From: a virus
Lineage: Duplodnaviria; Caudoviricetes
Virus record (IMG/VR): IMGVR_UViG_3300005330_000014
Coordinates: 64,001-128,000 of that record
Reading direction: 5' to 3' (one strand)
DNA length: 64,000 nt
Shown: piece after piece, positions 1 through 64,000 of the stretch
Layout of the letters: each line of letters starts with the position of its first letter
How positions within the stretch are numbered: the first letter of the stretch is position 1
Position numbers and translations under genes: made by a program
Notes under the pieces: generated by a model
Told to the model about the DNA's origin: nothing
Seen by the model: the letters and a program-made list of their open reading frames with translations, nothing else
The model's database searches: none

Positions 1-326
1 TCAAGCATGGTTGGAATTCCTAATGCATGTAATTTTGATTTTGCTTTGGAAGATATTTTACTACTTTTCCCGAGGATATAATCATTTAAACTATTTTTGC
101 CCCGAATAGTCAAACGATTTTTACTAAAACCCTCCCATGCTCCACGCTCGGCCCATCTATCCAACATAATTTTAACATATTGTCTAGAAAATGGTTTCGC
201 CCGGCCAATGACCTGTGCAGTAATCCGCCCTATATCAGCTAAAGTATTGAATTTAATATCCGGGGAATTTCTTGCTAATTCAATCATGAACCTATGAATC
301 TTGCCCGGATTCTTAAAATGTTTCAT
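1..326 (-). CDS. hypothetical protein, runs off the left edge
   Basis: Read manually: ATG at 326, MKHFKNPGKIHRFMIELARNSPDIKF..., open to position 1; GAGG upstream; absent from the ORF track because no stop lies in the window. Confidence 0.7.
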   Translation of the reverse strand, partial: MKHFKNPGKIHRFMIELARNSPDIKFNTLADIGRITAQVIGRAKPFSRQYVKIMLDRWAERGAWEGFSKNRLTIRGKNSLNDYILGKSSKISSKAKSKLHALGIPTML

Positions 327-756
327 TATTTATTCCCCTCTTAGATTTTTAGATTTCAAGATAAAATTAGTTAATTAATTAGTTACTTAACTAAGTCATT
401 GAACATGATGCCAAATCGAATGATTGAATCAGAACATAGAAATTTGAAATTTGTTAAACTAAAATTAGCAAACAACCATTTAGTATTATGTTTGATTGCG
501 TTAAAAGACCATTTGAGCAGAATATATTTACGATACATAATTTAGTTTATTTGGTTATTAGTAAATTAATGTTTAGCCAGCCAATTATCAATGACCGCGC
601 GGATTTCTTTATAGTTATATTCTAAATGTTCAAAGTAAGTTACAACGTCCAATTCCGCCCAACCGTCGCAAAGCATTCCTTCCAGTAATTCAATTGGATT
701 CAAGCAAGATGATTTTGGTTGCATAAAAAAGTTTAGCAGCACAAACAGAAAGGAAA

Positions 757-987
757 ATGCAATTTGTTAATTATAAAGGAGGGAAATGTTGTTGCTGCGA
801 TTATGATAGATATTTAGGAGCGTTGGAATTCCATCATGTTGACCCTACTCAGAAAGATTTTGAATTATCTAATATTAAGTGTTACGTTTTAGAAACTATA
901 CAACAAGAATTAGATAAATGTATTCTACTTTGCTCTAATTGTCATCGAGAAGTGCATGGAGGTAACATATTAGTTATTGTAGAATGA
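757..987 (+). CDS. HNH endonuclease (short, possibly N-terminally truncated)
   Basis: CCCCDY...ALEFHHVDP...ELDKCILLCSNCHREVH, a typical phage HNH/Zn pattern; stop codon overlaps the tRNA-Lys 3' end. Confidence 0.85.
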   Translation: MQFVNYKGGKCCCCDYDRYLGALEFHHVDPTQKDFELSNIKCYVLETIQQELDKCILLCSNCHREVHGGNILVIVE

Positions 988-1058
988 ATCCGGTTGGATT
1001 TGAACCAACGTAAGGCAACTTAAAAGGTTGCTGCTAGACCGGACTTAGCGACGGATTC
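985..1058 (-). tRNA. tRNA-Lys(UUU), no encoded CCA
   Basis: Cloverleaf: GAATCCG/CGGATTC acceptor, GCTA/TAGC D stem, GCAAC-CTTTTAA-GTTGC anticodon arm, GTTGG-TTCAAAT-CCAAC T arm. Confidence 0.93.
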
Positions 1059-1085
1059 TTTTGAAATTGTTATTGTTTACTTAGT

Positions 1086-1496
1086 TTAGTTATTTACTGA
1101 ATATTCTCCGTAAACATAATTATTAGAACTTGCCACGCGAACCATTTCCCGGCCAAGCTCTTTGGCAAATCGGATCACGCTTTCAATTTTCTTGAATCGG
1201 CGCTTGGGTCCGTCGTACGTCATCGGCAGCACGGGGACAAGTTGCCCTTTTACCTTTTTAACTACCAGCACGAGAGGCTTTTTCTTTTCGTGATTAGTTA
1301 AAGATTTAATACGATCCAAGTAAGATTCTTGCGAAAGGCGGGACTGAATCACGGAAGGCCGAACAATCGGCAAAATGCGACGTTGCAAATTCCACGGCTT
1401 TTGCTTGTCGCTGGGATCAACGGAAATCATTTTTTCCTCGAAACGACGTTGCGCGGAAGGGATGCGATTAGTAGGGATAAACATGCGAGTGCTCAT
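1086..1496 (-). CDS. hypothetical basic protein
   Basis: ORF track; directly downstream of a promoter. Confidence 0.75.
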   Translation of the reverse strand: MSTRMFIPTNRIPSAQRRFEEKMISVDPSDKQKPWNLQRRILPIVRPSVIQSRLSQESYLDRIKSLTNHEKKKPLVLVVKKVKGQLVPVLPMTYDGPKRRFKKIESVIRFAKELGREMVRVASSNNYVYGEYSVNN

Positions 1497-1505
1497 AGTG
1501 TCATT

Positions 1506-1533
1506 ATTTTAGCATCTCAATTCCTACTGTCAA
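1506..1533 (-). promoter_or_regulatory. sigma70-like promoter
   Basis: TTGACA-N16-TAAAAT with extended TG and A-rich upstream AAAATAAATC. Confidence 0.8.
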
Positions 1534-1598
1534 GATTTATTTTAAAGATTTTTAAACCCTATTTTTGACTCTATTTCTTTGTTTTGTTTGTTTAAATC

Positions 1599-1790
1599 TT
1601 ACCATCGAATCAGTCTTCCTAAAGATACTAGCAATTCACTTAATTCGTTCGCGCGGACACATTCTGAAATTACTTCTTTAGTATAAGGATCACGGACAAC
1701 CCAATGAACAGGCCCGGTCGGATACTTAATTAACCAATTTTTAACTTCTTGGATTTCTGAGCGGCCATATCTAATCCAGTGACTATCCAT
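1599..1790 (-). CDS. hypothetical protein
   Basis: ORF track; co-oriented, tightly packed. Confidence 0.7.
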   Translation of the reverse strand: MDSHWIRYGRSEIQEVKNWLIKYPTGPVHWVVRDPYTKEVISECVRANELSELLVSLGRLIRW

Positions 1791-1807
1791 TACGTTGTTT
1801 ATTTAAA

Positions 1808-2098
1808 TTAAATTCCAAGAGGTTTAACCAATCCAAATCTTTTAATTATTCCAATCAACTGTTCTTTACTTAAAGCGTTAACAATACTGGCTTGCTGTGG
1901 CGTGCATCCGCCCGAGCCTAAAATTTTTTGCCTCAACATTAGTAAATTACTTTGTTCAAATATGGCGGGATTTATTGATGGAATTTTAAAAGTGAAAAGA
2001 TGCATATTACTTATTGTTCTTATTCTTATTGAGTGCTTAAAGAATTCCCTTGCAATGTCCGGGGCTGCCGTACTGAATTTCCCTATCTTTCCATTCAA
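1808..2098 (-). CDS. hypothetical protein
   Basis: ORF track; co-oriented. Confidence 0.65.
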   Translation of the reverse strand: MNGKIGKFSTAAPDIAREFFKHSIRIRTISNMHLFTFKIPSINPAIFEQSNLLMLRQKILGSGGCTPQQASIVNALSKEQLIGIIKRFGLVKPLGI

Positions 2099-2510
2099 CC
2101 CATTCCTTCCAAAGATTTACTAATTCATCAACTTGTTTCTGAGATTCTTCTTGCGCTTTGATGATATTATCAGTCAATTTTGCTTCGTATGCTTCCCCTT
2201 CTAATTTGAGCCGTGTATCAACCCTTACTTTTCTAATCAAATGGTTATCACGATATTTACTGATGATATGAACGCGCAATTTTCCTATTTTGAGTAGTTT
2301 TTCAGCTAAAACATTCTCTTCATCATCAAATACATCAGTAGATACGTCAACGTCACTAACTTCAATTATACTATCCAAGTCAATATGCCGCCCGAAGACT
2401 TTAACGATACGCGCTGGGCGCTCTGGTTTTTCAGTATTCATATTTTTATTTATATTTGTTTGATTGCAAGTGCAACCTGTTCCATCATCTTCTCCCTGAC
2501 AGCAACTCAT
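2037..2510 (-). CDS. hypothetical protein
   Basis: ORF track; co-oriented, overlaps the next gene. Confidence 0.7.
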   Translation of the reverse strand: MSCCQGEDDGTGCTCNQTNINKNMNTEKPERPARIVKVFGRHIDLDSIIEVSDVDVSTDVFDDEENVLAEKLLKIGKLRVHIISKYRDNHLIRKVRVDTRLKLEGEAYEAKLTDNIIKAQEESQKQVDELVNLWKEWVEWKDREIQYGSPGHCKGIL

Positions 2511-2561
2511 AAATTTGATTAGTTTTAGTTAGTTATTGATTGTTGATTGTTAGTTATTAAT

Positions 2562-2939
2562 TTAACAGGAGCCGGGGCAATATCCTTTTTGGCACCACAA
2601 TAATCCCTTTTCTAAATCCTTAATTAATTTCTTCATTTGATCTTCATTCATTGTCACATTTTCTTTCCCGCCTAAACCTAAAACCACATACGGTTCTTCA
2701 TATCCGCTAGCAACTAAACTAATTGTCTTATCTAAACTAAAATTTTCTTCATATTTGCATCCTGTTTCATATTCACATTTCCATTTCTCTAATTCGCGCA
2801 CAACCCAACAATCGCAGCCTCGCGAACAAATCTTTAATCCATAAATTACCTTTTTAGGATGCCGACATTTCTTCAAATCTGATTTTAACTCTGTTACTTG
2901 AGTTACTGTTAAATGATCGTTAATATTATAAGGTTTCAT
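2562..2939 (-). CDS. hypothetical Cys-rich protein
   Basis: ORF track; several Cys clusters. Confidence 0.7.
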   Translation of the reverse strand: MKPYNINDHLTVTQVTELKSDLKKCRHPKKVIYGLKICSRGCDCWVVRELEKWKCEYETGCKYEENFSLDKTISLVASGYEEPYVVLGLGGKENVTMNEDQMKKLIKDLEKGLLWCQKGYCPGSC

Positions 2940-2970
2940 AATTGAGTTTTAAAAAGTTAGTTAGTTAAAG

Positions 2971-3384
2971 TCAAACAATAAAGAACATCACGGGCACCAA
3001 TTCTTGGAGCATTTTATTAAATCTTAGAACATTATTAATATGAGTTTCAGTATACTCTTTGTTATTAAAATCTCCATTATCTACCATCACTTGGAAGTCG
3101 CGTGCCAATCTTCCAATATTATTAATTTTAAGAACTAGATTATCAAAACCCAGCGCGCGGAGTTCGTCTCCAAAATATTTAACTAACATTTCGCATGGAG
3201 AGGCAAGATTATGCCACATAAAGCCGCCGAAATCCCCGGACTGAATATCCGCGCCGATTCGCTCGGGCAACAATTCAATTTCTCTTTTAATATGATTGGC
3301 GTAACGATTGCCAATGATGATGACGGATTCGCGCGGGGCAGTTGTATTTGTGCAATAACGAGTAGTTGGTTGATTAGTATTCAT
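2971..3384 (-). CDS. hypothetical protein
   Basis: ORF track; co-oriented. Confidence 0.75.
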   Translation of the reverse strand: MNTNQPTTRYCTNTTAPRESVIIIGNRYANHIKREIELLPERIGADIQSGDFGGFMWHNLASPCEMLVKYFGDELRALGFDNLVLKINNIGRLARDFQVMVDNGDFNNKEYTETHINNVLRFNKMLQELVPVMFFIV

Positions 3385-3422
3385 TAGTTTAGTTTGGTTT
3401 TTTAGTTAATTGTTTTTATTTG

Positions 3423-3800
3423 TTATTCCCCAATTTGTTCTAGTTTGTGATCCCAATATTCAATAAATGTAATGAATCTAGTAGGGATTACATCGCACAG
3501 ACAACTGTTAAAAACTTCATCATAAAATTGATCAATTGTTTTCACCATATACTGAATGAAGTTTTTTAAATCAGTATCATCATATTGAATTAGCGCAATA
3601 TTATGCAAATTTTCTTCCAAATCAGCTAAATCATTAATTGTATATTCCCTATATTCATGATTCCGGGGCAAATAACAAACGTTGCGGCCCTGAAATCCAA
3701 TTTTTTCACGCAATTTATCCGCCGCGATTGCTACTTGGATTAATTGACGCTGTTCCTGTTTAGAAACAGTTAATTGTGATTGTGATTTCTTGGCTTTCAT
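3423..3800 (-). CDS. hypothetical protein
   Basis: ORF track; co-oriented. Confidence 0.75.
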   Translation of the reverse strand: MKAKKSQSQLTVSKQEQRQLIQVAIAADKLREKIGFQGRNVCYLPRNHEYREYTINDLADLEENLHNIALIQYDDTDLKNFIQYMVKTIDQFYDEVFNSCLCDVIPTRFITFIEYWDHKLEQIGE

Positions 3801-3825
3801 ATTATTTGTTATTATTTCTAGTTAA

Positions 3826-4320
3826 TTAGTCAGTTATTTCGTTGGTTATCAGAAGTATATTCCGGGCGATTTCTCTATAGTTATTAATAAATTGTTTATA
3901 AGTCGCACTAATTCTTGATAGGTTAAATAAAGCATTAGTAATTGAAGATCGTTTATTGCCACGGAATATCTTAAATCCCCAACGATAAATTTGATCATTT
4001 AGTTTATCTAGTTTGGCTTGAACTTCATTAGTTAATTGAAATCCATGACAAAAATAAGAGCGGCACATGATAGCTTTAACAGTGCATCCGCGCGGGCCAA
4101 GATACGGGCAGCCGCCGCAACAAAATAGAGCGCCACCATTATGCTTATCTTGTTTGCGCCCGCATTTACCCTCACAAACATTACAATAGTTATACTTTTT
4201 CACATAACCCACAGCAATCTTATACAAACGTTCAAATACTCTATTAAGTAAGTAGTATTGACGTTCCAGTGGCAATTTACTCCACCGCTTTAAAATTTGT
4301 TCAATAGTCGGGCGGCTCAT
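3826..4320 (-). CDS. Cys-rich putative metal-binding protein
   Basis: CNVCEGKC...CCGGCPYLGPRGCTVKAIMCRSYFC. Confidence 0.6.
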   Translation of the reverse strand: MSRPTIEQILKRWSKLPLERQYYLLNRVFERLYKIAVGYVKKYNYCNVCEGKCGRKQDKHNGGALFCCGGCPYLGPRGCTVKAIMCRSYFCHGFQLTNEVQAKLDKLNDQIYRWGFKIFRGNKRSSITNALFNLSRISATYKQFINNYREIARNILLITNEITD

Positions 4321-4332
4321 TGTGTTAGTTAG

Positions 4333-4593
4333 TTAATTTATTAAATCTGATTCATCGTAAATCTTCGTAACATCCAAATTATCCAATATCCACCGAATCA
4401 TTATGTCTTTATTTTTAAAGGAAATCGGCGGCATCGGAAGGCTTGCAATAGCTAAATCACTTGTTCTATTAAAACAAAGGGTATTGTTAATATCGTGCCA
4501 ATATTCCCCAAAGTATCTATTATTAACAATTAACTCAGTATAACAATAAGGATTACTTCCTTGTAGTTTTTTGTGAGTAATTGAAAGCATCAT
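4333..4593 (-). CDS. hypothetical protein
   Basis: ORF track; co-oriented. Confidence 0.7.
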   Translation of the reverse strand: MMLSITHKKLQGSNPYCYTELIVNNRYFGEYWHDINNTLCFNRTSDLAIASLPMPPISFKNKDIMIRWILDNLDVTKIYDESDLIN

Positions 4594-4601
4594 ACTGATT
4601 A

Positions 4602-4829
4602 CTATGTTTGATAAAATTCGCGCGTAGATTGTTCAGTAAATTTTTCCGCCGTATTTTCCTTCAGTATATGATTCGCGCGGCTAACTATACAAGTATCTCG
4701 ATGCTTATAACCATCGTTTCTATATTCTAAATACCCGCAAGATAAGCATTCCATATTTTCACTATCATAACATAGTGATCCGTTGTTTTCTACTATTTCT
4801 TCAAGAATTTTTCTAATTTCTTCATTCAT
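4602..4829 (-). CDS. hypothetical protein (CxxC...H..C)
   Basis: ORF track; ECLSCG...HRDTC. Confidence 0.7.
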   Translation of the reverse strand: MNEEIRKILEEIVENNGSLCYDSENMECLSCGYLEYRNDGYKHRDTCIVSRANHILKENTAEKFTEQSTREFYQT

Positions 4830-4970
4830 AATATTAAGTTTAGTTAGAATGCGCGGCTACAAATCTGTTAATATTACTACTTAATTTAGTTAAGAATTCC
4901 GAGATTGTTAAAAGTAGTAAACGGTACGGTTTGGGAAGCATTTAATTAATTAGTTAAATAATTGGTTAAT

Positions 4971-5318
4971 TTATTGAGTAGCTAAAATGTTATGATTTTT
5001 CTTATCCCCGTTTAATCTAGCCACCATTTCTAGAGCCAACGCATAAGTCTCGCGGGATTCAAAATGACTGTCACAAACTTCATAAATTTCCCGCGCGGGC
5101 ATTTGGTCAATTTCCCGACTTTCCGCGTCTAGCAAAGTTACAATCTCATTATTAACCCATTGTTTTTCAGTTAATCCGGCGAGTTCCAGTTCTCGCGCGG
5201 ACGGAACATAAGAACCTGAATTCCACAACTTAATATCATATTCAAATCCTTCATTGGTAGTGATTTTGATAATCGTGCCGTAGTACTTACCTTTTAATTC
5301 TTGAAGAACTGCTTTCAT
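4971..5318 (-). CDS. hypothetical protein
   Basis: ORF track; co-oriented. Confidence 0.75.
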   Translation of the reverse strand: MKAVLQELKGKYYGTIIKITTNEGFEYDIKLWNSGSYVPSARELELAGLTEKQWVNNEIVTLLDAESREIDQMPAREIYEVCDSHFESRETYALALEMVARLNGDKKNHNILATQ

Positions 5319-5330
5319 ATTATTAGTTAT

Positions 5331-5894
5331 TTACTTCTTTGAAGTTAAGATGCCGTTCAATGGGACTGTGGCGCATTTCACACAGCACACAGTAATATTT
5401 TTAATATGATTATTACCTAATTTATTAATTCGGACATATTTTCCCTCCCGGTCGCAACGTTCGCCATTGCGCCCGGTTTTACAGCGTAATGTGCCAAGCT
5501 GGGCGCAAATCTTATCCGCTTCATCGTCATCTTGAAATGGGCGGAATCCGTCGCGAAGCTGAGTCCCTTTAGGACAAATCAACTTCACTCGCGGAGTTTT
5601 AGTTTTAAATGTTTTATAAGCTGCAAAAATTTCATCATGCTCAGGGAAATCAACAATTTGAAAATCCTTATCAATAAGCAGTTTAGTTAGTTCAGCATTC
5701 TTGCGCCGGTCGCCGGGAGTCTTAGGCGTTTGAATAATAACACTATTAATAGAAATTTCCTTGCCATTCTGCACAAAACGAATTACCCTTTTATTCTTTT
5801 TATTAGTAAAATCGGGAAGGGTGGCATTGTAAGTTTTTCCTACTTTAAATGGAGTGCCCCAGCGATTAAAGGATGGAAGTAGTTGGATTTTCAT
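5331..5894 (-). CDS. hypothetical protein with C-terminal Cys cluster
   Basis: ORF track; co-oriented. Confidence 0.75.
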   Translation of the reverse strand: MKIQLLPSFNRWGTPFKVGKTYNATLPDFTNKKNKRVIRFVQNGKEISINSVIIQTPKTPGDRRKNAELTKLLIDKDFQIVDFPEHDEIFAAYKTFKTKTPRVKLICPKGTQLRDGFRPFQDDDEADKICAQLGTLRCKTGRNGERCDREGKYVRINKLGNNHIKNITVCCVKCATVPLNGILTSKK

Positions 5895-6061
5895 GATTTA
5901 ATTATTTAGATTAAGTTGATTATAGTTGATTACTTGGCTTGTGTATCAATTACAAATTTGCCAAACAAAACTTCAAAACGTGCGCCCTTAAATTGTTTAG
6001 CTTTGTCTTGTTTGGACAGACGATTGCGACGAATAACAGGTTTAGAATTTTTCATAATCCA

Positions 6062-6090
6062 ACCTTAAACCCTGAGCCGCGCGGCGTCAA
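6062..6090 (-). promoter_or_regulatory. sigma70-like promoter, likely leaderless; palindromic GCCGCGCGGC in the spacer
   Basis: TTGACG-N17-TAAGGT, then 6 nt to an ATG at 6055 (41-aa ORF). Confidence 0.7.
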
Positions 6091-6118
6091 GATTTAATTT
6101 TGCCTTTGTTTATGGAAA

Positions 6119-6454
6119 TTATAGGACTTGAAATGCCTCGGGCAGCTTAATTGTTTCTCGTTTATTATCTTGTTTGATTTGTTCTGCGAGCCATTTATTA
6201 AAATTCAAATCATAATCATCACCCAACTTTTCTAGTTTGCCATTAGAATCTTTTTCGGGAACAATTGGTTTTTTATTTTCAATTCTATATATTACTTCAT
6301 TAAAGAAGTCCGCGCCGAATCGCGTGGAGAAAATTAAGGTTTTTTGATAACGATTATGAAATTTAATTTTTAGTTTAACCCAATTGACCCCATAATTCTT
6401 ACCACTTTTATTAAGAATGGGTAAAGCTGTTTTGGCGAATTGAAGAGGATTCAT
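6119..6454 (-). CDS. hypothetical protein
   Basis: ORF track; co-oriented. Confidence 0.75.
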   Translation of the reverse strand: MNPLQFAKTALPILNKSGKNYGVNWVKLKIKFHNRYQKTLIFSTRFGADFFNEVIYRIENKKPIVPEKDSNGKLEKLGDDYDLNFNKWLAEQIKQDNKRETIKLPEAFQVL

Positions 6455-6458
6455 AAAA

Positions 6459-6881
6459 TTATTTAGTTAACAAAATTCTAATCAATTCATCAGTTACTTC
6501 ACTCAATGAGTGGCCGCGCGAGGCATTCAATTTCAATGGATTATGAGTAACCATTTCATCATAAACTTTTTGACTGACAGTATCAATTGACTTTCTATTA
6601 AGATAATCAACGCACGGATTATCTAGAAAGAAATAAATTAATTGTTTACCGCAAGAACATTGCCAGTGCGATTGGAAAATAGACGCCCATACATAACCAT
6701 TATTAATCCATACTTTAGTTTGTTCTAAGCTAGGATAATGATAGTAATTGGGATGTTCAATATATTCTTTTAATTCTGATACTTGCCCGAAATGTTTGCC
6801 ATAACCAATACATTTAAAATCGCAAACATGAGGGATTGGCGGGGCCGGACGGAAGAAACTGAGAAACTTTTTAAGTGTCAT
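6459..6881 (-). CDS. hypothetical protein
   Basis: ORF track; co-oriented. Confidence 0.75.
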   Translation of the reverse strand: MTLKKFLSFFRPAPPIPHVCDFKCIGYGKHFGQVSELKEYIEHPNYYHYPSLEQTKVWINNGYVWASIFQSHWQCSCGKQLIYFFLDNPCVDYLNRKSIDTVSQKVYDEMVTHNPLKLNASRGHSLSEVTDELIRILLTK

Positions 6882-6894
6882 AGAATTAGTTTAG

Positions 6895-7185
6895 TTAACT
6901 TTGCCGTAAGGCTTCATCCACTTTAGTAATATCCCCCGAAAGCAATTCTGCCTCAAAAGGTAGCGGAGCAATACTATCCAGCAAAAACACTTCCAATTCG
7001 TGCAGATTCATTTTAAATTTTGAATCAAAAGAGTGATCTTTTTTAAGTTTAGTTAGTTTATCACGTAATCGTTTAACGCGGCAGGCCACGTTACAAACAA
7101 TCGCTGGGGCTTTCCGCGCGATTTCTTCATCAGGGGAATAAGTCCGCGCGCCGATAGGATCAGTTATTTCTTCTTTAGTTTTCAT
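6895..7185 (-). CDS. hypothetical protein
   Basis: ORF track; co-oriented. Confidence 0.7.
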   Translation of the reverse strand: MKTKEEITDPIGARTYSPDEEIARKAPAIVCNVACRVKRLRDKLTKLKKDHSFDSKFKMNLHELEVFLLDSIAPLPFEAELLSGDITKVDEALRQS

Positions 7186-7187
7186 AA

Positions 7188-7478
7188 TCAGTCTTTTTTG
7201 GGCGGCATTGCAAATCCAACTATTTGATTATCCAGTCCTCGCGTCTGAAGATTTTTAGCTAAATGAACAATCGCGCCCATAGCTTCTTCGCTAAAAGCGG
7301 TAGTATGTGAATCAATTTTCTTTGTTCCGTCAAACTGCCGAGCCAGCGAGCGGGTTTTAATAATAAATTCAATTTTGCCATTTCGCGTTTTGTGCATTGT
7401 GACGCCCAGCCGCCGATTGAGCATTTTAATTACAGCGCCCGAGAATGAATTTGGCTTTAATTTACGTGGAGTTTTCAT
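7188..7478 (-). CDS. hypothetical protein
   Basis: ORF track; co-oriented. Confidence 0.7.
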   Translation of the reverse strand: MKTPRKLKPNSFSGAVIKMLNRRLGVTMHKTRNGKIEFIIKTRSLARQFDGTKKIDSHTTAFSEEAMGAIVHLAKNLQTRGLDNQIVGFAMPPKKD

Positions 7479-7495
7479 AATATTATATTTTTAGT

Positions 7496-7873
7496 TTATT
7501 GATTTGTTTCTCTGAATGTTTCTAAATGGCTAATCTTAAGTAATTCTCTAAAACTTAAATGAGGATTAAATACTCTAATTCCTTCAAATTTAAATCCTTC
7601 CATGATTTCATGTTCAATGGTTGCGCGGAATGCTGCATAAGCCGTTTTAACTATTTCATCTTCTGACATGTAATCACTAAGATACCATTTGCGCCCGTTC
7701 CATGTTTTCAATTCCCCGGATTTAGTACATTTACTTTGATATTTACATTGAATGAATATCCGCCCAGTTTTAGGATGTTTCAAATCGCGGGCAACAAAGA
7801 AAGTAACTGGAGTATCTAAAACGCTGGCAGAACATAATTGAACAATCGCGCGGATATCTTTAAGAGTTTTCAT
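7496..7873 (-). CDS. conserved phage hypothetical protein
   Basis: GRKWYLSDYM...EIVKTAYAA...EHEIMEGFKF..IRVFNPH pattern recalled from phage proteins. Confidence 0.75.
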   Translation of the reverse strand: MKTLKDIRAIVQLCSASVLDTPVTFFVARDLKHPKTGRIFIQCKYQSKCTKSGELKTWNGRKWYLSDYMSEDEIVKTAYAAFRATIEHEIMEGFKFEGIRVFNPHLSFRELLKISHLETFRETNQ

Positions 7874-7888
7874 AAAATTATTTGATAG

Positions 7889-9409
7889 TTACTTACTTGC
7901 TTTAATTGCGTCAGTGATTTCTTTGCGCCGCTTCATTACTCGAATCATCAGCATTGTGAATAAAGAGCTAAATGATTCGTTATGATATTGGCAATCTGGT
8001 AAACAATGGGTCGCTTCGTGGCAAGCCAATACAATCATTTCATAATGATCATCTTTAGAATTAACTGAGAATTTAAGTTTTAAATCTTTAGTTATTGGAT
8101 TGAGCAGGAGATAATGCACTCCTTCATCGTGCAAATGAACGGCGTGCGTGCTTTCCCCTTCTTCTTCATCGGAGAAAACCCATCCCACGGCAAATCCAAA
8201 TGATTGTTTAGTATAATTAGATAATTCATCCATTACAATTTGACAAACAGCGAACCATTGACGCAAGAGTTGATAACGCGTGGCATCCCGATTCGCCCAT
8301 TTCTCAGGCATGTAAAAAGTCTTAATTAGTTGTACAGTTTTGGGATCATTACTTTCATTTAGCACCATCATCGACGCTAAAATTGGATCAGTTTGATATA
8401 CGGGCAAAACTTCCCGGTCAATGGGATTCGCGCCGAAACTAATAATAGTAGAATCACTAGTTGTTCCACTAGAATTAAGTATTTGTTTAGTTACAGTTTC
8501 TTCTGTCCATTTTTTCGATTCGACAATTTCCCCCGATACGTCTTCGATTTTAATTTTTTCGCTAGGGCGGGATTTAAAACATACTTCTTTATTAACGAAT
8601 TTCTTAAAATGGCGAGTTTTATCTTTTAATGCACTTTTAGTATCCGCCGCCAATTCACCAAGAAAAGAATCTAGTTCTTTTTTATATTCCCATTTCAAAC
8701 CATCTCGATTAGACGTTAGACATTCTTTTGCTTTGTCGGGATCAATTTCTATAATTACTTGCACTTTAATAGAAATCGCATGATCAAACATATACATGCC
8801 ACCAGCACGAACAATTAATTGAGAATTTTCAGCAGATTTATTAACCCATACATCCCCAAAACTCAATTGTCGTACCAATTTCCCGCGCCTTAAGTTATTT
8901 GAATATCTATCTCCATTGATATAAACAGTTTGAGGCAAACTAGAACGATCAATTATATATTTAATATGGGAAACCCAATTGGATTGCTCTACATCAATTT
9001 CAAATGTGCAACCTTTATGAAAACTACTTCTTTTGTTTTTAATTTCGTAAGCCGCGCCGCATCCCTCTACCAAATAATCGCTGGAAGAAATAACATACTT
9101 ATTAGCTGAAAAACAAATTAAATTGCGCGCAATTCCTAGTCCTCCTACTTCCCCAAAACCTTTGGAAGATTCACCTAATACTAAAAATACATTTTGCAGA
9201 ACATCGCGAGACATTCCCGCGCCGTTATCAGAACAAATAATTCGATTGCTATCTTTTATTTCTTCAACGTGAAAATCAATTCTAGTAGCGTTTAGATTGC
9301 GAGCACTGGCATTTTGCAATAATTCTCGAATCGTGGCCGTGTGCCAATTGGCATAAGCGCGCTTTTCATGAGCGAACCAAGAGGGGCCGATAGTGAGAGT
9401 ATTTTTCAT
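7889..9409 (-). CDS. GHKL (Hsp90/MORC-like) ATPase fused to a C-terminal HExxH zincin-like domain
   Basis: RELLQN (N box), SDNGAGM (G1), GGLGIA (G2); C-terminal LACHEATHC...HNESF. Confidence 0.8.
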   Translation of the reverse strand: MKNTLTIGPSWFAHEKRAYANWHTATIRELLQNASARNLNATRIDFHVEEIKDSNRIICSDNGAGMSRDVLQNVFLVLGESSKGFGEVGGLGIARNLICFSANKYVISSSDYLVEGCGAAYEIKNKRSSFHKGCTFEIDVEQSNWVSHIKYIIDRSSLPQTVYINGDRYSNNLRRGKLVRQLSFGDVWVNKSAENSQLIVRAGGMYMFDHAISIKVQVIIEIDPDKAKECLTSNRDGLKWEYKKELDSFLGELAADTKSALKDKTRHFKKFVNKEVCFKSRPSEKIKIEDVSGEIVESKKWTEETVTKQILNSSGTTSDSTIISFGANPIDREVLPVYQTDPILASMMVLNESNDPKTVQLIKTFYMPEKWANRDATRYQLLRQWFAVCQIVMDELSNYTKQSFGFAVGWVFSDEEEGESTHAVHLHDEGVHYLLLNPITKDLKLKFSVNSKDDHYEMIVLACHEATHCLPDCQYHNESFSSLFTMLMIRVMKRRKEITDAIKASK

Positions 9410-9415
9410 GTTCTC

Positions 9416-9443
9416 ATACTACCTATTCAAATCCCGCCGTCAA
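9416..9443 (-). promoter_or_regulatory. sigma70-like promoter, likely leaderless
   Basis: TTGACG-N16-TAGTAT, 6 nt to the ATG at 9409. Confidence 0.75.
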
Positions 9444-9511
9444 TGAAATAATTGCGAAAAATGCGAATTAATTTTCAGAATCCTTATAATTGCTAGAAAA
9501 CCGCAATTCCC

Positions 9512-9814
9512 TCATTTTCCACAACATTTTTTAAATTTTAATCCACTGCCACAATTACAACGTTCATTTCTTCCCTGAATTTTTTCTTTTTTAATTGATT
9601 CCTTTAATTCTTCCCATTCATTCCCAAATATATTAATTAATCTAAATGAGCCGCCGGGATTTATTATTTCTTTAACTAATATTACGCCGTTATCCAGCAA
9701 TTCCAGCACGCGGCGGGGATAAGTATCGGGTGGCGGCGCGTGATTTACCCAAAATTCTAAGAATGCGCCCGCTTCTGGATATTCTTGTTCAAAAGGAATT
9801 GGATAATTAGTCAT
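9512..9814 (-). CDS. SEC-C motif protein
   Basis: C-terminal GRNERCNCGSGLKFKKCC. Confidence 0.85.
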   Translation of the reverse strand: MTNYPIPFEQEYPEAGAFLEFWVNHAPPPDTYPRRVLELLDNGVILVKEIINPGGSFRLINIFGNEWEELKESIKKEKIQGRNERCNCGSGLKFKKCCGK

Positions 9815-10344
9815 GCCGCTTTCCTATTATTTAGATACTCAACAAATTCTTCATAATCTTCTAACGGAATATATTCAGTGTCATCAGTTAATTGCATCCA
9901 TGCTACTTTAGTTAGGGCACGTTCTTCCCATTTAATTCCTTTAGCAAAAATAGCACGCTGCCCCCGGAATTTATTATAGTTATCAAAATCGGGATGAATT
10001 AGCCAGCCATCAGGCGGAATAATTAGACCATTAGGACAAAAACATTGGAGTTGCTCATAAGAGCCAACTCTGCCATGTTGATTTAATACAACCACTCTTT
10101 CGCGCCGCTCTTTATACCAATTATTTATATTACGATCAAAATTATATCCATATCTAGGCAGCCAATCCCAATGGCGATCCAGCATTTTCGCGCGCCATTC
10201 TGCGACATTAGCTTTTCTAGTATAATGATAGGTATTGATTTCTAATAATACTGCCAAATCCAAACTTTCTGGTTTTTTAAGTAAACTACCAACAACCGGC
10301 ATATCGCCGATCATCCAAAGAGGTTCCCAAGGTAAAGCATTCAT
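9811..10344 (-). CDS. hypothetical protein
   Basis: ORF track; ATGA-type coupling with neighbours. Confidence 0.75.
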   Translation of the reverse strand: MNALPWEPLWMIGDMPVVGSLLKKPESLDLAVLLEINTYHYTRKANVAEWRAKMLDRHWDWLPRYGYNFDRNINNWYKERRERVVVLNQHGRVGSYEQLQCFCPNGLIIPPDGWLIHPDFDNYNKFRGQRAIFAKGIKWEERALTKVAWMQLTDDTEYIPLEDYEEFVEYLNNRKAA

Positions 10345-10550
10345 TAACTTTTTTTATTTTTAAGCAGTTTATATCCTTCTAAAAAGCTTTCAATTTCGCG
10401 GATTTGTTCTTTAGTTACTAAATCATATTGATTCCCAACACTTCTCAATAGAATTCCTTGGGCTAAAATTGCCGCCGCTGCTAGCTGGAAATTGGATTCA
10501 CGAGATTTTTTAGTTACAGTTTCTAAATTTTCTATGAGTTTAGTTAACAT
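10344..10550 (-). CDS. hypothetical protein
   Basis: ORF track; co-oriented. Confidence 0.7.
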   Translation of the reverse strand: MLTKLIENLETVTKKSRESNFQLAAAAILAQGILLRSVGNQYDLVTKEQIREIESFLEGYKLLKNKKS

Positions 10551-10565
10551 ATTATGATTAAATTA

Positions 10566-10757
10566 TTACAAACTAATATCCCGGCGGATTTTTAATCCTC
10601 TCTTGCCTTGATACGTATGTGGAACAATTTCTAAATTAGTTAATTGACTGTTAATTTCAAAACAAGATTCACTATAACTATATGACGTTGCGAAAACTTC
10701 TTTTCCATCTTCAAAATCTTGGATATCCGAACTATCAATAAATAATTTGATTGTCAT
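10566..10757 (-). CDS. hypothetical protein
   Basis: ORF track; co-oriented. Confidence 0.7.
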   Translation of the reverse strand: MTIKLFIDSSDIQDFEDGKEVFATSYSYSESCFEINSQLTNLEIVPHTYQGKRGLKIRRDISL

Positions 10758-10769
10758 AAAATTTGTTAG

Positions 10770-11171
10770 TTATTTAACTTCAAATATTTTTTCAAAATTA
10801 TATATTTCCGTTGCGTGGGTTTTAACCATTTTTGCAATATGGCCATATGGCCTACCTTGCATATATTCAATCGCCTGTTTCATCGTGTCGTACGATTCAC
10901 CAATTTGCCCGCTACTATTCCAAATAGCGCCCCAAAACCATTTATATTGATAATTTGCTTGATCGTCCGGCAGTCTACCCAACCGCATACAAGTTAATTT
11001 GTAAATTATATGTTTATCCTCGGGTTTTTCATTTGGGTAATATGCTAAGATAATCATACCCGTGTCTTTTACTTCTTCCTCAGTTACTTCTTTAGTAGTT
11101 AATATGAGTTTATCTCCACGAAATTCAAACGACTGAGAAATTGTTTTGTTTTTATTCATAAAATTTACCAA
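10770..11171 (-). CDS. hypothetical protein
   Basis: ORF track; true start probably MNKNK at 11159. Confidence 0.7.
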   Translation of the reverse strand: MVNFMNKNKTISQSFEFRGDKLILTTKEVTEEEVKDTGMIILAYYPNEKPEDKHIIYKLTCMRLGRLPDDQANYQYKWFWGAIWNSSGQIGESYDTMKQAIEYMQGRPYGHIAKMVKTHATEIYNFEKIFEVK

Positions 11172-11572
11172 TTAGGATTATCATTAATTCGACGATTGGC
11201 ATACGCGGCCAATTCTTTTCTTCTTTTTAAACTTTTGTTTATTTCAAATTTAGTTGGAAAATCACTTGGCCGAAATGTGTGATTAGGCAGCCGTTTAGCA
11301 AAACAACATAAACAAATCATACCATGACCATTATTAACAAGAAATTGAGTATCAAATAGTTTATGGCTAACCATCCAGTGGAAAAATCTTTCTTTATAAT
11401 AAGAACCATATTTGGGTGGTTTCAACTGGTCCGTTCCAATCGGAGCAATTTTCAAGCAATCACAACAAAATCTAATTCTATTATGAAAAATCCGAAAGAC
11501 ATCCTTTCTTAATTCTTCGCCCCAAGTAATCATTCCATGATCATGTTTACTTAAATCTCCTATATGAAGCAT
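11165..11572 (-). CDS. hypothetical Zn-binding protein
   Basis: CCDC...GMICLCCFAKRL...DF. Confidence 0.65.
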   Translation of the reverse strand: MLHIGDLSKHDHGMITWGEELRKDVFRIFHNRIRFCCDCLKIAPIGTDQLKPPKYGSYYKERFFHWMVSHKLFDTQFLVNNGHGMICLCCFAKRLPNHTFRPSDFPTKFEINKSLKRRKELAAYANRRINDNPNW

Positions 11573-11576
11573 AATT

Positions 11577-11795
11577 TTAATATTTAAACAATTCCGCCAA
11601 TTTCAAATCTCGATCAGTCAATGGGAAAACTTCCTCACTTTTAATTTTGTAGTTAGCGGCAGTAATTTCCCAAGGAAACTCGGCGGCATCGTGCGCCAGA
11701 ATCCGTGCGACGACTCGATAAATGGTCGGCCCATTAGTAATCATTGGGCTTTTAATTAAATAGAATCCGCCGGGTTTAATATCGCTGGCTAGCAT
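11577..11795 (-). CDS. hypothetical protein
   Basis: ORF track; co-oriented. Confidence 0.7.
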   Translation of the reverse strand: MLASDIKPGGFYLIKSPMITNGPTIYRVVARILAHDAAEFPWEITAANYKIKSEEVFPLTDRDLKLAELFKY

Positions 11796-11817
11796 ATATA
11801 AATAACAATAGTATAAA

Positions 11818-12033
11818 TTACTTAATTAGATTCACAAACTCAATTAAACAAGTTGTTAAAAACCATCCGGGACCGAGAATAAGTTTCCAAACCATATTTT
11901 TAATTGCCTGCTTACATTTAACTTTTTCATTTTCCATATTTAGATCGAACAGAATGGCGTCGATATAGGCCGCGTAGCAACCAAACACAAACCACGCGCA
12001 GAAAACGATTAGACAGATAGTTGAGATAGTCAT
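11818..12033 (-). CDS. small membrane protein
   Basis: Two hydrophobic segments. Confidence 0.65.
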   Translation of the reverse strand: MTISTICLIVFCAWFVFGCYAAYIDAILFDLNMENEKVKCKQAIKNMVWKLILGPGWFLTTCLIEFVNLIK

Positions 12034-12302
12034 TTAGTTACATTTTTAATATCAAGTATCCAATTATAGAATTTACCATGTTGAGGGAAAAATAATCCGG
12101 GCATCCAAAAGATAATTACTTTCCACGCGAATTTATATTGTTTGTAGTTAATTACTCCTTGGAAGAACCCAAAAACAGCACAAATCAAACCGCACAATAG
12201 ATACCAAAGTAAGACAATCGGGCCACCAGTATAAAAGTTATACAGCCAAGCTAGTGCGACCACTACATTAATAATCAAGTTAATTTCTTTCGAGTATTTC
12301 AT
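12030..12302 (-). CDS. small membrane protein
   Basis: Two to three hydrophobic segments. Confidence 0.7.
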   Translation of the reverse strand: MKYSKEINLIINVVVALAWLYNFYTGGPIVLLWYLLCGLICAVFGFFQGVINYKQYKFAWKVIIFWMPGLFFPQHGKFYNWILDIKNVTK

Positions 12303-12321
12303 ATTTATAGTAGTTAAAAAG

Positions 12322-12582
12322 TTAAGTTAGTTGCTTATGTTTATACATTCTCTTGTATTGAGTCAATGAAATTTCAACATCATATCGAGCTGATAATGCG
12401 TCATAACTCGTGTCAATTCCATCAATTAAATTGACGATATTATAATCGTACCAAATGATTTTAGCAGCCCGGTTTCTCCATTTGAACAATTCTTTTAGAT
12501 GATTACTTTTTTGACGCTGGCGATAAAGAGCAATCAGTTTTTCAACTGGGATATTATAAAGCTTTTGAGTTGAGGCTTTCAT
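12322..12582 (-). CDS. hypothetical protein
   Basis: ORF track; co-oriented. Confidence 0.7.
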   Translation of the reverse strand: MKASTQKLYNIPVEKLIALYRQRQKSNHLKELFKWRNRAAKIIWYDYNIVNLIDGIDTSYDALSARYDVEISLTQYKRMYKHKQLT

Positions 12583-12597
12583 GATTTTTTGAGTTAG

Positions 12598-13011
12598 TTA
12601 CTTATTTAATTTTGCAAACGGATTCCGGCGGACTTGTTTCTTAGTAATATAGTTAAGTTTTAAAAGGATACAATCACCCAATGAGTACGGGTGGCTGGAT
12701 GTTGAATTGTAAGAATCTGCTAAGTAGGCCATAGTCAACATTGTATCTATGGTTAAACGACTTATGCCATGTCTATTGACTAATATTTGATTTAACTCTT
12801 TAATTCGGCGCGAGCGGACGTTTTTAATAATTACTTTCTTGAAACAGTTAGCATAATAAGTGCAACCAAACTCCTTGCAAAGTACTTTGTTATTATGTGT
12901 ACCATCCACCGACTCTACTTTAAATATTTCTTTATTTGGATCGTCCTTCAAATATACAAAATCCCCCGGTTGGATGTTTTCGGGGTTAAAGATATTCTTT
13001 TTAGTTTTCAT
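12598..13011 (-). CDS. hypothetical protein, N-terminal KOW/SH3-like segment
   Basis: IQPGDFVYLKDDPNKEIFKVESV. Confidence 0.65.
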   Translation of the reverse strand: MKTKKNIFNPENIQPGDFVYLKDDPNKEIFKVESVDGTHNNKVLCKEFGCTYYANCFKKVIIKNVRSRRIKELNQILVNRHGISRLTIDTMLTMAYLADSYNSTSSHPYSLGDCILLKLNYITKKQVRRNPFAKLNK

Positions 13012-13025
13012 ATTAGTTATTTAAA

Positions 13026-13334
13026 TTAGTTAGTTTCTTTGCTAACGAATATACTTTTGCTATTATATAGTTTTTGAGCTTTCTTTTCCGCCGAGAATGC
13101 TGAATATGCTTGGATACGGTCGGTTTGTTCTTCCCCGCAAAGATAAACAATGAAACTTTTTAAAACCTTGGACTTTTTATTAAATCCTTTATTTGTCCGC
13201 GCGGACTTTTTGAATTTCCGGCGACGCTTCCGGCGAACACGTTTGGTTTTAGTTACTTTAGTAGTTTTAAGATTGACGGGAAGTTTGCCCGCTTTCTTTA
13301 AGGCCCAGTACGCTTTTCTAGGAATCCATTTCAT
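13026..13334 (-). CDS. Lys/Arg-rich basic protein
   Basis: KRVRRKRRRKFKK tract. Confidence 0.75.
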   Translation of the reverse strand: MKWIPRKAYWALKKAGKLPVNLKTTKVTKTKRVRRKRRRKFKKSARTNKGFNKKSKVLKSFIVYLCGEEQTDRIQAYSAFSAEKKAQKLYNSKSIFVSKETN

Positions 13335-13370
13335 GATTTTGATTTTTAGTTAATCGTTTAATAAACTTGT

Positions 13371-13411
13371 CTATCCCCACCGGGGGATTTATCGTCCGCC
13401 CGGCGGGATAG
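13371..13411 (-). other. GC-rich 5' leader hairpin
   Basis: CTATCCC/GGGATAG outer stem plus CCGGG-GGAT/GTCC-CCCGG inner stem, just downstream of the promoter. Confidence 0.6.
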
Positions 13412-13425
13412 GTGTTGGTACAGAT

Positions 13426-13454
13426 AATTTACACTACCGTAAACAATCCGTCAA
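13426..13454 (-). promoter_or_regulatory. sigma70-like promoter
   Basis: TTGACG-N17-TAAATT. Confidence 0.6.
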
Positions 13455-13530
13455 GGATTAATTCTAAAAATCTTGCTCCCCTTTTCAATCCACTTTACTT
13501 ACTTGTACTGCCGCAACCGATTCACGGATT

Positions 13531-13731
13531 TTATTTAATTGCGCCCGCTGTGCTTGCATGATCCGCTTGCATACTAGCCATTTGCTTTAAACAGTCATCC
13601 GCCAATTGTATTAAAAGTCTGTTTTTCTCCTTATAGAAGTTAAGTAACTGTTCATTATCATTATCCTTGTTATCCTTGTTCTGATCCTTCTTATCCTTAT
13701 CCCCTTCAATGTTCCCTTCATCGTTATTCAT
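13531..13731 (-). CDS. coiled-coil hypothetical protein, possibly frameshifted (+1 frame continues to 13485)
   Basis: ORF track; +1 frame reads QRAQLNKIRESVAAVQVSKVD. Confidence 0.6.
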   Translation of the reverse strand: MNNDEGNIEGDKDKKDQNKDNKDNDNEQLLNFYKEKNRLLIQLADDCLKQMASMQADHASTAGAIK

Positions 13732-13950
13732 ATTATTATTATTCTGACTCTTAACTATTAAATTGTTTGTTGATTATTCTATTAGTTAGTTAGTTTTATG
13801 CAAGTATTTTGGCAACCAATACTATTAAGATAGCTAAACAGGTAATTGGTAGGGTGGCGTCAGATTCGAGATTGGCTAATGTTACACAATTCACCAAAAT
13901 ATTAAATATATAGTTCATAAGTTAAGCATAAATCGCTAGATTTTATATAG

Positions 13951-14000
13951 AGAAAAAAGAAAGCGCCGGGCAAAGTGTATTTCAACTCCACCCGGCGTTT
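13951..14000 (-). terminator. intrinsic terminator
   Basis: GCGCCGGG/CCCGGCGT stem followed on the minus strand by TTTCTTTTTT. Confidence 0.65.
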
Positions 14001-14034
14001 CGTTGCCATTAGCAGTTAATTGTTAATGTTGTAA

Positions 14035-14298
14035 TTAGGCTACCAGCGTATAAACATAAATGGGATGGCCGCGACCACGAGGAACGGAAACCGCGCGGGC
14101 TTCACCCTCTTGCGTCATTTTATTAAGACGCTGGCGCACTGTAAGCGGGCTTACATCAATACGCTTCTTTTTATTCAAATCCACCGCTTCTTGCACGGTG
14201 AATCCAGTCTTGCGCTTGGGGAATTGCAAATCCAGAGGAATGCGGCCCCGGCGAGTGTCTTGGCTTTGATTTGGCTTATTAGCGAGTTTAGTTTTCAT
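14035..14298 (-). CDS. winged-helix-like DNA-binding protein with GR(P/G) motifs
   Basis: RRGRIPL.LQFP...FTVQE...PRGRGHP.YVY; similar to the central domain of 21569-22369. Confidence 0.6.
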   Translation of the reverse strand: MKTKLANKPNQSQDTRRGRIPLDLQFPKRKTGFTVQEAVDLNKKKRIDVSPLTVRQRLNKMTQEGEARAVSVPRGRGHPIYVYTLVA

Positions 14299-14354
14299 TG
14301 GTTATTTAGTTTAGTTGTTTGATTGAGAGAGCTTTCTATTCTCCCTCTAGTATC

Positions 14355-14382
14355 ATCCTAACACCAATCCTAATAACGTCAA
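14355..14382 (-). promoter_or_regulatory. sigma70-like promoter
   Basis: TTGACG-N16-TAGGAT with extended TG. Confidence 0.8.
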
Positions 14383-14547
14383 GAAAAATATTGAATTTTT
14401 TTGCTAAGTAAGGCTACGTATATCCACTAAACATTTGTTTTACAGGGTATAAACGAATATCCTATGTTCGACTGAACACTATTTTCCTTATCCTCTTATT
14501 CTCTACTTTACCTTTTATTTTATTTTTTCTTAATTATTAGTTATTAA

Positions 14548-14856
14548 TTACTCTAAATCACTCTCAATAACCAATGTTCTTTCCTGATTACTTAGAATCT
14601 CCGCATTTTCTAATACTTTCTTTATACTAGCATCGAAATGCAACCCTTGGCAAACAGGACAAATATCTATTTCTTTAAGAGTTAAACTTTCACACCCTTC
14701 ACAAACATGAAATCTATATGGATGATTTAATATTACTTCTCCATGTAATTGTCGCCGGGCTAGATCGAGCAATGCGGGCTGAGAATGAATATATTGTAAT
14801 TCAAGTAAAAGTGAGTCTGCGTCTTCATCATCATCATCGGGGATACAATGAGCCAT
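14548..14856 (-). CDS. hypothetical Zn-ribbon protein
   Basis: CEGC...CPVC. Confidence 0.7.
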   Translation of the reverse strand: MAHCIPDDDDEDADSLLLELQYIHSQPALLDLARRQLHGEVILNHPYRFHVCEGCESLTLKEIDICPVCQGLHFDASIKKVLENAEILSNQERTLVIESDLE

Positions 14857-14909
14857 AAAAATTATTTAGTTGTTGACTGCATGATTGAGGGGGTTTTGGG
14901 CGGAATGCC

Positions 14910-14938
14910 ATTCCAACAGATTGCGCGCGAACGGTCAA
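14910..14938 (-). promoter_or_regulatory. possible promoter
   Basis: AAATC-TTGACC-N17-TGGAAT; weak -10; CGCGCG in the spacer. Confidence 0.4.
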
Positions 14939-15054
14939 GATTTCTTTTGATTTTTGTTTTTTCGTTTCTTTCGTCTTTTTTTCTTATTCGGCAATGGTTC
15001 TACGTCATTGCGACCAAGTAATCCAATTGGACAAAGGCTCATAAATTTAGTTAG

Positions 15055-15573
15055 TTAATTTCCAAACCACCACTTATAAAAACATATCATACTCACTAGA
15101 TGAAAGAATTGATCGGTTACGACATAACAGATTGCAGAAAAGGAGCCGCGCAAAATGCGATAGTTTAGTTTTCTATTTTGACTTTCTTGTTCAGTTGCGG
15201 GCCACAAAAGAATATCGTTAATAGCTTTATCATTTCCTGCTTCGCCGTACCATTCCTTTGCAATTTCTTTTTTGAAATCAGGTATATCTAAATCACCGTT
15301 TTTCAAAAATCCAGTTAACGGACGACTGTGGATAATTTTTAGCCAAACATCTGCCAAAGAAAATCTATCAATAATCCAATGACTAACAAAAACGAAAGCT
15401 AACCAAACAGGATTTAGATTAGTTAGTAATGCAATACTCGCAGTATAAATTAGAACATGTAAAGTGCAAGTCCAATTACTTGCGCCCTTTTTTACAGCAA
15501 GAGAAGAGGGTTGAAGCAAAAAATCCCCCAAAATGTGTCCTACTACGACGGCAAAGAAAATATCAAAATTCAT
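15055..15573 (-). CDS. DUF3307-family membrane protein
   Basis: GHILGDFLLQ...H..IY...SHWIID...DQFFH. Confidence 0.85.
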   Translation of the reverse strand: MNFDIFFAVVVGHILGDFLLQPSSLAVKKGASNWTCTLHVLIYTASIALLTNLNPVWLAFVFVSHWIIDRFSLADVWLKIIHSRPLTGFLKNGDLDIPDFKKEIAKEWYGEAGNDKAINDILLWPATEQESQNRKLNYRILRGSFSAICYVVTDQFFHLVSMICFYKWWFGN

Positions 15574-15611
15574 AAAAATTAATTAAGTTAATTAATTAGT
15601 TAGTCAATTAG

Positions 15612-15764
15612 TTAAAACAAGTCCGTTTGATTCTTATCTTTATTTTGGTTATTCTTATTATATTTTCTTTTAGTTTGTATCGGGCTGGGCGGCTCAGTTA
15701 TCTCAATAATTTCCGACCCGGGGAATACCTTATCAACTAATTCAATTATTTCTTTAAGTTTCAT
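15612..15764 (-). CDS. 50-aa protein ending in QTDLF (beta-clamp-motif-like)
   Basis: Manual translation MKLKEIIELVDKVFPGSEII...KNQTDLF*; below the ORF-track cutoff. Confidence 0.65.
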   Translation of the reverse strand: MKLKEIIELVDKVFPGSEIIEITEPPSPIQTKRKYNKNNQNKDKNQTDLF

Positions 15765-15787
15765 TAAATTTAAACTTATTATTTTAT

Positions 15788-16096
15788 TTATTCTATTGTT
15801 TGTTCGGGCAACAAAACTGCTCCACCTTGGCTACTGACGAAAATCCGCCGCCCGGTTTTCTGATCCGTCCAAACAGAATGATATTCACCATTACTATATC
15901 CTGATTCAATGCAAATAACAGTGTAATTATTATTTGAATTTGTTTTTACCCGTTCTTTTAATTTGTTGTCACCAACTTGATTAATACCAACCACGTAAAT
16001 AATAAGCGCTGTTACAATAGCTAAAGCCACAACTATTCCAAAAAATTCCGGTAAGCCAAAAGCAGCCGTTGATTTAGTTAATTTTGAATTTTTCAT
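15788..16096 (-). CDS. single-pass membrane protein
   Basis: N-terminal TM segment, C-terminal beta-rich DQKTGR..F. Confidence 0.7.
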   Translation of the reverse strand: MKNSKLTKSTAAFGLPEFFGIVVALAIVTALIIYVVGINQVGDNKLKERVKTNSNNNYTVICIESGYSNGEYHSVWTDQKTGRRIFVSSQGGAVLLPEQTIE

Positions 16097-16108
16097 ATTG
16101 ATTTAAAT

Positions 16109-16408
16109 TTAATTAGTTTTATCAGGCAGTCGTAGATAATCATATAATTTAGCCGCCCGGTTAATTGTTTCTTCGTCTGGATAAGTATCACCTTTTTTAG
16201 TATTGCACGGTTCACAACATGCAACTAAATTAGTTAATAACCATTGTTCGCCTCCGTGCATTAAAGGAATTACATGGTCAATTGTAAAAGATTGCCTAGT
16301 TAATTGTTTACTACAATAAAAGCATCGTCCGCGCGTAGCAATAAAAACAAGTATTCGCCCTTTTTTACTAAATTTATTTTTTGCGCCGCGAATTACAATA
16401 TCTAACAT
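16109..16408 (-). CDS. HNH endonuclease
   Basis: GRCFYC...TIDHVIPLMHGG...NLVACCEPCNTKKG. Confidence 0.92.
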   Translation of the reverse strand: MLDIVIRGAKNKFSKKGRILVFIATRGRCFYCSKQLTRQSFTIDHVIPLMHGGEQWLLTNLVACCEPCNTKKGDTYPDEETINRAAKLYDYLRLPDKTN

Positions 16409-16525
16409 ACTTAGTTACTTAACTATTTAAAATCAGTAATGGGCGGAGCGCCGGAAATCGGCTCGTAAACGCTTTTATTTTCCACGGGTGCAACTTTAAT
16501 ATTACTAGAAATTTCTTCAATTCTT

Positions 16526-16909
16526 TCAAGGAAAATCCCCCCCACTATCTGAAGTATTAATATTATATACCCCTTTTTGCCGATAGTAAATTTTTACCTC
16601 TTTTTGATTATCCATGCTGGATTTTACCTGTTCAACTAAAAATGGCGGCACCGTGAAGTGAAAAGGAGCCGCGCCAAATGATCCGCTGCCATTGTTCATC
16701 CCGCCGCGAATCAATTCAGCTTCATATGTTTTATATTTAAATCCTTGATAATTTAGTTTAATAATTATCCCAATTTTTTCCCCTTCGGCGGGTTGATTAA
16801 ATCCGACACGCCCGAGAACAGGAATACAAATTCCAGCTAGAATAAGTATAATAGAAATAACCGTTAGTAACTCAATTAAAGTGAACGCTTTTAGCTTATT
16901 TATTTTCAT
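16526..16909 (-). CDS. prepilin-type N-terminal cleavage/methylation motif protein; paralog of 25660-26013; +1 frame tail to 16423
   Basis: KAFTLIELLTVISIILILAG; body GEKIG..IKL...G...KTYEAELIRGG. Confidence 0.8.
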   Translation of the reverse strand: MKINKLKAFTLIELLTVISIILILAGICIPVLGRVGFNQPAEGEKIGIIIKLNYQGFKYKTYEAELIRGGMNNGSGSFGAAPFHFTVPPFLVEQVKSSMDNQKEVKIYYRQKGVYNINTSDSGGDFP

Positions 16910-16934
16910 AGATTTGTTTTGTTAGTTAAAGAAG

Positions 16935-17008
16935 TGTCACTGGCGGAATTTGAATCCGCAACGTTCGGATTAGAAATCCGATGCTCTATCCAGTTGAGCT
17001 ACAGTGAC
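16935..17008 (-). tRNA. tRNA-Arg(UCU), no encoded CCA
   Basis: GTCACTG/CAGTGAC acceptor, GCTC/GAGC D stem, TCGGA-TTTCTAA-TCCGA anticodon arm, TTCAAAT T loop. Confidence 0.95.
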
Positions 17009-17022
17009 GTATAAAGAGTTAA

Positions 17023-17328
17023 TTATTTAATTTTCATTACTATCTCACCTTTAACCTCCAAATTAATTAAAGGCGCGGGGATTGTAATTATTTCAACTAT
17101 TTTTGCGGGTTGCTCGGGCGGCTCAATTACAGTAATCGTCCCTTCAAAAACTGTTTCTTGTTCTTTTTTATATTTTTCTCCAAAATACCAAACTTCTTTA
17201 TCGTTAATCCGCCGGAATTGTAAAACTCCCAAATCTTCGCATACCACCCCAAGACTAAAAAATATAAAAGCAAAGAAAATCGCTATAAAAGGCAGAAGTA
17301 ATTTATCTGCTAGATCGTCTAGTAACAT
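17023..17328 (-). CDS. membrane-anchored hypothetical protein
   Basis: N-terminal TM segment. Confidence 0.7.
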   Translation of the reverse strand: MLLDDLADKLLLPFIAIFFAFIFFSLGVVCEDLGVLQFRRINDKEVWYFGEKYKKEQETVFEGTITVIEPPEQPAKIVEIITIPAPLINLEVKGEIVMKIK

Positions 17329-17337
17329 AAAAATAAA

Positions 17338-17610
17338 TTAATTAGACGAAGAAGGAGCCCCTAAATGTATTAAACATTTCTTAGTAATTTCGCGCGCCTC
17401 AGTTAAGTCTTGTTCCGGGAAATCTTTTTTCTTAGCATTTTCAATAGCCCAGCCCGGTATATTTCGCTCTTGACCGTCAGAACAAGACATTAAGGCGATT
17501 CCGGGATCAGTTGTCCATTGTTTGAAAGTAGCTGTATATTTAGCTTTCCCGCCGGTCAATCCCCCTGTGAATCCATTATACGTAAAATTAAGAATAGAAT
17601 AAGATTTCAT
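17338..17610 (-). CDS. hypothetical protein
   Basis: ORF track; co-oriented. Confidence 0.75.
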   Translation of the reverse strand: MKSYSILNFTYNGFTGGLTGGKAKYTATFKQWTTDPGIALMSCSDGQERNIPGWAIENAKKKDFPEQDLTEAREITKKCLIHLGAPSSSN

Positions 17611-17627
17611 AAAATTTATTACTTTAT

Positions 17628-17945
17628 TTAACTAACCAATTCAATTTTAATCCGCCGGAATTTAGTATGAAAAGTTTCATTAGTGTCGGCCAAAATCTGA
17701 TTCCGCCGCCCGTGCAAATCTTGTTTAGTTACTTCCCGGACGCCCATATCTTTCCAAACGTCTCCCACTTGGACTTTCTTATTGCCCGGTTTTACCAATT
17801 TAATTACCAATTCATTTTGTTTAGCACCCGACTTACAAAACAAAACTTGGAAACCTTTAACTTCTTGCTTAACACTGTCCAGCAAAGTTTTTTGATAAGT
17901 AGATTTATTAGAATTAGACTTAGAATTAGATTGTTTGGGATTCAT
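17628..17945 (-). CDS. hypothetical protein
   Basis: ORF track; downstream of a promoter. Confidence 0.75.
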   Translation of the reverse strand: MNPKQSNSKSNSNKSTYQKTLLDSVKQEVKGFQVLFCKSGAKQNELVIKLVKPGNKKVQVGDVWKDMGVREVTKQDLHGRRNQILADTNETFHTKFRRIKIELVS

Positions 17946-17993
17946 AGAGTTGTTAATGTTAATGTAGTCGATTGGAATTTTGTGTGGATTTAT

Positions 17994-18021
17994 ATCCTAA
18001 CACGTAGCTGCACGGCGTCAA
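17994..18021 (-). promoter_or_regulatory. sigma70-like promoter
   Basis: TTGACG-N16-TAGGAT with extended TG. Confidence 0.8.
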
Positions 18022-18073
18022 GGAAAATCTTTGGATTTTTTATTTTTTTGCTTTTCTGTAATTTGCCAAGAAA

Positions 18074-18316
18074 TTACTTTAAATAATCATCTTCATCCAC
18101 TTTAAAATACATGTAAGCATCTGGATAATTAATTACTTGTTCGGCCTCAGAAACCAGCCGCGCGGCCCATTCATCCTCGCTAATTTCAGGTTTATGAGCA
18201 GAAATTTGATTAATTATTTGACCAGTTTGAGCATCAAATTTAAATGTAGCATTCAAGGAATTTAAATCGATGTTATAAGTATGTTTATTATTATTTGGAT
18301 TATTTAGATTGTCCAT
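18074..18316 (-). CDS. hypothetical protein
   Basis: ORF track; co-oriented. Confidence 0.7.
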   Translation of the reverse strand: MDNLNNPNNNKHTYNIDLNSLNATFKFDAQTGQIINQISAHKPEISEDEWAARLVSEAEQVINYPDAYMYFKVDEDDYLK

Positions 18317-18348
18317 AATTGTAATATTTAATAATTTAAGCTATTTAA

Positions 18349-18606
18349 TTACGCAAAATAAATAGTTACTCCACATTGGCGATATCCTTGTGTTTTTAGT
18401 TCCGCTTCGACAATCAGACGATTTTTGTCCTCCAAAGCACTAAACGAAGCGGGCAAGGTAACATCTGTTTGCTTATTTGCAGTCGCCCTTCTAATGGCTT
18501 CATTAATATCATTATAAACAATAGATAATTTTTCTCTTTCTCTCACAATCGCTGCTTGATACATTTGCCGAGCTTCTGTTTGAGGTATTAAAGTAATTTT
18601 GTCCAT
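18349..18606 (-). CDS. hypothetical protein
   Basis: ORF track, start moved to MDKITL to remove the overlap. Confidence 0.7.
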   Translation of the reverse strand: MDKITLIPQTEARQMYQAAIVREREKLSIVYNDINEAIRRATANKQTDVTLPASFSALEDKNRLIVEAELKTQGYRQCGVTIYFA

Positions 18607-18619
18607 AATTTTATTATTA

Positions 18620-18892
18620 TTAATGTGTCCCCGCAGTGACTTCGGGCGCTTGCAAAATAAAAGCAGCACTACCACTATCTTTATTGTTTATTGATTTAAT
18701 CTGTCCATCCTTGTCATCCAAAAATTCAATACCATTAGAAGTATATTTGTAATATTGAGTGTGATAAATAGTAACTCCGTTAATACAATCCATTACTTCA
18801 ATATCCGCGCGGATATTAACAAAATTGTGACTGTATACATAACTCAAAACCAAGGCAGAAAACGCGGCTTTAGCATAAAAAATAAAAGGCAT
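18620..18892 (-). CDS. hypothetical exported protein
   Basis: Hydrophobic N-terminus. Confidence 0.6.
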   Translation of the reverse strand: MPFIFYAKAAFSALVLSYVYSHNFVNIRADIEVMDCINGVTIYHTQYYKYTSNGIEFLDDKDGQIKSINNKDSGSAAFILQAPEVTAGTH

Positions 18893-19028
18893 AAATTAAA
18901 TAGTTAGAGCTAGCTACAGAGAACTTACAAACAGTATAGCTATAAAAGTGAATATGGACAAAACCAGATATTGAACGGGCATAACGTTAATTGTTAGTTG
19001 TTAACTATTTGATTTTTATCTTAATTGG

Positions 19029-19706
19029 TCAATCCAAATATACTACTTTCCCATTAACAATTTTATATCGCCGCCCGTTGTCATCCGTGCGAATATTACT
19101 ATGACTATCAATTTTATTGTGTGCTCCTTTATCTAGAGAAGTTCCGCCGCGCGATGGAACGGGAGTTGTTTGCGCGGGTGCATCCGGCGGGGCAGGAGTG
19201 GCAGAAGGAACAGGAGTAGTAGGCACATATTTCGCCCGAGCTTGTGCTAATTGATCTGCTGAAATATACTTTTGAGCAATATCTAAATCATTAGTATATT
19301 CATTTTCCTTAAGAGTTAATTTATCTCCTTCTCCAGTAACTAAAAATTCTCCTTGCTTGGTCAACATAGAGCCGGGCTTATAACCTTTAATCGAATCGGG
19401 CGTTTCCACCGATTTATAAACAATTAAAATAAAACTACCTTCTTGCAGAATATGCGGAGGCGTGACTACGGGGGGCGGCGTTACACTAGGAGTCCGCGCG
19501 GGAGCAGTAATAACAGGCTTAGGCGTTTCCAAAACCACGGCAGGCGGTAGCGTTGCCGGGGCAGCCTCAATTACTTGATTAGTTTGATTAACTTGATTAT
19601 CATTATTTGCCACAGTAGTTTTCTCGTGGCAGCCCAAAAGCCCAAAGAGCCCAAAGGCACAAAGGGCAATAATGAAACAGTTTCGATAATTACGATTAGT
19701 TTTCAT
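19029..19706 (-). CDS. Pro-rich lipoprotein
   Basis: Signal with LLGC lipobox; two Pro/Thr/Ala-rich linkers. Confidence 0.75.
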   Translation of the reverse strand: MKTNRNYRNCFIIALCAFGLFGLLGCHEKTTVANNDNQVNQTNQVIEAAPATLPPAVVLETPKPVITAPARTPSVTPPPVVTPPHILQEGSFILIVYKSVETPDSIKGYKPGSMLTKQGEFLVTGEGDKLTLKENEYTNDLDIAQKYISADQLAQARAKYVPTTPVPSATPAPPDAPAQTTPVPSRGGTSLDKGAHNKIDSHSNIRTDDNGRRYKIVNGKVVYLD

Positions 19707-19918
19707 GTTGTTAGTTTAGTTAGTTTTGAGTTTAATACTGCTTATACTATATATACTATACTTATGTTCTTATGTTTTATGCTTATACTTCATTTTTCTT
19801 TCTTTTTCTTCCTCTAGTTGAATCTTTAAAAGTTGTCCTAATTTATGGAATTCCGCGCGGCCTTTCCTCATTCGCTTTTCTTGTTTAGCTTCTAATTTAA
19901 GAAATTGTTGTTGTTGCT

Positions 19919-20110
19919 TCATACTCCGCCGGATTCACATAGAGCTTTTTCTTTTTTAGTTAAAGAGCCCCAAAGATTTTTCGCCGTTTTTCGAGGCTTT
20001 CCTTTTAGAGTCATAAAAGCCGACCAAAATAATGCCCCTAAAGATGTATAATCTTTTTCTTTTTTGAGCAATGTAAATTGTTTAGTTAGTTCTTTGGATT
20101 TCATAATCAA
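19919..20110 (-). CDS. hypothetical protein
   Basis: ORF track; co-oriented. Confidence 0.6.
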   Translation of the reverse strand: MIMKSKELTKQFTLLKKEKDYTSLGALFWSAFMTLKGKPRKTAKNLWGSLTKKEKALCESGGV

Positions 20111-20309
20111 ACTGAATTAGTGGTACGTCAGATTCCGCCATTACATACGCATTTATAAACGCTCGTTTGATGTCTGTCAAGAACTTTTTTCGTTCCTCTG
20201 TGGTTCTCAAATCATCTAATTTATCCAAGTCAATATTCACTCCGCACGCATAAGTAATATGAGGAAATACTACAAATAGTTGTTTAATTGGGCCGGGCGG
20301 AAGATTCAC
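20082..20309 (-). CDS. hypothetical protein
   Basis: ORF track; co-oriented. Confidence 0.65.
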   Translation of the reverse strand: MNLPPGPIKQLFVVFPHITYACGVNIDLDKLDDLRTTEERKKFLTDIKRAFINAYVMAESDVPLIQFDYEIQRTN

Positions 20310-20563
20310 GATTGATTATCTTTTGATTTTTGAATCAATACGGTCAATAATTTAATTATATATTTAGATAGTAATTTCCCTAATGATTGAAATAGGAGTA
20401 TCACATATCCAATAAACACCACCAATAAAAACGTCGGCCAAAATAACAAGGGTAAAAATATAAACTCATTCTCGACGATATCTATAAAATGAGCAATGTA
20501 GGCTATGCATACTCCGATAAACAAATAGCCCAAAATACCCAAAAAGATAATTAAAATTGTCAT
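20306..20563 (-). CDS. small membrane protein
   Basis: Two TM segments. Confidence 0.7.
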   Translation of the reverse strand: MTILIIFLGILGYLFIGVCIAYIAHFIDIVENEFIFLPLLFWPTFLLVVFIGYVILLFQSLGKLLSKYIIKLLTVLIQKSKDNQS

Positions 20564-20777
20564 AGTTTATTCTTTTATTCTTTTGTTCTTTATTGTTAAT
20601 TAATCCAAGTTGCCCGTGCGGACTAATCGAGTATTAGCTTCCATTGCTAAACTCCAATACTCATTTATTTTAGTTAGGTCGTTAGTGCGCCGGGCTTTGA
20701 ATTTATAATATTCCCGCGCGGCAAAATGTTTAATTGATTGAAGCAGAGTATGCATAATTTTATTTTTTGATTAATCA

Positions 20778-21209
20778 TTAATTAATCTTAATATAACTAA
20801 AATATAATCTATCAATGTCCATTTTAACAATTGACCCTAAGAATACGTTGTTAAAAATTACTTTAAGTTTTACTTTTTCTTCTCTGCAATCGACCACTTC
20901 ATATTTCATACTATATTCATTCCAAGGATCGGGATAACCCGAACAGAAAACAAAAATATCTCCAATATGGATTGGCGGGAGGATTTTAGTATAAAATTCG
21001 TAAATTGCGCGTTTATCCCTGCTGGTAGAAATTGTTGATTTATCCGCAAACCGGACAAAATCTAAATTAACTATATTGCCCCGGATTTTAGTTACTTTAT
21101 AATAATGACCATCAGTACGAAATACGCTTACAAAGCAATCTCCCACTTGGATTTTAGGTAAAAAACAATACAGCCCGAAATGATAGAGTAATGATTTTAG
21201 AACATTCAT
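20778..21209 (-). CDS. hypothetical protein with two internal SH3-like repeats
   Basis: PKIQVGDCFV...YKVT and PPIHIGDIFV...YEVV halves. Confidence 0.65.
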   Translation of the reverse strand: MNVLKSLLYHFGLYCFLPKIQVGDCFVSVFRTDGHYYKVTKIRGNIVNLDFVRFADKSTISTSRDKRAIYEFYTKILPPIHIGDIFVFCSGYPDPWNEYSMKYEVVDCREEKVKLKVIFNNVFLGSIVKMDIDRLYFSYIKIN

Positions 21210-21275
21210 ATTATTTATTATTTATTTATGTTTGTGGTATTTAATTAACAAGACAGCAAGACAAAACTTAACAAC

Positions 21276-21524
21276 TTAACATTCGGCATCTTCAATTTTT
21301 TCAAATAGTTCCTCGTGATGAATTAAAAGACTTAAAACGTAAGTTTCCGCGCCGGGGGCATTCGCGGTGCTTTCAGTAATCGAAGCCCTCCAAATTTCTT
21401 TACGATTATTTTTAATTTTAATTATTCGGACAGGCACCCATTTACGAGAAACCAATGATTCGCTTTTTGGCTTAGTATACGGGTTGCCGAATCTAACATG
21501 AATAGAATCATTATGATTACTCAT
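21276..21524 (-). CDS. hypothetical protein
   Basis: ORF track; co-oriented. Confidence 0.7.
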   Translation of the reverse strand: MSNHNDSIHVRFGNPYTKPKSESLVSRKWVPVRIIKIKNNRKEIWRASITESTANAPGAETYVLSLLIHHEELFEKIEDAEC

Positions 21525-21568
21525 AGCTTAATACAATGTTGAGTAACTTGAATAATTAATAATTACAA

Positions 21569-22369
21569 TTACCTTTTCGCCTGTTTGGTTTTAATCTTGT
21601 TAGATTGCTTATTCTTCTTCTTCTTATTCTTACTTTTAATTATCTTAATTACTTGTTTGGAAGATTTTACGGCAGGTTTAGAAAGTTTTTTTACTACTTT
21701 AACTGCTTTCTTAATTAATTTCTTAGTCTTGGGTGATTGTGCCTTAACTACTTTAGTTTGAACTTCGGTAACGATTTTAAACACATTAGTTGGACGCCCC
21801 CGGCCACTCGGCTGCGGAATTTGTTTAACTACTTCAAATTTAGCTATTTTTAGCTTAGTTTGCCGTGCGATTTCATTTGAAATAATATATGGCTTAACGT
21901 TTAATTTATCCGCCAATTCCTTGACTGTAAAATTGCCTTTGGGGAATTCAATAACTGCTTGATTAAGGCGCGGCCTACCTCTTTTCCCGGCCACCCTATT
22001 CTTATCTTTTACTACTTCAATATATTTTAGTTCACTTGGAACGTTGCGGGCAGGATTGCTAGTGCCGTGGCTTTCTCGATTTTCTCCAGATTGAGTTTTT
22101 TCTTTTTGGTTAGATTTAATCGTTTCCGCCGCTGAGTGAGTATCGTTAGTTTTCTGTTTATTTTCTTCATTTTTTGCCAAAGCTAATTGATCTTGATCAT
22201 ATAATACTCTATAATTTAATTTAACATTTTTATCTTTAAAACTGAAAGTGCTAACTTTAGTTTGCGAAGTCTTGGCCCGATGCCAAACATGTTTACGCCA
22301 AATTACTTTACTAATATCAGCGGGGGCATCACTTAGGGAAACGAGAGTTTTTGGAGTGAGAGTTTTCAT
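21569..22369 (-). CDS. DNA-binding protein: RGRP-flanked winged-helix-like domain plus histone-H1-like Lys-rich tail
   Basis: KRGRPRL...FTVKELADKL...GRGRPTNVF; C-terminal KKAVKVVKK...KNKKKKNK. Confidence 0.65.
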   Translation of the reverse strand: MKTLTPKTLVSLSDAPADISKVIWRKHVWHRAKTSQTKVSTFSFKDKNVKLNYRVLYDQDQLALAKNEENKQKTNDTHSAAETIKSNQKEKTQSGENRESHGTSNPARNVPSELKYIEVVKDKNRVAGKRGRPRLNQAVIEFPKGNFTVKELADKLNVKPYIISNEIARQTKLKIAKFEVVKQIPQPSGRGRPTNVFKIVTEVQTKVVKAQSPKTKKLIKKAVKVVKKLSKPAVKSSKQVIKIIKSKNKKKKNKQSNKIKTKQAKR

Positions 22370-22378
22370 AGCGTCACC

Positions 22379-22406
22379 ATTTTAACACACGCGGATTCAC
22401 TGTCAA
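22379..22406 (-). promoter_or_regulatory. sigma70-like promoter
   Basis: TTGACA-N16-TAAAAT with extended TG; 9 nt to the ATG. Confidence 0.8.
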
Positions 22407-22528
22407 GGAAAACTTTCGTTTTAAATTTTAGAACAAATCAGTCCAAAATACAGGAGAAAATGAAACCGACAATAAATGCCCACAAGAATAATTTAACCCA
22501 ATCGATTTCCATAAATTAATATATAATA

Positions 22529-23560
22529 TCAAGGATTCATTTCTAATTTCAGAAAATAAACGAAATCCTTTTTAATTGTTTCTGAAGATTCTTTTTCCAG
22601 ATAAGAGATATAAGATTCTTGTGGATCGCCAGTTTCAATGAACCTTTTAAATCCATTTAAGGCCGCGCCCAAGTCTTTTCCTTCTAGTCCACTAATTTCT
22701 CGTGCAATATTGCCATTAAATTTCTTGCTATTTTCCCTAATCTTTAAAAACTTTTGTCTTTCTTCTTCAATTCTTTGCTTAATAGGCCATTTTTGGTCAA
22801 TTATATTAATCCAATCGCGTTTCCGCCCGAATTCATAATTTTTATCATATTGAGGATGCGCTTCCAGCCATTTAAGAAATTGCATGAAAACCGTCCGCTT
22901 TCTATTCCGCGTGCGATTCTGATGATTTAAATTTTCTAGTTTGAAATTTTTCCCACAAAAATATCTAGTGGAAGTAATATATATAAACATTTCTTCCAAG
23001 GTATCGAAGCCGCGCGAATAAACATCGCAATCATAACCTAAAAATTCCATGATTTCGCGCGGATTTTTAGATAGAGTCAAAGTATCAATAATATGGTCCG
23101 AAGAATTTTCGGTAGATTCATCAAATAACTTTTGTCTAATTGGAAATCTTAAACCCTGCCAACCGTGATTCAGCCCCATATGGTGAGCAGTTCTTCCAAT
23201 TAAATTATTACAATCGTTATAGGATAAATAATTAACAACACACTCAATATCTGCCGGTTGTCGGCAAATCAAATCACATTGGAAATTCTGAAAATCAAAA
23301 CTATATACTCCGTCATTGGTATGAATGGCGCGCGGATTAAACTGAGTTTCGATTACTTTCTTTAAATCAATTTTTTGATTATATTCAACCACTGCGTCCA
23401 AGTCACCAAAATCCGGCTTATTTCTGTAAAATGGTAACTTAAAAATTTTTAATCCGGCGGATTCAATTCTTTTAATTACTTCAGATTCTAATATTAAGTA
23501 CTCTGATTGAGGTAATCGAATAGTCTCGATGCCATATTTTTGTAATGCGACGCCGCCCAT
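22529..23560 (-). CDS. Pol-beta superfamily nucleotidyltransferase-like protein
   Basis: KPDFGDLD (G-D-x-D), FQCDLI third Asp; family recalled from jumbo phages. Confidence 0.65.
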   Translation of the reverse strand: MGGVALQKYGIETIRLPQSEYLILESEVIKRIESAGLKIFKLPFYRNKPDFGDLDAVVEYNQKIDLKKVIETQFNPRAIHTNDGVYSFDFQNFQCDLICRQPADIECVVNYLSYNDCNNLIGRTAHHMGLNHGWQGLRFPIRQKLFDESTENSSDHIIDTLTLSKNPREIMEFLGYDCDVYSRGFDTLEEMFIYITSTRYFCGKNFKLENLNHQNRTRNRKRTVFMQFLKWLEAHPQYDKNYEFGRKRDWINIIDQKWPIKQRIEEERQKFLKIRENSKKFNGNIAREISGLEGKDLGAALNGFKRFIETGDPQESYISYLEKESSETIKKDFVYFLKLEMNP

Positions 23561-23588
23561 ATAATTAATAGATTATTACATAAATAGA

Positions 23589-23626
23589 AACGCGCGGAAC
23601 AAATCTTAGACTTTTGTCCGCGCGTT
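23589..23626 (-). terminator. terminator-like hairpin closing the Ro60-like unit
   Basis: AACGCGCGGA/TCCGCGCGTT 10-bp stem, followed by TTTCTATTT on the minus strand. Confidence 0.6.
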
Positions 23627-23639
23627 GCGTTGATTAGGC

Positions 23640-23690
23640 TAGATTCGGTTTTTTGTTTTTGCAGAACGTTTTAGTTGCTGAACGAATCTA
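23640..23690 (-). ncRNA. CAGCAA-motif hairpin, copy 4 (downstream of the Ro60-like gene)
   Basis: TAGATTCG-TTCAGCAA...AAAC-CGAATCTA, 8-bp stem. Confidence 0.6.
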
Positions 23691-23716
23691 AAATTTAGAA
23701 GTAATTAAGTAATTAG

Positions 23717-25261
23717 TTAAATAGTCACTCTATTATACATTTCGTTATTGAGAGTTTCCAATACTTGGTCCAGTGGCGAATACTGACAACCACTAAGTAA
23801 AGTTTTAAATACGCTTGGAGAACTGCCGCTAACAAGCAGAATACCTTTTGCATCAGCCGTGGCTGCACAATTATTTTGTCTAGAATTTACATTCCAAAAT
23901 ACTAATTGAGGCATTTTATATCCAGCCGCCGCATATTTATCTTGAATAGTTTCTAGATTAGTTTTGCCGTTTTGAGGGCTATTAAATTCTACATCAGTAA
24001 TAACAAGAATTTGCGCGGGCATATCTTCCTGTTTGACATTACCTTTTACCGCTTGAATTAAAAGCATATCAAATACTGATTGTAAATTAGTTGAATAAGC
24101 AGGATTTTCTTGCAAACACCGGACTTTTTCTCGAATATTTGCGCCGACAACTTTTTGTAGCACTGGATTGTCTGAATAAGTAATAAAGTAGCCGCCGAAT
24201 GGTCCTTTGTTTTTTTCAGCAGTATAAATACCTAAACTGATAGCAGTTGCCATTGGACGGCCCATCATCGAACCGCTAACATCAACAACAGTTAAAATAT
24301 TTCTAGTTTTATCTTCCATGTAATCAGGAAGTGCATTCCACAAAATATCTAAGGTTTCATCATTATCCCGGGCCATGACTTTTTCAACAATTTCATAAGG
24401 GAAAAGTGCCCCGGCATTAATTTTAGTTTCCCCTTTTTTAACTGCATCAATAAACTTTTGATATCCGGTTTCATCATGCTTCATAAAGGCTTTTTTATAT
24501 CTTAAAGAAGCTTTAGATGGAACAGAGCGATAATTAATATCAGTCCAATGGTTATCTGACATTTTAACTTCAACTACATTAGAATAAGCGCGCAAAGCAG
24601 AAAGAGTTTTACGATATTGTTTAGGAGTCCAACCTAAATAGTGTCTGATTCGCGCCCCTAAAGCACGAGTAATAGTAGAAGAAGTATTTTCACTTGGCAT
24701 CCATTTAGCGCAAGTAGTAATTGGTTTATTGTCATTATACGCTTCTACGTCATTATTAAGAGAAACTTTAATGAATTCAAGTGCTTGATTTGCTACTTTA
24801 GTCCCGAAAAGTACAAATAAATCATCAAATCGACCATAATGAACAATATTACCCAAATTTTGGACTACAATTTCGGGATAATTATCGCCAAGATATTTAA
24901 GAATAATTCGGCAAGTGCGCCGTTCACCTTGTCCGCCGCGAATATTCCGAATATGGAATAACAATTTAATTGAAAGTAGCGGGTCTTCAGCAAAAGACTT
25001 AATAAATAAGTTAACAATATCTTGTTCAGGCCGGGAACGCAAGGCCGCACCCATAGCAAAGAAATCTACTAATGCGTTTAGAGTAGATTTATAAGTTGGC
25101 GCACCGTTTTCAGTCAAAGTCTTATTATCTTCTTTGATCAAACTAGAAAGAAGAGAGTTTGTAACCGGAGCGGCAGGCAATTTAACTTTAACTTTATTTG
25201 CTTTGCGTGGCGCAGTTACAAAATTATTACCAATTTTTTGTTTTTTAGTTGCAGTTTTCAT
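23717..25261 (-). CDS. Ro60/TROVE-like RNA-binding protein (DUF2828 + vWA)
   Basis: TENGA..YKST...LLFHIRNIRGGQGER...AKWMPSE...YRKTL; vWA MIDAS VDVSGSM and ITDVEF. Confidence 0.85.
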   Translation of the reverse strand: MKTATKKQKIGNNFVTAPRKANKVKVKLPAAPVTNSLLSSLIKEDNKTLTENGAPTYKSTLNALVDFFAMGAALRSRPEQDIVNLFIKSFAEDPLLSIKLLFHIRNIRGGQGERRTCRIILKYLGDNYPEIVVQNLGNIVHYGRFDDLFVLFGTKVANQALEFIKVSLNNDVEAYNDNKPITTCAKWMPSENTSSTITRALGARIRHYLGWTPKQYRKTLSALRAYSNVVEVKMSDNHWTDINYRSVPSKASLRYKKAFMKHDETGYQKFIDAVKKGETKINAGALFPYEIVEKVMARDNDETLDILWNALPDYMEDKTRNILTVVDVSGSMMGRPMATAISLGIYTAEKNKGPFGGYFITYSDNPVLQKVVGANIREKVRCLQENPAYSTNLQSVFDMLLIQAVKGNVKQEDMPAQILVITDVEFNSPQNGKTNLETIQDKYAAAGYKMPQLVFWNVNSRQNNCAATADAKGILLVSGSSPSVFKTLLSGCQYSPLDQVLETLNNEMYNRVTI

Positions 25262-25285
25262 AATTAGTTAGTAGTTAAAAAAGAC

Positions 25286-25336
25286 TAGACAAATTTTGTT
25301 TCTTATCAAGAGAAGTTTAATTACTGGATTTGTCTA
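25286..25336 (-). ncRNA. CAGCAA-motif hairpin, copy 3
   Basis: TAGACAAAT-CCAGTAA...AAA-ATTTGTCTA, 9-bp stem. Confidence 0.6.
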
Positions 25337-25380
25337 AATTGATAAAGTTAAGGAAATGTTTAGGTATTAGGTAAATAGAC

Positions 25381-25427
25381 TAGATGCAGTTTGTTCCATG
25401 AAAAGGGTTAATTGCTGGATGCATCTA
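25381..25427 (-). ncRNA. CAGCAA-motif hairpin, copy 2
   Basis: TAGATGCA-TCCAGCAA...AAAC-TGCATCTA, 8-bp stem. Confidence 0.6.
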
Positions 25428-25497
25428 AATTGAGAAAGTTTAAAGAGGTTATTTAGCTATAGCTTATAGTTTATATAATTTCAGAATTTAAAAATAC

Positions 25498-25548
25498 GAG
25501 ATTCAGTTTTTTCTTTACGTAGAAGATTTTGTTTGCTGGATGAATCTC
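25498..25548 (-). ncRNA. CAGCAA-motif hairpin, copy 1
   Basis: GAGATTCA-TCCAGCAA...AAAC-TGAATCTC, 8-bp stem. Confidence 0.6.
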
Positions 25549-25574
25549 TGACCTATGACACAATGAAGGATTTT

Positions 25575-25602
25575 AGATTAGCATCTATTCCGCGATAGTC
25601 AA
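25575..25602 (-). promoter_or_regulatory. sigma70-like promoter driving the hairpin/Ro60-like unit
   Basis: TTGACT-N16-TAATCT with extended TG. Confidence 0.75.
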
Positions 25603-25659
25603 GTTTTTTCTGAAATTATTTTTTCTTGGGTTGTTTTAGTTACTTCTTTTTGACACTTA

Positions 25660-26013
25660 CTAAGAATGTCCGCCGGAATCAGTACGAAAAACTGAATAAA
25701 CACCTTCACTACGATATTTAATCAATACTTCCGTTTGATTTTCAAGATATTCTTGTAATACAGGAATCAATGATTCATCCTCCACGGTGAAATCAAAGGG
25801 TTGGATACCAACCGTTCCGCTGCCGCCACTCATGCCGCCGCGAATTAGTTGTCCTTCCCAAGTATCACAAAGAATTCCACTCTTATTTAATCGTACAATT
25901 TGCCCAATTTTTTCGCCTTGGGATGGATTATTTAGACCACAGCCGCCCAAAGACATAGCGATTGTAGTAATTGACAGGATTAGGGATAGCAACGTTAGTT
26001 TATTGATTTTCAT
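25660..26013 (-). CDS. lipoprotein, paralog of 16526-16909; +1 frame tail to 25599
   Basis: LGGC lipobox; GEKIGQIVRL...G...TWEGQLIRGG. Confidence 0.75.
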   Translation of the reverse strand: MKINKLTLLSLILSITTIAMSLGGCGLNNPSQGEKIGQIVRLNKSGILCDTWEGQLIRGGMSGGSGTVGIQPFDFTVEDESLIPVLQEYLENQTEVLIKYRSEGVYSVFRTDSGGHS

Positions 26014-26040
26014 ACTGGTTATTTGTTTGTTTGGTTTTGG

Positions 26041-26355
26041 TTAGTTATTTACTGATTTATTACTGGCACTGACATTATTTATACTTTTAGTTACTTTAGT
26101 TTCATTTAACTGATATTGAGCCGGGGAGTAAATCGACTTATATACATAAGTTATTTCTTTTTCTTCCTTATCTAGCCAAACGTAAATATATAATTTTTCG
26201 GTTGGATTATAATAGTAATACCGCCCGGGGCCATTATCTAACTTAATTACTTCTGCCCCGTAGACATTAGGCCCGTGAGCCAATGCTATAACAATAAGCA
26301 ACGTAAGAGGAAATAATATCATCCAGAAAAGTAATTGTAATTTTTCTATTTTCAT
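26041..26355 (-). CDS. exported hypothetical protein
   Basis: Hydrophobic N-terminus. Confidence 0.7.
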   Translation of the reverse strand: MKIEKLQLLFWMILFPLTLLIVIALAHGPNVYGAEVIKLDNGPGRYYYYNPTEKLYIYVWLDKEEKEITYVYKSIYSPAQYQLNETKVTKSINNVSASNKSVNN

Positions 26356-26537
26356 TCTGGTTCTTCTCCTGAAAAAATATCAAATTGATCACTTTCTGAT
26401 TCACCGCCAAAAAATTCTTCTAATTCCCGTTTGGTTTCTTCATCATCTAAAACTTCACGGAATTTCTTTGGTTTAGTTATTTCTCGCTTGCCCTTGAAAT
26501 GTTTCTTTTCTTCTTTATATGGCTTTTCGTCTCGCAT
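26352..26537 (-). CDS. hypothetical charged protein
   Basis: ORF track; co-oriented. Confidence 0.65.
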   Translation of the reverse strand: MRDEKPYKEEKKHFKGKREITKPKKFREVLDDEETKRELEEFFGGESESDQFDIFSGEEPE

Positions 26538-26756
26538 AACTTTAATTAGTTAATTATTGGAATTTTAAATATTTGTCAAATGTTTCAAACGCGCAGCCCT
26601 CATTTTCTCGTGAAATACAGTAATTTTATTGATAGATTTTTGAATTAAGGATCGGTGCATGTGTTTTGCTAAATGCCCGTAACCATTGCGCAAATACAAT
26701 GGTTTATTTGGGATTAGTTCGATAGTGTTCGCGTGCATTTTTAATCCTTAAATGAT

Positions 26757-26933
26757 TTAAATAATTTTAGTTCTGTGCCACTGATTACAATAAGGACATT
26801 TATAAAATCGTTGCCCTTTTTAATAAGCAGATTCTTCGTTTGGGTAAGCAGTTTTACGCCCACAGGTTTTAAATTGTTTTAGTAATTTCCTTGTTTCTTT
26901 GACTTTAGAAAAAGAAAAATATTTATTGCTCAT
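26757..26933 (-). pseudogene. small Zn-finger gene with an internal TAA
   Basis: CGRKTAYPNEESAY*KGQRFYKCPYCNQWHRT; stop at 26820-26822. Confidence 0.6.
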
Positions 26934-26934
26934 G

Positions 26935-27567
26935 CTATACTGACTTTATTGAAACGGGCCAAACATAATCTCCCCGGGGATTTTCTTTAAAGTGTCCGTA
27001 ATGATTCTTATCATAAACCTTGATTTTGTTTTTGTCAATAAATTTTTTCAATTTCAAAACATCGCCATAATCTAATTGATTTTTTACTTTTCCAAAATTT
27101 TCTTTAAGCCAATTGTTTATATTTCTTAGTTTAAGATGTTTTTTGATAGCCGCGCAGTAAATATCAGCAAATCCTTTTTTCTTTAAGTTAGATCGCATAC
27201 CTGAAATTATATCAGGACGACCCCACCAAGCAGGATTTTGATAGTTTCTTATATAATTAGGCCAGTTAGATTGTTTTTTCTTAAATTCGTTAAGAATTAC
27301 CCAAGCTTTGTTATATATTTGACTATTTTTAGCTATATCGCGATTTTGACACTCGCGCCAAATACTAGTTATATATCTAAATAGCGTAACCTCATGACTA
27401 ATCCATTGTTTGACTGTAGGATGGTTGCGCCACGGATTTTTCTTATTATTAACCAATATATCTAAAATTTGGTAATTTTCTAAAAGCATTTTAAAAAGTC
27501 TTTTTCCGTCAAGTAGCCGCGCGGACTTTTTAAGATCATAAGAATAATCACAAATAAAGCTTTGCAT
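26935..27567 (-). CDS. pyrimidine-dimer DNA glycosylase / endonuclease V-like
   Basis: MQSF...SARLLD.KRL.K...E.YQIL...WRNHPTVKQW. Confidence 0.8.
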   Translation of the reverse strand: MQSFICDYSYDLKKSARLLDGKRLFKMLLENYQILDILVNNKKNPWRNHPTVKQWISHEVTLFRYITSIWRECQNRDIAKNSQIYNKAWVILNEFKKKQSNWPNYIRNYQNPAWWGRPDIISGMRSNLKKKGFADIYCAAIKKHLKLRNINNWLKENFGKVKNQLDYGDVLKLKKFIDKNKIKVYDKNHYGHFKENPRGDYVWPVSIKSV

Positions 27568-27624
27568 AAGAATTTAATTTAATAATTTAAAAAATGAATT
27601 ATTAGATCGAGTAGTCTGGGAATG

Positions 27625-27652
27625 AGAATAACACCCGTTTATAAAGAGTCAA
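27625..27652 (-). promoter_or_regulatory. sigma70-like promoter
   Basis: TTGACT-N16-TATTCT with extended TG, AAAATAAATC upstream. Confidence 0.75.
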
Positions 27653-27660
27653 GATTTATT

Positions 27661-27834
27661 TTAAAATTTCCTCAACGATTCGTGTTCAGCTCCATAATAT
27701 CCCGCCAACCAGCATCTATACTCCTTAGAATTAACTTTATAAGGATTATATGATTTAGGTAATTGTTCTAGACAAGCGTTATATCCGCCGGAATAAGCGT
27801 TGCCCGCAGGACGATCAATAAATTCAGTTAACAT
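27661..27834 (-). CDS. 57-aa Rmf/CrpP-like protein
   Basis: Manual translation: AYSGGYNA...NPY...YRCWLAGYYGA matches the Rmf pattern GY.A...PY...W..G...A. Confidence 0.55.
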   Translation of the reverse strand: MLTEFIDRPAGNAYSGGYNACLEQLPKSYNPYKVNSKEYRCWLAGYYGAEHESLRKF

Positions 27835-27882
27835 AGTACATAGTATTTAGAGTTTAATACTGAATGAAGATTTGGCTTAATA

Positions 27883-28590
27883 TTAATATTTATATTTAAT
27901 TAAATTTTGCCTGAAATCTTTAATACCATCTCTATTATATTTAGGCAATTCAATTAAAGGATTTGGGGTATTATTGTCGTCTCGGATTTCAATCGGGCAA
28001 AAGGAAAGCCTAATAAAAGTTCTAACTACGTTGTTCGGTATTTTTGGGCGACGATGAACAATATAAGGGTCAAAGCAATAAATCATATTATTCCTCATTC
28101 TTTTTATAAATTCAAATCCATCAATTCTGTCTTGAAAATATAAATGAATATTATAAATGGAAGGATCAAAATCCGCCGGAATTTCAAAAGTCCGTTGCAC
28201 ATACTCGGTGGGATATACGTTAGACCAACAATAATTTTGTTCGGGCAAATGGTTAATGTTTAAAGAAAATCCATCCACATGCCATTCGTCATCGTTAATA
28301 GATTCAACTACTCCATGCCTCACCGTTAGATAGCAAAATGGATGTTTTATTTTGACAACATTTTTTTGATATTGGTAGCATTTTTCTACAAAAGATTTAA
28401 GCCACGCGCAGCCAGTAGGAAATTGAAAATCTCCAAAAGGCTGTTTAATTAACATTCTTAAGATATATTGTTTAGAAAAAGGACAATTTAGTTCAATTCT
28501 ACCCACTTTTTCTAGAGTGTTTAAGTAAGAATATTGCTTAAGATTTAAGGCGTGCAAGCCACGGGCAGCAATGGTATTCGCGTGAAACAT
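27883..28590 (-). CDS. putative 2OG-Fe(II) dioxygenase
   Basis: WHVD (HxD), distal VHRRP His, RTFIRLSF; start moved to MFHANT. Confidence 0.6.
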   Translation of the reverse strand: MFHANTIAARGLHALNLKQYSYLNTLEKVGRIELNCPFSKQYILRMLIKQPFGDFQFPTGCAWLKSFVEKCYQYQKNVVKIKHPFCYLTVRHGVVESINDDEWHVDGFSLNINHLPEQNYCWSNVYPTEYVQRTFEIPADFDPSIYNIHLYFQDRIDGFEFIKRMRNNMIYCFDPYIVHRRPKIPNNVVRTFIRLSFCPIEIRDDNNTPNPLIELPKYNRDGIKDFRQNLIKYKY

Positions 28591-28598
28591 TTTTATTT

Positions 28599-28820
28599 TT
28601 ATTTTTTTAAGTAATTCTCCAAAAAGTGCGCCCACTTTACTTTGGCAAGAACAGCGTCTTTATAATCTTTAAACCCATCGTAAAATCCGGGGCAATTGGG
28701 ATGAAGGGGAAAGGCGGTAGAAGAAATTGGTTGACATTCGCTAATATATCTATTCCCAAAATTCATTGCTATTAAAAGCTTTGGATTTTGAACATCTTCT
28801 ATAGCTAGAATAAAGTTCAT
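28599..28820 (-). CDS. hypothetical protein
   Basis: ORF track; co-oriented. Confidence 0.65.
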   Translation of the reverse strand: MNFILAIEDVQNPKLLIAMNFGNRYISECQPISSTAFPLHPNCPGFYDGFKDYKDAVLAKVKWAHFLENYLKK

Positions 28821-28844
28821 TAACTTTTAAGATTCTTTAATACT

Positions 28845-29348
28845 TTAAACAGGATCAGTAATCAAAATACCTAAATTGTGATTTATTTCATGCAAAATTG
28901 TGAAAGAGCCCGAATATCTATCAACTTTAGTTTCAACAATCTTTTCACATTCAATTGTATAGTATTCTAAATCAATAAACTCTTTTCTAATAACTGGAAT
29001 AGGCTTTTCTAAAGTTAATGATCCACAATTGGATAACGTTTTGATTTCCTCTCCATATTCTTTAGTTATTTTAGGATTAATCATTACTACTGCGCGGCCT
29101 TCACGCATAACTGCAATAATATTAAAAGGAACCCCAGCGTTTGCCCCGGACCAACCATGAGGCTTTTTGTAACCTTTTTTCTCGGCTCGCGCAGCCCAAG
29201 CAATTTCGTCACAACATACTTGAATAATATGACGATAACTTAAGCTTGTTTTAAGTAATCTAATATTAACATCAAATAGCCGCCGCGTCAGAATATCCTT
29301 ATCTTCAGGATTTTTAATATGAGTACAATAATCAGAATGAGTAAACAT
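28845..29348 (-). CDS. def: divergent peptide deformylase
   Basis: VMINPKI, NCGSL (EGCLS-like), HEINH.LGIL (HExDH-like); motif 1 degenerate. Confidence 0.75.
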   Translation of the reverse strand: MFTHSDYCTHIKNPEDKDILTRRLFDVNIRLLKTSLSYRHIIQVCCDEIAWAARAEKKGYKKPHGWSGANAGVPFNIIAVMREGRAVVMINPKITKEYGEEIKTLSNCGSLTLEKPIPVIRKEFIDLEYYTIECEKIVETKVDRYSGSFTILHEINHNLGILITDPV

Positions 29349-29352
29349 GACT

Positions 29353-29820
29353 TTAACTTTTTAATAATTCAGGATTCATATGGATATTACCAATGATTTC
29401 TTCATCTTCTCTTGCGGATTGGCAACCTGTGAATTGATTATCGAATACTGTGATTCTAGGCCAACGATTTTGTTCAAGATTTCTAATTATTAACTGATAT
29501 TTATCATATCCAACGACCCCTTTCATTTTTTTACCAAATTTGCCGTGCCCCGAACTATGATTTTGAAAAGTTACTATATCATTCTCATAAATCTCCGCGC
29601 CATTCTTATCATATAAACCAGTAAATTGATCCCGGCGGACTTCGTTCATATTTTCAAACCAATGAGATGGGATTGTTCCGTCGCTATCTATTTTGAAATC
29701 ACTAACTTCACTGCTATAACGCCACCCAAGCTCAGTCAAATATTCATATCCAAAAATTTCACCTTTATAGATAACACGGAATTTAACCACGCGTTTGTTG
29801 GCTTGTTTGTCAGTTTTCAT
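29353..29820 (-). CDS. YopX-family protein
   Basis: KFR...QFTGLYDKNGAEIYENDIV...EIIGNIHMNPELL. Confidence 0.9.
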   Translation of the reverse strand: MKTDKQANKRVVKFRVIYKGEIFGYEYLTELGWRYSSEVSDFKIDSDGTIPSHWFENMNEVRRDQFTGLYDKNGAEIYENDIVTFQNHSSGHGKFGKKMKGVVGYDKYQLIIRNLEQNRWPRITVFDNQFTGCQSAREDEEIIGNIHMNPELLKS

Positions 29821-29837
29821 AATATTATTATATTAGA

Positions 29838-30572
29838 CTAATTAACTAAATGTGCATATTCCATGCCTAAAGTTTCTACTCTATCTTCCTTATCTATCTT
29901 TCCTTTCCTTTTTGTTTCTTTAGAATCTTTAATTTCGTCTTTAATCCCGTTTGTAAGGACATACTTATCTCCAAGTAAATATTCTTGTAGTTCTTCATCG
30001 ACTAACGCGTGCCAGATTTTACACGAGGCATGACTTGGCGCGGTTCCGCTAGACATAAAATAAAATGGAAAAATGCGACTTGGCGCGGCCAAATACACTT
30101 TTGGATTCAGGGGATAGTTATGAGTAACCCAAATAACATCTTTTCTAATTGTCGGGCACCACATTGCATACAAAATCGGGGTACTGTAATCAATTTGCGA
30201 ATATTGCGTAGGCGTTCCAGCAAGATAAATATTTATTTTAGCGCGACTGGCAAAATAAGCCGCCGCCGCGAATAAATCTTGAAAATATTGCTTTAATTGG
30301 TAATTTGCCGGGCCATCAAAATAGCTAGTTAAAACATCATATATTTCTTGCACTGAACGGTTGCGTCCATACCCGTTTTTAGTATCTGTAACTAAAGCTC
30401 CATTTTCATTCACCGTATCATACATCAAGTTATAGCTACTAAAAAAATTAATTAAAAATTGCACAGGGTCGCGCGGATAATCGTCGGGCAAGCCTTTGAG
30501 TTTTAATCCCGGCACGCGGGCCGTTTCGTTGAATAACTTAACTAATTCGTTGAATTTATTTTCAGCACTCAT
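29838..30572 (-). CDS. hypothetical protein, paralog of 30622-31248
   Basis: Shared FNE..R..GL.L.G...PV.FLI.FF...NRSVQEIY..LTSYF. Confidence 0.8.
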   Translation of the reverse strand: MSAENKFNELVKLFNETARVPGLKLKGLPDDYPRDPVQFLINFFSSYNLMYDTVNENGALVTDTKNGYGRNRSVQEIYDVLTSYFDGPANYQLKQYFQDLFAAAAYFASRAKINIYLAGTPTQYSQIDYSTPILYAMWCPTIRKDVIWVTHNYPLNPKVYLAAPSRIFPFYFMSSGTAPSHASCKIWHALVDEELQEYLLGDKYVLTNGIKDEIKDSKETKRKGKIDKEDRVETLGMEYAHLVN

Positions 30573-30621
30573 AAATGAAAAAATTGATATTAATACTTGC
30601 TATTACTGTTTTATTTTATTA

Positions 30622-31248
30622 TTATTTAGCAGCTATACCTATATACTTATTACCTACCAATAATTTTTGAATATCTTCATCATACATCAATTTCCAGATT
30701 TTACCGCTGGAGCTTTCACTATCCAAATTACGCGTGACAATAGAATCACTCACAAAGTGAATGGGGAAGGTATTTGTCGGAACGCCGAAATGTTGGGGCC
30801 ATCTGTTACCCCGATAACTAAAAATATTTCTCTGAATATCGGGGCACCAAAAACATTTAAGATGCAGAGATTGGATTATCGGAGTCCCATCTGTATATCC
30901 TATCTCTGCATCTCGTTTATTAACTATATAAACTAGCTCATAAATATCTTTAAAATACTGTTCCAAACTATAATCTTTGAAATAAGAAGTCAGAATGAAA
31001 TAAATTTCTTGAACGGAACGATTCTTGACCGGGCCACCATTTCTAATATCCGTAACTATCTCTCCATGTCTATTAAGTGTAGGATTAGCAACATTATATT
31101 TATTAAAAAATTCAATTAGAAATTCTACAGGGGTAATGGGGAACGCATTTGGATCATTTGGATCAACTCCCTGCAACGTCAAACCCTCCATGCGGGGGAC
31201 TTCATTAAACAGCTTAATTAGTAATTCGTATTTTTGCGTAGTGTTCAT
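30622..31248 (-). CDS. hypothetical protein, paralog of 29838-30572
   Basis: Shared NRSVQEIY..LTSYF and WCP.I...I motifs. Confidence 0.8.
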   Translation of the reverse strand: MNTTQKYELLIKLFNEVPRMEGLTLQGVDPNDPNAFPITPVEFLIEFFNKYNVANPTLNRHGEIVTDIRNGGPVKNRSVQEIYFILTSYFKDYSLEQYFKDIYELVYIVNKRDAEIGYTDGTPIIQSLHLKCFWCPDIQRNIFSYRGNRWPQHFGVPTNTFPIHFVSDSIVTRNLDSESSSGKIWKLMYDEDIQKLLVGNKYIGIAAK

Positions 31249-31272
31249 TTTGAATTATTTTTTAATTATTTA

Positions 31273-31476
31273 TTATTTGTTATGACTTTTAATCACTTCG
31301 ATTCCATTATGATTCTTTAGTCCAATTAATTCGGCCATTTCTTGACGTAAAATCCGGCGGTTATCAGGTCCATCGGCGGACGCAATAGATAAATATTTGG
31401 TAAGAAAGAATTTCAATCTTAATAAGTTACTGTATTCATCCTGTGATATTTGAATAGTTGAATTATCAGCGCTCAT
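31273..31476 (-). CDS. hypothetical protein
   Basis: ORF track; co-oriented. Confidence 0.7.
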   Translation of the reverse strand: MSADNSTIQISQDEYSNLLRLKFFLTKYLSIASADGPDNRRILRQEMAELIGLKNHNGIEVIKSHNK

Positions 31477-31668
31477 TCGTATTGCTATTAATTTATTTTA
31501 TTTACTGGAATGGTTGCAAATCTTTTAACTTAACAAAACATTTAATAGCAACAACGTGTGACCCAAGGCGGCGGCGAAAACAACGAGAATCCCCGCGACC
31601 GCATTGAGGGCAAATCGCGCGCCATGTTTTAGATTTTGGATCGTAAATTGAATTAGCTGATGTAGCAT

Positions 31669-32007
31669 TCATAGTCTCATTAATATATCTAGTTTATAAT
31701 CAGGCCAGCTATTATTCATATCTGTGAAATGCCCTCCATTGTCTGCTTGATAAGGGCGATCATGGGCAGGATGCCCCGGCAAATGCAATTTAAATTGAAA
31801 ATAATCCTTATTAATTCTCTTTTCTAAAACTCGGGCGCGGATTTCATCGAATATTAGACAATTAGAATAAGAGAATATACTATCATTATTACTGTTAGTA
31901 GATAAAAAATTTTGAATATCATCAACCGCTTCATTGATTTTCCCATCTGGGGCACCCGTTTTAGAAAAACGGAGTAAACCGAGCGGATCATATATGATAG
32001 TAACCAT
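31669..32007 (-). CDS. hypothetical protein
   Basis: ORF track; co-oriented. Confidence 0.7.
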   Translation of the reverse strand: MVTIIYDPLGLLRFSKTGAPDGKINEAVDDIQNFLSTNSNNDSIFSYSNCLIFDEIRARVLEKRINKDYFQFKLHLPGHPAHDRPYQADNGGHFTDMNNSWPDYKLDILMRL

Positions 32008-32181
32008 AATTATTTTGCTTCTGTTAATACTTTAGATACTTCTTTATAATTCAAATCTTTTAAAATCCGAGAGCGAAATTTCTCGGCACTACCTTTCGTG
32101 CTGAAAGACGCTATTTCACACAACCAGTACGAATTTACAAAAGTGCAAAAAGCTTGTTTATAAATGATATAATACATAAAA

Positions 32182-32406
32182 CTAAATTAGATTGTTTCTC
32201 AACTCTTTTAATTCGGGCGCATCTAAAAATTGAATTGCCGTAATTAAAGCCGCACGATCAGCTTCCTTATAACCATATTGGTTAGAGTAATAATGATTAA
32301 TTTCTCTGATTCGATCTTCGGTAGGGCGCGGGGATACAGGATTAGCTAAATAAAATAATCCAACCCCTTTGATTAATGTTAAAAATTGTTCAGAATGTTG
32401 ACTCAT
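32182..32406 (-). CDS. hypothetical protein
   Basis: ORF track; co-oriented. Confidence 0.7.
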   Translation of the reverse strand: MSQHSEQFLTLIKGVGLFYLANPVSPRPTEDRIREINHYYSNQYGYKEADRAALITAIQFLDAPELKELRNNLI

Positions 32407-32423
32407 AAAAATTAGTTAGTTAG

Positions 32424-32876
32424 TTAAAATAAACTCCTACGATATTTATTAAGAATACATTCAGCATATACGCATACCAAAGTTTCTTCATCCCACTCTA
32501 CAAAGTCCTGTAGCTCCGGGCGGATAATTACTATTTTTGGATCAATATTATAGTTTAAATGAAAAAGTTCATGGCTTAATAGCCAAATTAAGAATTCAGT
32601 TGTATTATTTAAATGGGTTTCACGAAAATATGATTCCTGAAAATCGTGATTAATATCTAATACCTGCGGAAAGAATTCGTCCGCCGGAGCAATAACCAAA
32701 ACAGTATTTTTTTCTACATCTGCCTCCCCATCCCAACCATCATCCTTACTTTGTTTAATAGTTACTTTAATTTTTAAATCACTTTTTTGTAAGCCGGGCG
32801 GCAAACAATAATGAACTATTTTAAGTAGATCGGAGTCCTTATAATCCGTCCGATTCTTTAAGACAATTTTGCTCAT
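32424..32876 (-). CDS. putative zincin metallopeptidase
   Basis: LLSHELFHL (HExxH) and downstream EETL Glu. Confidence 0.6.
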   Translation of the reverse strand: MSKIVLKNRTDYKDSDLLKIVHYCLPPGLQKSDLKIKVTIKQSKDDGWDGEADVEKNTVLVIAPADEFFPQVLDINHDFQESYFRETHLNNTTEFLIWLLSHELFHLNYNIDPKIVIIRPELQDFVEWDEETLVCVYAECILNKYRRSLF

Positions 32877-32882
32877 AATTTT

Positions 32883-32910
32883 ATTCTAGCAAATGGAGCA
32901 AAGCTGTCAA
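32883..32910 (-). promoter_or_regulatory. sigma70-like promoter, likely leaderless
   Basis: TTGACA-N16-TAGAAT, 6 nt to the ATG at 32876. Confidence 0.85.
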
Positions 32911-32978
32911 GCACTTTCTTTGCCCACATTTTTTCTTGTGATTTGCCCATCTAAATTCTAAATTTACCAAACTGCCAG

Positions 32979-33329
32979 CTACCATCTATTTTTTCTTAAA
33001 TTATTTCTATATTGGGAATAGGGATCGGGATCAACAAATTCTTCCAAATATCTTTCTATCCAAGGATAATATCGTTCTTTATAAAGACACCACGCAAGCG
33101 GGCGCACAATCAAATAATTAATACCTAATAAGCAGCCAACGTAAAAGAATAATGCGCCGCGATCATAATTTAAATTGAATGCCAAAAAGTTGTAATAATA
33201 ACACAACCAAAACATTGAAATCATACCCAAAAGCATTACAAGTTTAAATGTAATTGAGACTAGGGAATAAATAACAAATTGCCGTGCGCGGACTTCTACC
33301 GGGGCGGCATAGAATTGTGTGGAACTCAT
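32979..33329 (-). CDS. membrane protein
   Basis: Two TM segments. Confidence 0.7.
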   Translation of the reverse strand: MSSTQFYAAPVEVRARQFVIYSLVSITFKLVMLLGMISMFWLCYYYNFLAFNLNYDRGALFFYVGCLLGINYLIVRPLAWCLYKERYYPWIERYLEEFVDPDPYSQYRNNLRKNRW

Positions 33330-33358
33330 AGATTTGAATTATTATTAATTATTAAATT

Positions 33359-33430
33359 TCGGCGCGCATCGTGTCGAGCGATGTTTCTTCCAATTATAAG
33401 TCGGACCCTGAAACCGTCCAGCCCACGCCG
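33359..33430 (-). tRNA. non-canonical tRNA-like element, anticodon UAU (Ile, AUA)
   Basis: CGGCGTG/CGCGCCG acceptor, CTGG/TCAG D stem, TCCGA-CTTATAA-TTGGA anticodon arm, CATCG-CTCGACA-CGATG T arm; deviates at G8 and C54. Confidence 0.6.
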
Positions 33431-33443
33431 GGAAATTACTAAT

Positions 33444-33749
33444 TTAATCCCATAAAATTACTTCATCAAGTGTTTGTGCGAATTTAAACCCCGGTTCTTT
33501 TTGCTTATTTATATATAATTGAACATATGGGAAAGCTGGGTGGCCGGGCCAATTATCTAAAATTTGTTTAGAGCATCTATCGCATAGCTTTTCTTTAGCT
33601 AATTCAGGATTTGCTTCAATTTCTAATCTAGTATGTCCAAAATTATTCCAAGATGTTGCACGGGGATGCTTTTTGCAGCGCGGACATTTCGGGCGGACAC
33701 CTTTTAAAGATTTAATAGTGACACTAACTTGCAAGTCTGGTTTAGCCAT
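33444..33749 (-). CDS. hypothetical Zn-binding protein
   Basis: CPRC...CDRC. Confidence 0.7.
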   Translation of the reverse strand: MAKPDLQVSVTIKSLKGVRPKCPRCKKHPRATSWNNFGHTRLEIEANPELAKEKLCDRCSKQILDNWPGHPAFPYVQLYINKQKEPGFKFAQTLDEVILWD

Positions 33750-33755
33750 TTAGAC

Positions 33756-33783
33756 AGCCTAGCACTTCCAAAGTTATTGTCAA
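33756..33783 (-). promoter_or_regulatory. sigma70-like promoter, likely leaderless
   Basis: TTGACA-N16-TAGGCT, 6 nt to the ATG at 33749. Confidence 0.8.
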
Positions 33784-33817
33784 GATTTATTTTTGACTTT
33801 CTGAAACCAAACTTTAG

Positions 33818-34198
33818 TTATTTCTTATTCCAAACTTTAATTACTTTTTCCCCAATTTCTACTTGATATAGATTATTGAATTCTAATTCTGACCCATTAT
33901 AAGATTGATACCAACCGGGGATTTTCCAGTATGTTTCTTGTTTCTCGGGAGAAGTTAGTTTAATAACTACCCAATGTTCTTCGCCCGCGCCTTCTGAGCC
34001 ACCGAAACGCTCGGCAAGTTCTAATTTCCAGCCTAAACCAATTTCAAAAACATAATCATAACGATAATTATTTTGTCGCCAAGAATCAGTTTTATCGTCC
34101 AATTTATGCAAAAGCGCGGCCAAATGATTTTTATCCAATCTCCAAGACTGGTTCACTAACTCAATTACTTCCGTTTTAATTTCTCTGTTTGTATTCAT
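33818..34198 (-). CDS. conserved phage hypothetical protein
   Basis: ERFGGSEGAGEEHWVV...GWYQSYNG pattern. Confidence 0.75.
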   Translation of the reverse strand: MNTNREIKTEVIELVNQSWRLDKNHLAALLHKLDDKTDSWRQNNYRYDYVFEIGLGWKLELAERFGGSEGAGEEHWVVIKLTSPEKQETYWKIPGWYQSYNGSELEFNNLYQVEIGEKVIKVWNKK

Positions 34199-34213
34199 AT
34201 TATTTGTTTGTTG

Positions 34214-34996
34214 TTATTTATTATTTTCTAACCTTAGTTTTCCTTCTTTTTCTGCCTGTTTAAATTTTGTTATATATTGTTTATCGTTGGAACTATACAA
34301 TAAGTGATAATTTTCAATAATAAACATTTTGAACCATCCGCTACTCATTGTAGTAATTAACTTTTTAAGACTTTTAGAATAAGATAGTTTATCCCCGGCG
34401 GTAAAGTCTGAGGGAATTAAATATCTTTCTAGAGCCGTTACCCAAATTTCTTCTTGAACTAACAATAATTGGTCACGAATACTTAATTGTTTAAATTTTC
34501 TCTCTAAACATTTAACTGAATTTTCATTTTCTAATATTCGATAATAAAGAGGTTCATCATAAACTGCTACAGCTTTGTGAATGTCATCGTGAACATATTT
34601 TCTATTAACTGCATCATTAAAGAATGCCCCGGCATCCTTATCTTTAAGCGCGGCCCATTTCTTTCCATGCACTTTAATCCAACCATTGACTAGTTTCTTG
34701 TATAATTCTGGATCAAATTTGCAACCCTTAGATTTAAGAAAAAGAATATCGTTAGCAGTTTTAAGCCAGTGAATATCCCAACCAAAATGACTACATTTTA
34801 GATTATAAAGTAAATTGGGGGCCAAATATTTAGCACTACCGTTTCTGTCAATTAATTCTTGAAATTCATCAATCCAATATCTTTGAACGTCTTTTGTTAC
34901 TGAAGGGTGTTTAGATATATAATCAGTATCTTTAGGCGCGCGAAATTCGGGGAACCAATATTTAATAGCTGTGGAACCAATTATTAAGTCGCTCAT
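34214..34996 (-). CDS. phage nucleotidyltransferase-like protein (DUF7275-type)
   Basis: LIIGSTA...KDTD (GS + DxD), HDDIH..VA.YDEPLY. Confidence 0.6.
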   Translation of the reverse strand: MSDLIIGSTAIKYWFPEFRAPKDTDYISKHPSVTKDVQRYWIDEFQELIDRNGSAKYLAPNLLYNLKCSHFGWDIHWLKTANDILFLKSKGCKFDPELYKKLVNGWIKVHGKKWAALKDKDAGAFFNDAVNRKYVHDDIHKAVAVYDEPLYYRILENENSVKCLERKFKQLSIRDQLLLVQEEIWVTALERYLIPSDFTAGDKLSYSKSLKKLITTMSSGWFKMFIIENYHLLYSSNDKQYITKFKQAEKEGKLRLENNK

Positions 34997-35001
34997 TTAA
35001 A

Positions 35002-36075
35002 TTAAATTTTATTAATTTCTTGGAAATACCAAATTCTAGCTTTTTTTGCAATCTCGCCACCAACATCTTTTTTATTTAATCCTGACGCTTCTAGTTCATC
35101 ATTGCATTCTTTAAGGATATCATTGGCTATAAATCTTAAAAAGTCTCCCATGCAAGTTTGTGGTGCGGCTTTATTATATAGATTGTTTTCTTTTAGATAG
35201 TTAAATCCTTGAGTCAATCTTTCAATATTAACATTCTTGTCTACAAATCCTTCAATTGTTTTAGCTTTTTCAATATCTACTTTAGCTAAAGTTTTTACAT
35301 GTGAACCAGCATGTTCTTGGCCCTTAACTTTAAACCAAAATTTAGTATTGCCAAAATCTTCCCCAGCAGCTTGCCAAACAATGCCCTCTCCAATTCCACT
35401 AACACCTAACGTTAAACCAAATGGAGATTCTTTCTCTACTTCTAAAGTATAGTTATTGATTAAATCCAGTGATTCCGCCGGGCGTTCAAAATCAATTTCA
35501 ATATCCCAGCGTTTCCCTTGATAAATACTGAAAATTCTATGGTTATTCCAATGAGATTCTAAATATGTTTTATCAAACTGAGAAAAATCCGCCCATTCGC
35601 GGGCGTTTTCATCATTTTCATCATAAATAACTAGGGCCGCGAAAATAGCCCAAAATTTATCTACTTCACTAATAGCAACTTTATTTTGAATTCCTTTCCC
35701 GGCCCATTCGCCATAAATTACCACAATATAGCTAGAATGATTGTCTTGATCAAATGCCATGTATAATTCATTAACTACTTCGAGCGGCAAATTATTAATA
35801 AATTGAGCAAAACCATAATTATCATCGCCCGGCTGAATAATCCTTTCGCGAGATTGACAATAAAATGATCTATCAGATTTAATCACAACTGAACAATTAG
35901 AACCATGAAGCTTTTCGGTCCCAAAATATTTCAGTTTAGGTAATACAGCCGCACGATTCATAATCGGCTGTTGATCCGCATCCAATCCCTGAAATTGTGC
36001 TTTCCATTGCACATTCCGCGCGGCATTTCTAAATTGTTCAATGCTAGGGAATTTATGTAAAGTAAAACTATTCAT
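35002..36075 (-). CDS. Rnl2-like RNA ligase
   Basis: EKLHGSN (motif I), IYGEWAG, GEGIVW, FKVKG. Confidence 0.85.
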   Translation of the reverse strand: MNSFTLHKFPSIEQFRNAARNVQWKAQFQGLDADQQPIMNRAAVLPKLKYFGTEKLHGSNCSVVIKSDRSFYCQSRERIIQPGDDNYGFAQFINNLPLEVVNELYMAFDQDNHSSYIVVIYGEWAGKGIQNKVAISEVDKFWAIFAALVIYDENDENAREWADFSQFDKTYLESHWNNHRIFSIYQGKRWDIEIDFERPAESLDLINNYTLEVEKESPFGLTLGVSGIGEGIVWQAAGEDFGNTKFWFKVKGQEHAGSHVKTLAKVDIEKAKTIEGFVDKNVNIERLTQGFNYLKENNLYNKAAPQTCMGDFLRFIANDILKECNDELEASGLNKKDVGGEIAKKARIWYFQEINKI

Positions 36076-36119
36076 TATTTTTTAGTTTGGTTTAATTAAT
36101 TCAATAATTTAATATGTAA

Positions 36120-36506
36120 TTAAAGTAACACTCCTTGTTTAATTTTCGGCTTCAAGGTAAACATATCGGTTAATGGATGATTGTGAGCTTTTGGTTCTCT
36201 GGAGTATCCGCAATAACTTATTTTAAATTCTTCCAGCACCGACTTAATTTCTTCTACTTGTGCAGGCGTGGCATTAAAACTATGACCTATAGATTGGTTA
36301 CTACTCCCTATTATATAAATAACCCGTGAAAGCTTATCGACTTCCACGGTGCAAGATCGCCAAATTTGCCAACCTTTAGTTGTAGCACATACGCACCCAT
36401 GAGGAATACGATCATCTTGTTTACAAATTTCTAATCTGTATCTCGTATCTCCAACCACAGGAAATATTTTATATTCAAAAACAAATTTAGACATTTGGTT
36501 GTTCAA
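36120..36506 (-). CDS. hypothetical protein with C-terminal HNHPLTDMF tag
   Basis: ORF track; motif at 36159-36185. Confidence 0.75.
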   Translation of the reverse strand: MNNQMSKFVFEYKIFPVVGDTRYRLEICKQDDRIPHGCVCATTKGWQIWRSCTVEVDKLSRVIYIIGSSNQSIGHSFNATPAQVEEIKSVLEEFKISYCGYSREPKAHNHPLTDMFTLKPKIKQGVLL

Positions 36507-36521
36507 TCAATTAACTAATGA

Positions 36522-36782
36522 CTAATCATTGTACTCAACTAATTCTCTATCAAATCGGCAAGGATCAGTAGCTAATTCTAATTCTTTAAACCAATTATCA
36601 TTACTAGAATCAGTTAATAATAAATGATCGTTTTGTTCCGGGCGGGAGGCGTAAATAGGATAAGCGCGGGCGGATATATTGCCACAAGGTAATTTAATAA
36701 CACTTAAATTGAATTCCGCGCGGTCGCCACGCATCCGAACGCGACGCGGCTTTTTAAGCAAGAAATCTAGAGTTAAATTCAT
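36522..36782 (-). CDS. hypothetical protein
   Basis: ORF track; co-oriented. Confidence 0.7.
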   Translation of the reverse strand: MNLTLDFLLKKPRRVRMRGDRAEFNLSVIKLPCGNISARAYPIYASRPEQNDHLLLTDSSNDNWFKELELATDPCRFDRELVEYND

Positions 36783-36916
36783 TTATTTTTATTCTTTTTC
36801 TTTAATTCTTTCCACTTCAAATACCAAGCTAATTGCCCGGTTAAGCAGTACATTAATGCGTAAAATAGTTTCATAAATAATTAGTGTATTTCAATTTAAA
36901 TATAATTTAGTTTTGT

Positions 36917-37936
36917 TCAAGAATAACTGGCACTTGCGCCGCCGCCGCCGAAACTTCCGCCGCCAGCTTCGATACTAGAGCCGCCGCCGGGGATATTAAA
37001 AGAACTGTTATCATCATTATCTCTGCTCGATCCGCCTAAATTAAACGGAATAGGAACAGGAATATAAGTAGTACTGGTGCTATCGCGGTTGTCATCATCT
37101 TGACGACGCCGACGATTATCACGATATCTATCATTATTATTAACTTTCTTTCTCATTGGAATCGGCACAGGAACAGGCGCGATAACTGGACGACGAGATT
37201 TAGCAATTTTTTGAGTTACTCTAGTCACTGATTTTCTAGATGGACGAATAGAACTGAGAGGGAGAGAATCGGGGCGCGACGGCACAAAAACAGGCACTCC
37301 CTCATACACCCTAGACTCTTTAATTTCTTCTTTCTTTTTAAATACTATTCGATAAGCCAAATAACCAAAAACCCCCAAACAAATCACTACTAAAAATATA
37401 CCTAATGGGTTGCCAGCGTCTTCCGTTTTATTGATTTTAATAACATCCGCCCGAACTAACTGTTTATTGATTTCTGAAATTCCAGATTCCAATCCGGCGG
37501 CATACTGCTTCTGAGCAAATTTCGGAATAATTTGATTATTGAGAATTTGTTTTAATCGAATATCTGGCAAAACAGCTTCGTTTCCGTAACCCGTTTCAAA
37601 CCGTAACTTTTTGACATCAGGAAACCAAAATAAAACTAATCCATTACTCGTTTGTTTTTGTCCGATTTTCCATGCATTGGCAATTCGATTAGTATAATCT
37701 TCCAAAGATGATTCTGTATCGTATTTTAGAATACTAATAACAAATTGAGGATGATTCGGGGCACTTTTTTCAAGATTAGCTAATTCTTCGTTCATTAGCG
37801 CGGCATCGTTCTGAGAAATAATACCTACCCGATCATCAAAATATTTAGTAGGCGCGGGCGGAATTGTTTCGCTGAATGCGTTAAATGCTGAACCAGCCAA
37901 AGCTAGCGCGCCGATAATAAGGGTGAATGTTTTCAT
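36917..37936 (-). CDS. TPM-domain membrane protein
   Basis: Signal peptide; YFDD.VGII...W.IGQK...NGLVL...RFETGYG.E..LPD; TM segment; GGGSFGGGGAS tail. Confidence 0.9.
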   Translation of the reverse strand: MKTFTLIIGALALAGSAFNAFSETIPPAPTKYFDDRVGIISQNDAALMNEELANLEKSAPNHPQFVISILKYDTESSLEDYTNRIANAWKIGQKQTSNGLVLFWFPDVKKLRFETGYGNEAVLPDIRLKQILNNQIIPKFAQKQYAAGLESGISEINKQLVRADVIKINKTEDAGNPLGIFLVVICLGVFGYLAYRIVFKKKEEIKESRVYEGVPVFVPSRPDSLPLSSIRPSRKSVTRVTQKIAKSRRPVIAPVPVPIPMRKKVNNNDRYRDNRRRRQDDDNRDSTSTTYIPVPIPFNLGGSSRDNDDNSSFNIPGGGSSIEAGGGSFGGGGASASYS

Positions 37937-37953
37937 ATTTATTATTGAGTTAT

Positions 37954-38136
37954 TTATTCATTGACAATTTTATCTAGTTGTTTTATTAATTCGAGCGCGT
38001 TAGAGTTGCACGTATTAGCATATGCTACCGAGTCCGCGTTTCTCGCTTCATCTTGTAAATGTTGAATTTGGCTTTTGATTATTTCCAATTGTGTTAATTT
38101 TAAAGCCGCACGGTTTATATCTAATGGTTCTGACAT
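37954..38136 (-). CDS. hypothetical protein
   Basis: ORF track; co-oriented. Confidence 0.6.
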   Translation of the reverse strand: MSEPLDINRAALKLTQLEIIKSQIQHLQDEARNADSVAYANTCNSNALELIKQLDKIVNE

Positions 38137-38155
38137 ATTATTACTTGGTTGTTGG

Positions 38156-39121
38156 TTATTTAACTACTTCTCTTGCTTCAAAATATTTATCGACATAATC
38201 AGTTTGCGGGGCTAAGAAAAATCCGTTTTCATCTCTTTTAGTTATTTTCGACATAACCGGAGAGAAATCTTGGATTCTTTTTAAATATTGTCTTTTATTA
38301 ATGTCGCCGTGCCAAAGATGATATAAATCTCCCTTTACATAGCCAATTTTTCCTTGAACTAAGTAATAAAATGCTTCTGACCATTCATTAATATAATCTA
38401 AGTTATCAGTAAATGCTTTAGTTACGCAAGGATGGGGAATTTGCCCAGCGGATGCGTGCGCGATTACGTGGTCCGCTCCACCTATTAACGCTCTATCATA
38501 AAGCGGAACACATTCTAAAATTTCGCGATGGGATGCCCAAGCAAATCCAACGTGCCCATGAATATCATAGTTTAAACTAATATGGTCGTTTCGAGATTGG
38601 TTATAGGTTGCACAAAAGCTTCTCCAGATTTTAGTCCCAATTCGTGGTTTGTCAACAACTGTTTTTGCCAAATTAACATCGAAATTTGGTTTAATTTCAT
38701 CTTGTTCCAAATGGATGCAAAACTCAAAAGGCTGAATAATGTTATTAACTTGTAACTGTTTAACTCCATCGGTCAGCCAATTCTTATTAGTAAATAAAAC
38801 GTCAGCATCCACCCAAAAGACGTATTTAAATTCGGGCGGCAAATCTTTAATTATTTTATTTAATAGTGTTTCTTTATGCCAAAGTAATCCTTCGGTGTAG
38901 ACAATCGTAATGTTTGGATCGTTATACTTACTTAATTGTGATTGCCCCGGCCCAATAACCAATTCAATAATTCTATGGTTAAGATGTTTAATACTTTGAT
39001 ACCATTTATCGAATACTTTGCGGCGATACTCTGAATTTTTTGGATTAAAGAAACAGCTAATAATAACAGCTTCTTTGTGAGACTGATATCGACCGAGAGC
39101 AGTATTAATCACATTTCGCAT
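38156..39121 (-). CDS. GT-A fold glycosyltransferase
   Basis: WHKE.LLN...YVFWVDAD (DxD)...GFAWA...IGGAD...HLWHG. Confidence 0.75.
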   Translation of the reverse strand: MRNVINTALGRYQSHKEAVIISCFFNPKNSEYRRKVFDKWYQSIKHLNHRIIELVIGPGQSQLSKYNDPNITIVYTEGLLWHKETLLNKIIKDLPPEFKYVFWVDADVLFTNKNWLTDGVKQLQVNNIIQPFEFCIHLEQDEIKPNFDVNLAKTVVDKPRIGTKIWRSFCATYNQSRNDHISLNYDIHGHVGFAWASHREILECVPLYDRALIGGADHVIAHASAGQIPHPCVTKAFTDNLDYINEWSEAFYYLVQGKIGYVKGDLYHLWHGDINKRQYLKRIQDFSPVMSKITKRDENGFFLAPQTDYVDKYFEAREVVK

Positions 39122-39216
39122 ATCTATTGATTATATAACCAAGATAATTCAAACAGTTATAAACTTTGGTATTTCTTTTAAATCTATTACGAAACAAAAG
39201 AATGTTTATACTTAAT

Positions 39217-39828
39217 TTAGTCAAATTTAACCACTGGCGCGGATTGGGCGGATTCATCGGCTTTAAAGAACGGTTTAGATTTAAAATTAAAGAATCCGGC
39301 GATTAAACTATTTGGAAATCCTACAATTACTTGATTGTATTTTTTAACTACTCCATTGTAATTGCGCCGCTCAACACTAATTCTATTTTCAGTTCCCTCT
39401 AATTCAATAGTTAAATTAGCATATTGCTGGGTGGCTTTTAGAGCAGGATAATTCTCAGTCACCATCATTAATCTACTAAGTGCTTGACTAATATTACCTT
39501 GTGCTTTTTCAAAGGACTGCAATTGTTCAGCGCTTTCGGGCGCTTTATTTTGTTGAATAGTTACTTGCCCAACGCTTGCTCTAGCCTTGGCAATATTAGT
39601 TAAAGTATCGCCTTCAAACTTGGCCGCGCCTTTAACAGTATTAACAAAATTAGGAATTAGATCATTACGTCGTTGATAGGTTGATTGCAAATTTCCCCAT
39701 TGTGCATCTACATTCACCGCTTCTTTATTAATTGTATTATATACTCCAAGTCCCCAGCTACCAATTCCGAATACGACGAACATGAGCAGGGCAACAAAGC
39801 CGCCGAAAATAAGTAATGCGAATTTCAT
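39217..39828 (-). CDS. lemA: LemA family protein
   Basis: YN......V...W......YQRR.DLIPN.V.TVKG...E...ENRI.VERR.YN. Confidence 0.93.
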   Translation of the reverse strand: MKFALLIFGGFVALLMFVVFGIGSWGLGVYNTINKEAVNVDAQWGNLQSTYQRRNDLIPNFVNTVKGAAKFEGDTLTNIAKARASVGQVTIQQNKAPESAEQLQSFEKAQGNISQALSRLMMVTENYPALKATQQYANLTIELEGTENRISVERRNYNGVVKKYNQVIVGFPNSLIAGFFNFKSKPFFKADESAQSAPVVKFD

Positions 39829-39885
39829 AATATGTATATGTTGTATTAGATTTAAGACTAGATCGTTAATTTAGCAAATTTCAAA

Positions 39886-40449
39886 TTACTTCTTAATTAA
39901 TTCGGATATTTTTTCAACAATAACAACCCGGGGCGCAACAAGTGCTTTAACGCCCAATTCAATACGAGGAAGAGTAAATTGAAAAAGGACTGGCCCGCAC
40001 ATTGCAAAAGTCATAATTGCCCCTATAATAACGCCGAAAGTATTAACATGCATATCAGTCCAAGCTTTTTCCTTAAGCTTATTTTCTGCCTGAATATTAT
40101 GAAGTAGTACATAAAGGCTAATAATAGCTAGAGTTAATCCAAAAATGCCCATTAATAGATTATCTACAATTTGCCATCTAATATAATCAGCAATAAATAA
40201 AGGAGTTTGTTCGCCTACCGTTTGCCCGGCTTTATTAAGCAGAGGCCCAACTGTTTTGCCGGTTTCGGATGCCGTGGCTTTTACCCAATTAGTTAAATCA
40301 ATAGCATTTTGCTTAAAGATTTCATCGACGGGAGATTTACTAGTTACTTCTGTGGTTGGAGTAGGTGTAGCCGCCGGGCCATCCGCGAAAGCAGAGATGG
40401 ACAGAGTGAGTGACAGAATTAAGATGGATGTTAGTTTATTTGTTTTCAT
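39886..40449 (-). CDS. membrane protein
   Basis: Signal peptide plus two TM segments. Confidence 0.75.
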   Translation of the reverse strand: MKTNKLTSILILSLTLSISAFADGPAATPTPTTEVTSKSPVDEIFKQNAIDLTNWVKATASETGKTVGPLLNKAGQTVGEQTPLFIADYIRWQIVDNLLMGIFGLTLAIISLYVLLHNIQAENKLKEKAWTDMHVNTFGVIIGAIMTFAMCGPVLFQFTLPRIELGVKALVAPRVVIVEKISELIKK

Positions 40450-40519
40450 ACTGATTACTTAATTACTTAGTTTTAGTTATTTGGTTTTTCTAGTTAGTTT
40501 AGTTTATTTCCTGAGATGA

Positions 40520-40746
40520 TTAAAATAGAAAAGCCTTAGCTTCTCGCGCGGCTTCCCGAAAAGGTTTGTGCAACCATTGAAGAAATGGTGAACGAGTGTC
40601 CTTTTCAATTGGATAGCTTGCGCCGATAATCTTAGGAATTACTTGCATAGTTTTTGATCGATACATTCTGGGCCATAAAACCATTCCGCCCCGTAATCAA
40701 CTACCAATTTAATTGTTTTTTTTACCTAATGTGATTAGTTTTTCAT
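40520..40746 (-). pseudogene. about 75-codon gene broken at three poly-A runs
   Basis: Correcting A5, A8 and A5 runs restores MKKLITLGKKTIKLVVDYGAEWFYGPECIDQKTMQVIPKII... Confidence 0.5.
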
Positions 40747-40841
40747 TTTGTTACTTAATGTTAGTTTTGGTTGTTTAGTTGGTTTCTTGATTATATACTG
40801 ATTGTCGGTGAATCTTCTATTACTATGCCAATTCATTAGTT

Positions 40842-41144
40842 TTATAATAGCTTAACTTTTTTACTTTTAGTTGCAACTACTTTCACTTTATTGGCATTGG
40901 CCTTGTGGGTTTGCACAGCTTTCGCGCGCCCGACTTCCGCATTAATTACTTGATTAATTTTAGCTAAATCTGGCAATTTATTCATAATAAAAGAAGCAAC
41001 TTGTTCGGTCGTCCATTGGCCCGGCCCATTCGCGCGCAAATCTTTTAGAATAGTTACTTTACCTTCTTCCTGCACGGCTTCAAGTCGGCTGGCAAAGAGT
41101 TTTCCTGTACTGATTTTATATCCATTAGTTCGTTGAATTTGCAT
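40842..41144 (-). CDS. hypothetical basic protein
   Basis: ORF track; co-oriented. Confidence 0.75.
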   Translation of the reverse strand: MQIQRTNGYKISTGKLFASRLEAVQEEGKVTILKDLRANGPGQWTTEQVASFIMNKLPDLAKINQVINAEVGRAKAVQTHKANANKVKVVATKSKKVKLL

Positions 41145-41187
41145 AGTTTAGTGTATTATTTATTAATTGTTTCTTTCGTTTTTTTAG

Positions 41188-41496
41188 TTAATATTCTTCT
41201 TTTTCGTTCACCCATTTAAAATCCCAAGTATTTATTAAGAAAATGGTAGAGCATTTCTCGCATTTAAGTTTCATCGCAGTGGGACGGATAGAAATAGAAC
41301 AATTGCCGCGCGGCGGCTCCCATTCCCCGTTAGGCACTTTTTCAATTACTAGATGCGCCCCGCCAATATGTTTATTTTGCTTACAACGCCAAATTTTAAT
41401 TAATTTAGGTAAATTTTTAAACCAAAGTAATGATCCAACATACCAAAGACGTAAATTTAGTTCTAGTAACTTTGTTTCAAGTTTAAATTTATTCAT
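41188..41496 (-). CDS. hypothetical protein
   Basis: ORF track; co-oriented. Confidence 0.7.
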   Translation of the reverse strand: MNKFKLETKLLELNLRLWYVGSLLWFKNLPKLIKIWRCKQNKHIGGAHLVIEKVPNGEWEPPRGNCSISIRPTAMKLKCEKCSTIFLINTWDFKWVNEKEEY

Positions 41497-41501
41497 AACT
41501 T

Positions 41502-41837
41502 TTATGGTCTATGATATTTTAACAGGTCAGACAAACTTTTGCCATCACGATATACTGATTTTTCTAATCCGTCTTCATCAAAATAAGTAACTGAAAAACC
41601 ATCAATATCATGAAAAAAACCAGAAAGTGAGCAACGCGGCCACTCGTCACCAAAAAATAATCCACAAGTTTCCTCAACATTATCTAATGCATCTAATAAA
41701 CGCTCCAAGTCTTCTGGAGTATTGACTAGAGTAGTTATATAATCATACGCATCGCCGTCACCTAACATTGTATGAACATATACTTTATATTTGCTTTTAG
41801 GGGTATCAGTTGTGAGCGGTTGTCCAATAGTAATCAT
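41502..41837 (-). CDS. hypothetical protein
   Basis: ORF track; co-oriented. Confidence 0.75.
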   Translation of the reverse strand: MITIGQPLTTDTPKSKYKVYVHTMLGDGDAYDYITTLVNTPEDLERLLDALDNVEETCGLFFGDEWPRCSLSGFFHDIDGFSVTYFDEDGLEKSVYRDGKSLSDLLKYHRP

Positions 41838-41915
41838 ATGATTGTGAATGTTTTTATAAACTTTAGAATCTTAAGAATTTTGAGAAATTTGAGAAATGCG
41901 GCATTCGAGTTTACC

Positions 41916-41943
41916 AGTCTAGCACTATTTGATTTGGTGTCAA
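41916..41943 (-). promoter_or_regulatory. sigma70-like promoter
   Basis: AAAATAAATC-TTGACA-N16-TAGACT with extended TG. Confidence 0.8.
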
Positions 41944-41979
41944 GATTTATTTTCGATTAATTTTCATCCCTTTTTAGAC

Positions 41980-43482
41980 TTATTTTAGATAAGTTTCAGC
42001 TTGATTTTGACTTTCTAGGAGTGAGCGGATTTCAGAAAGTGTCCAATCTTTTAGTAATTGACTATTCAAAAAAGTAGGAATGAATTCACAATTTAATACT
42101 TCATCCCAACTTACCTGATCTTTTTGGTAATAAACTCCATCTTTATCTTTATAAACTGCAATTAGTCCTTTAGCAGACTTTTTAAGATTACCTTGATCTG
42201 TTTTTGGGTCTTTAAATATTTCTCTGCCTTCTCCGTTAACTTCGACATAAGTACTTTTTACCGCCCATCCGTCCGTATCTCGGCTAATACCATATACCAG
42301 ATAATAACTACCAATTCCGTACACAATATTTGTACTAGCAAATCCCTTCTTTTTTAATCCTTCACAAATTTTATTAAGAACGTCCCAATTAACGCCATCA
42401 CCAAGAATGGCACCGACTTTAGGATTTAATTCTTTGTATCCTTTAGCGTTAACAGTCCCGCCAAAAATTTCCCATAATCTTTCAATAGTTCCTTTATTTT
42501 CAACGCTACCTTCAGGAGCATCAGGATCACCAATAATAATTTTAACATTATCCCCGCTATCAGGACGAAAAACAGTTTTTCCATCACGGGCTAGAATTTT
42601 ATCTTTTAAAGTAATTGTAAATTCATTAATTACTCTCCAATAATCCCGGGTATCACTGACTATACTAACAATACCACGAGGATAAACGTCTTCAATTAGG
42701 CGACGGAACGCTTCGATTTCATTTTCGGGGCCGTAAGAAGCCATTACTGCGTGCTCACTTGCATTAACCGAACAAGATACTAATTCTTGATCCGAATTAG
42801 CATTATAATACTCTTCCATAAACTCAACGCCGGGCACCGTATCAGAGCCAACGAAGGAAGTGATAAATCCCGCGTCAATTAAAATTGCCGCTTCATGCCC
42901 AACACAACCACGATAAGAAAAGTTATGTCCTTGAAATTTAACGAAATCAGTATTTCCTACCGTTTCCATTGCGTATTTACTTAACAAGTCTTTAATTTGT
43001 TTTGCAGTGGTTGCGGCGGTAGATATAGGCCAAATATTGCAAGACATAATAGTTTCAACATATGCTTGAAGCCAGCCGAAATCTTTATGAGTAGTAAAAT
43101 ATATCAATGGAGCTACTTTATAAGGGACAAGGCTTCCCTCCGGTAAACAAAAGAATGCTAGCGGCAAATAACCTAAATCATGCAAGGCGGCAATATGCTC
43201 CACCCCTACATCATTCGGTCCAAGATAGTTATTAATACGACGAGTGAATCTCTGAACTACTTCTTCTTTAGGTTTTTGGAAGAAATTTTCATTCCATTGT
43301 TTAATTAAAAATTCTTTGAAGAAATATTGTGCTCCCACCCAGACGACGCCACTTTTAGGCGTAATTTGTCGATAAGATTTGCGCGGCGTCATGTTACCGA
43401 AAGCCAATGTCATCCCCGGTATAAATTGCCGTCTATGACCAATTTTATAAGCGTCGATTGTAGTTTCTGGTGTTATTTTCAT
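41980..43482 (-). CDS. nadV: nicotinamide phosphoribosyltransferase-like protein (Nampt/Namat)
   Basis: DAYKIGH, HNFSYRG, GSDT, ASEH, SIVSDT, RPDSGD, ILGDG, GIGSY, KKSAKG; start placed at MKITPE. Confidence 0.92.
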   Translation of the reverse strand: MKITPETTIDAYKIGHRRQFIPGMTLAFGNMTPRKSYRQITPKSGVVWVGAQYFFKEFLIKQWNENFFQKPKEEVVQRFTRRINNYLGPNDVGVEHIAALHDLGYLPLAFFCLPEGSLVPYKVAPLIYFTTHKDFGWLQAYVETIMSCNIWPISTAATTAKQIKDLLSKYAMETVGNTDFVKFQGHNFSYRGCVGHEAAILIDAGFITSFVGSDTVPGVEFMEEYYNANSDQELVSCSVNASEHAVMASYGPENEIEAFRRLIEDVYPRGIVSIVSDTRDYWRVINEFTITLKDKILARDGKTVFRPDSGDNVKIIIGDPDAPEGSVENKGTIERLWEIFGGTVNAKGYKELNPKVGAILGDGVNWDVLNKICEGLKKKGFASTNIVYGIGSYYLVYGISRDTDGWAVKSTYVEVNGEGREIFKDPKTDQGNLKKSAKGLIAVYKDKDGVYYQKDQVSWDEVLNCEFIPTFLNSQLLKDWTLSEIRSLLESQNQAETYLK

Positions 43483-43565
43483 ATTATTATTTATTTTGTT
43501 ATTTGTTGATGTTTTGAAAATGTGCCGCGCCAAAAGTAAACGTGAGAATTGGTGATTTTCATAAT

Positions 43566-44468
43566 TTAAATCTTTTCTCCGATAACCTGTTGGATTGTAG
43601 TATCCAAACTAAAAGTAATATTTTTCATTAATTTAGGCGCGCGGAGTTCTGTTTGAATCAATACATCATTTTTGCGCGGATACTCTGGATGAATTGCTAC
43701 ATGAATATTTTTCTCCCCTTTATTACATTGTTCTAATAACGTTCCATATTCAAGTAGGGTAATTGGGGCAACGGTTTCGTGGCTAAAATAAAATAGTATA
43801 TTCTCGCACAGTTCTAAGTGCTTATATTCCCACGCAATTTGTTCTCTTTCTACGTTTGGATCAGTAACATCAAAATTAGCCCGACGAGGGTTGGCTATAT
43901 TAAAAAATGGAAGTAATTTAGTTGCCGCTTCTGTTTGCCAATTATGCGCTCCACTAATTGAACCAGCAAGAAATAACCATTCATTATGAGGAAAAAATCC
44001 ATATCCATAAAAACACTCTGGAGCTTCTAGATAAATATGATTATTCCGTTCCCCCTTGATCAAAGTAATTGCTTCTTTTAAAATTTCATAACTTTCTGAT
44101 AACCCACTCTTATCGTCCAAAAGAAGATTATAGTAAAGTTTAGCCCCCGGGCCATAGTCAATTCCGGGGATATTTTCATTGATATATTCAACTTTAATAC
44201 CTACCAATTGAAAGAATGCATAAATGAAACGATATCTTTCAATCCGCGAGCAAGTATAAGGAATAACATAAAATCCTAATTCGTTGCATTCTCTTAAAAT
44301 GTCTAAAATCTTATTATGGGTAGTTCCGCAACCCTCTGGGTATTCGCTAACTGTGCAGTCGAAATCCACGGCTATAATCAATTTCTTATGTTTTTTATAA
44401 GTCTCAAATAATTTGTTGACGCAATTAGCACGGTCGAAATAAGGATCGGATTGAGTAGTCAGTTTCAT
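43566..44468 (-). CDS. HAD phosphatase fused to a nucleoside 2-deoxyribosyltransferase-like domain
   Basis: IAVDFDCTV...LLDDK; then FLAGSI...NWQ...NPRR...QIAWE...ITLLEYG. Confidence 0.8.
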   Translation of the reverse strand: MKLTTQSDPYFDRANCVNKLFETYKKHKKLIIAVDFDCTVSEYPEGCGTTHNKILDILRECNELGFYVIPYTCSRIERYRFIYAFFQLVGIKVEYINENIPGIDYGPGAKLYYNLLLDDKSGLSESYEILKEAITLIKGERNNHIYLEAPECFYGYGFFPHNEWLFLAGSISGAHNWQTEAATKLLPFFNIANPRRANFDVTDPNVEREQIAWEYKHLELCENILFYFSHETVAPITLLEYGTLLEQCNKGEKNIHVAIHPEYPRKNDVLIQTELRAPKLMKNITFSLDTTIQQVIGEKI

Positions 44469-44476
44469 GAATTAGT

Positions 44477-44905
44477 TTATTTAAAATCTTTCAATCGGGC
44501 AGCGGCTTCTTCTTCTGTTTTAAATCCGGTAAAATTTATAACTCTGTCGCTCAATCCAAAGCTTACTTCTAGAACATACTCTTGGGCTTGCGGGTTATAA
44601 AACATTTGGTTATTATATTTTTTAGCTAATTCGGCATTGAATTTTTTAAACTCTTTTTCTCGCGGATTAGGTTTTAGTTGTTTAAACTGAAAGAAATAGC
44701 CGTTTTTATTTTTACCAGATTTCACGCCATAAGAAGCCTGAGTTAATAACTTTTTACTGTAGGGATTTAAATCATCTAAATATATCAAAATTTCAGGGAG
44801 AAATCTAAGTAAACTTAACGAGTCAATTTGTTCATCACCAAACTTCATTGATTTGGCTATGGAACGTAAAATTTCTTCGCGGGTATAAGTTTTTTTCTTT
44901 GTCAT
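44477..44905 (-). CDS. hypothetical protein
   Basis: ORF track; inside the NAD module. Confidence 0.75.
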   Translation of the reverse strand: MTKKKTYTREEILRSIAKSMKFGDEQIDSLSLLRFLPEILIYLDDLNPYSKKLLTQASYGVKSGKNKNGYFFQFKQLKPNPREKEFKKFNAELAKKYNNQMFYNPQAQEYVLEVSFGLSDRVINFTGFKTEEEAAARLKDFK

Positions 44906-44909
44906 AAAA

Positions 44910-45797
44910 TCAAGCCACTTTAATCACATGAATTTTGTCTTGCGGGTAAGGATAAGGTAATTCTTGGAATGAATTAGTAGTATAAACTTCATCAATTACT
45001 TCAAGTATATCTTTATAACCCTTGGAAAAAATCCCGTGGGTAACATACAAAATAATCCGCCCGGCGTTCTTTTTCTTTAATACTTTTGCTAGTTCGATAA
45101 ACGTCCTAGCCCCGTCAGCAATGTCGTCGAGAATTACAACTGTTTGATAATTCAAATCATCTACATAAACAATTGTTTCAATAATTTTACCCGTTTGTAA
45201 TTCTCTTAACTTATCCGCGCGGATAAAGTGATCATGCCCAAAATGCGCGGCAATATCATGGATTTTTTTATTAGCTCCAACATCAGGAGAAATTAAAAGA
45301 CACTGTTTATTAAGTAAAAGCTTATAAAGTTCGTTTTCACGGTCATAAATTAGATTTTTAAGAATATCCAACCGTTTTACTTCCTTAAGATTATTAATTA
45401 CTGCATTAGTAACTTCCGAGTGGCAATCAAAAGTAGTAACGGACTCAAAGTTTAGAAAGTTTAAGTAATCAGCGAATACTTTTAAACTAAGACTTTCCCC
45501 CGGATTATGAGCTTTATCCTGCCGCCCATAAGGAATATAAGGTAAAATAAGATGAATGGGGACTTTTTTAACTCTTAAAATTGCATCGCGCATTAAAGCC
45601 AATGTAAATAAATCATTAGAATTTTGAATCCGCGCGGTTATATAAACTCCATCACGCCAAAAATAAGTACTTTTAATTGATTCTTCGTTTAATTGAATAC
45701 CAATTTCGCCGCCGGGGAATAACCATTGTTTAAAACCTAACTCTAGTCTTCCATTGTTAGTAGTAATTTTCATATTATTAATTATTTTCTTTATCAA
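44910..45797 (-). CDS. prs: ribose-phosphate pyrophosphokinase-like protein (Prs/Adps)
   Basis: FPGGE, PYIPYGRQDK, DCHS, SPDVGA, VVILDDIADGARTF, VTHGIFSKG. Confidence 0.9.
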   Translation of the reverse strand: MIKKIINNMKITTNNGRLELGFKQWLFPGGEIGIQLNEESIKSTYFWRDGVYITARIQNSNDLFTLALMRDAILRVKKVPIHLILPYIPYGRQDKAHNPGESLSLKVFADYLNFLNFESVTTFDCHSEVTNAVINNLKEVKRLDILKNLIYDRENELYKLLLNKQCLLISPDVGANKKIHDIAAHFGHDHFIRADKLRELQTGKIIETIVYVDDLNYQTVVILDDIADGARTFIELAKVLKKKNAGRIILYVTHGIFSKGYKDILEVIDEVYTTNSFQELPYPYPQDKIHVIKVA

Positions 45798-45955
45798 TTA
45801 ACTTTTCAATTATATCCTGCTTTTTATTAGGAATAACTCTATTGGGCGGGATTTTTTGTCCACGCCCTTTGACCCGGCGGATACGTTTAATTGTATCTTT
45901 TCTTTTTTGTTTATCCGCGCGGTTCATTTATTAGCAATATTTTTGAGCATTTAAA

Positions 45956-46669
45956 TTAAGCAACCATTTGCTTTACTTCTTCCAAAAATCTTTGGCTCAA
46001 TGCGTTAGTTTTATAAATCGCTTCGGGGTGCCATTGAACAAAATTAGCTCTGTGGTTTTCATTTTTAATCCATTCAATAATTTTAGGCAGTTTAAGGTCT
46101 TCTCCTAATAAAGCTGTACCTACAATTTCAACCCCATTAGGTAAATGATGTAACTCGCGTGTTAACGGGCGCAAAATACCCATATGGTGCGCGCTATTTA
46201 CGAAATAGTCTTCATGATCGACTTCCACGTAATGGCAAAATTCAGCTTCATCATCTTCTAGTTTAATCCCGGCCCCGCTAGGAGAATGACAAACCGTACT
46301 ACCGCCATAATTAATATCAGTTAGTGTCAATTTAAGGAAGTGAGAACAATATAATTGGAAATTACGACAAACGCCCGCGATTGGTTTGCCCAATTCAATG
46401 AACTTATTCATTAAGTAAATTTCACGAATGTCACGCTTACGATCAAAATTGTCCATATTTTCACATTTTAATAGTGGGCTGCCGTAAGTAGCGGGAAAAA
46501 TATCTCGTCCACCGCCGCCAAAATAAATATCCGCCCGCTCTGCCCAATAATCTAAATTGGCAGTATCGTCGTGAGTTACATATACATAATTCCAACCGAA
46601 ATACTTTTCAAGCATTTCATGAATATGTTTAGTGAAAATAGATGGACCGGTAGTTAGAGCGAGAGGCAT
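45956..46669 (-). CDS. class I glutamine amidotransferase, peptidase C26 family
   Basis: GGGRDI.P..YG, RD..E, GVCRNFQ, VNSAHH, QWHPE. Confidence 0.88.
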   Translation of the reverse strand: MPLALTTGPSIFTKHIHEMLEKYFGWNYVYVTHDDTANLDYWAERADIYFGGGGRDIFPATYGSPLLKCENMDNFDRKRDIREIYLMNKFIELGKPIAGVCRNFQLYCSHFLKLTLTDINYGGSTVCHSPSGAGIKLEDDEAEFCHYVEVDHEDYFVNSAHHMGILRPLTRELHHLPNGVEIVGTALLGEDLKLPKIIEWIKNENHRANFVQWHPEAIYKTNALSQRFLEEVKQMVA

Positions 46670-46752
46670 ATAATTTAATTGTATGGTTGTTGCAGTTAGC
46701 TATTTAGTTGATTTTAGTTTATGTATTTAGAGAGTTAGGAAAGAAAAGATAT

Positions 46753-47649
46753 TCATCCAGCGTATTCGATTAATTTAGCATGTTTTTCGATAAAGTCAAG
46801 GTTTTCTTTCGAGTCTTCATTTTCTAAATTAAATTTCACACGAATTTTAGATACCTCGCACAAAAATAGAGCCTTATAATTATTGTTATAATCTTCTAAG
46901 TAGAAATATTGTGCGCCTAAGTCATGCGAAAAATTATCTCTGATTTGATCGACATTAATAGACCAAATTTGTTTGATTAATTCAATGTTATGGGTATAAA
47001 GTATTGAAGCTCGATATTTTTGGATAAATTTCTCTGGCGAGGTATATAATAGATTGTGATTATACACACTTCCTCTTTGTCGCTCACCCTCCCAGCGGTA
47101 CTTGACTAAGCCAGTAATAAAACTAGTCATCGCAGGGCTACTAATATAAATCGCGGGGCCGGTTAAGTGAAAAGCCGCCCATTCTTTAGTTTTTTCATCA
47201 CTTGTAATTATTGCGGTATATTCGGGGAATTCTTTAAAAATTAAATCTTCTGAGCAATCTAACAGAGATTTTAATTCATTAAGACGCGCGATTTCACTTT
47301 TAATTCTATCAATTTCAGAAGTTTTACAACAAACTAAAATATTAAGCTTAGAATAATCTGGCTGGAAATCCGTGCGCGTCTGAAATCCTTTTTCGTAATA
47401 ATAGTGAAAACTTTTAAATATTTCGGGATTATAAAAAATTGCGTTAAAAATGCCACGGCAAGAACGCGGCCAAAAATTATCAGTTACATTATTGATATCC
47501 AACCACGAAAACAATACTGGATTATAATTAGAATTCAAGGGAAATGTAGATGAACGACGCGCCGGATTATACTTAGTTATATTGTCTGAGTCAGAAATGT
47601 AAACACCTTTGAAAGTTGATTCAATTTTCTTTTTTAATTCTTCGTCCAT
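46753..47649 (-). CDS. hypothetical protein, distant member of the CRxxF paralog family
   Basis: SCRGIF...SSPAMTSFITGLVK. Confidence 0.7.
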   Translation of the reverse strand: MDEELKKKIESTFKGVYISDSDNITKYNPARRSSTFPLNSNYNPVLFSWLDINNVTDNFWPRSCRGIFNAIFYNPEIFKSFHYYYEKGFQTRTDFQPDYSKLNILVCCKTSEIDRIKSEIARLNELKSLLDCSEDLIFKEFPEYTAIITSDEKTKEWAAFHLTGPAIYISSPAMTSFITGLVKYRWEGERQRGSVYNHNLLYTSPEKFIQKYRASILYTHNIELIKQIWSINVDQIRDNFSHDLGAQYFYLEDYNNNYKALFLCEVSKIRVKFNLENEDSKENLDFIEKHAKLIEYAG

Positions 47650-47751
47650 AATGATAAATGATTATATTAAGTTAATACTTAGTTATTTAGTTAAAGTTTT
47701 TGGAAGCCGCCGGATTCATTAGTAAAATAAACATCTTTGATGGAATAGTGA

Positions 47752-48147
47752 TTAGTTGAAATTGATTTCTTGGAACTCCCCATTTTTGTCTGTAGCAAAT
47801 ACTCTTTTAAAGTTTAACGAAGTAATAACACGGGCACAGAACTTGCATGGACTTGAAGTATTAATTTTTTCATTTCTATCTACTCTAACGACAGCCATTG
47901 TATAACCCGTGTAATCTTCTCTACGGCCACGCAATATTGCCATCAATTCAGCATGACAACCGCAATCTTCATAATAATTATATTCTATATTTTTAGGATG
48001 GCTTTGTTTCTTATTATGAGCCAGAGAAATCATTTTCCTCTTATTATAAATTGCGGCTACGTGGAAACAACGGCTATCCCCACGCATTTCGGGAGCTAAA
48101 GCTAATGCAATTTCTTTAAGTTTTTCAAGATTTTTAGGAGAATTCAT
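47752..48147 (-). CDS. cytidine/dCMP deaminase-fold Zn protein
   Basis: HAE...SSPCKFC. Confidence 0.85.
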   Translation of the reverse strand: MNSPKNLEKLKEIALALAPEMRGDSRCFHVAAIYNKRKMISLAHNKKQSHPKNIEYNYYEDCGCHAELMAILRGRREDYTGYTMAVVRVDRNEKINTSSPCKFCARVITSLNFKRVFATDKNGEFQEINFN

Positions 48148-48184
48148 TTTTATTTAGTGTAAATATATAACAACACTACTATTT

Positions 48185-49231
48185 ATGATAATATATACCA
48201 AAGAATTAGCAAATCAACTTGTAGAGCTACAGAAAAATGTATCTTTTAAGGAAGCAAGAAAAATTTTAAATATCAGTTACTATCAAGCTAGGAAATTATT
48301 AATAAAATTTGGATTTAAAACCGTTCAAAAAAATAAGCCTTTAATCCCCATTCAAGAAAATTACTTTGAAATTATTGATACCGAAGATAAAGCTTATTTT
48401 TTGGGATTTATAGGGGCAGATGGGTGTATTAATGATAAACACGCTTTATCTATTCACTTACAAAAAGACGATCAGATTATTCTAAAGCAGTTTTTGCATT
48501 ATACAAATAGCCAACATACTATTAAATTCGGAAAAACTAAGAACACAACCAGTTCTTTTCCTGATTTTTTTGAGTGGGCTATGATTTATATCTCTAGGAA
48601 AAATTTCGTACAACATTTATTACAATTGAATATTACCCCTCGTAAGAGTCTCACATTAATTCCTCCGCCAGAAAATAGCATTCCCAATCATTTAATGCAT
48701 CACTTTATAAGAGGTTACTTCGATGGAGATGGCGGGGCTTATTTCAATAGTAACAGTAAAAACATTAAAGGCAAAACTTTATATCAATTTAATGGCTCTT
48801 TCACGGGAACCAAGGAAATGTTAACTTATATTGAGTCGTATTTACATCAACAAGAAATAAAAACTTCTTGGACCAAAAGAATGAAAGATAATTCAAACAA
48901 TTATACTTTATTGATACATGGTAATATACAGGGAACTAAACTATACGAATATATGTATCAAAATCATACAATATGTTTAGACCGTAAATTAATTCTATTT
49001 AAAAAATGTAAAGATATAGCAGAATCAGTTATTAACAATAGAACAAGTAAATATAGATTTATTACAAAATATCCTTCCATTAAGTCTCCTTGGTCTTATC
49101 AATTTAAAATTAATAAAAAGAAATATAGCGGATATGGAGCAACCGAAGAAGAATGCAAAAAGAATCTTAATGCAAAGTATTTGGAAATATCTGGAATAAA
49201 TTTAGGAGAGGGGCTGCGTAGCTTAATTTAA
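48185..49231 (+). mobile_element. free-standing LAGLIDADG homing endonuclease with N-terminal HTH and C-terminal AP2-like segment
   Basis: KAYFLGFIGADG and HFIRGYFDGDG; opposite strand to all neighbours. Confidence 0.9.
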
Positions 49232-49233
49232 TA

Positions 49234-49494
49234 CTAAGAGTATTCCGAATCAGCCAATATTTCTTCATTTAGAAACTCTTCAATTTCCGGCGCTTTTTCA
49301 TCTATATACTTAATTATATCATTCCCTTCACTATCGCTCTGAGGCTCAACTCCTAATCTAGTTTCGCGGGCATCTACTACTTGAACAGCGGAAAGTAATG
49401 CCAGCCATCGTGACAATACTTTTGGTTTCTTCAAGATTTCTCTAGTTAATGTTTCTGCTTGTTGTGGAGAATAAGGTTTTTGATGCTTGCCCAT
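49234..49494 (-). CDS. hypothetical protein
   Basis: ORF track; co-oriented. Confidence 0.7.
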   Translation of the reverse strand: MGKHQKPYSPQQAETLTREILKKPKVLSRWLALLSAVQVVDARETRLGVEPQSDSEGNDIIKYIDEKAPEIEEFLNEEILADSEYS

Positions 49495-49590
49495 AATTAT
49501 AGATTTTTATGTTACTAAATGACCAATTAGTTAATTTATTAATTTAGTTAAGTTAAATCTTGGGATAGAACCAAGAAATTAGTTAATTTG

Positions 49591-49965
49591 TTAGACTAGT
49601 GTTTCGCCGTTTGCTTCCGCCGCAACGACAATACGGCCCAAAGCTACCTTTAAACCATTACGACGATTAAAGCAATCAGGTTTACCTTTTTTAGTAGTAG
49701 CTTTAGCAGTGGCTTTATATTCTTGTCCCGATTTACTAGTTACTTCAACTTGCGTAAATCCACCATGACTTAAAATAATCGGGCGGACTTCGGCAAGAGT
49801 AGGAGTTTTCAAAAATTCATTAAACTTACCATGTTTAATATGAACTAGTCTAGTAGTTAGAAGGCTCTTAACGTCCGCAGGGTTATGAGATACCCTTCGG
49901 AAGTGTGCGACTCTGACTTTATGACCAGCAGTTCTGAGTTGTTGTACTGTGATGTTATGTTTCAT
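49591..49965 (-). CDS. conserved phage hypothetical protein
   Basis: GG.T.V...DCFNRR.G.KVALGR pattern. Confidence 0.75.
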   Translation of the reverse strand: MKHNITVQQLRTAGHKVRVAHFRRVSHNPADVKSLLTTRLVHIKHGKFNEFLKTPTLAEVRPIILSHGGFTQVEVTSKSGQEYKATAKATTKKGKPDCFNRRNGLKVALGRIVVAAEANGETLV

Positions 49966-50022
49966 ATACTTATTATACTTATTGGTTTATTGGTTAGTTA
50001 CTTGGTTACTTGTTTGTTTTGT

Positions 50023-50880
50023 TTATTCTAGTGATTTTTCAAAATCTTCAACTACATGAGCAAATTTATTGAGTATTTTAGTTTGCATTTTAGGTGTAAG
50101 CAAAAAGAACGCGGAACTAAATTGACGATATTCTAAAGTGGTAAATCCTTTAGGTTCCTGCGAGTGATATTTCATTCGATAATCTCCTTTGACTGCAAAT
50201 TTAGTAGTTCTTAATTCCTCTTTTTCAGAAATGCCAGCGGGTAGACTTTCCGGGAAATAAGTATCATAAACTTTATCTAATTCTTTGATCAATTCATTAG
50301 TTTTGTCTGGTGCATAAATCCCTTCAAATATTTTTGAGGCAATTCTGTTGTCGCAAAATTTAATATGAATATGAAAGCCAGCCGAACGGAAAGTTACTTC
50401 CTTATTAGGTTTTTCGTATTTATACTTTGAATCAGGGGTTCTTTTACCCGTATAAGCATTATAAGTAGGCTTTTTACTGGAATAAACATTGCCCGGATCA
50501 ATAAATGAATATTCAGATTTATCTACATAAGGAGTTAATAAAGTTTCATAACCATACAAAGTAGTAAGATAATTACGCACAATTTTCAACCAATGATTTA
50601 GAGTATCTACAGCTAATCCCGATTTCATCGAAGCATGGCAAGCTATTTCTTTGCCAACAATTTCAAAAGCAGTCCCGTCCGCAATAATATTGAAAAGGTT
50701 GTTAGATTGCAGTACAGGATTAATATCCAAATCCATTGGCGCAAAGGGATTACCCTTATTTCCAAGTAACAATTTATCTGTTTGTAGATAATTCGCAATC
50801 AATTTAGTAGCATTGAATATCTGCTTTGGCTTTGAATTTGCCAAAAAGAATTCAATTTCAAATCCGTAGTTTAAGCTCAT
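50023..50880 (-). CDS. phiEco32-like COOH-NH2 ligase type 2 (divergent copy)
   Basis: GFEIEFF, DGTAFEI, RSAGFHIH, GDYR, LEYRQFS. Confidence 0.75.
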   Translation of the reverse strand: MSLNYGFEIEFFLANSKPKQIFNATKLIANYLQTDKLLLGNKGNPFAPMDLDINPVLQSNNLFNIIADGTAFEIVGKEIACHASMKSGLAVDTLNHWLKIVRNYLTTLYGYETLLTPYVDKSEYSFIDPGNVYSSKKPTYNAYTGKRTPDSKYKYEKPNKEVTFRSAGFHIHIKFCDNRIASKIFEGIYAPDKTNELIKELDKVYDTYFPESLPAGISEKEELRTTKFAVKGDYRMKYHSQEPKGFTTLEYRQFSSAFFLLTPKMQTKILNKFAHVVEDFEKSLE

Positions 50881-50902
50881 AATATGAATTAGTTAATTTG
50901 TT

Positions 50903-51520
50903 TTATTGGACAGTTTCTGTATCTACAGCAGTTTCAGGCGGCTTAATTAGCCATTTAGTTAAAGATAAAGTGTCGGTGGGTTTCTTTTTGAAATAATTAA
51001 CAAAACCTCCAGCCTCCCATCCGCCCACGCCTAACGATTTAACTGTTTGCACAGTATAACCATCCATAAAATGTAGGATTGCCGGAATTACTTGCCGCGC
51101 CAAATCATACGCCTCCAAAGCCGCTACAAAGTTATCATTTGCATTGGCATAATAAACAGCCGCCGCGCGGAGGAATAAAGTAAACATACCCCGACGAACG
51201 GCACTACTCGCCCAAAATGGGGAAATTTCCAAAATAATACAATTTACAACATTCGTATTATAAATAACAATTCTTTCCTCTTCAGGAATATTTAATTTAA
51301 TTTCGCGGTTTCTGAAAAACTTATCGATTTTTTCGATATCAATCCCAGTTTTATTAAATCCAACAAATCTGGTATTTTTATTGAAAGAATAACCAAAACT
51401 TTCCCGGCAAGTAAAACATGCTCCGCCCTGATTTGTTTTAATAGAATAAGTAAAGAAAGCTCCTTGATTATAACCGTATGGAGCCACTGATTTTAAATGT
51501 AACGTTTCTTTGGAAATCAT
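50903..51520 (-). CDS. CRxxF paralog family protein
   Basis: TCRESF...SPFW...FTLFLR...AI..F..G. Confidence 0.8.
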   Translation of the reverse strand: MISKETLHLKSVAPYGYNQGAFFTYSIKTNQGGACFTCRESFGYSFNKNTRFVGFNKTGIDIEKIDKFFRNREIKLNIPEEERIVIYNTNVVNCIILEISPFWASSAVRRGMFTLFLRAAAVYYANANDNFVAALEAYDLARQVIPAILHFMDGYTVQTVKSLGVGGWEAGGFVNYFKKKPTDTLSLTKWLIKPPETAVDTETVQ

Positions 51521-51589
51521 AAAATTATAAAAACTATAACGATTAACTACTTTGTTTAATTATTTTTATTTATTTAATCTTAACTATAA

Positions 51590-52255
51590 TTATTGATCAG
51601 TCGTTTTGCTTAAAAAAGCAGAGAAAATCTCCGGTAATCTATCACGGTTAGCACAATTAATTATTACATTACTAAATCTAGAAACAAACCTTGCTCCAGT
51701 TATCCCCATAGTATTTGGATCAAACGCCATTTTAGTAGGATGGATATTACCTTCCAAAAAGAACATGATTGCCGGGACTACTTGGGCGGCTAACGGATAA
51801 GCTTGTAACGCTTCCTCAAAATTTCCGCCGTGAGCCGTTTTTGGGTAGAAAATCGCCGCGCATCTCAAAAATAACGTAAATATTGCTTGAGTAATTATAT
51901 TCTGCATCCAGAACGGATCAATCTCCAAAACAATAAAATTAGGAATATCTGTTTTATAAATAACAATTTCTTGTATTTCAATTCCCGCTTTTCTCAATTT
52001 CGCCTCGCGGCGCATAAAAAACTGATTAACCTTTTTAATTCCTTCTTCTCCTAAATTTTTACTGTGCCATGCAATTCGTTTGATTTCTGGCTTTAAAAAT
52101 GAAGCAAAATTCTCGCGACAAGTGCATAAATGAATAATTCGACTATTATCATCCAGCATCATAAAATACCCGCCACTATAAGTATCTCCTTCCCGATTGA
52201 AGGTTTGGGCATAGTAACCATCATTAACTACTGGAATTACTTGGTCAGTTATCAT
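51590..52255 (-). CDS. CRxxF paralog family protein
   Basis: TCRENF...DPFW...FTLFLR...AI.FFLEG. Confidence 0.8.
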   Translation of the reverse strand: MITDQVIPVVNDGYYAQTFNREGDTYSGGYFMMLDDNSRIIHLCTCRENFASFLKPEIKRIAWHSKNLGEEGIKKVNQFFMRREAKLRKAGIEIQEIVIYKTDIPNFIVLEIDPFWMQNIITQAIFTLFLRCAAIFYPKTAHGGNFEEALQAYPLAAQVVPAIMFFLEGNIHPTKMAFDPNTMGITGARFVSRFSNVIINCANRDRLPEIFSAFLSKTTDQ

Positions 52256-52377
52256 AATTCAATTTTAATTTAATGTTTGAGTATTTTTATTTTCTTGTTC
52301 TTAAGTTCTATGTTTCTACAACGTCTATAAATCTTATCAAGTCTTATAATTTCTGTACATGCAATGGTCGGTTTTCC

Positions 52378-52406
52378 ATAATAAGGCCGCGCGATGAATC
52401 TGTCAA
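52378..52406 (-). promoter_or_regulatory. sigma70-like promoter
   Basis: TTGACA-N17-TATTAT; CGCGCGG in the spacer. Confidence 0.75.
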
Positions 52407-52448
52407 GAACTTTTTTCAAAAAGTTTTACTCTAGAAAATCGGGCGGAT

Positions 52449-52925
52449 TTACTTTAATTTGTCCACGCGGATTAATTCGGGATTTTCAAAAATATTCCCG
52501 ACAATCTCTAATCCCATATATTCAACTACCTCTTTCAATATTTCTTTAATTGATTGTTCGGGGTAAATCCCTGTTGCGTCATGTATTTTTTGTTTATAAC
52601 CAATAGCCGCGCGGCCAAGCATCAAACCAAATCCGCAAAAATACTTTTCTCCAGCTCCAAACTCACAACTTACATCGTCAAATTGAACAGGTGTTTTACC
52701 ATTTAAACCAACACCACATTCAGCATTACATTTAAGTAAATCGCCCTCATAAATCTCTTTATTGTTTTTATCTAGTAATCCAGTGAATTGTTGAATTACG
52801 AATTCTTCGTGTTGCTGACCGTTTGTGGTTAGTTGATATAACTCTTGGAAATCCGCAGGAAAGTACATTAACGAATTACCTTCATAATTATCAAAACACC
52901 AAACTCTAAATTTAATTGTTTTCAT
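52449..52925 (-). CDS. YopX-family protein
   Basis: IKFRVW...QFTGLLDKNNKEIYEGD...EIVGNIFENPEL. Confidence 0.9.
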   Translation of the reverse strand: MKTIKFRVWCFDNYEGNSLMYFPADFQELYQLTTNGQQHEEFVIQQFTGLLDKNNKEIYEGDLLKCNAECGVGLNGKTPVQFDDVSCEFGAGEKYFCGFGLMLGRAAIGYKQKIHDATGIYPEQSIKEILKEVVEYMGLEIVGNIFENPELIRVDKLK

Positions 52926-52937
52926 AGTATTTAAAGA

Positions 52938-53336
52938 TTAAAGATTTGGATACTTAGTATTACCCGATTTGACGGTATTAAATGAATCTTGAATATAACA
53001 AACTAAGTAAGAGTCATAATCTAATTTATGAAGAGTTGCAAGAGTGTTGAAATAGTAACTGACTAATTTCTCTTTTTTAAAGGCACAAGATTTAAAGTTG
53101 CGCCCGCGAATTGCCGCCGGAATTTCTTTATAATCATTATAAACTAGTAAAGATAAATAAAACTTGTCATGGTCGCTAATACTTAACTTACTAATTTTCC
53201 TTTTATAGTCTAAAAACTTAAGTAATTGTTTTTTAACTCCGTCCCAATTTGCGCCCGAATTAGCTTTTAAAACAATTAAAGCCGCCGGAATCCGGGGACG
53301 TTCCTGATTCTTATTTTCAATTTTTTCAGCTTTCAT
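52938..53336 (-). CDS. hypothetical protein
   Basis: ORF track; co-oriented. Confidence 0.7.
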   Translation of the reverse strand: MKAEKIENKNQERPRIPAALIVLKANSGANWDGVKKQLLKFLDYKRKISKLSISDHDKFYLSLLVYNDYKEIPAAIRGRNFKSCAFKKEKLVSYYFNTLATLHKLDYDSYLVCYIQDSFNTVKSGNTKYPNL

Positions 53337-54141
53337 ATTTTTCTCTATATTTTTTCAAAAATTCATTAACTAATGCTTCAGGGAATTCCTGACGTTTAGC
53401 CGCCGCGAGCATCTTATCTAAACTATCATAATCATTACCCGGGGATGAACGCCATGATCGTGCGGACTCAATTCTTTTACCTTCCGTTTCGTCTCTTACC
53501 CCGATCCAGCCATGACCATCTTTATTAAAGGATATTTCATAATAAATTCGATTTACAGCTTTTTCTCCGCCCTTATAAGAATAAGGCGACCATCTAGCTA
53601 AAGTGAATTTTCCATTAGGCCACCGGATATTCTTGCCTGCAAGCTCGCATTCAATATTATTAATATCTTCTAATTTAGCCCAAAATCTTAAAGTTTTCTT
53701 ATTTTTACCTTCACCCTTGACCCATTTAAAAGTAACTGAAGAAAAATCGTTCGCGCCCTTTCTAATATATATTCTATCTACTTCTAGTAGTGTTCCAGCG
53801 GGAATTGTAACTGAATAAAATTTGCCACGTTCTTTTGATTCCAGTTCTCTTTGTTGGGCAGCAAATTTCTGATAAGCTTCCCAATTAGAATCTTGAACAG
53901 TTGTTTCATGGATAATTGTACAACCATTGCTAAATGGCTTAGATTTTCTAATCGTTTTGATTTTTGAATAAGCTCCATTATATTTAATTCTAAGTTTATC
54001 GGCTTTTTCTTTATATTGTTTATATCCATCGGGAAGTAATTCGTCCAACAGTGTTTCATTTCTGGACTCTTTATACAAAGGAAACTTCCACGGTTTACTT
54101 AATTGAATTTGAGTAGTTAGTTCGGGGATATAAAGTTTCAT
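53326..54141 (-). CDS. hypothetical protein
   Basis: Start moved to MKLYIP; IDRIYIRKG..DFSS.TF-type motif. Confidence 0.75.
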   Translation of the reverse strand: MKLYIPELTTQIQLSKPWKFPLYKESRNETLLDELLPDGYKQYKEKADKLRIKYNGAYSKIKTIRKSKPFSNGCTIIHETTVQDSNWEAYQKFAAQQRELESKERGKFYSVTIPAGTLLEVDRIYIRKGANDFSSVTFKWVKGEGKNKKTLRFWAKLEDINNIECELAGKNIRWPNGKFTLARWSPYSYKGGEKAVNRIYYEISFNKDGHGWIGVRDETEGKRIESARSWRSSPGNDYDSLDKMLAAAKRQEFPEALVNEFLKKYREKYES

Positions 54142-54151
54142 AAGGTTTTTA

Positions 54152-54424
54152 TTATTTTTGTTTATCTTTAAATGCTTGACGCGCTTTGTCATACTCTTCT
54201 TTAGTTGCTAATTCGACAGAATGTTCATGGAAATTACTTTCTACTGCATTACCCTCATAAGAATACCACATACTACCTAAACCAACATATCCTTGGGTTT
54301 TAGGATAACCATTTAATGGTTGAGAGATTTCTCTGATTTGACAAAAATGCACAGGGCAGCATCCATAAGGAATAACTTTAATATAATCCCCGATTTTGAA
54401 TTTGCTTTCTATAGTTTTGTTCAT
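54152..54424 (-). CDS. hypothetical protein, KOW/SH3-like
   Basis: KFKIGDYIKV; start moved to MNKTIE. Confidence 0.65.
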   Translation of the reverse strand: MNKTIESKFKIGDYIKVIPYGCCPVHFCQIREISQPLNGYPKTQGYVGLGSMWYSYEGNAVESNFHEHSVELATKEEYDKARQAFKDKQK

Positions 54425-54508
54425 AGGTAATTTAATTCTTGATAGCAAATTAATTAGTTAAACGAAAAGCCGCCGGGTATGGATATGATTGATAAGAGAG
54501 GGTCAACC

Positions 54509-54538
54509 ATATTACCACGGCCCGGCGGATACTGTCAA
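54509..54538 (-). promoter_or_regulatory. sigma70-like promoter embedded in a long hairpin
   Basis: AAATAAATC-TTGACA-N18-TAATAT with extended TG. Confidence 0.7.
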
Positions 54539-54624
54539 GATTTATTTTTTAGAATTTTTCGATTTCTTTTTGGGATTTATTTTACTCGATTAAATCAACG
54601 AACTTCACTCATCTATCTTATTTG

Positions 54625-55038
54625 CTAGCGTTTATTTTTAAATTCCTCAAACCATTTGTCTAGCTCAAGGATGCGTGGATAGACATACTCCAATTCAAAA
54701 CTAATCAATTTAGATTTTTTATCTCTAACGTCTTTTCTGATAGTTAAATATTCTAAATCTAAATCCATGCCCGCGAAATTAATATAATTAAGAGTTATAG
54801 GTGCGGCCATTAATAACTTTTGATATTCTAATGTGTTCCAATTTTTGGAATCTTGGTTGTAAGGCTTTAAAGTATTTTCTTGATATTTCTGATGGGCGGC
54901 ATTTTGTTTGCGGGCGTTATCCCAAAGCTCGAATAAATCAATTTCGGCAGCTTCCTTGGATTCGTATTCAAACGGCAGGGTATCCGTAGCTCCCCAAGTA
55001 TATTTATCACCTATTTCATATAAAAGGACTAGTTTCAT
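54625..55038 (-). CDS. hypothetical protein
   Basis: ORF track; co-oriented. Confidence 0.75.
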   Translation of the reverse strand: MKLVLLYEIGDKYTWGATDTLPFEYESKEAAEIDLFELWDNARKQNAAHQKYQENTLKPYNQDSKNWNTLEYQKLLMAAPITLNYINFAGMDLDLEYLTIRKDVRDKKSKLISFELEYVYPRILELDKWFEEFKNKR

Positions 55039-55068
55039 ATTAATTTTTAATTTGTGACAGAAATTCTA

Positions 55069-55389
55069 TTAATCTTTCAGTTTTTTTATTTTGTCGCTCG
55101 CAAACATATCTGTCAAAGGGTGATTATGTGTTCTATCTGATTTGTCTAAAATAATCATATTATTGTAAACATAATTTCTCATTTGGGCGTATTCTCTATC
55201 TGCGTCTCGATAAAAATATACTAAAGTTTTGCCGGTTGTACGACTCACGCTGGTAGATAAAATCTTAAAACCGCGCTCATTATTGTCCAGTAATAATTGA
55301 TAACTTCTAGGGCCGACTCCGATATCCCGCAAATCTTCTAGAGATAATGAAGGTTTAATCCTAAATTTTAATCCGGGTTTTAGGTTCAT
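55069..55389 (-). CDS. hypothetical protein with C-terminal HNHPLTDMF tag
   Basis: Motif at 55102-55128. Confidence 0.75.
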   Translation of the reverse strand: MNLKPGLKFRIKPSLSLEDLRDIGVGPRSYQLLLDNNERGFKILSTSVSRTTGKTLVYFYRDADREYAQMRNYVYNNMIILDKSDRTHNHPLTDMFASDKIKKLKD

Positions 55390-55397
55390 AAATAGGT

Positions 55398-55703
55398 TTA
55401 TAAAGATTTAGATTTTATGTAACTTAATTCATATCTAGGATGACCCACCGAGTAACGATTAAAACAACTGTAATTTGTGCCCGCATAGAACACAAACTGT
55501 AACCATATAATTTTGCCATTAGTTATTTTTGTAGGCAAGAAAGCAAATCTATAAAATCCCTGCGCGGCTTTATTTTCATCATTTAATCCGGTTTTACGAA
55601 AATGCTCAATTTGTTCACTTAATTTCCGAAAAACAGGAACAGCATTAAAATCAAACAATCGTAAAAACTGCGCGCGGCTTTTAATTTTAGATTGCTTTTT
55701 CAT
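55398..55703 (-). CDS. hypothetical protein
   Basis: ORF track; co-oriented. Confidence 0.7.
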   Translation of the reverse strand: MKKQSKIKSRAQFLRLFDFNAVPVFRKLSEQIEHFRKTGLNDENKAAQGFYRFAFLPTKITNGKIIWLQFVFYAGTNYSCFNRYSVGHPRYELSYIKSKSL

Positions 55704-55714
55704 ATATTTTAATT

Positions 55715-56449
55715 TTATTTAGCTATTTCAAAGGGTGCTGATTCTTCTATTTTCCAAAGATCGTGAACGGGACAAATTGTAGTAGAAGAATAATTTGACG
55801 AATATAAAAAATTAGTATTTGCCAGTTTCTGATTGAATTCTTCTTTGGTGATATTTCGCGCTCCATTAGCTTTAAATGTAATCATATGAGCAGAAGCCGC
55901 CGACCCAAAATCTTTAGAATAGCCTTGTATTAATTTATGAGCAGTTTGTAAAGCAATAAACTTATCAATTTTTTCTTCTTGTAGTAAGTTAACCTGCAAT
56001 AACTCAAAATAATTTTCGGGGACCAATAGAACGCCGGGCTCATACAAGGCGTGGATTAATTGAATAGTGGAGGTTAGAAGAAGTTTATATTTAAAATATT
56101 TTAACTCAATAGTAAAATAAGCATTATTTTTGTCGAAATGAACAGAGCATGGAAATCCCAATTCTGCGATTTCAGCAATCCACTTACTGATAGATTCTTC
56201 GCTATATGGAATTTTACTTAAGGGATGGCTTATTTCAATTTTTGAAGTTGTAAGATCAATCGGTCTTGATGTAAGAACATAAAAACAAATTTGTCCACTT
56301 GACTTATCCAATATAACTTCACCGTTTTCGTTAAATGTCTTATAAAAGACCGTAGACGTTATATTTTTTAATGACTCTAAAATTAGATAATTATAATTAC
56401 GCGGGGTTTCTACTGGACTAGGGGTTGGAGTGGAAATTGTCATATTCAT
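55715..56449 (-). CDS. hypothetical protein in the ligase cluster
   Basis: ORF track; possibly a distant member of the CRxxF family. Confidence 0.7.
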   Translation of the reverse strand: MNMTISTPTPSPVETPRNYNYLILESLKNITSTVFYKTFNENGEVILDKSSGQICFYVLTSRPIDLTTSKIEISHPLSKIPYSEESISKWIAEIAELGFPCSVHFDKNNAYFTIELKYFKYKLLLTSTIQLIHALYEPGVLLVPENYFELLQVNLLQEEKIDKFIALQTAHKLIQGYSKDFGSAASAHMITFKANGARNITKEEFNQKLANTNFLYSSNYSSTTICPVHDLWKIEESAPFEIAK

Positions 56450-56490
56450 ACCTCTTTTTACCTTATATTTATCTATAATAATTTTTAAGT

Positions 56491-57138
56491 TTAAGTTTCT
56501 TTATATAAATTCAACTTAATTTCGTCTTCTGTTTTGTTTCCAAACTGGGTAAATGGACCAGAATGCATTTCTGATTGTAACGTTCTAACGCTGGCTTCTG
56601 AAAATTTAGTATATCCATCTAAAAATAGTCTCATAAAATTCATCAACTGCGGACCATACTTTGATTTATTCATTGTTTCAAATATATCCCCGCCAACCAC
56701 ATGGTTTCTACCCCATCTTAATAAAATACCAAAAAGGGCACGTTTCATTTTTCCGTCTTCCGAATCTACCCACCACGGAGAAACACGCACCGCACTAATA
56801 GTAGTTCTAGTGGTCAAGTATAGTTTCGTTCGAGGATGAATATCCAAGAGCGTTTCAATTTGATTGATAAAATCAGCTATATTGGCCGTTAGATTCCCGG
56901 CATGAGCATATAATAGGGAATGCATTTTTTCGCCCCAAACGTTGCCGTGCTCTTCTAAACAATGAGCCCACGTATCATATTTATTAGCTAGCGTTTCATC
57001 GCTGCTTTTCCGGCTAGTACATTCACCTTTCAATCTATTAATTTTTGCTAAAGCAATAAATCCATCATTTGCGTCAGAGGTTTCATCGGGATTGACATCG
57101 TATCCCCAATTTTTTACTAATTTTAATTTTGCTGTCAT
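56491..57138 (-). CDS. CRxxF paralog family protein
   Basis: HCLEEH...SPWW...LFGILLR...LFLDGYTKF; start moved to MTAKLK. Confidence 0.75.
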   Translation of the reverse strand: MTAKLKLVKNWGYDVNPDETSDANDGFIALAKINRLKGECTSRKSSDETLANKYDTWAHCLEEHGNVWGEKMHSLLYAHAGNLTANIADFINQIETLLDIHPRTKLYLTTRTTISAVRVSPWWVDSEDGKMKRALFGILLRWGRNHVVGGDIFETMNKSKYGPQLMNFMRLFLDGYTKFSEASVRTLQSEMHSGPFTQFGNKTEDEIKLNLYKET

Positions 57139-57172
57139 TTTATTCTTATTTAGTTTAGGTTTTAGTTTAAGT

Positions 57173-58117
57173 TTAACTTCCTTCCAATAGATCGATAACC
57201 TTTTGCTTATATTCAAACGTGCCTTTTTCGCAAATAGAAACTTCTATACTTTTTCTAATCATTTTCCCGTCTCCTTCAACCAGACGTTTCATTAGTTCGG
57301 GTCGAAACTGATAACTATCCACGGCGGCATTATAATAATAAGAGGCAATTTTAAAATTGGGTTTAAATAACAAATTATGTAACGCTACGATTCCTCCGCC
57401 GTGCGAAGTAGTAGATAAACCATTGACTGGCATTTCTTCTTTAGTGTAATTATCTTCAATCGGATTCCTAAAGAATGTTTTATAATTATATTTTTTAAAA
57501 AGATTAATCATTCTAAGTAAAGCCGCCGAATATTCTTTATCACAAGATTTATCTACAGGTAAGTCGCCAGATATGACTTTCTTTAGAGTTTCTTGATAAT
57601 TCGTCCCAGCTTGGTGGGCCGGAGACACTCTAATTAGATTTAGATATAAGGCCAACATAGGCAATGCGCGCAGCCACTCGTTAGACCCAACTAAAATAAA
57701 ATATTGATTTTGACTAGTATCTTTTGTCGTGTTTTTGATTAAAAACTCCTGAGAAAGAGGTATCGCCAAGTCTTGTTCAATTTGATTTAAGAAATCTTTG
57801 ATTAAAGATACTAATATATTAATTTCAATATTCTGGTGTTTGTTAGGTATAACAATTAATAGCCTTAAATATTTTGGAATCTTACCGCCGCCCTTAAAAG
57901 CGTCCCAAACATTATCGTTAAAATAATCCTTACACCCTGTAATACCATTATATAATATACGATTATTTTCTGAAAGCCAGCAGAAAGTGATATGTCCTTG
58001 ATCGTAATGGGTAGGAACTTCTATTTTAATTAAACACGGATCAACATCGGAATTGTCTATCTCCGTGATAGGCGCGGCGGCTTCATATTTATATTTAATA
58101 GTTTTAGTTTGTAACAT
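57173..58117 (-). CDS. CRxxF paralog family protein (long form)
   Basis: GCKDYFND...SNEW...LYLNLIR. Confidence 0.75.
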   Translation of the reverse strand: MLQTKTIKYKYEAAAPITEIDNSDVDPCLIKIEVPTHYDQGHITFCWLSENNRILYNGITGCKDYFNDNVWDAFKGGGKIPKYLRLLIVIPNKHQNIEINILVSLIKDFLNQIEQDLAIPLSQEFLIKNTTKDTSQNQYFILVGSNEWLRALPMLALYLNLIRVSPAHQAGTNYQETLKKVISGDLPVDKSCDKEYSAALLRMINLFKKYNYKTFFRNPIEDNYTKEEMPVNGLSTTSHGGGIVALHNLLFKPNFKIASYYYNAAVDSYQFRPELMKRLVEGDGKMIRKSIEVSICEKGTFEYKQKVIDLLEGS

Positions 58118-58182
58118 ATTTTACTGATTAAAAAACTTACTTATAAGCTATTATTAATTCTTATTATTTATTGCTTATTTAT

Positions 58183-58902
58183 TTATTTTGTTAGATAGAC
58201 CGAAGGCTTTTCCCTTTTAGGTTTGGAATAAACATAATCCCCAATTTCTCTATCATAACGTCCAGTTTCAGCCCCTTCTCCATTAAAAAATGAAACCCAC
58301 CCGTAAAAATTACGAATATATTGTTTTTTTAATTTTGTATACCCTGATAAAAATAATTCAACCGCCTCTCTAGTCATAGCAAAGTATGGTTCGGCAAATA
58401 AAGCGATATTAATAGGGTCTTTAAGATTACTGTTATATCTAGTCCCGGCACGTAATAAGATTGTCAAAAAATTAAATCTTAATTTGTCATTCCACCATTT
58501 AGAAAGAATAACTAAACAGTACTTTGGGCGCACAGGTTTAAATTGTAACTTCTGGCTACTTGTTAGCTTCAGTTTTTTCTCAATTAGATCAATAAATTTA
58601 ATTAGGCCCGAATAACTATCTCCATGAGAGAAAAGAAATTGGGTTTTAATTACCCCGGAATAATCACTGATAACATCATGAAATGATTCTCTACAAGACT
58701 CGACACAATCAATATTCACACAATTATATTGAGTATACTGATCGGGAACAGATAAAATACCAAAACTACCTTTATAATGTAAATCATCTTCCCCACATTC
58801 GGGATCAACGACAACGATTGGACGATTTTTGTCAAAAACAATTTTGTCGATAATTTTAAATTTAGATTTAGATTGTTTGGATTTTGTAGATTTAGTTTTC
58901 AT
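58183..58902 (-). CDS. CRxxF paralog family protein
   Basis: SCRESF...SKWW...FLTILLR...LFLSGYTKL. Confidence 0.8.
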   Translation of the reverse strand: MKTKSTKSKQSKSKFKIIDKIVFDKNRPIVVVDPECGEDDLHYKGSFGILSVPDQYTQYNCVNIDCVESCRESFHDVISDYSGVIKTQFLFSHGDSYSGLIKFIDLIEKKLKLTSSQKLQFKPVRPKYCLVILSKWWNDKLRFNFLTILLRAGTRYNSNLKDPINIALFAEPYFAMTREAVELFLSGYTKLKKQYIRNFYGWVSFFNGEGAETGRYDREIGDYVYSKPKREKPSVYLTK

Positions 58903-58925
58903 GACAATTAACAGTAATAGTGAAT

Positions 58926-59240
58926 TTATTTAGGGATAACCAAAGTAAACATTGTTGTTAAGGGGTGATTATGGTCTTTTAAAGTTTTTTGTTTAGTTTT
59001 GGCTGGCTGGACATGTTGCGAAAGTATAGTAATATAATGATTGTCATAATAAAAATCAAGGTATCCGCCGACTCTGCTTATATAATCAATACGGAATACT
59101 TCTCCGCTCTCAAATATTTCTTTTGCTAGCTCTAGATTTAAACCATTGTATTCAGCTAAATTTTCAATGATTTCTTCCGGCAGGCGATTAATGGTAATGA
59201 AATCCCCGCGTTCTAATTTTTGAAATTCAGCTAATTCCAT
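58926..59240 (-). CDS. hypothetical protein with C-terminal HNHPLTTMF tag
   Basis: Motif at 58947-58973. Confidence 0.75.
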   Translation of the reverse strand: MELAEFQKLERGDFITINRLPEEIIENLAEYNGLNLELAKEIFESGEVFRIDYISRVGGYLDFYYDNHYITILSQHVQPAKTKQKTLKDHNHPLTTMFTLVIPK

Positions 59241-59281
59241 ATATCAAATAATAATATTAATAATAAGAAAATATACGGCAA

Positions 59282-59689
59282 TTAACCTTTACACCAGTCG
59301 CCCGAGACAATTTTTTTATTTAAAATATGGGCAGGTAAGTCTCTTTTATTGTAAGAATAGATAGTCGCGGACACTTCTTGGTTTAATTCGGCAGAAAAGA
59401 TAGTAATTTCTTGCTTATTGTATCCCGCGCCCGCCTCCATTGAATCAATCGATTGCAAGGCTATAGGGTCAACTTCATGTAACTCGACTACTACTTGACC
59501 TTCTCCGGCGGCAATACACGGATAAAAACCAAGATTGTATAATTCAAATCCGTCCACTTTTAAGGTTTCAATATATTTTTGACCATTAAATCGTTGGAAG
59601 TTATATGTTTTATCACGGTTATTTGGGTCGCTAGGATTCCCGCGCCTCAAAGTGCCGTAAGACAAAATATAGTTAGTTTGTTTTTTCAT
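59282..59689 (-). CDS. gamma-glutamylcyclotransferase (GGCT/AIG2-like)
   Basis: ILSYGTLRRG...LYNLG.YP...V.VE...ID.ME..GY...SGDW. Confidence 0.9.
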   Translation of the reverse strand: MKKQTNYILSYGTLRRGNPSDPNNRDKTYNFQRFNGQKYIETLKVDGFELYNLGFYPCIAAGEGQVVVELHEVDPIALQSIDSMEAGAGYNKQEITIFSAELNQEVSATIYSYNKRDLPAHILNKKIVSGDWCKG

Positions 59690-59697
59690 AAAAATTA

Positions 59698-59964
59698 CTA
59701 TTCAAAATCTCGATTTTCGGTTGATACATAATGCTTCATATATGTTTGGAAATCCGCCCGAGTCACGGCAGCCATATCAAAACAACAATCTTCCATAATT
59801 AAAAAATCTTCTTTGGTGTTATTAGTATAAATTCTGGCTACCGCTTCCTTCTCACTGATTTTTCTATACCACTTTCTATTGTATCGAAAATCGAACCCCT
59901 CGGGGATTGCTCCAATTAGCATTATCTCCGCGTGTTGAAATTTTCTAGTAACAAACGTACCCAT
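59698..59964 (-). CDS. small FRYxxxW paralog
   Basis: IPEGFDFRYNRKWYRK. Confidence 0.7.
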   Translation of the reverse strand: MGTFVTRKFQHAEIMLIGAIPEGFDFRYNRKWYRKISEKEAVARIYTNNTKEDFLIMEDCCFDMAAVTRADFQTYMKHYVSTENRDFE

Positions 59965-60000
59965 TATTAATTACGAGTTCTTAGTCGTTTATTTTAAGAA

Positions 60001-60207
60001 TTAATCTTTTTCAAGAACCGCTACCCGATGGCGGCAATTAAATTGTGTAATTGGTAAAAATAGCCATTTACAATCAGTATTGCGCCGCGTTTCTTGACAT
60101 AAATTAGTATCTAATTTTTCGTACCATCGACCATTATATCGGAATTCGCTTTTCGGATTAACCAATTCAAGCTGAACGACCATGAAATGTTTGAAACGCG
60201 AGCCCAT
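60001..60207 (-). CDS. small FRYxxxW paralog
   Basis: VNPKSEFRYNGRWYEK. Confidence 0.7.
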   Translation of the reverse strand: MGSRFKHFMVVQLELVNPKSEFRYNGRWYEKLDTNLCQETRRNTDCKWLFLPITQFNCRHRVAVLEKD

Positions 60208-60282
60208 AAGATTTCTTAGATTTTCTTAATGTGCGTCTAAGATAGCACTGATTTTAGAAAAGTCAAAGTTTGTTTTTTAAAA

Positions 60283-60945
60283 TTAAACTGCTATGATAGC
60301 ACGATCAAAGCAATAATCCGTTAAGCTCCCTTCGATTAGTTTATTTACTAAATTTTGGCAATAAATCACCGCCGGATCATCTAATAACATGCATTCAGGA
60401 TGCGTCTGGATTCCCAACATATTGGTTTTTTTATAATAAACAATTTCTGGCTCAACGGGAGTATCCATTTCTTCCTGATCCCCGCCTTCGTGGTAAGGAG
60501 ATAAATTCTCTGCCCATCCAATAATTTTATAGTCATCAGGTGGTAAATTAAACGGCCATTGTAAATTATGGTGCGTTGAGATTAAATCAAATTCTTGACC
60601 ATCAAAAGTTTTAATATAATGATAAACTGGGTGCCTCATATGTTGCACTAATTTACCGCCAGATAGCACGCTTGCCCCTTGTGAGCTTCGACAAACGCCA
60701 ACAAATGGAATACCCTTTTTAATTACTTGATTAAACAATTCAAATTCATAAATATCCCGAGAAGGATTAGTAGAAACAAAAGGATGTTCTTGTTCTCCAT
60801 AATATTTAGGGGACCAATCTGATCCTCCGGTGCCTAAAACCAATTCCGCTTCATCAATATTATTCGTTAATTCAAAGCCCAATGGAAGAATCCATTTAGC
60901 ATCATGCGCGCCGCCATTAACAACGTATAATTTTCGTTTTTTCAT
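60283..60945 (-). CDS. class I glutamine amidotransferase, peptidase C26 family (second copy)
   Basis: GTGGSD.SP.YYGE, RD..E, GVCR, STHH, QTHPE. Confidence 0.88.
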   Translation of the reverse strand: MKKRKLYVVNGGAHDAKWILPLGFELTNNIDEAELVLGTGGSDWSPKYYGEQEHPFVSTNPSRDIYEFELFNQVIKKGIPFVGVCRSSQGASVLSGGKLVQHMRHPVYHYIKTFDGQEFDLISTHHNLQWPFNLPPDDYKIIGWAENLSPYHEGGDQEEMDTPVEPEIVYYKKTNMLGIQTHPECMLLDDPAVIYCQNLVNKLIEGSLTDYCFDRAIIAV

Positions 60946-60965
60946 ATTCTTTATAAAGTTATTTA

Positions 60966-61409
60966 TTAATCTAAAATTTCCGTTTTTGGTTCATGAAAAG
61001 TAATTACATCAAAAGTTTGATCTTGTTTGATTAAGTAAGCTTTCAGCTTAAATTTCGGAACAATTACTAAATCATTTAAATTACTGGATAAATAACCAAA
61101 GATACGCCTTCTGTTTGGCCTTTTGTCATTTAAAAAAACTTCCATGAACATAAAACTATAGGCTCGGAACCAATGATTATTAAATCTAAAAATAGCCCCC
61201 TTTTGTAAATCCTTGACGGGCATTAATTCGTAATTACGTTGATTAACTCCAGCAGAAAATAACATAGAAATATTAATTATTGATAATAGGTTAAAAATGG
61301 CCGGTTTTACGTGTTTGCCGGTATGGGGTAGAAAGGATAACCACTGGAGAGAATGAAAAACTCCGGCGACACAATCCCCTTTTTTGTTGCTAACTAGGCA
61401 ACCAACCAA
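60966..61409 (-). CDS. hypothetical protein containing an FRYxxxW-like unit
   Basis: LQKGAIFRFNNHWFR; start uncertain. Confidence 0.55.
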   Translation of the reverse strand: MVGCLVSNKKGDCVAGVFHSLQWLSFLPHTGKHVKPAIFNLLSIINISMLFSAGVNQRNYELMPVKDLQKGAIFRFNNHWFRAYSFMFMEVFLNDKRPNRRRIFGYLSSNLNDLVIVPKFKLKAYLIKQDQTFDVITFHEPKTEILD

Positions 61410-62372
61410 CTAACTAACCAAATGTTTAGAGGAATTAGCTAATCCCCATTCAGAATAAACATCTAAATCTTTGACATCTCTTAGCTGATTTAAGCGAATA
61501 GTTAAGTGTTTTGGTAAATTCAAGGCAGCAACGATTTCTTCTGCAAGTCCCTTGTTGTTTTCAATAACGGCAGAACGCGCCATCTCTTTTTTAATTTTGA
61601 AAATAGATTTGTAATCATCATTAAAATAACGATTTACCGCTTCGGTAGCTAAATCATATATTAACGCAACCAATTTAGGAGAACTAATCCAGTAGTTAGA
61701 TAATAGTCTATATTCCAGTCCGGGATATTCAGGCTTAGGACGATGCGCCCCTAGATTACGACCATACAGAGTTTTGCGTTGCAATGAAGTAGTATCATTG
61801 TCCACCAAAACAAAAGGCACCGCCACAAAATAATCTAATAACTTAACTAAAGTAATGACACTATCAAAATCATTTAACGGCAAGCTTTTCTTTCTGTCTT
61901 GGTCGGCACGGGCAATTGCGAAATGTCCGCCCGCCGAGCGACGAGCACCACTAAAATCAGGCGGGATAATTTGGCATACGTCCCATGCATCATACTCAGG
62001 ATTACAACCAATTTTATTGGCTTCTGGGTGTTCCATGAAGCGTGGATCAAATTCATGACTAGCTTTAATTTTAATCTTAAACCGGCCTTCACTCTCTTTG
62101 ATTAAATAATCATTAATTAAACTTAATGACGAGCCAATACTTTTAATAAAATCTTCTTTAGAGGTTGCGGGGCGAACCGTAAATTCTCCCATTGTATTAT
62201 CATAATAAAGATTAGTATGTTCGTCCAACCGAATTGGATCATACTTGTCCACTTTAAGTACGTCAATTGCGCTCACAACATCTCCGCTTGAAACATCTTC
62301 AATAAAAAATTCAGGATCGGCCCCAAAAGTTAATGCGGTTGTTTTATTTACTAATTCATTTTTGCTTTTCAT
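61410..62372 (-). CDS. phiEco32-like COOH-NH2 ligase type 2
   Basis: TFGADPEFF, DN..GEF, GCNPEYDAW, RSAGGH, LEYRLLSNYW. Confidence 0.9.
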   Translation of the reverse strand: MKSKNELVNKTTALTFGADPEFFIEDVSSGDVVSAIDVLKVDKYDPIRLDEHTNLYYDNTMGEFTVRPATSKEDFIKSIGSSLSLINDYLIKESEGRFKIKIKASHEFDPRFMEHPEANKIGCNPEYDAWDVCQIIPPDFSGARRSAGGHFAIARADQDRKKSLPLNDFDSVITLVKLLDYFVAVPFVLVDNDTTSLQRKTLYGRNLGAHRPKPEYPGLEYRLLSNYWISSPKLVALIYDLATEAVNRYFNDDYKSIFKIKKEMARSAVIENNKGLAEEIVAALNLPKHLTIRLNQLRDVKDLDVYSEWGLANSSKHLVS

Positions 62373-62418
62373 TTTTTCTCCTTGTTTGTTATTATCTCTA
62401 TTTTAGTTTATTTTAATA

Positions 62419-62709
62419 TTACGTGATTTTATGAGGTTTTTTATTTAATACACAAACCTTCTTATATACAGGAATGTTGTAATAAACATCTTCCGCCCTT
62501 TCTCTAGCATTAGGTTCGCGGCCCCAATTTTCTGATACTTTTATCATCCATTTTCTGTCATATCGAAACTCTGAACCTATTCTAATATCTTGGAATGACT
62601 CAAAAGAATAAACAGGGCTAAACAAATCTAAATATTGATATTCGGGCCACATTTGGTTTTTAATTATAATATCTGTCTGAATAGTTGTCCGAATTATTCT
62701 CGCGGTCAA
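62419..62709 (-). CDS. small FRYxxxW paralog
   Basis: IRIGSEFRYDRKWMIK. Confidence 0.7.
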   Translation of the reverse strand: MTARIIRTTIQTDIIIKNQMWPEYQYLDLFSPVYSFESFQDIRIGSEFRYDRKWMIKVSENWGREPNARERAEDVYYNIPVYKKVCVLNKKPHKIT

Positions 62710-62854
62710 TATGCTTCATATAATTAGGCCGCATTGCTAAATAATTCATATATCTACAAAGATTAATGTCGGGATGTTTCTTTTTCTTAAATCGCACACA
62801 ATGTAGCAAATTAAATAAAAGAATAATCAGAATATAAATAACGAAATCGTTCAT
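62660..62854 (-). CDS. hypothetical small protein
   Basis: ORF track; N-terminal hydrophobic stretch; overlaps the next gene. Confidence 0.45.
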   Translation of the reverse strand: MNDFVIYILIILLFNLLHCVRFKKKKHPDINLCRYMNYLAMRPNYMKHIDRENNSDNYSDRYYN

Positions 62855-62857
62855 TTT

Positions 62858-64000
62858 TTATTCCTCCCAAGAATTAACTACTTCACTGTCATCAATTTCT
62901 AACATTTGGACTCGACGATTTCTGCCGCCAACTTGGACAATTCCTGAAACTACAAATTTCTTACCCATTTTAGTTACCCTTAAATTGGAAACATCAGGAA
63001 ATTCAAACGTTCGATGATTATTAGCATTATTATTAACTGGGGCAGCAACAGCCCGAGGTTGGACAGGAGGCGGAACGGCAACGCGAACAGGTTCAGGTGC
63101 CGGTGCTGGAGCGGCGCGAACTACTGGCGGCGGAGCTACGGGAGCAGGAGGGGCAGGAGCTACGCGGGCAGCTTGCGGGGCGACGACAGCGGCAGGAATA
63201 GCCGGAACAGGAGTAATAGCCGGGACCACTCTATTATTTAATACATCAGTAATTACTCTTGTATAATTTCTTAATGTGGTAGACTCTAGGTTATCCCCCA
63301 AACTAGAACAACTATTCAACTCTAGAACAACGCAATTCCGATTAGTTTCATTGTAACAAATATCTACGCTAGCTAGGTCTAACCCTAAAGCATTCATTGC
63401 TTTAATTGATTCAACTTTAACGCAATCGGGAAGCGTTACTCCTTCACGAGCGAAAATCCATTGACCATGATTTCTAATTTGATAATTAACTTCGGTGCCT
63501 TCTGGAAGGTCTGAGCGAACTTTCTTTTGAATATAATCGAAAATCTTAACTCCATCGCGGTCACGAATCATATGCACACGATATTCATGTTTCTTAGGAA
63601 AATACTTAACATATAATTGAGTGCGAGGACTTAATTGCGCCTCAGTTTCAGCGATAACTAATCCGGCGGCTGAATGTCCATTTAATATTTCCCGGCAAGC
63701 TACCTTGCTCCCCTCGCGAATCCATCGTGCAGCCACCGCGCGATCTTCTGTAAATTCAGGAATTGAAACATTAGCTTCTCTTAATTTAAGAAATGTTTTC
63801 TTTTTGCAAACAGCAATAGCAACGCTACGGGGGTTATTCAACCATCTAACGTTAGCATTATTCCAGACAGGCTGACCAGAAAAACCTAAATTAACAACTA
63901 AATGATTCGGATTATAAGTATAATCACCGTCAGAACGAACACGGGGACAATTTAATGATTGAGCGAGTAAACGGCCCGCTGTAGATGTTGGCTTGTATGC
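62858..64000 (-). CDS. ATP-grasp (RimK-like) peptide ligase with Pro/Ala-rich linker and C-terminal extra domain; starts beyond the right edge
   Basis: Frame stays open to 64000 (AYKPTSTAGRLLAQSL...VVNLG...WLNNP); K...F..L, EYRVH, LDLASVD, VLELNS. Confidence 0.85.
   Translation of the reverse strand, partial: AYKPTSTAGRLLAQSLNCPRVRSDGDYTYNPNHLVVNLGFSGQPVWNNANVRWLNNPRSVAIAVCKKKTFLKLREANVSIPEFTEDRAVAARWIREGSKVACREILNGHSAAGLVIAETEAQLSPRTQLYVKYFPKKHEYRVHMIRDRDGVKIFDYIQKKVRSDLPEGTEVNYQIRNHGQWIFAREGVTLPDCVKVESIKAMNALGLDLASVDICYNETNRNCVVLELNSCSSLGDNLESTTLRNYTRVITDVLNNRVVPAITPVPAIPAAVVAPQAARVAPAPPAPVAPPPVVRAAPAPAPEPVRVAVPPPVQPRAVAAPVNNNANNHRTFEFPDVSNLRVTKMGKKFVVSGIVQVGGRNRRVQMLEIDDSEVVNSWEE

Follow-up and report, generated by a model that had tools for sequence, protein, structure and literature searches.

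Why does the hexamer GCGCGG, with its complement CCGCGC, recur so persistently in the DNA of an AT-rich phage? In the window, the whole 64-kb stretch analysed here out of a 208-kb genome, it occurs 106 times, against 12.06 ± 3.54 (maximum 22) in dinucleotide-preserving shuffles and 3.4 per 64 kb expected from base composition. The latter corresponds to ~0.4 per 8 kb, in keeping with an earlier note on this DNA that had put the figure below one. The motif is present at each of the 18 positions which that note listed between 595 and 7853, the higher number of matches in this stretch (Table 1) being obtained when palindromic sites are counted in both orientations. The note had also taken the excess for a DNA-level feature found in different reading frames rather than one of codon usage, and the codon-preserving shuffles that it called for bear this out: 86 copies lie inside ORFs, whereas synonymous-codon shuffles yield 12.8–17.4 and codon-order shuffles 9.5 (z 18–25), and the motif is seen in all frames as well as in intergenic DNA, which together refute codon or codon-pair usage as the cause. 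The over-representation is real, but the word is no signal in itself. Every pure-G/C word is enriched 10–30x, not GCGCGG alone, which tells against the discrete signal that had been proposed. A Chi-like or packaging word fares no better, as the strands carry 161 and 163 copies, without orientation bias, the spacing is random, the positions are unconserved and the spelling is free. Some of the contexts claimed for the motif were not borne out: there is no match at 14921, and a simple sigma-70 scan around 6077 gave no promoter where a promoter spacer had been described. The placement in terminator stems could hold only for a minority, 24 of the 144 intergenic clusters (17%) having a nearby complementary partner as a stem needs.

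What the genome does possess is a pervasive habit of pure-G/C clusters. Runs of at least 6 G/C bases occur at 7.0 per kb in the window versus 0.7–0.9 in T4 and a Flavobacterium MAG, and ~20% of the total G+C falls within runs at least 5 bases long, as compared to 5% in those two genomes. Runs of 6, 7 and 8 bases number 140, 128 and 93, where 47, 16 and 6 are expected. The clusters are mostly 5–8 bp in size, at a density of about 6–7 per kb (6.2 in coding and 5.4 in intergenic DNA, in all three frames), and their spacing is exponential (CV 1.0). At 4-fold silent sites the G/C fraction rises from 0.16 with A/T neighbours to 0.75–0.8 inside a G/C context, a cooperativity absent from such sites in T4. 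Likewise, tetramers centred on CpG or GpC, among them CCGG, GCGG, GGCC, GGCG and CGCG, are each raised 2–10x, only with G/C on both flanks; CGCG stands at 1.43x its Markov expectation, and CCGCCG, GCCGCC and CGCCCG, none with a CGCG inside, rank among the commonest words. These data show the clustering to be cooperative and not word-specific. Of the protein-permitted places for clusters, 44% are filled, versus 5%; saturation varies threefold along the genome, with a minimum of 0.23 across 10–30 kb, the presumed late module. Within conserved proteins the clusters sit in frame in aligned codons without indels. The gene for a LAGLIDADG homing endonuclease provides a natural control: it has one G/C run of at least 6 bases where ~6.5 are expected, and zero copies of GCGCGG, as the earlier note had seen. 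Its cluster poverty fits, as expected, a recent mobile arrival.

Table 1. Positions of the features discussed, numbered from the first base of the window.
Feature	Position	Strand	Remark
Whole window, genome-wide pure-G/C cluster habit	1..64000		450 runs of at least 6 bases, 7.0 per kb
Stretch originally reported	595..7853		22 GCGCGG/CCGCGC matches at 18 places
CCGCGCGG, example in coding DNA	595..602		57 in genome
CCGCGCGG copies within 595-7853	595, 4088, 5091, 6077		four of the places of the 22 matches
tRNA-Lys(TTT)	985..1058	-	
GCCGCGCGGC, intergenic copy	6076..6085		1 of 17 genome copies
tRNA-Arg(TCT)	16934-17008		
GCCGCGCGGC in minus-strand gene	18157..18166		reads ..AAR..
GCCGCGCGGC in plus-strand ORF	41305..41314		reads ..PRG..; crude gene call
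Small virus-type CDA-fold zinc deaminase	47752..48147	-	HAE ... PCxxC
LAGLIDADG homing endonuclease gene, natural control	48185..49231	+	28.7% GC, cluster-poor
GCCGCGCGGC in minus-strand gene	52606..52615		reads ..RAA..

Among dinucleotides, depletion is strongest for AC/GT and enrichment for GC; at the 5′ cluster boundary A|C is seen least often (173, versus 523 for T|C), and the flanks favour 5′-T...A-3′, with run length falling after 8 bp, intergenic DNA included. Step preference inside clusters follows GC > CG > CC/GG, and the single-base context map is strand-symmetric. A silent-site pattern of the kind expected if A to G is favoured 5′ of C (0.415) and T to C 3′ of G (0.427) is present, but equally so in cluster-free relatives (0.46 and 0.48). 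Excess hairpin pairing is lacking (107 vs 110 ± 8), so that hairpins as the cause of the clusters were rejected.

Superimposed on this clustering is a heavy purge of palindromes. Twenty six-base palindromes have zero copies in the 208-kb genome, including TTCGAA (68 expected), CCGCGG (39–74 expected) and CAGCTG; about seven more are strongly depleted, and GATC, GTAC and GGCC have observed/expected ratios of 0.54, 0.55 and 0.65. Five of the eight pure-G/C hexamer palindromes are at zero, whereas all 28 non-palindromic pure-G/C hexamer pairs are present in 15–324 copies each; palindromes of A/T only are not depleted. Among G/C-rich palindromes, four of the five that contain CGCG are kept (CGCGCG, GCGCGC, TCGCGA and ACGCGT) and 24 of the 27 others purged. 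The earlier statement on phages usually avoiding such sites does apply to genuine restriction-type palindromes, of which 20 are absent. A purge this heavy argues for exposure of the phage DNA to restriction, and it also channels spelling: the 485 copies of CCGCG are followed by C in 324 cases, by A/T in 161 and by G in none. As CCGCGG is wholly absent, CCGCG can extend in G/C only as CCGCGC, which is why the latter stands at 1.73x over its 5-mers, and the same ban makes GCGCGG, CCGCGCGG and GCCGCGCGGC stand out. CCGCGCGG, the commonest surviving 8-base G/C palindrome, has 57 copies genome-wide, 20 of them inside the window, with 58.3 predicted from its sub-words (ratio 0.98), and 8-base clusters have at least 72 spellings. 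The 10-base palindrome GCCGCGCGGC has 17 sites genome-wide versus 14.2 predicted from 9-mers (ratio 1.19); five are intergenic, the flanks are unconserved, and all frames are used, the copy read as ..PRG.. showing frame independence. Every other 10-base G/C palindrome has at most one copy; what keeps other G/C palindromes out is the forbidden hexamers inside them. GCGCGG/CCGCGC is hence the commonest permitted spelling under two superimposed DNA-level regimes, and palindrome avoidance fully explains the prominence of this spelling and that of CCGCGCGG.

Against this background, we regard as very improbable a discrete functional word, whereby GCGCGG or (G)CCGCGCGG(C) would be selected as a binding, Chi-like, packaging or HIP1-like unit. 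The high counts of CCGCGCGG and GCCGCGCGGC beside the near-absence of other 10-base palindromes, the same top word in relatives and the intergenic share of GCCGCGCGGC speak for it; however, both palindromes match their sub-word predictions, the missing ones contain forbidden hexamers, and flanks, frame, orientation and position are all without conservation or bias. Still more remote, to the point of being negligible, is a translation-level cause in which codon, codon-pair or dipeptide usage makes the G/C words. SSN codons do have a GC3 of 0.45 (0.21–0.25 for others), and adjacency of Ala, Gly, Pro and Arg is enriched (z 9.2; −0.9 in T4), but the excess persists under both kinds of codon shuffle, is strand-symmetric and spans all frames with equal intergenic density; moreover, the phage tRNAs (those in Table 1 and five elsewhere in the genome) all decode A/T-rich codons, with none among them for the G/C-rich cluster codons.

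Comparison with related viruses shows clustering to be confined to one small clade, made up of large AT-rich phages that encode a DnaE. It is present in relatives at 51–70% DnaE identity (L092, L093 and L100, with cluster ratios of 7.8–8.4 and an identical top word) and absent at about 40%, where 80 loci have a median ratio of ~1.25. Permitted sites common to relatives are 39–51% filled per phage (odds ratio ~2, not significant), co-filled sites differ in spelling in 22 of 27 cases, and amino-acid conservation inside clusters equals the background. These alignments show clusters that change position and spelling between relatives while their density is held: orthologous modules of this phage and L100 have 5.7 and 5.8 clusters per kb at background GC of 0.305 and 0.275, and the share of bases that fall within clusters is constant between the two. 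CpG odds are 1.17–1.29 in the clade versus 0.85, and TpG/CpA is lowered in the clade only. Relative to cluster-free relatives, the clade's CpG/TpG balance is shifted to CpG, and its CC/GG steps are shifted as well, in G/C context, whereas the GpC-step signature also occurs in cluster-free relatives whose replicase is of the same family. The only hint of a host is one relative binned with the Flavobacterium MAG, a candidate host lineage only, which shows no clustering (ratio 0.98) and has near-normal numbers of the avoided words (160 vs 200).

The gene content disposes of several potential drivers. Neither a C5-methylase (PF00145) nor Vsr (PF03852) was found in the 95%-complete genome, in searches that included positive controls, and this pair was rejected as the driver. 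Base-replacement hypermodification (hmC/hmU, 7-deazaguanine) was likewise set aside, for a thymidylate-synthase-like hydroxymethylase (PF00303) and DpdA/TGT (PF01702) are absent from the phage genome and palindromes are purged. The replicase is DnaE-type, and a divergent DnaQ-like ORF (genome 178841-179491), also found in L100, L092 and L093 with all DEDDh residues invariant, rules out a lost proofreader; the presence of the CDA-fold zinc deaminase fails to track the cluster trait, and it was rejected as a mutator. UDG, HhH-GPD glycosylase and MutS were not found in the phage. The phage also encodes a single N6_N4 methylase, at genome 166658-167893 and with a TSPPY motif, of the beta-class SPPY, N4-cytosine-type; M.PvuII and other N4C enzymes are among its nearest relatives of solved structure, a homolog lies on the contig of a cluster-rich relative, and none is present in four of four complete cluster-free relatives.

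We tentatively favour, at somewhat less than an even chance, a neighbour-dependent fixation bias on the phage's own duplex DNA as what upholds the clusters. G/C beside G/C would be lost more slowly, or A/T beside G/C converted more often, and isolated G/C would be removed by strong A/T pressure; the bias would arise as phage DNA is replicated and repaired beyond the reach of host mismatch repair, and individual clusters would be no functional sites. The observed polarity (AC/GT low, GC high, A-poor 5′ flanks) agrees with the replicase-error context from E. coli Pol III mutation accumulation without mismatch repair, wherein A:T to G:C is favoured with a 3′ C:G, more strongly without mismatch repair, and context extends to ±6 bp (Jago et al. 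2026, PMC13250602); the phage likewise uses a DnaE-type replicase and lacks MutS. However, those context effects on A:T to G:C are about 2-fold (PMC13250602), whereas G/C of ~0.8 inside the phage clusters needs ~19-fold protection unless A/T is actively turned into G/C, and the CpG shift of the clade lies outside the described signature. The replicase alone is insufficient, since relatives that have this replicase family but no clusters show the GpC-step signature as well. The intact proofreading exonuclease also counts against such a bias, as does the failure to find, in the phage, any of the enzymes named above that might skew repair. GC-biased gene conversion and Vsr repair offer parallels in the G/C fixation bias in all site classes, the protein-level footprint, and the CpG excess with TpG deficit; unlike them, the phage lacks Vsr, C5-methylase, MutS and a mismatch glycosylase, and its scale is 5–8 bp, not that of conversion tracts.

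We prefer this fixation bias to selected GC clamps, a less probable but serious possibility by which G/C-only stretches are kept for a physical, sequence-nonspecific role on the duplex. Such clamps might limit breathing of the A/T-rich duplex, as a guard against nucleases directed at single strands or AT, Argonaute-type chopping or deaminases, or they might mark phage DNA as self versus an equally A/T-rich host without clusters. Equal density despite differing background GC looks more like upkeep by selection, silent-site G/C in clusters is held at ~0.8 against the genome's A/T pressure, and the push towards clusters is enough to alter proteins; the candidate host lineage is without clusters, so these separate phage from host DNA. 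The T...A flanks and the drop after the 6–8 bp shoulder in run length, intergenic DNA included, hint at a defined footprint. Nearest-neighbour stacking strength runs in the order GC > CG > CC/GG, which the step order in clusters parallels. Weighing against clamps are the exponential spacing, so that neither coverage nor phasing is enforced, the unconserved positions with background amino-acid conservation, and the threefold variation in saturation with its low at 10–30 kb. We also know of no reader protein for GC clamps and of no defence system blocked by them. Rather doubtful is the fuller version in which clamps at ~1 per 150 bp, their density held whatever the background, limit duplex opening or mark the DNA versus an AT-rich host and are maintained by the clade-specific N4-type methylase or by some repair activity. 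The shielding by modification suggested earlier may hold, a clade-specific SPPY methylase being present, but the excess tracks G/C flanks generally and no single target word. That this enzyme methylates C in G/C-rich contexts (e.g., CGCG sites), so that these cytosines, protected because N4-methylcytosine resists deamination, escape C-to-T drift and accumulate, seems to us unlikely. The enzyme's N4C relatives, its distribution with the trait, the clade-only rise of CpG with fall of TpG/CpA, and the retention of CGCG-holding palindromes with CGCG itself raised would all suit it. Yet the co-occurrence of methylase and trait is a single phylogenetic contrast, the excess spans many tetramers, with CCGCCG, GCCGCC and CGCCCG common without CGCG, and most CpG/GpC palindromes are purged to zero, among them CAGCTG, a site that is protected by its cognate enzyme through N4-methylation of the GpC cytosine. 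This makes it unlikely that CpG or GpC is methylated in general.

Among known systems, restriction-site avoidance is similar in that palindromes are depleted with composition-matched non-palindromes abundant, but removal of words leaves the clustering itself unexplained, and these words show no avoidance in the Flavobacterium MAG sampled. HIP1 (GCGATCGC) and other iterated cyanobacterial palindromes likewise present a G/C-rich 8-base palindrome every few kb, in all frames and intergenic DNA, in a genome encoding an orphan methyltransferase. HIP1, however, is one specific word, whereas CCGCGCGG has no excess over its sub-words and is 1 of at least 72 spellings, and the phage lacks C5-methylase and Vsr; our literature search found no case of a HIP1-like iterated palindrome in a phage. 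The sole use of the term "GC clusters" found in that search concerns yeast mitochondria, where a genome very rich in A/T likewise contains short islands of G/C-rich sequence. Those are mobile inserts some tens of bases long that lie mainly in non-coding DNA. The 5–8 bp phage clusters are unlike them in lying in frame in conserved proteins without indels, and mobile insertion was rejected, given the aligned codons, background-level conservation and lack of shared flanks.

The literature search found no description of pure-G/C clustering in a phage. About one-fifth of this phage's G+C is in pure-G/C runs, 44% of the protein-permitted places are filled, and the pressure biases even which amino acids adjoin; it is seen in one clade only, the likely host lineage being without the trait, and its cause acts on double-stranded DNA at the 5–8 bp scale. 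More generally, single enriched words such as GCGCGG and CCGCGCGG should not be taken for binding sites before sub-word and forbidden-neighbour tests. If a mutation or repair bias is responsible, this would be an unusually strong natural case of neighbour-dependent sequence evolution, and methods based on codon usage, host prediction and k-mer-based binning would be distorted by it. If the clusters are selected, they would point to an unrecognised physical requirement or a defence-evasion strategy of AT-rich phage DNA; and were the clamp reading true, these phages would have in their base composition, in place of hypermodified bases, a means of distinguishing self from host or of resisting attack on A/T-rich DNA.

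The word GCGCGG/CCGCGC has 106 matches in the 64-kb window, against 12.06 ± 3.54 (maximum 22) in dinucleotide-preserving shuffles and 3.4 per window expected from base composition alone (34.6% GC). All 18 positions that the earlier note had listed between 595 and 7853 are correct, and the stretch holds 22 matches, four of the 18 places being the overlapping 8-base palindrome CCGCGCGG; position 14921, also named as a motif site, carries no match. Nearly all genes of the window lie on the minus strand, and 86 of the motif copies fall inside its 95 ORFs (crude longest-ORF calls), where pooled synonymous, per-gene synonymous and codon-order shuffles predict 12.8, 17.4 and 9.5 copies, respectively. 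Since the excess survives all three codon-preserving shuffles (z 18–25), codon or dipeptide usage is excluded as its source, as the note had held.

The excess is thus one at the DNA level, but its proposed specificity to a single word does not hold, as every pure-G/C k-mer is over-represented, 10–30-fold among 6-mers and as much as several hundredfold among 8-mers. Run length, not one word, is the feature behind this: in the window, pure-G/C runs of 6, 7 and 8 bases number 140, 128 and 93 versus 47, 16 and 6 expected, and runs of one to three G/C bases are slightly rarer than expected. Across the whole genome (208,233 bp, the window being its positions 64001–128000), there are 1,276 runs of at least 6 bases, or 6.1 per kb (6.2 in coding and 5.4 in intergenic DNA), which start on all three codon positions and are spaced exponentially (CV 1.02), excluding periodic or phased placement. 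On the sense strand they comprise 53% G and 47% C. Nearby complementary partners are in no excess over a permuted null (107 vs 110 ± 8), so the runs do not generally serve as stems of hairpins or terminators; 17% of the intergenic runs have such a partner, and some runs are therefore terminator stems.

The clustering is cooperative. A 4-fold degenerate site without a G/C neighbour is G/C with a probability of 0.16, which rises steadily to 0.75–0.8 for sites with at least three G/C on each side; the same measure in T4 (50 kb, 34% GC) is flat (0.14–0.24), and the T4 run lengths (50 kb) follow the geometric expectation. Runs of at least 5 bases hold about 18–20% of the G+C of this phage and 5% of that in T4, in a Flavobacterium metagenome-assembled genome (MAG) and in cluster-free relatives. 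Sites at which the protein permits a run of at least 6 are filled in 44% of 2,599 cases here and in 5% in T4. The pressure extends to the protein sequence itself, with neighbouring Ala/Gly/Pro/Arg residues over-represented relative to shuffled order (z 9.2; T4 z −0.9).

In a single-base map, C is retained most after G (0.43) and then before G (0.34), with G as the mirror image on the opposite strand and T and A neighbours equivalent (0.21), giving a strand-symmetric footprint in which the step preference is GC > CG > CC/GG. Long runs favour 5′-T (68%) and 3′-A (64%) flanks, the T-to-C boundary being the most frequent (523) and A-to-C the least (173). This preference does not depend on codon position and extends to intergenic DNA, and is therefore no codon artefact; intergenic runs also display the 6–8 bp length shoulder (41, 37, 32, then 14 runs). 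The pattern does not resemble the footprint of a TC- or WRC-type DNA deaminase, as 5′ T and 5′ A act identically and T-to-C boundaries are the commonest. Saturation, the fraction of protein-permitted sites that carry a cluster, has a threefold range among 10-kb bins along the genome: it is 0.23–0.24 at genome 10–30 kb, a region with the terminase and adjoining large ORFs that probably comprises late genes, and 0.54–0.65 at genome 50–100 kb, which holds small minus-strand early-type genes and includes much of the window. Such differences might reflect codon selection linked to expression, a mosaic origin, or a bias that itself varies by region.

The spellings that clusters may take are filtered by a restriction-avoidance layer, ordinary in kind and extreme in degree. 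Five of the eight pure-G/C hexamer palindromes (GGGCCC, GGCGCC, GCCGGC, CGGCCG and CCGCGG) do not occur at all in 208 kb, and every non-palindromic pure-G/C hexamer is present there (15–324 copies). In all, 20 hexamer palindromes are at zero over these 208 kb, including TTCGAA (68 expected), AGATCT, GGATCC, CCATGG, CTGCAG and GTCGAC, and about seven more have 1–6 copies; GATC, GTAC and GGCC stand at 0.54–0.65 of expectation, and palindromes of A/T only are not depleted. Surviving G/C-rich palindromes mostly contain CGCG (CGCGCG, GCGCGC, TCGCGA and ACGCGT; the exceptions are CCCGGG, GCTAGC and CGTACG), four of the five CGCG-containing ones being kept and most others purged; (CG)4 has a single copy vs 9.5 expected. 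The channelling is visible at CCGCG (n=485, both strands), which is followed by C in 324 cases, by A/T in 161 and never by G; this step to C is the only one at which GCGCGG/CCGCGC exceeds its sub-words (1.73×). The frequencies of CCGCGCGG (57 copies vs 58.3) and its 10-base version GCCGCGCGGC (17 vs 14.2) match the sub-word prediction, excluding the palindrome as a selected unit; the 17 GCCGCGCGGC sites have no common flanks, read AAR, PRG or RAA by frame, and are intergenic in five cases. Further long G/C palindromes either have a forbidden hexamer inside, which accounts for their absence, or are depleted in their own right, as with CGCGCGCG (1 vs 9.5 expected) and GGCGCGCC (0 vs 5.2). Hence, G/C clustering with spellings filtered by restriction avoidance makes GCGCGG/CCGCGC prominent, and the signal as first written is a by-product.

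Among the genes of the phage are those for a DnaE-type replicase, a DnaB helicase, a class II RNR and a T4-type terminase. No close relative emerged from Megablast against GenBank phages or from single-protein scans of IMG/VR; metagenomic DnaE homologues form a graded series. At about 37–43% DnaE identity, the run index (observed over expected runs of at least 6 bases) of 80 IMG/VR loci for the most part lies close to 1 (median ~1.25, maximum 3.5). Three close relatives, L092 (51%), L093 (55%) and L100 (70%), reach 7.8–8.4 at a GC of only 30–32%, and 15–19 for runs of at least 7; all three use CCGCGCGG, and the palindromes absent from this phage are absent from them too. These relatives are fragments, L092 and L093 being near-identical (99.2%), and the closest ones, P0002 (71%) and P0003 (63%), lie outside the comparison. 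Two loci at ~40% DnaE identity, L047 and L014, have intermediate indices (3.5 and 2.5) and no CpG excess, with GpC odds that are very high (1.52 in L047); in these two the trait may exist in partial form. L100 sits on a 30.6-kb contig binned with the Flavobacterium MAG, a weak hint from binning at the host lineage. That MAG (96 kb, 33.5% GC) has a run index of 0.98 and near-normal counts of the palindromes forbidden in the phage (160 vs 200 expected). As it shows no clustering, the trait is specific to the phage rather than a feature of that cellular setting, and a host-generic mutational environment is excluded.

What sets the clade apart is the CpG step. Cluster-free relatives already prefer the GpC step (C after G 0.48, G before C 0.46), and for G after C the clade has 0.40 and 0.37 and these relatives 0.21; a smaller shift the same way is seen in the CC/GG steps. 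The CpG odds ratio is 1.17–1.29 in the clade, 0.85 in cluster-free relatives, 0.90 in the Flavobacterium MAG and 0.97 in T4, with TpG/CpA at 0.88–0.91, 0.97, 1.07 and 1.08, respectively. Relative to cluster-free relatives, CCGG, GCGG, GCGC, CGCG, GGCC and GGCG are up 2–10×, with no change in TCGA and a halving of AGCT. Thus, the excess needs G/C flanks, i.e., it is a composition-level cooperativity with no word-specific target. General CpG or GpC methylation is rejected as unlikely, as most such palindromes are purged and the excess is tied to G/C flanks rather than to a word.

Orthologs of this phage and L100 or L092 were compared at ~50% amino-acid identity in aligned ORFs, where 4-fold sites are saturated (33–35% identical). 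Sites that permit a cluster in both proteins are filled in 39–51% of cases in each phage, and over 104 such comparisons from the two non-independent relatives the concordance of filling is weak and not significant (odds ratios 2.35 and 1.93). Of 27 co-filled sites, 22 are spelt differently in the two phages, and amino-acid conservation at cluster codons equals the background (0.53 vs 0.51). Clusters are therefore neither individually conserved sites nor insertions. Despite this turnover their density is kept: 5.7 clusters per kb in the replication module here and 5.8 in its L100 ortholog, at a background GC of 0.305 vs 0.275. The differences between L092 and L093 (99.2% identical) are too few for SNP polarisation and are concentrated at a mosaic junction; these two relatives, from sister samples, are distinguished by a ~600-bp segment of L092 with a small ORF and divergent junctions, the mark of a gene gained or lost between strains by mosaicism.

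Several genes were weighed as causes (see the table). The 95%-complete genome, searched with positive controls, lacks a C5-methylase, Vsr, a thymidylate-synthase-like hydroxymethylase, TGT/DpdA, UDG, HhH-GPD and MutS, and all of these are excluded as drivers. Two CDA-fold deaminases are encoded; the smaller, which adjoins the LAGLIDADG gene, matches no PDB entry by sequence, has a poor single-sequence fold (pLDDT 58), and is rejected as a driver by its homologue in G009, a cluster-free relative. The LAGLIDADG gene itself carries one G/C run vs ~6.5 expected, as a recent arrival should, consistent with its being a recent acquisition. A Pfam search for a proofreading exonuclease was negative in this phage and positive in three of the four cluster-free relatives; an iterative profile recovered a DnaQ-like ORF immediately upstream of DnaE in each of the four cluster-rich sequences. 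This ORF has diverged beyond the reach of Pfam RNase_T but retains the full set of DEDDh residues, which excludes the loss of proofreading. In the clade this exonuclease gene precedes a fused PHP-core DnaE; in L054, the relative examined from outside the clade, three ORFs encode PHP, a DnaQ-like exonuclease and the Pol III alpha core. The DnaE gene of L100 is interrupted by a homing-endonuclease-like ORF. All seven phage tRNAs read A/T-rich codons, and translation is therefore not adapted to the cluster codons.

Coordinates of genes and segments in the phage and its relatives
Feature	Location	Strand	Remarks
Orphan beta-class amino-methyltransferase	genome 166658-167893 (L009:18658-19893)	+	TSPPY motif, ~270-aa insert
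Shorter methyltransferase homologue	G001:C163:28095-29096		contig of L100
Small CDA-fold zinc deaminase	window 47752-48147	-	131 aa, HAE + PCxxC motifs, virus-only family
Canonical dCMP deaminase	genome 139958-140299		
LAGLIDADG homing endonuclease gene	window 48185-49231	+	28.7% GC, amid minus-strand genes
DnaQ-like exonuclease	genome 178841-179491 (L010:10841-11491)		iterative profile
Fused PHP-core DnaE	genome 180726-184142 (L010:12726-16142)		
PHP / DnaQ-like exonuclease / Pol III alpha core	L054:9962-13909		three ORFs
Interrupted DnaE gene	L100:9998-15103		326-aa DUF559/NUMOD3 ORF
Segment distinguishing L092 from L093	L092:7889-8485		
Seven tRNA genes	window 985-1058, 16934-17008; L005, L006, L007, L010	- (both window genes)	Lys-TTT, Arg-TCT, Gly-TCC, Asn-GTT, Leu-TAA, Cys-GCA, Met-CAT

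The phenomenon, then, is a DNA-level, strand-symmetric, frame-independent and word-nonspecific cooperative clustering of G and C. One phage clade maintains it; restriction avoidance filters its spellings, and individual sites turn over. As its cause we tentatively favour a neighbour-dependent fixation bias in the phage’s own DNA metabolism, whereby fixation toward G/C beside G/C would be balanced against a strong A/T pressure. We lean toward it because sites are not conserved, spacing is random and spelling free, because there is a protein-level footprint and a graded index among relatives, and because the polarity of the signal (AC/GT depleted, GC enriched, A-poor 5′ flanks) is that of the reported A:T to G:C error context of Pol III. 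Such errors in Pol III replication are context-dependent, with an effect that is larger without mismatch repair and spans several bases (PMC13250602). Against a fixation bias stand the presence of the GpC signature in cluster-free relatives too, reported context effects that fall far below the ~19-fold shift required, and the failure to find a biasing enzyme in the 95%-complete genome.

In the main rival, G/C clamps would be under selection as a physical feature of the DNA; this would fit a density that is constant at different background GC, a G/C fraction near 0.8 within clusters, their lack in the candidate host, and the T...A flanks and 6–8 bp shoulder, intergenic DNA included, though overall we deem it rather unlikely. 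Shielding by N4-methylation strikes us as improbable. The TSPPY methyltransferase has a shorter homologue on L100’s contig, which also encodes a second methylase ORF, all four complete cluster-free relatives lack it, and the retention of CGCG palindromes makes a CGCG-type target conceivable, but such a target does not account for clusters without CGCG. The likeness to HIP1-type iterated palindromes, Vsr-driven word enrichment, gBGC and mitochondrial GC clusters is only superficial, the phage clustering failing at least one defining test of each. A literature search found GC clusters for mitochondria only and iterated palindromes for cyanobacteria only. The G/C-clustering habit that lies beneath GCGCGG in this phage is an unusual one.

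What the first reader, a model, noticed from the sequence alone, without database searches (positions are those of the whole stretch)
33359..33430. Hidden non-canonical tRNA-like element with a UAU anticodon
Seen: this 72-nt intergenic GC island folds as a full cloverleaf (7-bp acceptor, 4-bp D stem with GG loop, 5-bp anticodon stem with loop CU-UAU-AA, 5-nt variable loop, 5-bp T stem). It breaks universal rules: G8 instead of U8, T-loop CUCGACA (C54), a two-nucleotide D/anticodon connector and C1:G72. Established: most bacteria read AUA with lysidine-modified CAU (TilS), and UAU tRNAs are rare. Inference: it is either a TilS-independent AUA decoder suited to an AT-rich phage, or a tRNA mimic (a decoy for host anticodon nucleases, or a YrlA-like tRNA-mimic partner of the Ro60-like protein). 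Standard tRNA finders may miss or under-score it.
Basis: partly seen in the sequence, partly recalled or inferred. Interest (0 to 1): 0.75.

Follow-up and report, generated by a model that had tools for sequence, protein, structure and literature searches.

The report
Divergent phage isoleucine tRNA (UAU)
A 72-base gene hidden between two genes of a 208-kb soil phage is a real but unusually shaped transfer RNA, most likely for reading the isoleucine codon AUA; it is an odd member of a tRNA type common in related phages, not a new kind of RNA.

Summary
Window 33359-33430 (minus strand) is a 58% GC island in a 114-nt gap between two minus-strand genes. It folds as a perfect 7/4/5/5-bp cloverleaf with anticodon loop CU-UAU-AA, G8, T-loop CUCGACA, a 6-nt D-loop and an extra base before the anticodon stem.

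ARAGORN at default settings and Rfam's tRNA model both miss it. It is still not chance. A strict cloverleaf scan of the whole genome finds only three true tRNAs plus this element, against about 0.01 expected from shuffles.

A covariance model built from 12 other phage tRNA-Ile(UAU) genes scores it 41.8 bits (E about 4e-12). That is above some of the phage's own true tRNAs.

Related jumbo phages carry 10-28 tRNAs, often including tRNA-Ile(UAU). Non-U8, non-U54 and a 6-nt D-loop each occur in their tRNAs. The extra base matches a 6-bp anticodon stem in one relative's tRNA.

Best reading (about 0.5): a divergent, TilS-independent AUA decoder. ATA makes up 16 per 1000 of the phage's codons.

Rivals are a decaying relic and a tRNA-derived RNA that does not decode. 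The Ro60/YrlA idea has no support.

No orthologue and no expression data could be obtained. The scan has noted similar divergent phage tRNA-Ile(UAU) genes on other DNA.

The parts
33359..33430 (-). Whole tRNA-like gene: 72 nt including discriminator A at 33359; no CCA is encoded.
   Evidence: Sequence. Cloverleaf minimum-free-energy fold. ARAGORN tRNA-Ile(tat) at -ps80 to -ps82. Model R2 scores it 41.8 bits, E 3.9e-12.
33424..33430 (-). Acceptor stem, 5' strand (CGGCGUG). It pairs with 33360-33366 to give 7 bp, one of them U.G. It includes C4:G69.
33408..33423 (-). G8 and G9, then the D arm: stem CUGG/UCAG (4 bp, one G.U) and a 6-nt loop ACGGUU. A14, a GG pair and U20 U21 are kept. U8 and R15 are not.
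   Evidence: One search shows model R2 aligning the D arm only partly.
33406..33407 (-). Two G residues between the D stem and the anticodon stem (canonical tRNA has one). The second G faces A in the 26:44 position.
   Evidence: The same GG-UCCGA context occurs in the G001 tRNA(CUA), where ARAGORN draws the second G as a sixth anticodon-stem pair, G.U.
33389..33405 (-). Anticodon arm: stem UCCGA/UUGGA (5 bp, including C29:G41) and loop CUUAUAA. The anticodon UAU lies at 33396-33398.
33384..33388 (-). Variable loop, 5 nt (AGAAA).
33367..33383 (-). T arm: stem CAUCG/CGAUG (5 bp, G53:C61) and loop CUCGACA. This has C54 in place of U54; U55, C56, G57 and A58 are kept.
   Evidence: Loops UUCGACA and AUCGACA occur in 10 other phage tRNA-Ile(UAU) genes.
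33360..33366 (-). Acceptor stem, 3' strand (CGCGCCG).
33444..33749 (-). Upstream gene on the same strand (context). It encodes a 101-aa protein with two CxxC pairs and ends 13 nt before the element.
   Evidence: It has no Pfam or PHROG family. One distant homologue exists, and its gene is followed directly by the next gene.
32979..33329 (-). Downstream gene on the same strand (context). It encodes a 116-aa hydrophobic protein and starts 29 nt after the element.
   Evidence: No homologue was found.

Best explanation
The element is a tRNA gene of the phage tRNA-Ile(UAU) kind with a divergent core.

Inferred mechanism:
- It is transcribed with its flanking minus-strand genes.
- Host RNase P and a 3' nuclease cut it out, and the host CCA-adding enzyme adds CCA.
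- Host IleRS charges it with isoleucine.
- It reads AUA codons without needing lysidine (TilS). It would join the phage's other tRNAs for A-ending codons: Gly-UCC, Leu-UAA, Lys-UUU and Arg-UCU.

Shown here: the cloverleaf, its statistical significance, its recognition by a tRNA-Ile(UAU) model, and the presence of most Ile identity elements.

Inferred only: transcription, processing, charging and decoding.
For: 1. Perfect cloverleaf. Only three true tRNAs share this quality in the genome. About 0.009 are expected by chance.

2. Model R2 was built from 12 phage tRNA-Ile(UAU) genes and did not include this element. It scores the element 41.8 bits, E 3.9e-12, with filters off over the 64-kb window. 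Only tRNA-Arg (63.8) and tRNA-Lys (50.5) score higher, and the next hit is 10.2 bits. In the rest of the genome, tRNA-Leu scores 32.7, and tRNA-Gly and tRNA-Cys are not reported at E<=1.

3. In the reverse direction, model R1, built from the element alone, pulls true tRNAs out of related phages. These are G012 tRNA(CAU) at 30.3 bits, E 6e-6, and G001 tRNA(CUA) at 23.4 bits. Rfam scores the same two at 68.8 and 57.4 bits. The G001 tRNA shares GGUCCGACU...AAUUGGA with the element.

4. Relatives found through the DUF7275 nucleotidyltransferase carry 10-28 tRNAs each. Five of them have a tRNA-Ile(UAU) that ARAGORN detects at default settings. This phage has no other tRNA-Ile(UAU).

5. The oddities have precedents among the relatives' tRNAs:
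- non-U8 in 8 of 75;
- A54 in 5 of 75, including the tRNA-Ile(UAU) of G012 and G017 with loop AUCGACA;
- a 6-nt D loop in 1 of 75;
- for the extra G, the same GG-UCCGA context in G001, where ARAGORN pairs the second G into a 6-bp anticodon stem.

6. Elbow and identity features are kept: A14, GG, U55, C56, A58, G53:C61 and G26.A44. Of the bacterial Ile identity set in PMC9976931 (Table 1), A73, C4:G69, C29:G41, A35, U36, A37, A38 and U20/U21 are present. C4:G69 is shared with 10 of the 12 family members.

7. All 21 stem pairs are intact even though several loop and core positions deviate. This argues for selection on the fold.

8. ATA makes up 16.0 per 1000 codons and 20% of Ile codons. That is similar to AGA (13.7 per 1000), for which the phage keeps a tRNA.

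9. The cloverleaf has an ensemble frequency of 0.19, within the 0.07-0.49 range of the phage's ARAGORN-called tRNAs.
Against: - Rfam RF00005 gives no hit at E<=10, which I estimate means below roughly 11-14 bits.
- ARAGORN needs an 82% threshold, where most hits are noise.
- G8, C54, no R15:Y48 pair, no nucleotides between position 15 and the GG, and an extra base before the anticodon stem all occur together in one molecule. I found that combination in no other tRNA.
- U12:A23 of the Ile identity set is absent (the element has U11:A24 and G12:C23).
- E. coli IleRS charges a UAU-anticodon tRNA-Ile about 360-fold less well than the lysidine form (PMC3575796). The phage encodes no class-I synthetase of the IleRS type.
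- No orthologue exists, so covariation cannot be tested. Copies from other samples are 100% identical.
Confidence: 0.5

Rival explanations
1. It is a decaying tRNA relic. A former tRNA-Ile(UAU) gene is no longer used, in a lineage that has shed most of its tRNA genes.
For: This phage has only 5 tRNAs that Rfam detects at E<=10, four of them above the gathering score. Relatives have 10-28. It also holds two other low-scoring tRNA-like genes: an 86-nt GUU gene at genome 40634-40719 and a CAU gene at genome 170653-170727. ARAGORN calls both, and Rfam misses both. In the element, several near-universal core positions are changed together. No orthologue has been retained elsewhere.
Against: All 21 stem pairs are intact, with only 3 wobble pairs. 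Neutral decay that changed five or more of about 30 unpaired positions should also have broken several of the 42 paired ones. The anticodon loop, the elbow nucleotides, G53:C61 and A73 are all kept. The GC island persists in a 35% GC genome. The R2 score exceeds that of true tRNAs in the same genome.
Confidence: 0.2
2. It is a tRNA-derived structured RNA that is processed but does not decode. It could be an RNase P/Z punctuation signal separating the two flanking messages. It could be a decoy or sponge for a host tRNA-targeting nuclease or modification enzyme. It could be a substrate of the nearby RNA ligase and nucleotidyltransferase.
For: The fold is under apparent selection while core positions important for canonical tRNA function (U8, U54, 15:48) are not kept. 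It sits between two co-oriented genes. An RNA ligase gene (PF09414, phrog_548) and a DUF7275/DUF7277 gene lie 0.8-2.6 kb upstream.
Against: A canonical anticodon loop and most Ile identity elements are kept, and a mere processing signal does not need them. In relatives, only the 126-aa gene stays next to the DUF7275 gene. No tRNA-like element does, and the ligase is close to it in only a few loci. So the adjacency here is not conserved. No anticodon nuclease specific for tRNA-Ile is known to me (own knowledge).
Confidence: 0.2
3. It is a YrlA-like tRNA-mimic partner of the phage's Ro60-like protein.
For: The same window holds a DUF2828/DUF7788 protein gene (23717-25261) that the scan reads as Ro60-like, with small hairpin RNAs next to it.
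Against: The element has a complete anticodon arm where YrlA carries the Ro-binding helix (own knowledge of YrlA). It lacks the AUCCAGYAA handle shared by the hairpins at 25300-25560. It lies about 8 kb away with many genes in between. Model R1 finds no related copy near that gene.
Confidence: 0.03
4. It is a chance cloverleaf, or only a promoter. A perfect -10 hexamer TATAAT lies in the 'anticodon loop', with TGGACG 16 nt upstream.
For: The promoter scan lists this site at 10 of 12 matches. The folding-energy z-score is only -0.65. ARAGORN at the same threshold gives dozens of false hits.
Against: Promoter-like sites in the region occur at the chance rate: 6 found, 5.9 expected. Perfect cloverleaves are expected at about 0.009 per genome. 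The R2 score of 41.8 bits stands against 10.2 for the best noise hit. The T loop and the G53:C61 pair are specific to tRNAs.
Confidence: 0.04

Closest known systems
Phage-encoded tRNA-Ile(UAU) genes. Examples are those of related uncultivated jumbo phages (G002, G004, G012, G013, G017), IMG/VR loci L095-L148, metagenome locus L092, and the gene annotated in Sinorhizobium jumbo phage AP-J-162 (PMC11242549).
   Same: Same anticodon loop CUUAUAA, 5-nt variable loop, G53:C61, T loop ending UCGACA, discriminator A73, C4:G69 and pyrimidine at position 1, as in the five closest relatives. The setting is also the same: an AT-rich large phage with tRNAs for A-ending codons. R2 scores the element 41.8 bits.
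   Different: Those genes have U8 or A8 (one has G at position 8 in the 7/5 reading), D loops of 7-12 nt with GCUC/GAGC-type stems, one base before the anticodon stem, and U54 or A54. ARAGORN finds all but one (L122) at default settings, and Rfam scored the one I could check (G012) at 54 bits. The element combines G8, C54, a 6-nt D loop and an extra base, and both tools miss it. No sequence-level orthologue was found.
Bacterial TilS-independent tRNA-Ile2(UAU), as in Mycoplasma mobile and some Lactobacillus, Bifidobacterium and Neorickettsia (PMC3575796). Also the Bacillus subtilis suppressor tRNA-Ile1(UAU) (PMC3919564).
   Same: A UAU anticodon that would read AUA without lysidine.
   Different: Those are cellular tRNAs with canonical cores. 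In M. mobile they are matched by an adapted IleRS (Arg865) and ribosome. Here the host IleRS is unknown, the phage encodes none, and the core is non-canonical.
Bacterial and phage tRNA-Ile2(CAU, lysidine), such as the G012 tRNA(CAU).
   Same: The anticodon arm is nearly identical (UCCGA-CUCAUAA-UCGG in G012, UCCGA-CUUAUAA-UUGG here). It is the best hit of model R1 at 30.3 bits.
   Different: Position 34 is C there and U here. The rest of the G012 molecule is canonical (Rfam 68.8 bits).
YrlA/Y RNA tRNA-like modules bound by Ro60/Rsr
   Same: A tRNA-like fold encoded in a genome that also encodes a protein read as Ro60-like.
   Different: No Ro-binding helix or handle motif is present. The anticodon arm is complete. 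The element is not adjacent to the protein gene.

Membership tests
tRNA (Rfam RF00005 / canonical cloverleaf) | Cloverleaf with a 7-bp acceptor, D arm, 5-bp anticodon stem with a 7-nt loop (U33, R37), 5-bp T stem with a 7-nt loop, and a discriminator base | tested here: met
   21 of 21 pairs form. It is one of only 4 perfect hits in the genome. About 0.009 are expected by chance.
tRNA (Rfam RF00005 / canonical cloverleaf) | Score at or above the Rfam gathering threshold (29 bits), or detection by ARAGORN at default settings | tested here: not met
   No RF00005 hit at E<=10. ARAGORN reports it only at -ps82 or lower. tRNAscan-SE was not available.
tRNA (Rfam RF00005 / canonical cloverleaf) | Conserved tertiary nucleotides: U8, A14, R15:Y48, G18 G19, U54 U55 C56, A58, G53:C61 | tested here: inconclusive
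   Present: A14, GG, U55, C56, G57, A58, G53:C61, G26.A44. Absent: U8 (G), U54 (C), R15:Y48 (C and A). Accepted tRNAs of related phages also lack U8 (8 of 75) or U54 (5 of 75).
tRNA (Rfam RF00005 / canonical cloverleaf) | Transcribed, end-processed, CCA-tailed and aminoacylated | not testable with these tools
Phage tRNA-Ile(UAU) | Anticodon UAU in a canonical loop, and significant similarity to other members | tested here: met
   Model R2, built from 12 members without the element, scores it 41.8 bits, E 3.9e-12. It is the third best hit in the 64-kb window and the next hit is 10.2 bits.
Phage tRNA-Ile(UAU) | Conserved orthologues with compensatory stem changes | tested here: not met
   No orthologue with the element's own features turned up in viral, metagenome or genome pattern scans, in 27 related phage records, or among cultured phages. 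The only other copies are 100% identical.
Bacterial isoleucine identity set (PMC9976931 Table 1) | A73, C4:G69, C29:G41, A35, U36, A37, A38, U20, U21 | tested here: met
   All are read directly from the sequence under the cloverleaf numbering.
Bacterial isoleucine identity set (PMC9976931 Table 1) | U12:A23, G16, and G34 or lysidine-34 | tested here: not met
   The D stem has U11:A24 and G12:C23. G16 cannot be assigned in the shortened D loop. Position 34 is U, which E. coli IleRS accepts about 360-fold less well than lysidine.
YrlA-like Y RNA (Ro60 partner) | A Ro-binding helix or handle joined to the tRNA-like module, and a location next to the Ro60/Rsr gene | tested here: not met
   No handle motif is present, the anticodon arm is complete, and the element is about 8 kb from the DUF2828/DUF7788 gene.

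The most novel reading that the evidence does not exclude
The element is not a decoder but a phage tRNA mimic. It keeps the anticodon arm and elbow of tRNA-Ile(UAU), while its altered core (G8, C54, shortened D loop) stops normal use in translation. It would then act as a decoy or sponge for a host tRNA-targeting defence or modification enzyme, or as a dedicated substrate of the neighbouring RNA ligase and DUF7275 nucleotidyltransferase.
Probability: 0.12. Interest if true: 0.7.

Novelty: new variant of a known kind. Interest (0 to 1): 0.4.

Why it matters
- Standard annotation would leave this gene out. The phage's tRNA set, and its apparent dependence on host TilS and tRNA-Ile2 for 16 per 1000 of its codons, would then be misjudged.
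- The element shows how far a phage tRNA core can drift (G8, C54, a 6-nt D loop, an extra base before the anticodon stem) while every stem stays paired.
- It adds to a pattern, seen elsewhere in this scan and in related phages, that phage tRNA-Ile(UAU) genes are common and structurally relaxed.
- If it is charged and used, it gives a natural test of which 'universal' tRNA nucleotides bacterial RNase P, IleRS, EF-Tu and the ribosome can do without.
- If it is not charged, it is a candidate tRNA mimic.

Tried and rejected
- **Orthologues by DNA pattern.**
  - The exact 17-nt T arm gave 6 hits in viral contigs, all chance matches in unrelated GC-rich sequence.
  - Anticodon loop plus the exact T loop gave none.
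  - Anticodon arm plus UCGA in metagenome contigs gave one canonical phage tRNA-Ile(UAU) (L092) and one chance hit.
  - Two patterns in 185,579 bacterial and archaeal genomes gave none.
  - blastn against cultured phages gave only insignificant fragments.
- **Orthologues by synteny.**
  - The 101-aa, 116-aa and 126-aa neighbour proteins have no relatives in IMG/VR by peptide scan.
  - The 101-aa protein has one distant homologue. Its gene is followed directly by the next gene, with no spacer.
  - The 116-aa protein has no homologue.
  - Contigs carrying identical proteins are 100% identical over 4-5 kb, so they hold no variation.
  - Neighbourhoods of DUF7275 homologues in relatives hold no tRNA-like element.
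- **Duplication within the phage.** Rejected. The element does not align closely with tRNA-Lys or tRNA-Arg.
- **Intrinsic terminator.** Rejected. No T run follows any hairpin on the minus strand.
- **Phage-encoded partner enzymes.** No IleRS-type synthetase (PF00133) and no TilS-type domain (PF01171) is present.
- **ARAGORN sub-threshold hit as evidence.** Rejected, because 46 other sub-threshold hits appear at the same setting.

Full report
**What is there**

The window is part of a 208,233-bp, 34.8% GC virus record. At 33359-33430 on the minus strand lies a 72-nt stretch of 58% GC. It fills most of the 114-nt gap between two minus-strand ORFs: 33444-33749 (101 aa) and 32979-33329 (116 aa).

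Read 5' to 3' on the minus strand, it has the following parts:
- a 7-bp acceptor stem (C1:G72, one U.G pair);
- G8 and G9;
- a 4-bp D stem (CUGG/UCAG) around the loop ACGGUU;
- two G residues;
- a 5-bp anticodon stem (UCCGA/UUGGA) around the loop CUUAUAA;
- a 5-nt variable loop;
- a 5-bp T stem with G53:C61 around the loop CUCGACA;
- discriminator A, with no CCA encoded.

RNAfold returns this cloverleaf as the minimum-free-energy structure for the element alone and for the whole intergenic spacer. Its ensemble frequency is 0.19, within the 0.07-0.49 range of the phage's ARAGORN-called tRNAs.

**Is it more than chance?**

Three measures on their own say no:
- The folding-energy z-score is -0.65.
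- ARAGORN reports the element only when its threshold is lowered to 82%, where 53 hits appear in the genome against 7 at default.
- Rfam's tRNA model gives no match at E<=10, either in a 301-nt search or over the whole genome.

The architecture says yes. I scanned both strands of the genome with a descriptor asking for 7/4/5/5 paired stems, U33 and R37, D loops of 4-11 nt, one or two connector bases and a variable loop of 4-5 nt.
- Exactly four loci are perfect: tRNA-Gly, tRNA-Lys, tRNA-Arg and this element. Allowing one mismatch adds no new locus.
- In 222 shuffles that keep composition in 100-nt blocks, two perfect cloverleaves appeared in all, about 0.009 per genome.
- The weaker hits with 2-3 mismatches almost all lie in coding sequence and have T loops unlike those of tRNAs.

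**Relation to real tRNAs**

No close relative of the phage exists in IMG/VR by the small flanking proteins. The DUF7275/DUF7277 protein two genes upstream has many homologues in contigs of about 170-240 kb. An alignment of these homologues retrieved 53 related viral loci.

A covariance model made from the element alone (R1) was run over 27 of those records.
- It hit G012 tRNA(CAU) at 30.3 bits (E 6e-6) and G001 tRNA(CUA) at 23.4 bits.
- Rfam scores these two at 68.8 and 57.4 bits, so they are true tRNAs.
- The G012 tRNA has a lysidine-type anticodon arm that differs from the element's mainly by C34 in place of U34.
- The G001 tRNA shares GGUCCGACU-NNN-AAUUGGA with the element, including the second G before the stem. 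In G001 that G pairs with U to give a 6-bp anticodon stem. In the element it faces A, as in a normal G26.A44.

The relatives carry 10-28 tRNAs each. Among 135 tRNAs extracted from 11 of these records, five are tRNA-Ile(UAU) genes that ARAGORN finds at default settings. A loop-based pattern scan of viral contigs found ten more tRNA-Ile(UAU) genes with T loops UUCGACA or AUCGACA. A metagenome scan found another.

I aligned twelve non-redundant members. Their consensus cloverleaf shows compensatory changes at all 20 pairs. From this alignment I built model R2, which does not include the element.
- With filters off over the whole 64-kb window, R2 scores tRNA-Arg 63.8 bits, tRNA-Lys 50.5, the element 41.8 (E 3.9e-12), and then nothing above 10.2.
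- Over the rest of the genome, tRNA-Leu scores 32.7 and the 86-nt GUU gene 26.3. tRNA-Gly and tRNA-Cys are not reported at E<=1.

The element is therefore recognised as a tRNA of this kind at least as well as several of the phage's accepted tRNAs. I take descent from a tRNA as close to settled, at about 0.9.

**How unusual is the core?**

Most of the deviations have precedents in tRNAs of the related phages that ARAGORN accepts at default settings:
- position 8 is not U in 8 of 75 parsed tRNAs (one is G);
- position 54 is A in 5 of 75, including the tRNA-Ile(UAU) of G012 and G017, whose T loop is AUCGACA;
- one tRNA has a 6-nt D loop;
- the extra G before the anticodon stem recurs in the G001 tRNA(CUA), though there it pairs into a 6-bp stem.

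The five closest tRNA-Ile(UAU) genes also begin with a pyrimidine, as the element does. What sets the element apart is that G8, C54, the shortened D loop and the extra base occur together. In addition, C15 and A48 cannot form the usual 15:48 pair.

The nucleotides that build the elbow are kept: GG, U55, C56, A58 and G53:C61. A14 and G26.A44 are also kept.

**Function**

The bacterial isoleucine identity set is listed in PMC9976931.
- Present: A73, C4:G69, C29:G41, A35, U36, A37, A38 and U20/U21.
- Absent: U12:A23.
- Not assignable: G16.
- C4:G69 is shared with 10 of the 12 family members.

ATA accounts for 16.0 per 1000 codons and 20% of Ile codons in the phage. That is comparable to AGA at 13.7 per 1000, for which the phage keeps a tRNA. 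The phage's canonical tRNAs (Gly-UCC, Leu-UAA, Lys-UUU, Arg-UCU) read A-ending codons, and a UAU tRNA fits that set.

The phage encodes no IleRS-type synthetase and no TilS-type enzyme, so the host IleRS would have to accept U34. E. coli IleRS does so about 360-fold less well than it accepts lysidine. IleRS enzymes with Arg or Lys at the Trp905 position accept it well (PMC3575796).

The intact 21 of 21 stem pairs, set against several changed unpaired positions, argue against neutral decay. This argument is an inference, not a measurement.

My probabilities are:
- functional AUA decoder, about 0.5;
- non-functional relic, about 0.2;
- tRNA-derived RNA with another role (processing signal, decoy, or ligase/nucleotidyltransferase substrate), about 0.2;
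- Ro60 partner, about 0.03;
- chance or promoter only, about 0.04.

**The Ro60/YrlA idea**

The gene at 23717-25261 matches DUF2828 and DUF7788. Upstream of it lie hairpins that share an AUCCAGYAA handle. The element lacks that handle, keeps a full anticodon arm, and lies about 8 kb away. It has no R1-detectable paralogue near the gene. I found nothing that links the two.

**Context**

An RNA ligase gene (PF09414, phrog_548) and the DUF7275/DUF7277 gene lie 0.8-2.6 kb upstream. In relatives, only the 126-aa gene stays next to the DUF7275 gene. The ligase, the two small flanking genes and any tRNA-like element do not. The neighbourhood is therefore not evidence of a functional link.

**Limits**

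No orthologue of the element with its own features was found anywhere. The only other copies are 100% identical. Covariation within the element's own lineage could not be tested. tRNAscan-SE was not available.

**Novelty**

Phage tRNA-Ile(UAU) genes are already annotated, for example in Sinorhizobium jumbo phage AP-J-162 (PMC11242549). Bacterial UAU decoders are well studied (PMC3575796, PMC3919564). Earlier notes of this scan describe other divergent phage tRNA-Ile(UAU) genes on other DNA, one with G8 and T loop AGCGACA. I used these notes only as a lead for the pattern scan.

The element is best described as an extreme structural variant of a known kind. It is of moderate interest, mainly as an annotation blind spot and as a natural test of which tRNA core nucleotides are needed.

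Noticed in passing
own genome G000:C1 40634-40719 (+), outside the window (window coordinate about -23366): An 86-nt tRNA-like gene with an 8-bp acceptor stem, a 5-bp T stem, a long variable arm and anticodon GUU. ARAGORN calls it tRNA-Asn, Rfam gives no hit at E<=10, and R2 scores it 26.3 bits. A type-II (long-arm), 8/5-shaped tRNA with an Asn anticodon is odd. It may be a recoding or allo-tRNA-like species.
   Followed up: partly
own genome G000:C1 170653-170727 (+), outside the window: A tRNA(CAU) called by ARAGORN but missed by Rfam at E<=10. Its T loop is UGCAAAU (G55), its D loop has no GG, and one anticodon-stem pair is mismatched. I did not determine whether it is Met, initiator or Ile2 type.
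   Followed up: partly
L076, L077, L081, L082, L087 (relatives G002, G004, G012, G013, G017): All five tRNA-Ile(UAU) genes of the related jumbo phages have an unpaired 1:72 position (C.A or U.U) with a pyrimidine at position 1. Three of them encode CCA.
   Followed up: no
L072:13900-13974 (G001) and L085:667-738 (G015): Related phages carry tRNA(CUA) genes of amber-suppressor type. ARAGORN labels them 'Pyl'. The G001 gene has a 6-bp anticodon stem. Whether these phages reassign TAG was not checked.
   Followed up: no
L107:10152-10225 (-): A viral tRNA-Ile(UAU) that ARAGORN draws with an 8-bp acceptor stem and a 4-bp T stem (8/4), with G8 paired to U.
   Followed up: no
own genome intergenic gaps, e.g. 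49122-49243, 57128-57281, 87561-87716 (window 23561-23716), 63153-63303, 165073-165172: A GC-rich motif, GCGCGG followed by AC or CU, recurs inside hairpins in many intergenic GC islands of this AT-rich genome. It may be a terminator or a regulatory stem. It is not present in the tRNA-like element.
   Followed up: no
window 25300-25560 (-): Three hairpins upstream of the DUF2828/DUF7788 gene (23717-25261) share a loop-side handle AUCCAGYAA.
   Followed up: partly
window 33393-33420 (-): A sigma-70-like pair (TGGACG, 16 nt, TATAAT) overlaps the D arm and the anticodon loop. It could drive the downstream 116-aa gene, but such sites occur at the chance rate in this region.
   Followed up: partly
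own genome 44-66 kb, just upstream of the window: This region is rich in non-coding GC islands (e.g. 48167-48644, 59750-60119, 60387-60782) that no tRNA finder explains. They may be further small RNAs.
   Followed up: no

Follow-up and report, generated by a model that had tools for sequence, protein, structure and literature searches.

In the internal-protein loci of phage T4, an invariant short tag is joined to hypervariable small cargo; this capsid targeting sequence (CTS) sits at the N-terminus and is cleaved off by the prohead protease gp21. [quoted passage not shown] PIP boxes, in turn, have a spacing similar to N-x-x-L-x-x-M-F. The beta-clamp motif is Q-phi-x-[LM]-[FL], with flanks that are mostly acidic (PMC11139829).

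Here, we describe HNHPLTxMF, a nine-residue peptide common to seven small proteins of an uncultured 208-kb rhizosphere phage, and we favour, with some reservation, its interpretation as a short linear recognition peptide, or "address tag". A sequence-only reading had picked out the motif on three ORFs and proposed a scan of the whole genome; our six-frame scan of all 208,233 bp enlarged the set to seven in-frame copies, three of which lie in the window (the complete 64,000-nt stretch analysed), against 2.6e-7 copies per proteome expected from composition alone. All seven are found in small ORFs of 81-138 aa, 3-44 residues from the C-terminus, and the tag would group about 2% of the genes of this phage, all of them ORFans, into one functional set. 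At least 8 further carriers are present in related metagenomic phages. Across carriers, the consensus is [HY]-[NK]-H-P-L-T-x-[MLI]-F, located in the C-terminal tail and internal to it, with 1-52 residues beyond the tag, rather than at the extreme C-terminus. The variable position (D/N/T), two residues ahead of the Phe, is the only acidic position of the tag, and the residue after the Phe is small or beta-branched. Synonymous differences had suggested that the peptide is under selection, and this is borne out by the 15 DNA instances of the tag, in which codon positions 1 and 2 are 94% identical, position 3 is 59% identical and the 60-nt flanks are 35% identical, with four different codons used for Pro, four for Leu and three for Thr. 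Selection acts on the tag peptide.

The three window carriers all exist as proposed and are encoded on the minus strand, with the tag followed by 12, 10 and 6 residues, respectively, and not by the 6-8 given originally. Carrier 1 (36120..36494; tag HNHPLTDMF at 36159..36185) has 124 aa from an ATG start at 36494, or 128 aa from a TTG at 36506, and a body that we call class B. It is flanked on one side by a TPM-domain membrane protein and an 86-aa ORF, and on the other by an RNA ligase; its orthologue in a relative (P0011 in locus L012) shows the same gene order, a body that is 36% identical and the tag HNHPLTDIF. Carrier 2 (55069..55389, 106 aa; tag HNHPLTDMF at 55102..55128) is the only carrier of this genome that belongs to the SH3-like class A family, and the 101-aa ORF directly upstream of it (55398..55703, minus strand) is 44% identical to its counterpart at the same position in the relative L015. 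Carrier 3 (58926..59240, 104 aa; tag HNHPLTTMF at 58947..58973) has an acidic body and lies between a GGACT cyclotransferase gene and one member of an unknown, amplified family. Carriers 2 and 3 are embedded in an amidoligase/peptidase cluster, part of which (59282..62372, minus strand) comprises Pfam matches to GGACT (59282-59689), Peptidase_C26 (60283-60945) and COOH-NH2 ligase (61410-62372). The same kind of amidoligase cluster surrounds three tandem carriers in L015.

Positional orthologues were compared 5' of dnaE, 5' of a ClpP-like gene and inside the amidoligase cluster. Their bodies are 19-36% identical and the flanking genes 36-70%, with the tag kept; by this measure, carrier bodies evidently drift faster than the neighbouring genes while the tag stays. 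In the relative L026, an ORF with a 4-nt overlap onto the start of dnaE bears the tag HKHPLTDLF, yet its body is related to neither of the two dnaE-upstream carriers of our phage; the DnaE proteins themselves are 60% identical. When 1.84e9 representatives were searched exhaustively with a HMMER profile, no more than 12 proteins were returned, each of them belonging to this phage or to a relative, and DNA pattern scans of IMG/VR and JGI contigs yielded no further real carrier. As judged from these searches, the tag occurs only in a single small clade of rhizosphere phages with AT-rich genomes, a restriction that holds for the canonical form only, given that the variants HKHPLTDLF and YNHPLTDLF were missed by the profile search. 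In this phage lineage, the capsid protein is Mu gpT-like and the tape-measure gene is long.

The bodies ahead of the tag are largely dissimilar. Pairwise BLAST between them found no similarity, and a leave-one-out body HMM of class A ranked carrier 2 first (E 1.7e-9), such tests validating only a six-member core. When the class A HMM was run against 370 ORFs, the other six carriers of the phage were not detected, and for the body of carrier 3 the score was not significant (E 0.34). The earlier remark that the body of carrier 1 is not obviously related to those of the other two is upheld at the level of sequence, and by the same E of 0.34 carriers 2 and 3 also lack a demonstrable mutual relationship. 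Full-length homology had been named as the observation that would refute a shared tag; BLAST and HMM related the bodies only within one small family. Six of the seven bodies of this phage are accordingly classed as having no detectable sequence relationship, at a depth that would still be compatible with very remote common ancestry. In the AF2 model of carrier 2, the body (residues 1-81) has a pLDDT of 80-86 and the tag (88-96) of about 50, and the tag is not packed on the body, the fold of which matches SH3/Tudor/KOW-like proteins. From this one usable model, the tag probably lies outside the confidently folded core, and contact with the own body may occur in some carriers.

Conservation of a peptide in a non-conserved context, as expected of a SLiM, is apparent here from the codon statistics and from the identities of bodies and neighbours (19-36% versus 36-70%), and presence on non-homologous proteins from the BLAST and HMM comparisons of the seven bodies. 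Collectively, the mostly unrelated bodies, the modelled position of the tag outside the class A fold and its retention support the initial proposal that diverse cargo proteins share a tag for addressing or docking. The bodies would be small globular domains that evolve fast, each followed by a flexible and mildly basic C-terminal tail in which the tag resides, and the invariance of the tag would reflect the need for one common partner to recognise all carriers in trans. We infer that this reader is a single protein with a pocket accepting the Leu, Met and Phe side chains, to which His-x-His-Pro would add specificity. Given that the tag is clade-specific, a reader encoded by the phage, or a surface peculiar to the clade, is likelier than a hub found in all hosts. 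More tentatively, the C-terminal tag may send fast-diversifying small effectors to a single phage-encoded machine, which could be the procapsid or a protease. Such effectors might be anti-defence or host-takeover factors, delivered to the procapsid for co-injection or to the protease for timed removal, and acquisition of the tag alone would admit new ones. Among candidate readers, we rank virion or capsid loading and a protease (ClpP-like or trypsin-like) equally, followed by the host beta clamp, then amidoligase modification and finally Hsp70/DnaJ, and we reserve a substantial minority share for something not yet considered.

Virion loading, in which the tag would anchor small hypervariable proteins to the scaffold or the inside of the procapsid for co-injection, is a minor but credible possibility that we draw by analogy. 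The combination of invariant short tag and hypervariable small cargo fits the T4 internal-protein loci, the C-terminal placement after a short linker is that of encapsulin cargo peptides, and the major capsid protein of the phage is of the HK97 fold and Mu gpT-like. Furthermore, the ClpP-like gene, which is preceded by a carrier, is the only recognisable candidate for a head protease, although many phages without the tag also have members of this family next to genes of nucleotide metabolism. However, the head module contains no carriers, which reside instead in early/middle operons together with replication and metabolic genes, and the carriers are not uniformly basic (pI 5.3-9.9).

We consider it equally conceivable that the tag is a degron or a cleavage site (...M-F, then a small residue) for the ClpP-like or the trypsin-like peptidase, both encoded by the phage, which would allow timed removal or processing of an early protein set. 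In our phage, the end of a carrier gene and the start of the ClpP-like gene overlap by 4 nt; in a JGI relative of 13 kb, ClpP is likewise immediately preceded by a carrier (P0009). The ClpP-like protein retains Ser-His-Asp. The conservation pattern also resembles that of a protease site, in that the non-prime side is strict except for one variable position and the Phe is followed by a residue that is small or beta-branched. Against this, Thy1 and ClpP are direct neighbours in the relatives L026 and L027, ClpP coming second and no carrier separating them, no Clp-type unfoldase is encoded, and the tail beyond the tag can be as short as 1-3 residues, so that its removal seems pointless.

With a similarly modest probability, the tag may not be an address at all: all carriers would then form one extremely diverged paralogous family of small beta-barrels, and the conserved tail would serve their function or structure, perhaps as a His/His/Met metal site or as an intramolecular cap. 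Six carriers do form a proven family (class A), three of them in tandem in L015, several others have in common a loosely defined G-x-x-[FY]-K-h pattern at the N-terminus together with an aromatic pair in the centre, and carriers are of similar length with short body-tag linkers (about 3-10 residues). Nevertheless, the class A HMM misses the other bodies, the body ahead of the tag spans 51 to 112 residues, and the tag in the class A model does not pack against the body. In the class B model, which is poor (pLDDT 47), the predicted topology differs in that residues 77-95 form a long helix, albeit at low confidence.

Docking of the tag in the hydrophobic pocket of the host beta clamp, by which the small proteins would be recruited to the replisome or compete there, appears rather improbable to us. 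The tag has PIP-box-like spacing (N-x-x-L-x-x-M-F), carriers lie directly 5' of a DnaE-type polymerase gene in two phages, and a phage with a DnaE polymerase and no clamp of its own presumably uses that of the host, which must possess one. In all instances the tag ends in M, L or I followed by F, as in the [LM]-[FL] end of the clamp motif, and D-M-F equals the last three residues of the internal motif QADMF of E. coli Pol III alpha (PMC11139829). However, LTDMF fits only the last three positions of the clamp motif: position 1 is Leu instead of Gln in 15 of 15 tag instances and position 2 is an invariant Thr instead of an aliphatic residue. The invariant H-N-H-P is not explained by this reading. 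The flanks are basic, with a mean net charge of +1.0 over the 12 residues upstream compared with +0.09 for comparable stretches of the small ORFs of the genome; downstream, most carriers likewise have a flank of net positive charge. A search of the genome for DnaN, gp45, PCNA and a clamp loader (DNA_pol3_delta2) gave no match; one AAA+ ORF of RuvB-like appearance has only a weak PHROG clamp-loader match (31 bits). The tag is absent from the DnaE polymerase and the DnaQ-like exonuclease of the phage, half of the carriers are in a non-replication (amidoligase) cluster, and no bacterial protein matched the tag profile. Sliding-clamp docking, as originally suggested for this motif, is not supported, in view of the failed canonical motif, the basic flanks, the missing phage clamp and the untagged polymerase.

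It is less probable still that the tag is a recognition element for the amidoligases and peptidases (COOH-NH2 ligase, C26 peptidases, GGACT, GATase-II-like), with the tagged proteins as substrates of covalent modification. Three of the seven carriers are within the approximately 24-kb amidoligase/GATase cluster or border on it, at least 5 carriers of relatives occupy the same kind of cluster, and in two phages a carrier directly precedes a GATase_4-like gene. This clustering is, however, largely explained by tandem duplication of class A, other carriers adjoin dnaE, ClpP and RNA ligase, and the tag offers no obvious acceptor residue, its single acidic position being variable (D/N/T).

A Hsp70 handle, by which the tag would mimic the D-I/M-F of the J-protein G/F region and couple carriers to host DnaK/DnaJ, is very improbable. 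As cited in PMC3486835, the DIF motif of DnaJ was described by Cajo et al. 2006, and one carrier has an exact D-I-F. In L028, a more distant relative whose ClpP is 49% identical, a full DnaJ is encoded three genes downstream of the ClpP gene, and in its G/F region (F-N-H-P-F-R-D-M-F-G-G) six of eight positions agree with the tag (N-H-P-x-x-D-M-F). Nonetheless, this is a single post hoc coincidence, the segment occurs in no other DnaJ, G/F regions often contain D-[IM]-F in any case, and a search of our phage for J-domain and Hsp70 genes found none. We rejected a nascent-chain translation-arrest peptide, since fixed geometry is absent (tag to stop, 1 to 52 codons; carrier to next gene, from a 4-nt overlap to 143 nt), and an ssrA-like C-terminal degron of the ClpX/ClpA type, which requires a free extreme C-terminus, given the 1-52 residues beyond the tag.

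Shared docking tags show which proteins of an unannotatable phage work through one machine, and the nine residues of this address tag provide an experimental handle in the form of a pull-down peptide. If the reader is the capsid or a protease, the tag could also serve as a portable means to load or destabilise proteins, the general impact being limited by its narrow distribution in one uncultured rhizosphere clade. Like beta-clamp motifs and PIP boxes, the tag is a short hydrophobic plug ending in [LM]-F, carried in a probably disordered tail by several unrelated proteins that would converge on one hub; unlike them, it has four extra invariant residues (H-N-H-P), no Gln and no aliphatic second residue. 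With encapsulin cargo peptides and the HK97 protease tail, it shares a C-terminal location behind a linker and a length of about 10 residues, without sequence similarity and with the capsid as a hypothetical receptor. Unlike the T4 CTS, which is N-terminal and a cleavage site, the tag is C-terminal in all carriers, whose genes lie in replication and metabolic operons. Like the T4 CTS, it is a short invariant peptide on scattered, small, hypervariable phage proteins, in which the cargo turns over and the tag is kept, and with a capsid or protease as its reader, it would represent the C-terminal counterpart of that targeting sequence in an unrelated phage lineage.

Three small open reading frames on the minus strand of the window (36120-36506, 55069-55389, and 58926-59240) were confirmed to encode proteins carrying the peptide H-N-H-P-L-T-x-M-F in their C-terminal tails, as a sequence-only reading had reported. 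The tags lie at window 36159-36185, 55102-55128, and 58947-58973, all (-), and are followed by 12, 10, and 6 residues, respectively, a slight departure from the 6 to 8 residues originally given. A six-frame scan of the 208,233-bp phage genome (34.8% GC, about 95% complete), of which the window covers bases 64001-128000, extended the set to 7 in-frame copies, all within small ORFs of 81-138 aa and 3-44 residues before the stop codon; the additional tag carriers are encoded at genome positions 133636-134052 (-), 180050-180346 (+), 180351-680 (+), and 186656-186901 (+). With 2.6e-7 copies per proteome expected from amino-acid composition, the tag set is real, statistically overwhelming, and larger than initially recognized. 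Across 15 DNA instances (7 from this phage and 8 from its relatives), the 8 fixed tag residues display 94% identity at codon positions 1 and 2, compared with 59% at position 3 and 35% over 60 flanking nucleotides, in agreement with the earlier claim that selection acts on the peptide. Pro and Leu are each specified by 4 different codons and Thr by 3. Because third positions and flanks vary while positions 1 and 2 are kept, and because several codons serve Pro, Leu, and Thr, a functional element at the level of DNA (for example, a promoter, a terminator, or a site of recombination) is excluded.

Six more carriers (P0008-P0013), encoded on metagenome contigs from JGI and Logan, emerged from a word-indexed profile search covering 5.8 billion proteins. 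Reading of L015, a contig of a relative, showed 3 carriers in tandem, with the tags HNHPLTDMF, YNHPLTDLF, and HNHPLTDLF; a single carrier on another such contig, L026, is tagged HKHPLTDLF and overlaps the start of dnaE by 4 nt. The consensus over all carriers is [HY]-[NK]-H-P-L-T-x-[MLI]-F. When 1.84 billion representatives were searched exhaustively with HMMER, using a profile that spans 32 positions around the tag, only 12 proteins reached E <= 1e-3, and each of them belongs to this phage or its relatives. Neither a strict nor a relaxed DNA pattern of the tag had matches in IMG/VR, and the 8 matches of the strict pattern in JGI contigs were all due to chance (7 out of frame and 1 in a 38-aa ORF of a contig with 49% GC). 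Given that the exhaustive profile search and the DNA pattern scans revealed no other real carriers, the canonical tag is restricted to a single small clade whose members are AT-rich (GC about 29-35%), a restriction that holds for the canonical form only, the variants HKHPLTDLF and YNHPLTDLF having been missed by the HMMER profile. The sequencing runs holding this DNA are rhizosphere metagenomes, with no RNA runs listed. No close relative was found by DNA in phage collections or by the DnaE protein in IMG/VR, and tblastn against cultured phages recovered no more than distant homologues of ClpP and DnaE. The 3 window carriers matched nothing in Pfam or PHROG, and neither a search of PDB sequences using the tag profile nor a literature text search for 'HNHPLT' produced a match.

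When the tag is removed, all-against-all BLAST of the remaining bodies of the 7 carriers from this phage detects no similarity. Eight carriers have in common an N-terminal pattern, h-K-x-G-x-x-F-K-h-K, and leave-one-out HMMs run against 370 ORFs confirmed 6 of these 8 as one family, each at rank 1 (E from 1e-9 to 0.07). This family, class A, comprises window 55069 (genome 119069), P0010, P0012, P0013, and two of the L015 carriers; its HMM failed to detect the other 6 carriers of the phage, P0009, P0011, and the L026 carrier. At the sequence level, the 3 window proteins are hence not full-length homologs, the class A HMM being blind to 36120 and 58926, and the 55069 and 58926 bodies are not significantly related (E 0.34). 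As judged by sequence comparison, the paralogous SH3-like family demonstrably covers only part of the carrier set. Several carriers outside class A also show a loose G-x-x-[FY]-K-h pattern together with an aromatic pair at the center, as might be expected if all carriers formed one family of very remote common ancestry; the failure of the class A HMM on the other 6 speaks against such an origin, which we consider unlikely.

AlphaFold2 modeling of the class A alignment predicted a small barrel (residues 1-81, pLDDT 80-86), with the tag (residues 88-96) at a pLDDT of about 50 and unpacked against the body; in this model, the tag lies outside the predicted fold. The resemblance of the barrel to SH3, Tudor, KOW, and MIB/HERC2-type domains is generic only (Foldseek E of at least 0.08, VIA Z of at most 6.9). 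The AlphaFold2 model of class B (the window 36120 protein and P0011) was poor (pLDDT 47), with a long helix before the low-confidence tag region, as were ESM Atlas models of 2 carriers (pLDDT 0.39).

At every recurrent genomic position, the carrier body diverges faster than its neighbors, with the tag identical at 8-9 of 9 residues. Two carriers of the phage and one in L026 lie 5' of the gene for a DnaE-type polymerase, where DnaE is 60% identical and the bodies are unalignable (20-23%). Another lies 5' of, and overlaps by 4 nt, the gene for a ClpP-like protease (200 aa; genome 186898-187500, L008:7899-8501, +), and P0009 is directly upstream of its counterpart in a 13-kb JGI contig (ClpP 70% identical, bodies 26%); in L026 and L027, ClpP directly follows Thy1, with no carrier in between. 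The carrier at 133636 and P0008 both precede a GATase_4-like operon (neighbors 47-54% identical, bodies 25%), and window 36120 and P0011 (in L012) are each flanked by a TPM-domain protein on one side and an RNA ligase on the other (neighbors 56%, body 36%). Finally, a conserved ORF of 74/101 aa precedes window 55069 and P0013 (in L015), in a cluster that also holds a COOH-NH2 ligase, C26 peptidases, and GGACT.

The operon beginning with the 133636 carrier includes 3 GATase_4-like (class II amidotransferase/Ntn-like) paralogues (genome 128057-129133, 129469-130308, and 132629-133492, all (-)), and its order is kept in locus L010. Four BLAST-linked paralogues of 205-239 aa from an unknown family (window 50903-51520, 51590-52255, 56491-57138, and 58183-58902, all (-)) have a conserved core, SPFW…R..F..LLR.G, and 2 of them had no match in a Pfam scan; the last 2 members lie between window carriers 55069 and 58926, and a homologue adjoins the L015 carriers. 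Five scattered paralogues (window 29353-29820 and 52449-52925, (-); genome 157380-157820, 176212-176613, and 197366-197803, (+)) look like the YopX family by the pattern KFRVW…IQQFTG…IYEGDI…GNI.ENPELL. A LAGLIDADG homing-endonuclease-like ORF (window 48185-49231, +) sits on the opposite strand within a minus-strand gene block. Just upstream of the ClpP-linked carrier, the seemingly intergenic stretch at genome 186233-186656 (on L008) encodes in another frame a peptide, …LLGSIFFAAGTIINMLKN, resembling the final residues of an L027 frame that ends just upstream of ClpP, apparently the Thy1 ORF end. An HNH-endonuclease ORF immediately precedes this stretch, and at this point thyX could be a split or interrupted gene.

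The best-supported mechanism, which we hold to be probable, is that small proteins with rapidly evolving bodies carry the tag as a peptide for docking or recognition, which would be read in trans. The general idea of an address tag has therefore fared well, whereas the sliding clamp proposed as its hub is not supported. The conservation pattern of the tag, strict on the non-prime side and with Phe followed by a small residue, would also fit a protease cleavage site, and the phage encodes a trypsin-like peptidase in addition to the ClpP-like protein, in which the Ser-His-Asp triad is kept. However, no Clp unfoldase is encoded in the phage genome, and the ClpP-like family is usual in large phages without the tag: it has more than 1,300 homologues in large uncultured phages, typically next to nucleotide-metabolism genes (dUTPase, ThyX, ThyA, or dCMP deaminase) rather than head genes. 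By score, the protein is equally distant from cellular ClpP and ClpP-related head-maturation proteases. A predicted complex of 3 copies of it (58-row alignment) with the adjacent carrier (15-row alignment) scored 0.02 against a mark of 0.32, a result that counts neither for nor against this reading. We also considered an amidoligase system as the tag reader, with about half of all carriers residing in amidoligase or GATase clusters, although much of this clustering is explained by tandem duplication of class A. The capsid, whose major protein (genome 18530-19636) is Mu gpT-like, was considered as well, but the head module is devoid of carriers and carrier pI spans 5.3-9.9.

The sequence-only reading likened the tag to the RB69 polymerase tail and PIP boxes, and p21 offers a further comparison. 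A literature text search for 'LFDMFDF' found nothing. Searches of the phage genome for DnaN, gp45, PCNA, and a clamp-loader delta-type domain found none, so any clamp read by the tag would be that of the host. The published beta-clamp motif, Q-phi-x-[LM]-[FL], has mostly acidic flanks (PMC11139829); the tag matches its last 3 positions only, has basic flanks, and is absent from the polymerase and exonuclease of the phage, making clamp docking quite improbable. A 325-aa AAA+ ORF was not counted as a clamp loader, its PHROG match being weak (31 bits) and its appearance RuvB-like; the ORF is situated within a GC-rich island of this AT-rich phage (genome about 44500-51000, L003:8500-15000) that also contains overlapping long ORFs on both strands with Ala/Arg-rich products. 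The DnaE-type polymerase (genome 180726-184142, L008:1727-5143, +) contains an 18-residue block, SKLSFECLLFSKLKDKEK, identical in a relative with 60% overall identity; by estimate, the block falls near the place where E. coli alpha has its internal clamp-binding motif, which makes it a candidate for a non-canonical clamp site. In L028, a distant relative, a full-length DnaJ (L028:2385-3506, +) is encoded three genes downstream of ClpP, and its G/F region contains FNHPFRDMFGG, which approaches the tag (6/8 positions), yet an Hsp70 system as tag reader is of low probability, given that the phage genome has no J-domain or Hsp70 gene and that, among 5.8 billion proteins, no second DnaJ has this sequence. 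An arrest peptide is unlikely, since neither the stop codon nor the next gene lies at a constant distance from the tag.

In three carriers of different body classes, genome 133636-134052 (L005:5636-6052, -), P0010, and P0011, the tag is followed by a long extension with three parts: a linker of low complexity, an amphipathic helix of acidic character, and an h-h-W terminus (EALPW, DDIIW, and ETILW). This extension may represent a second docking motif, akin to the SSB-type acidic tails with a terminal aromatic residue.
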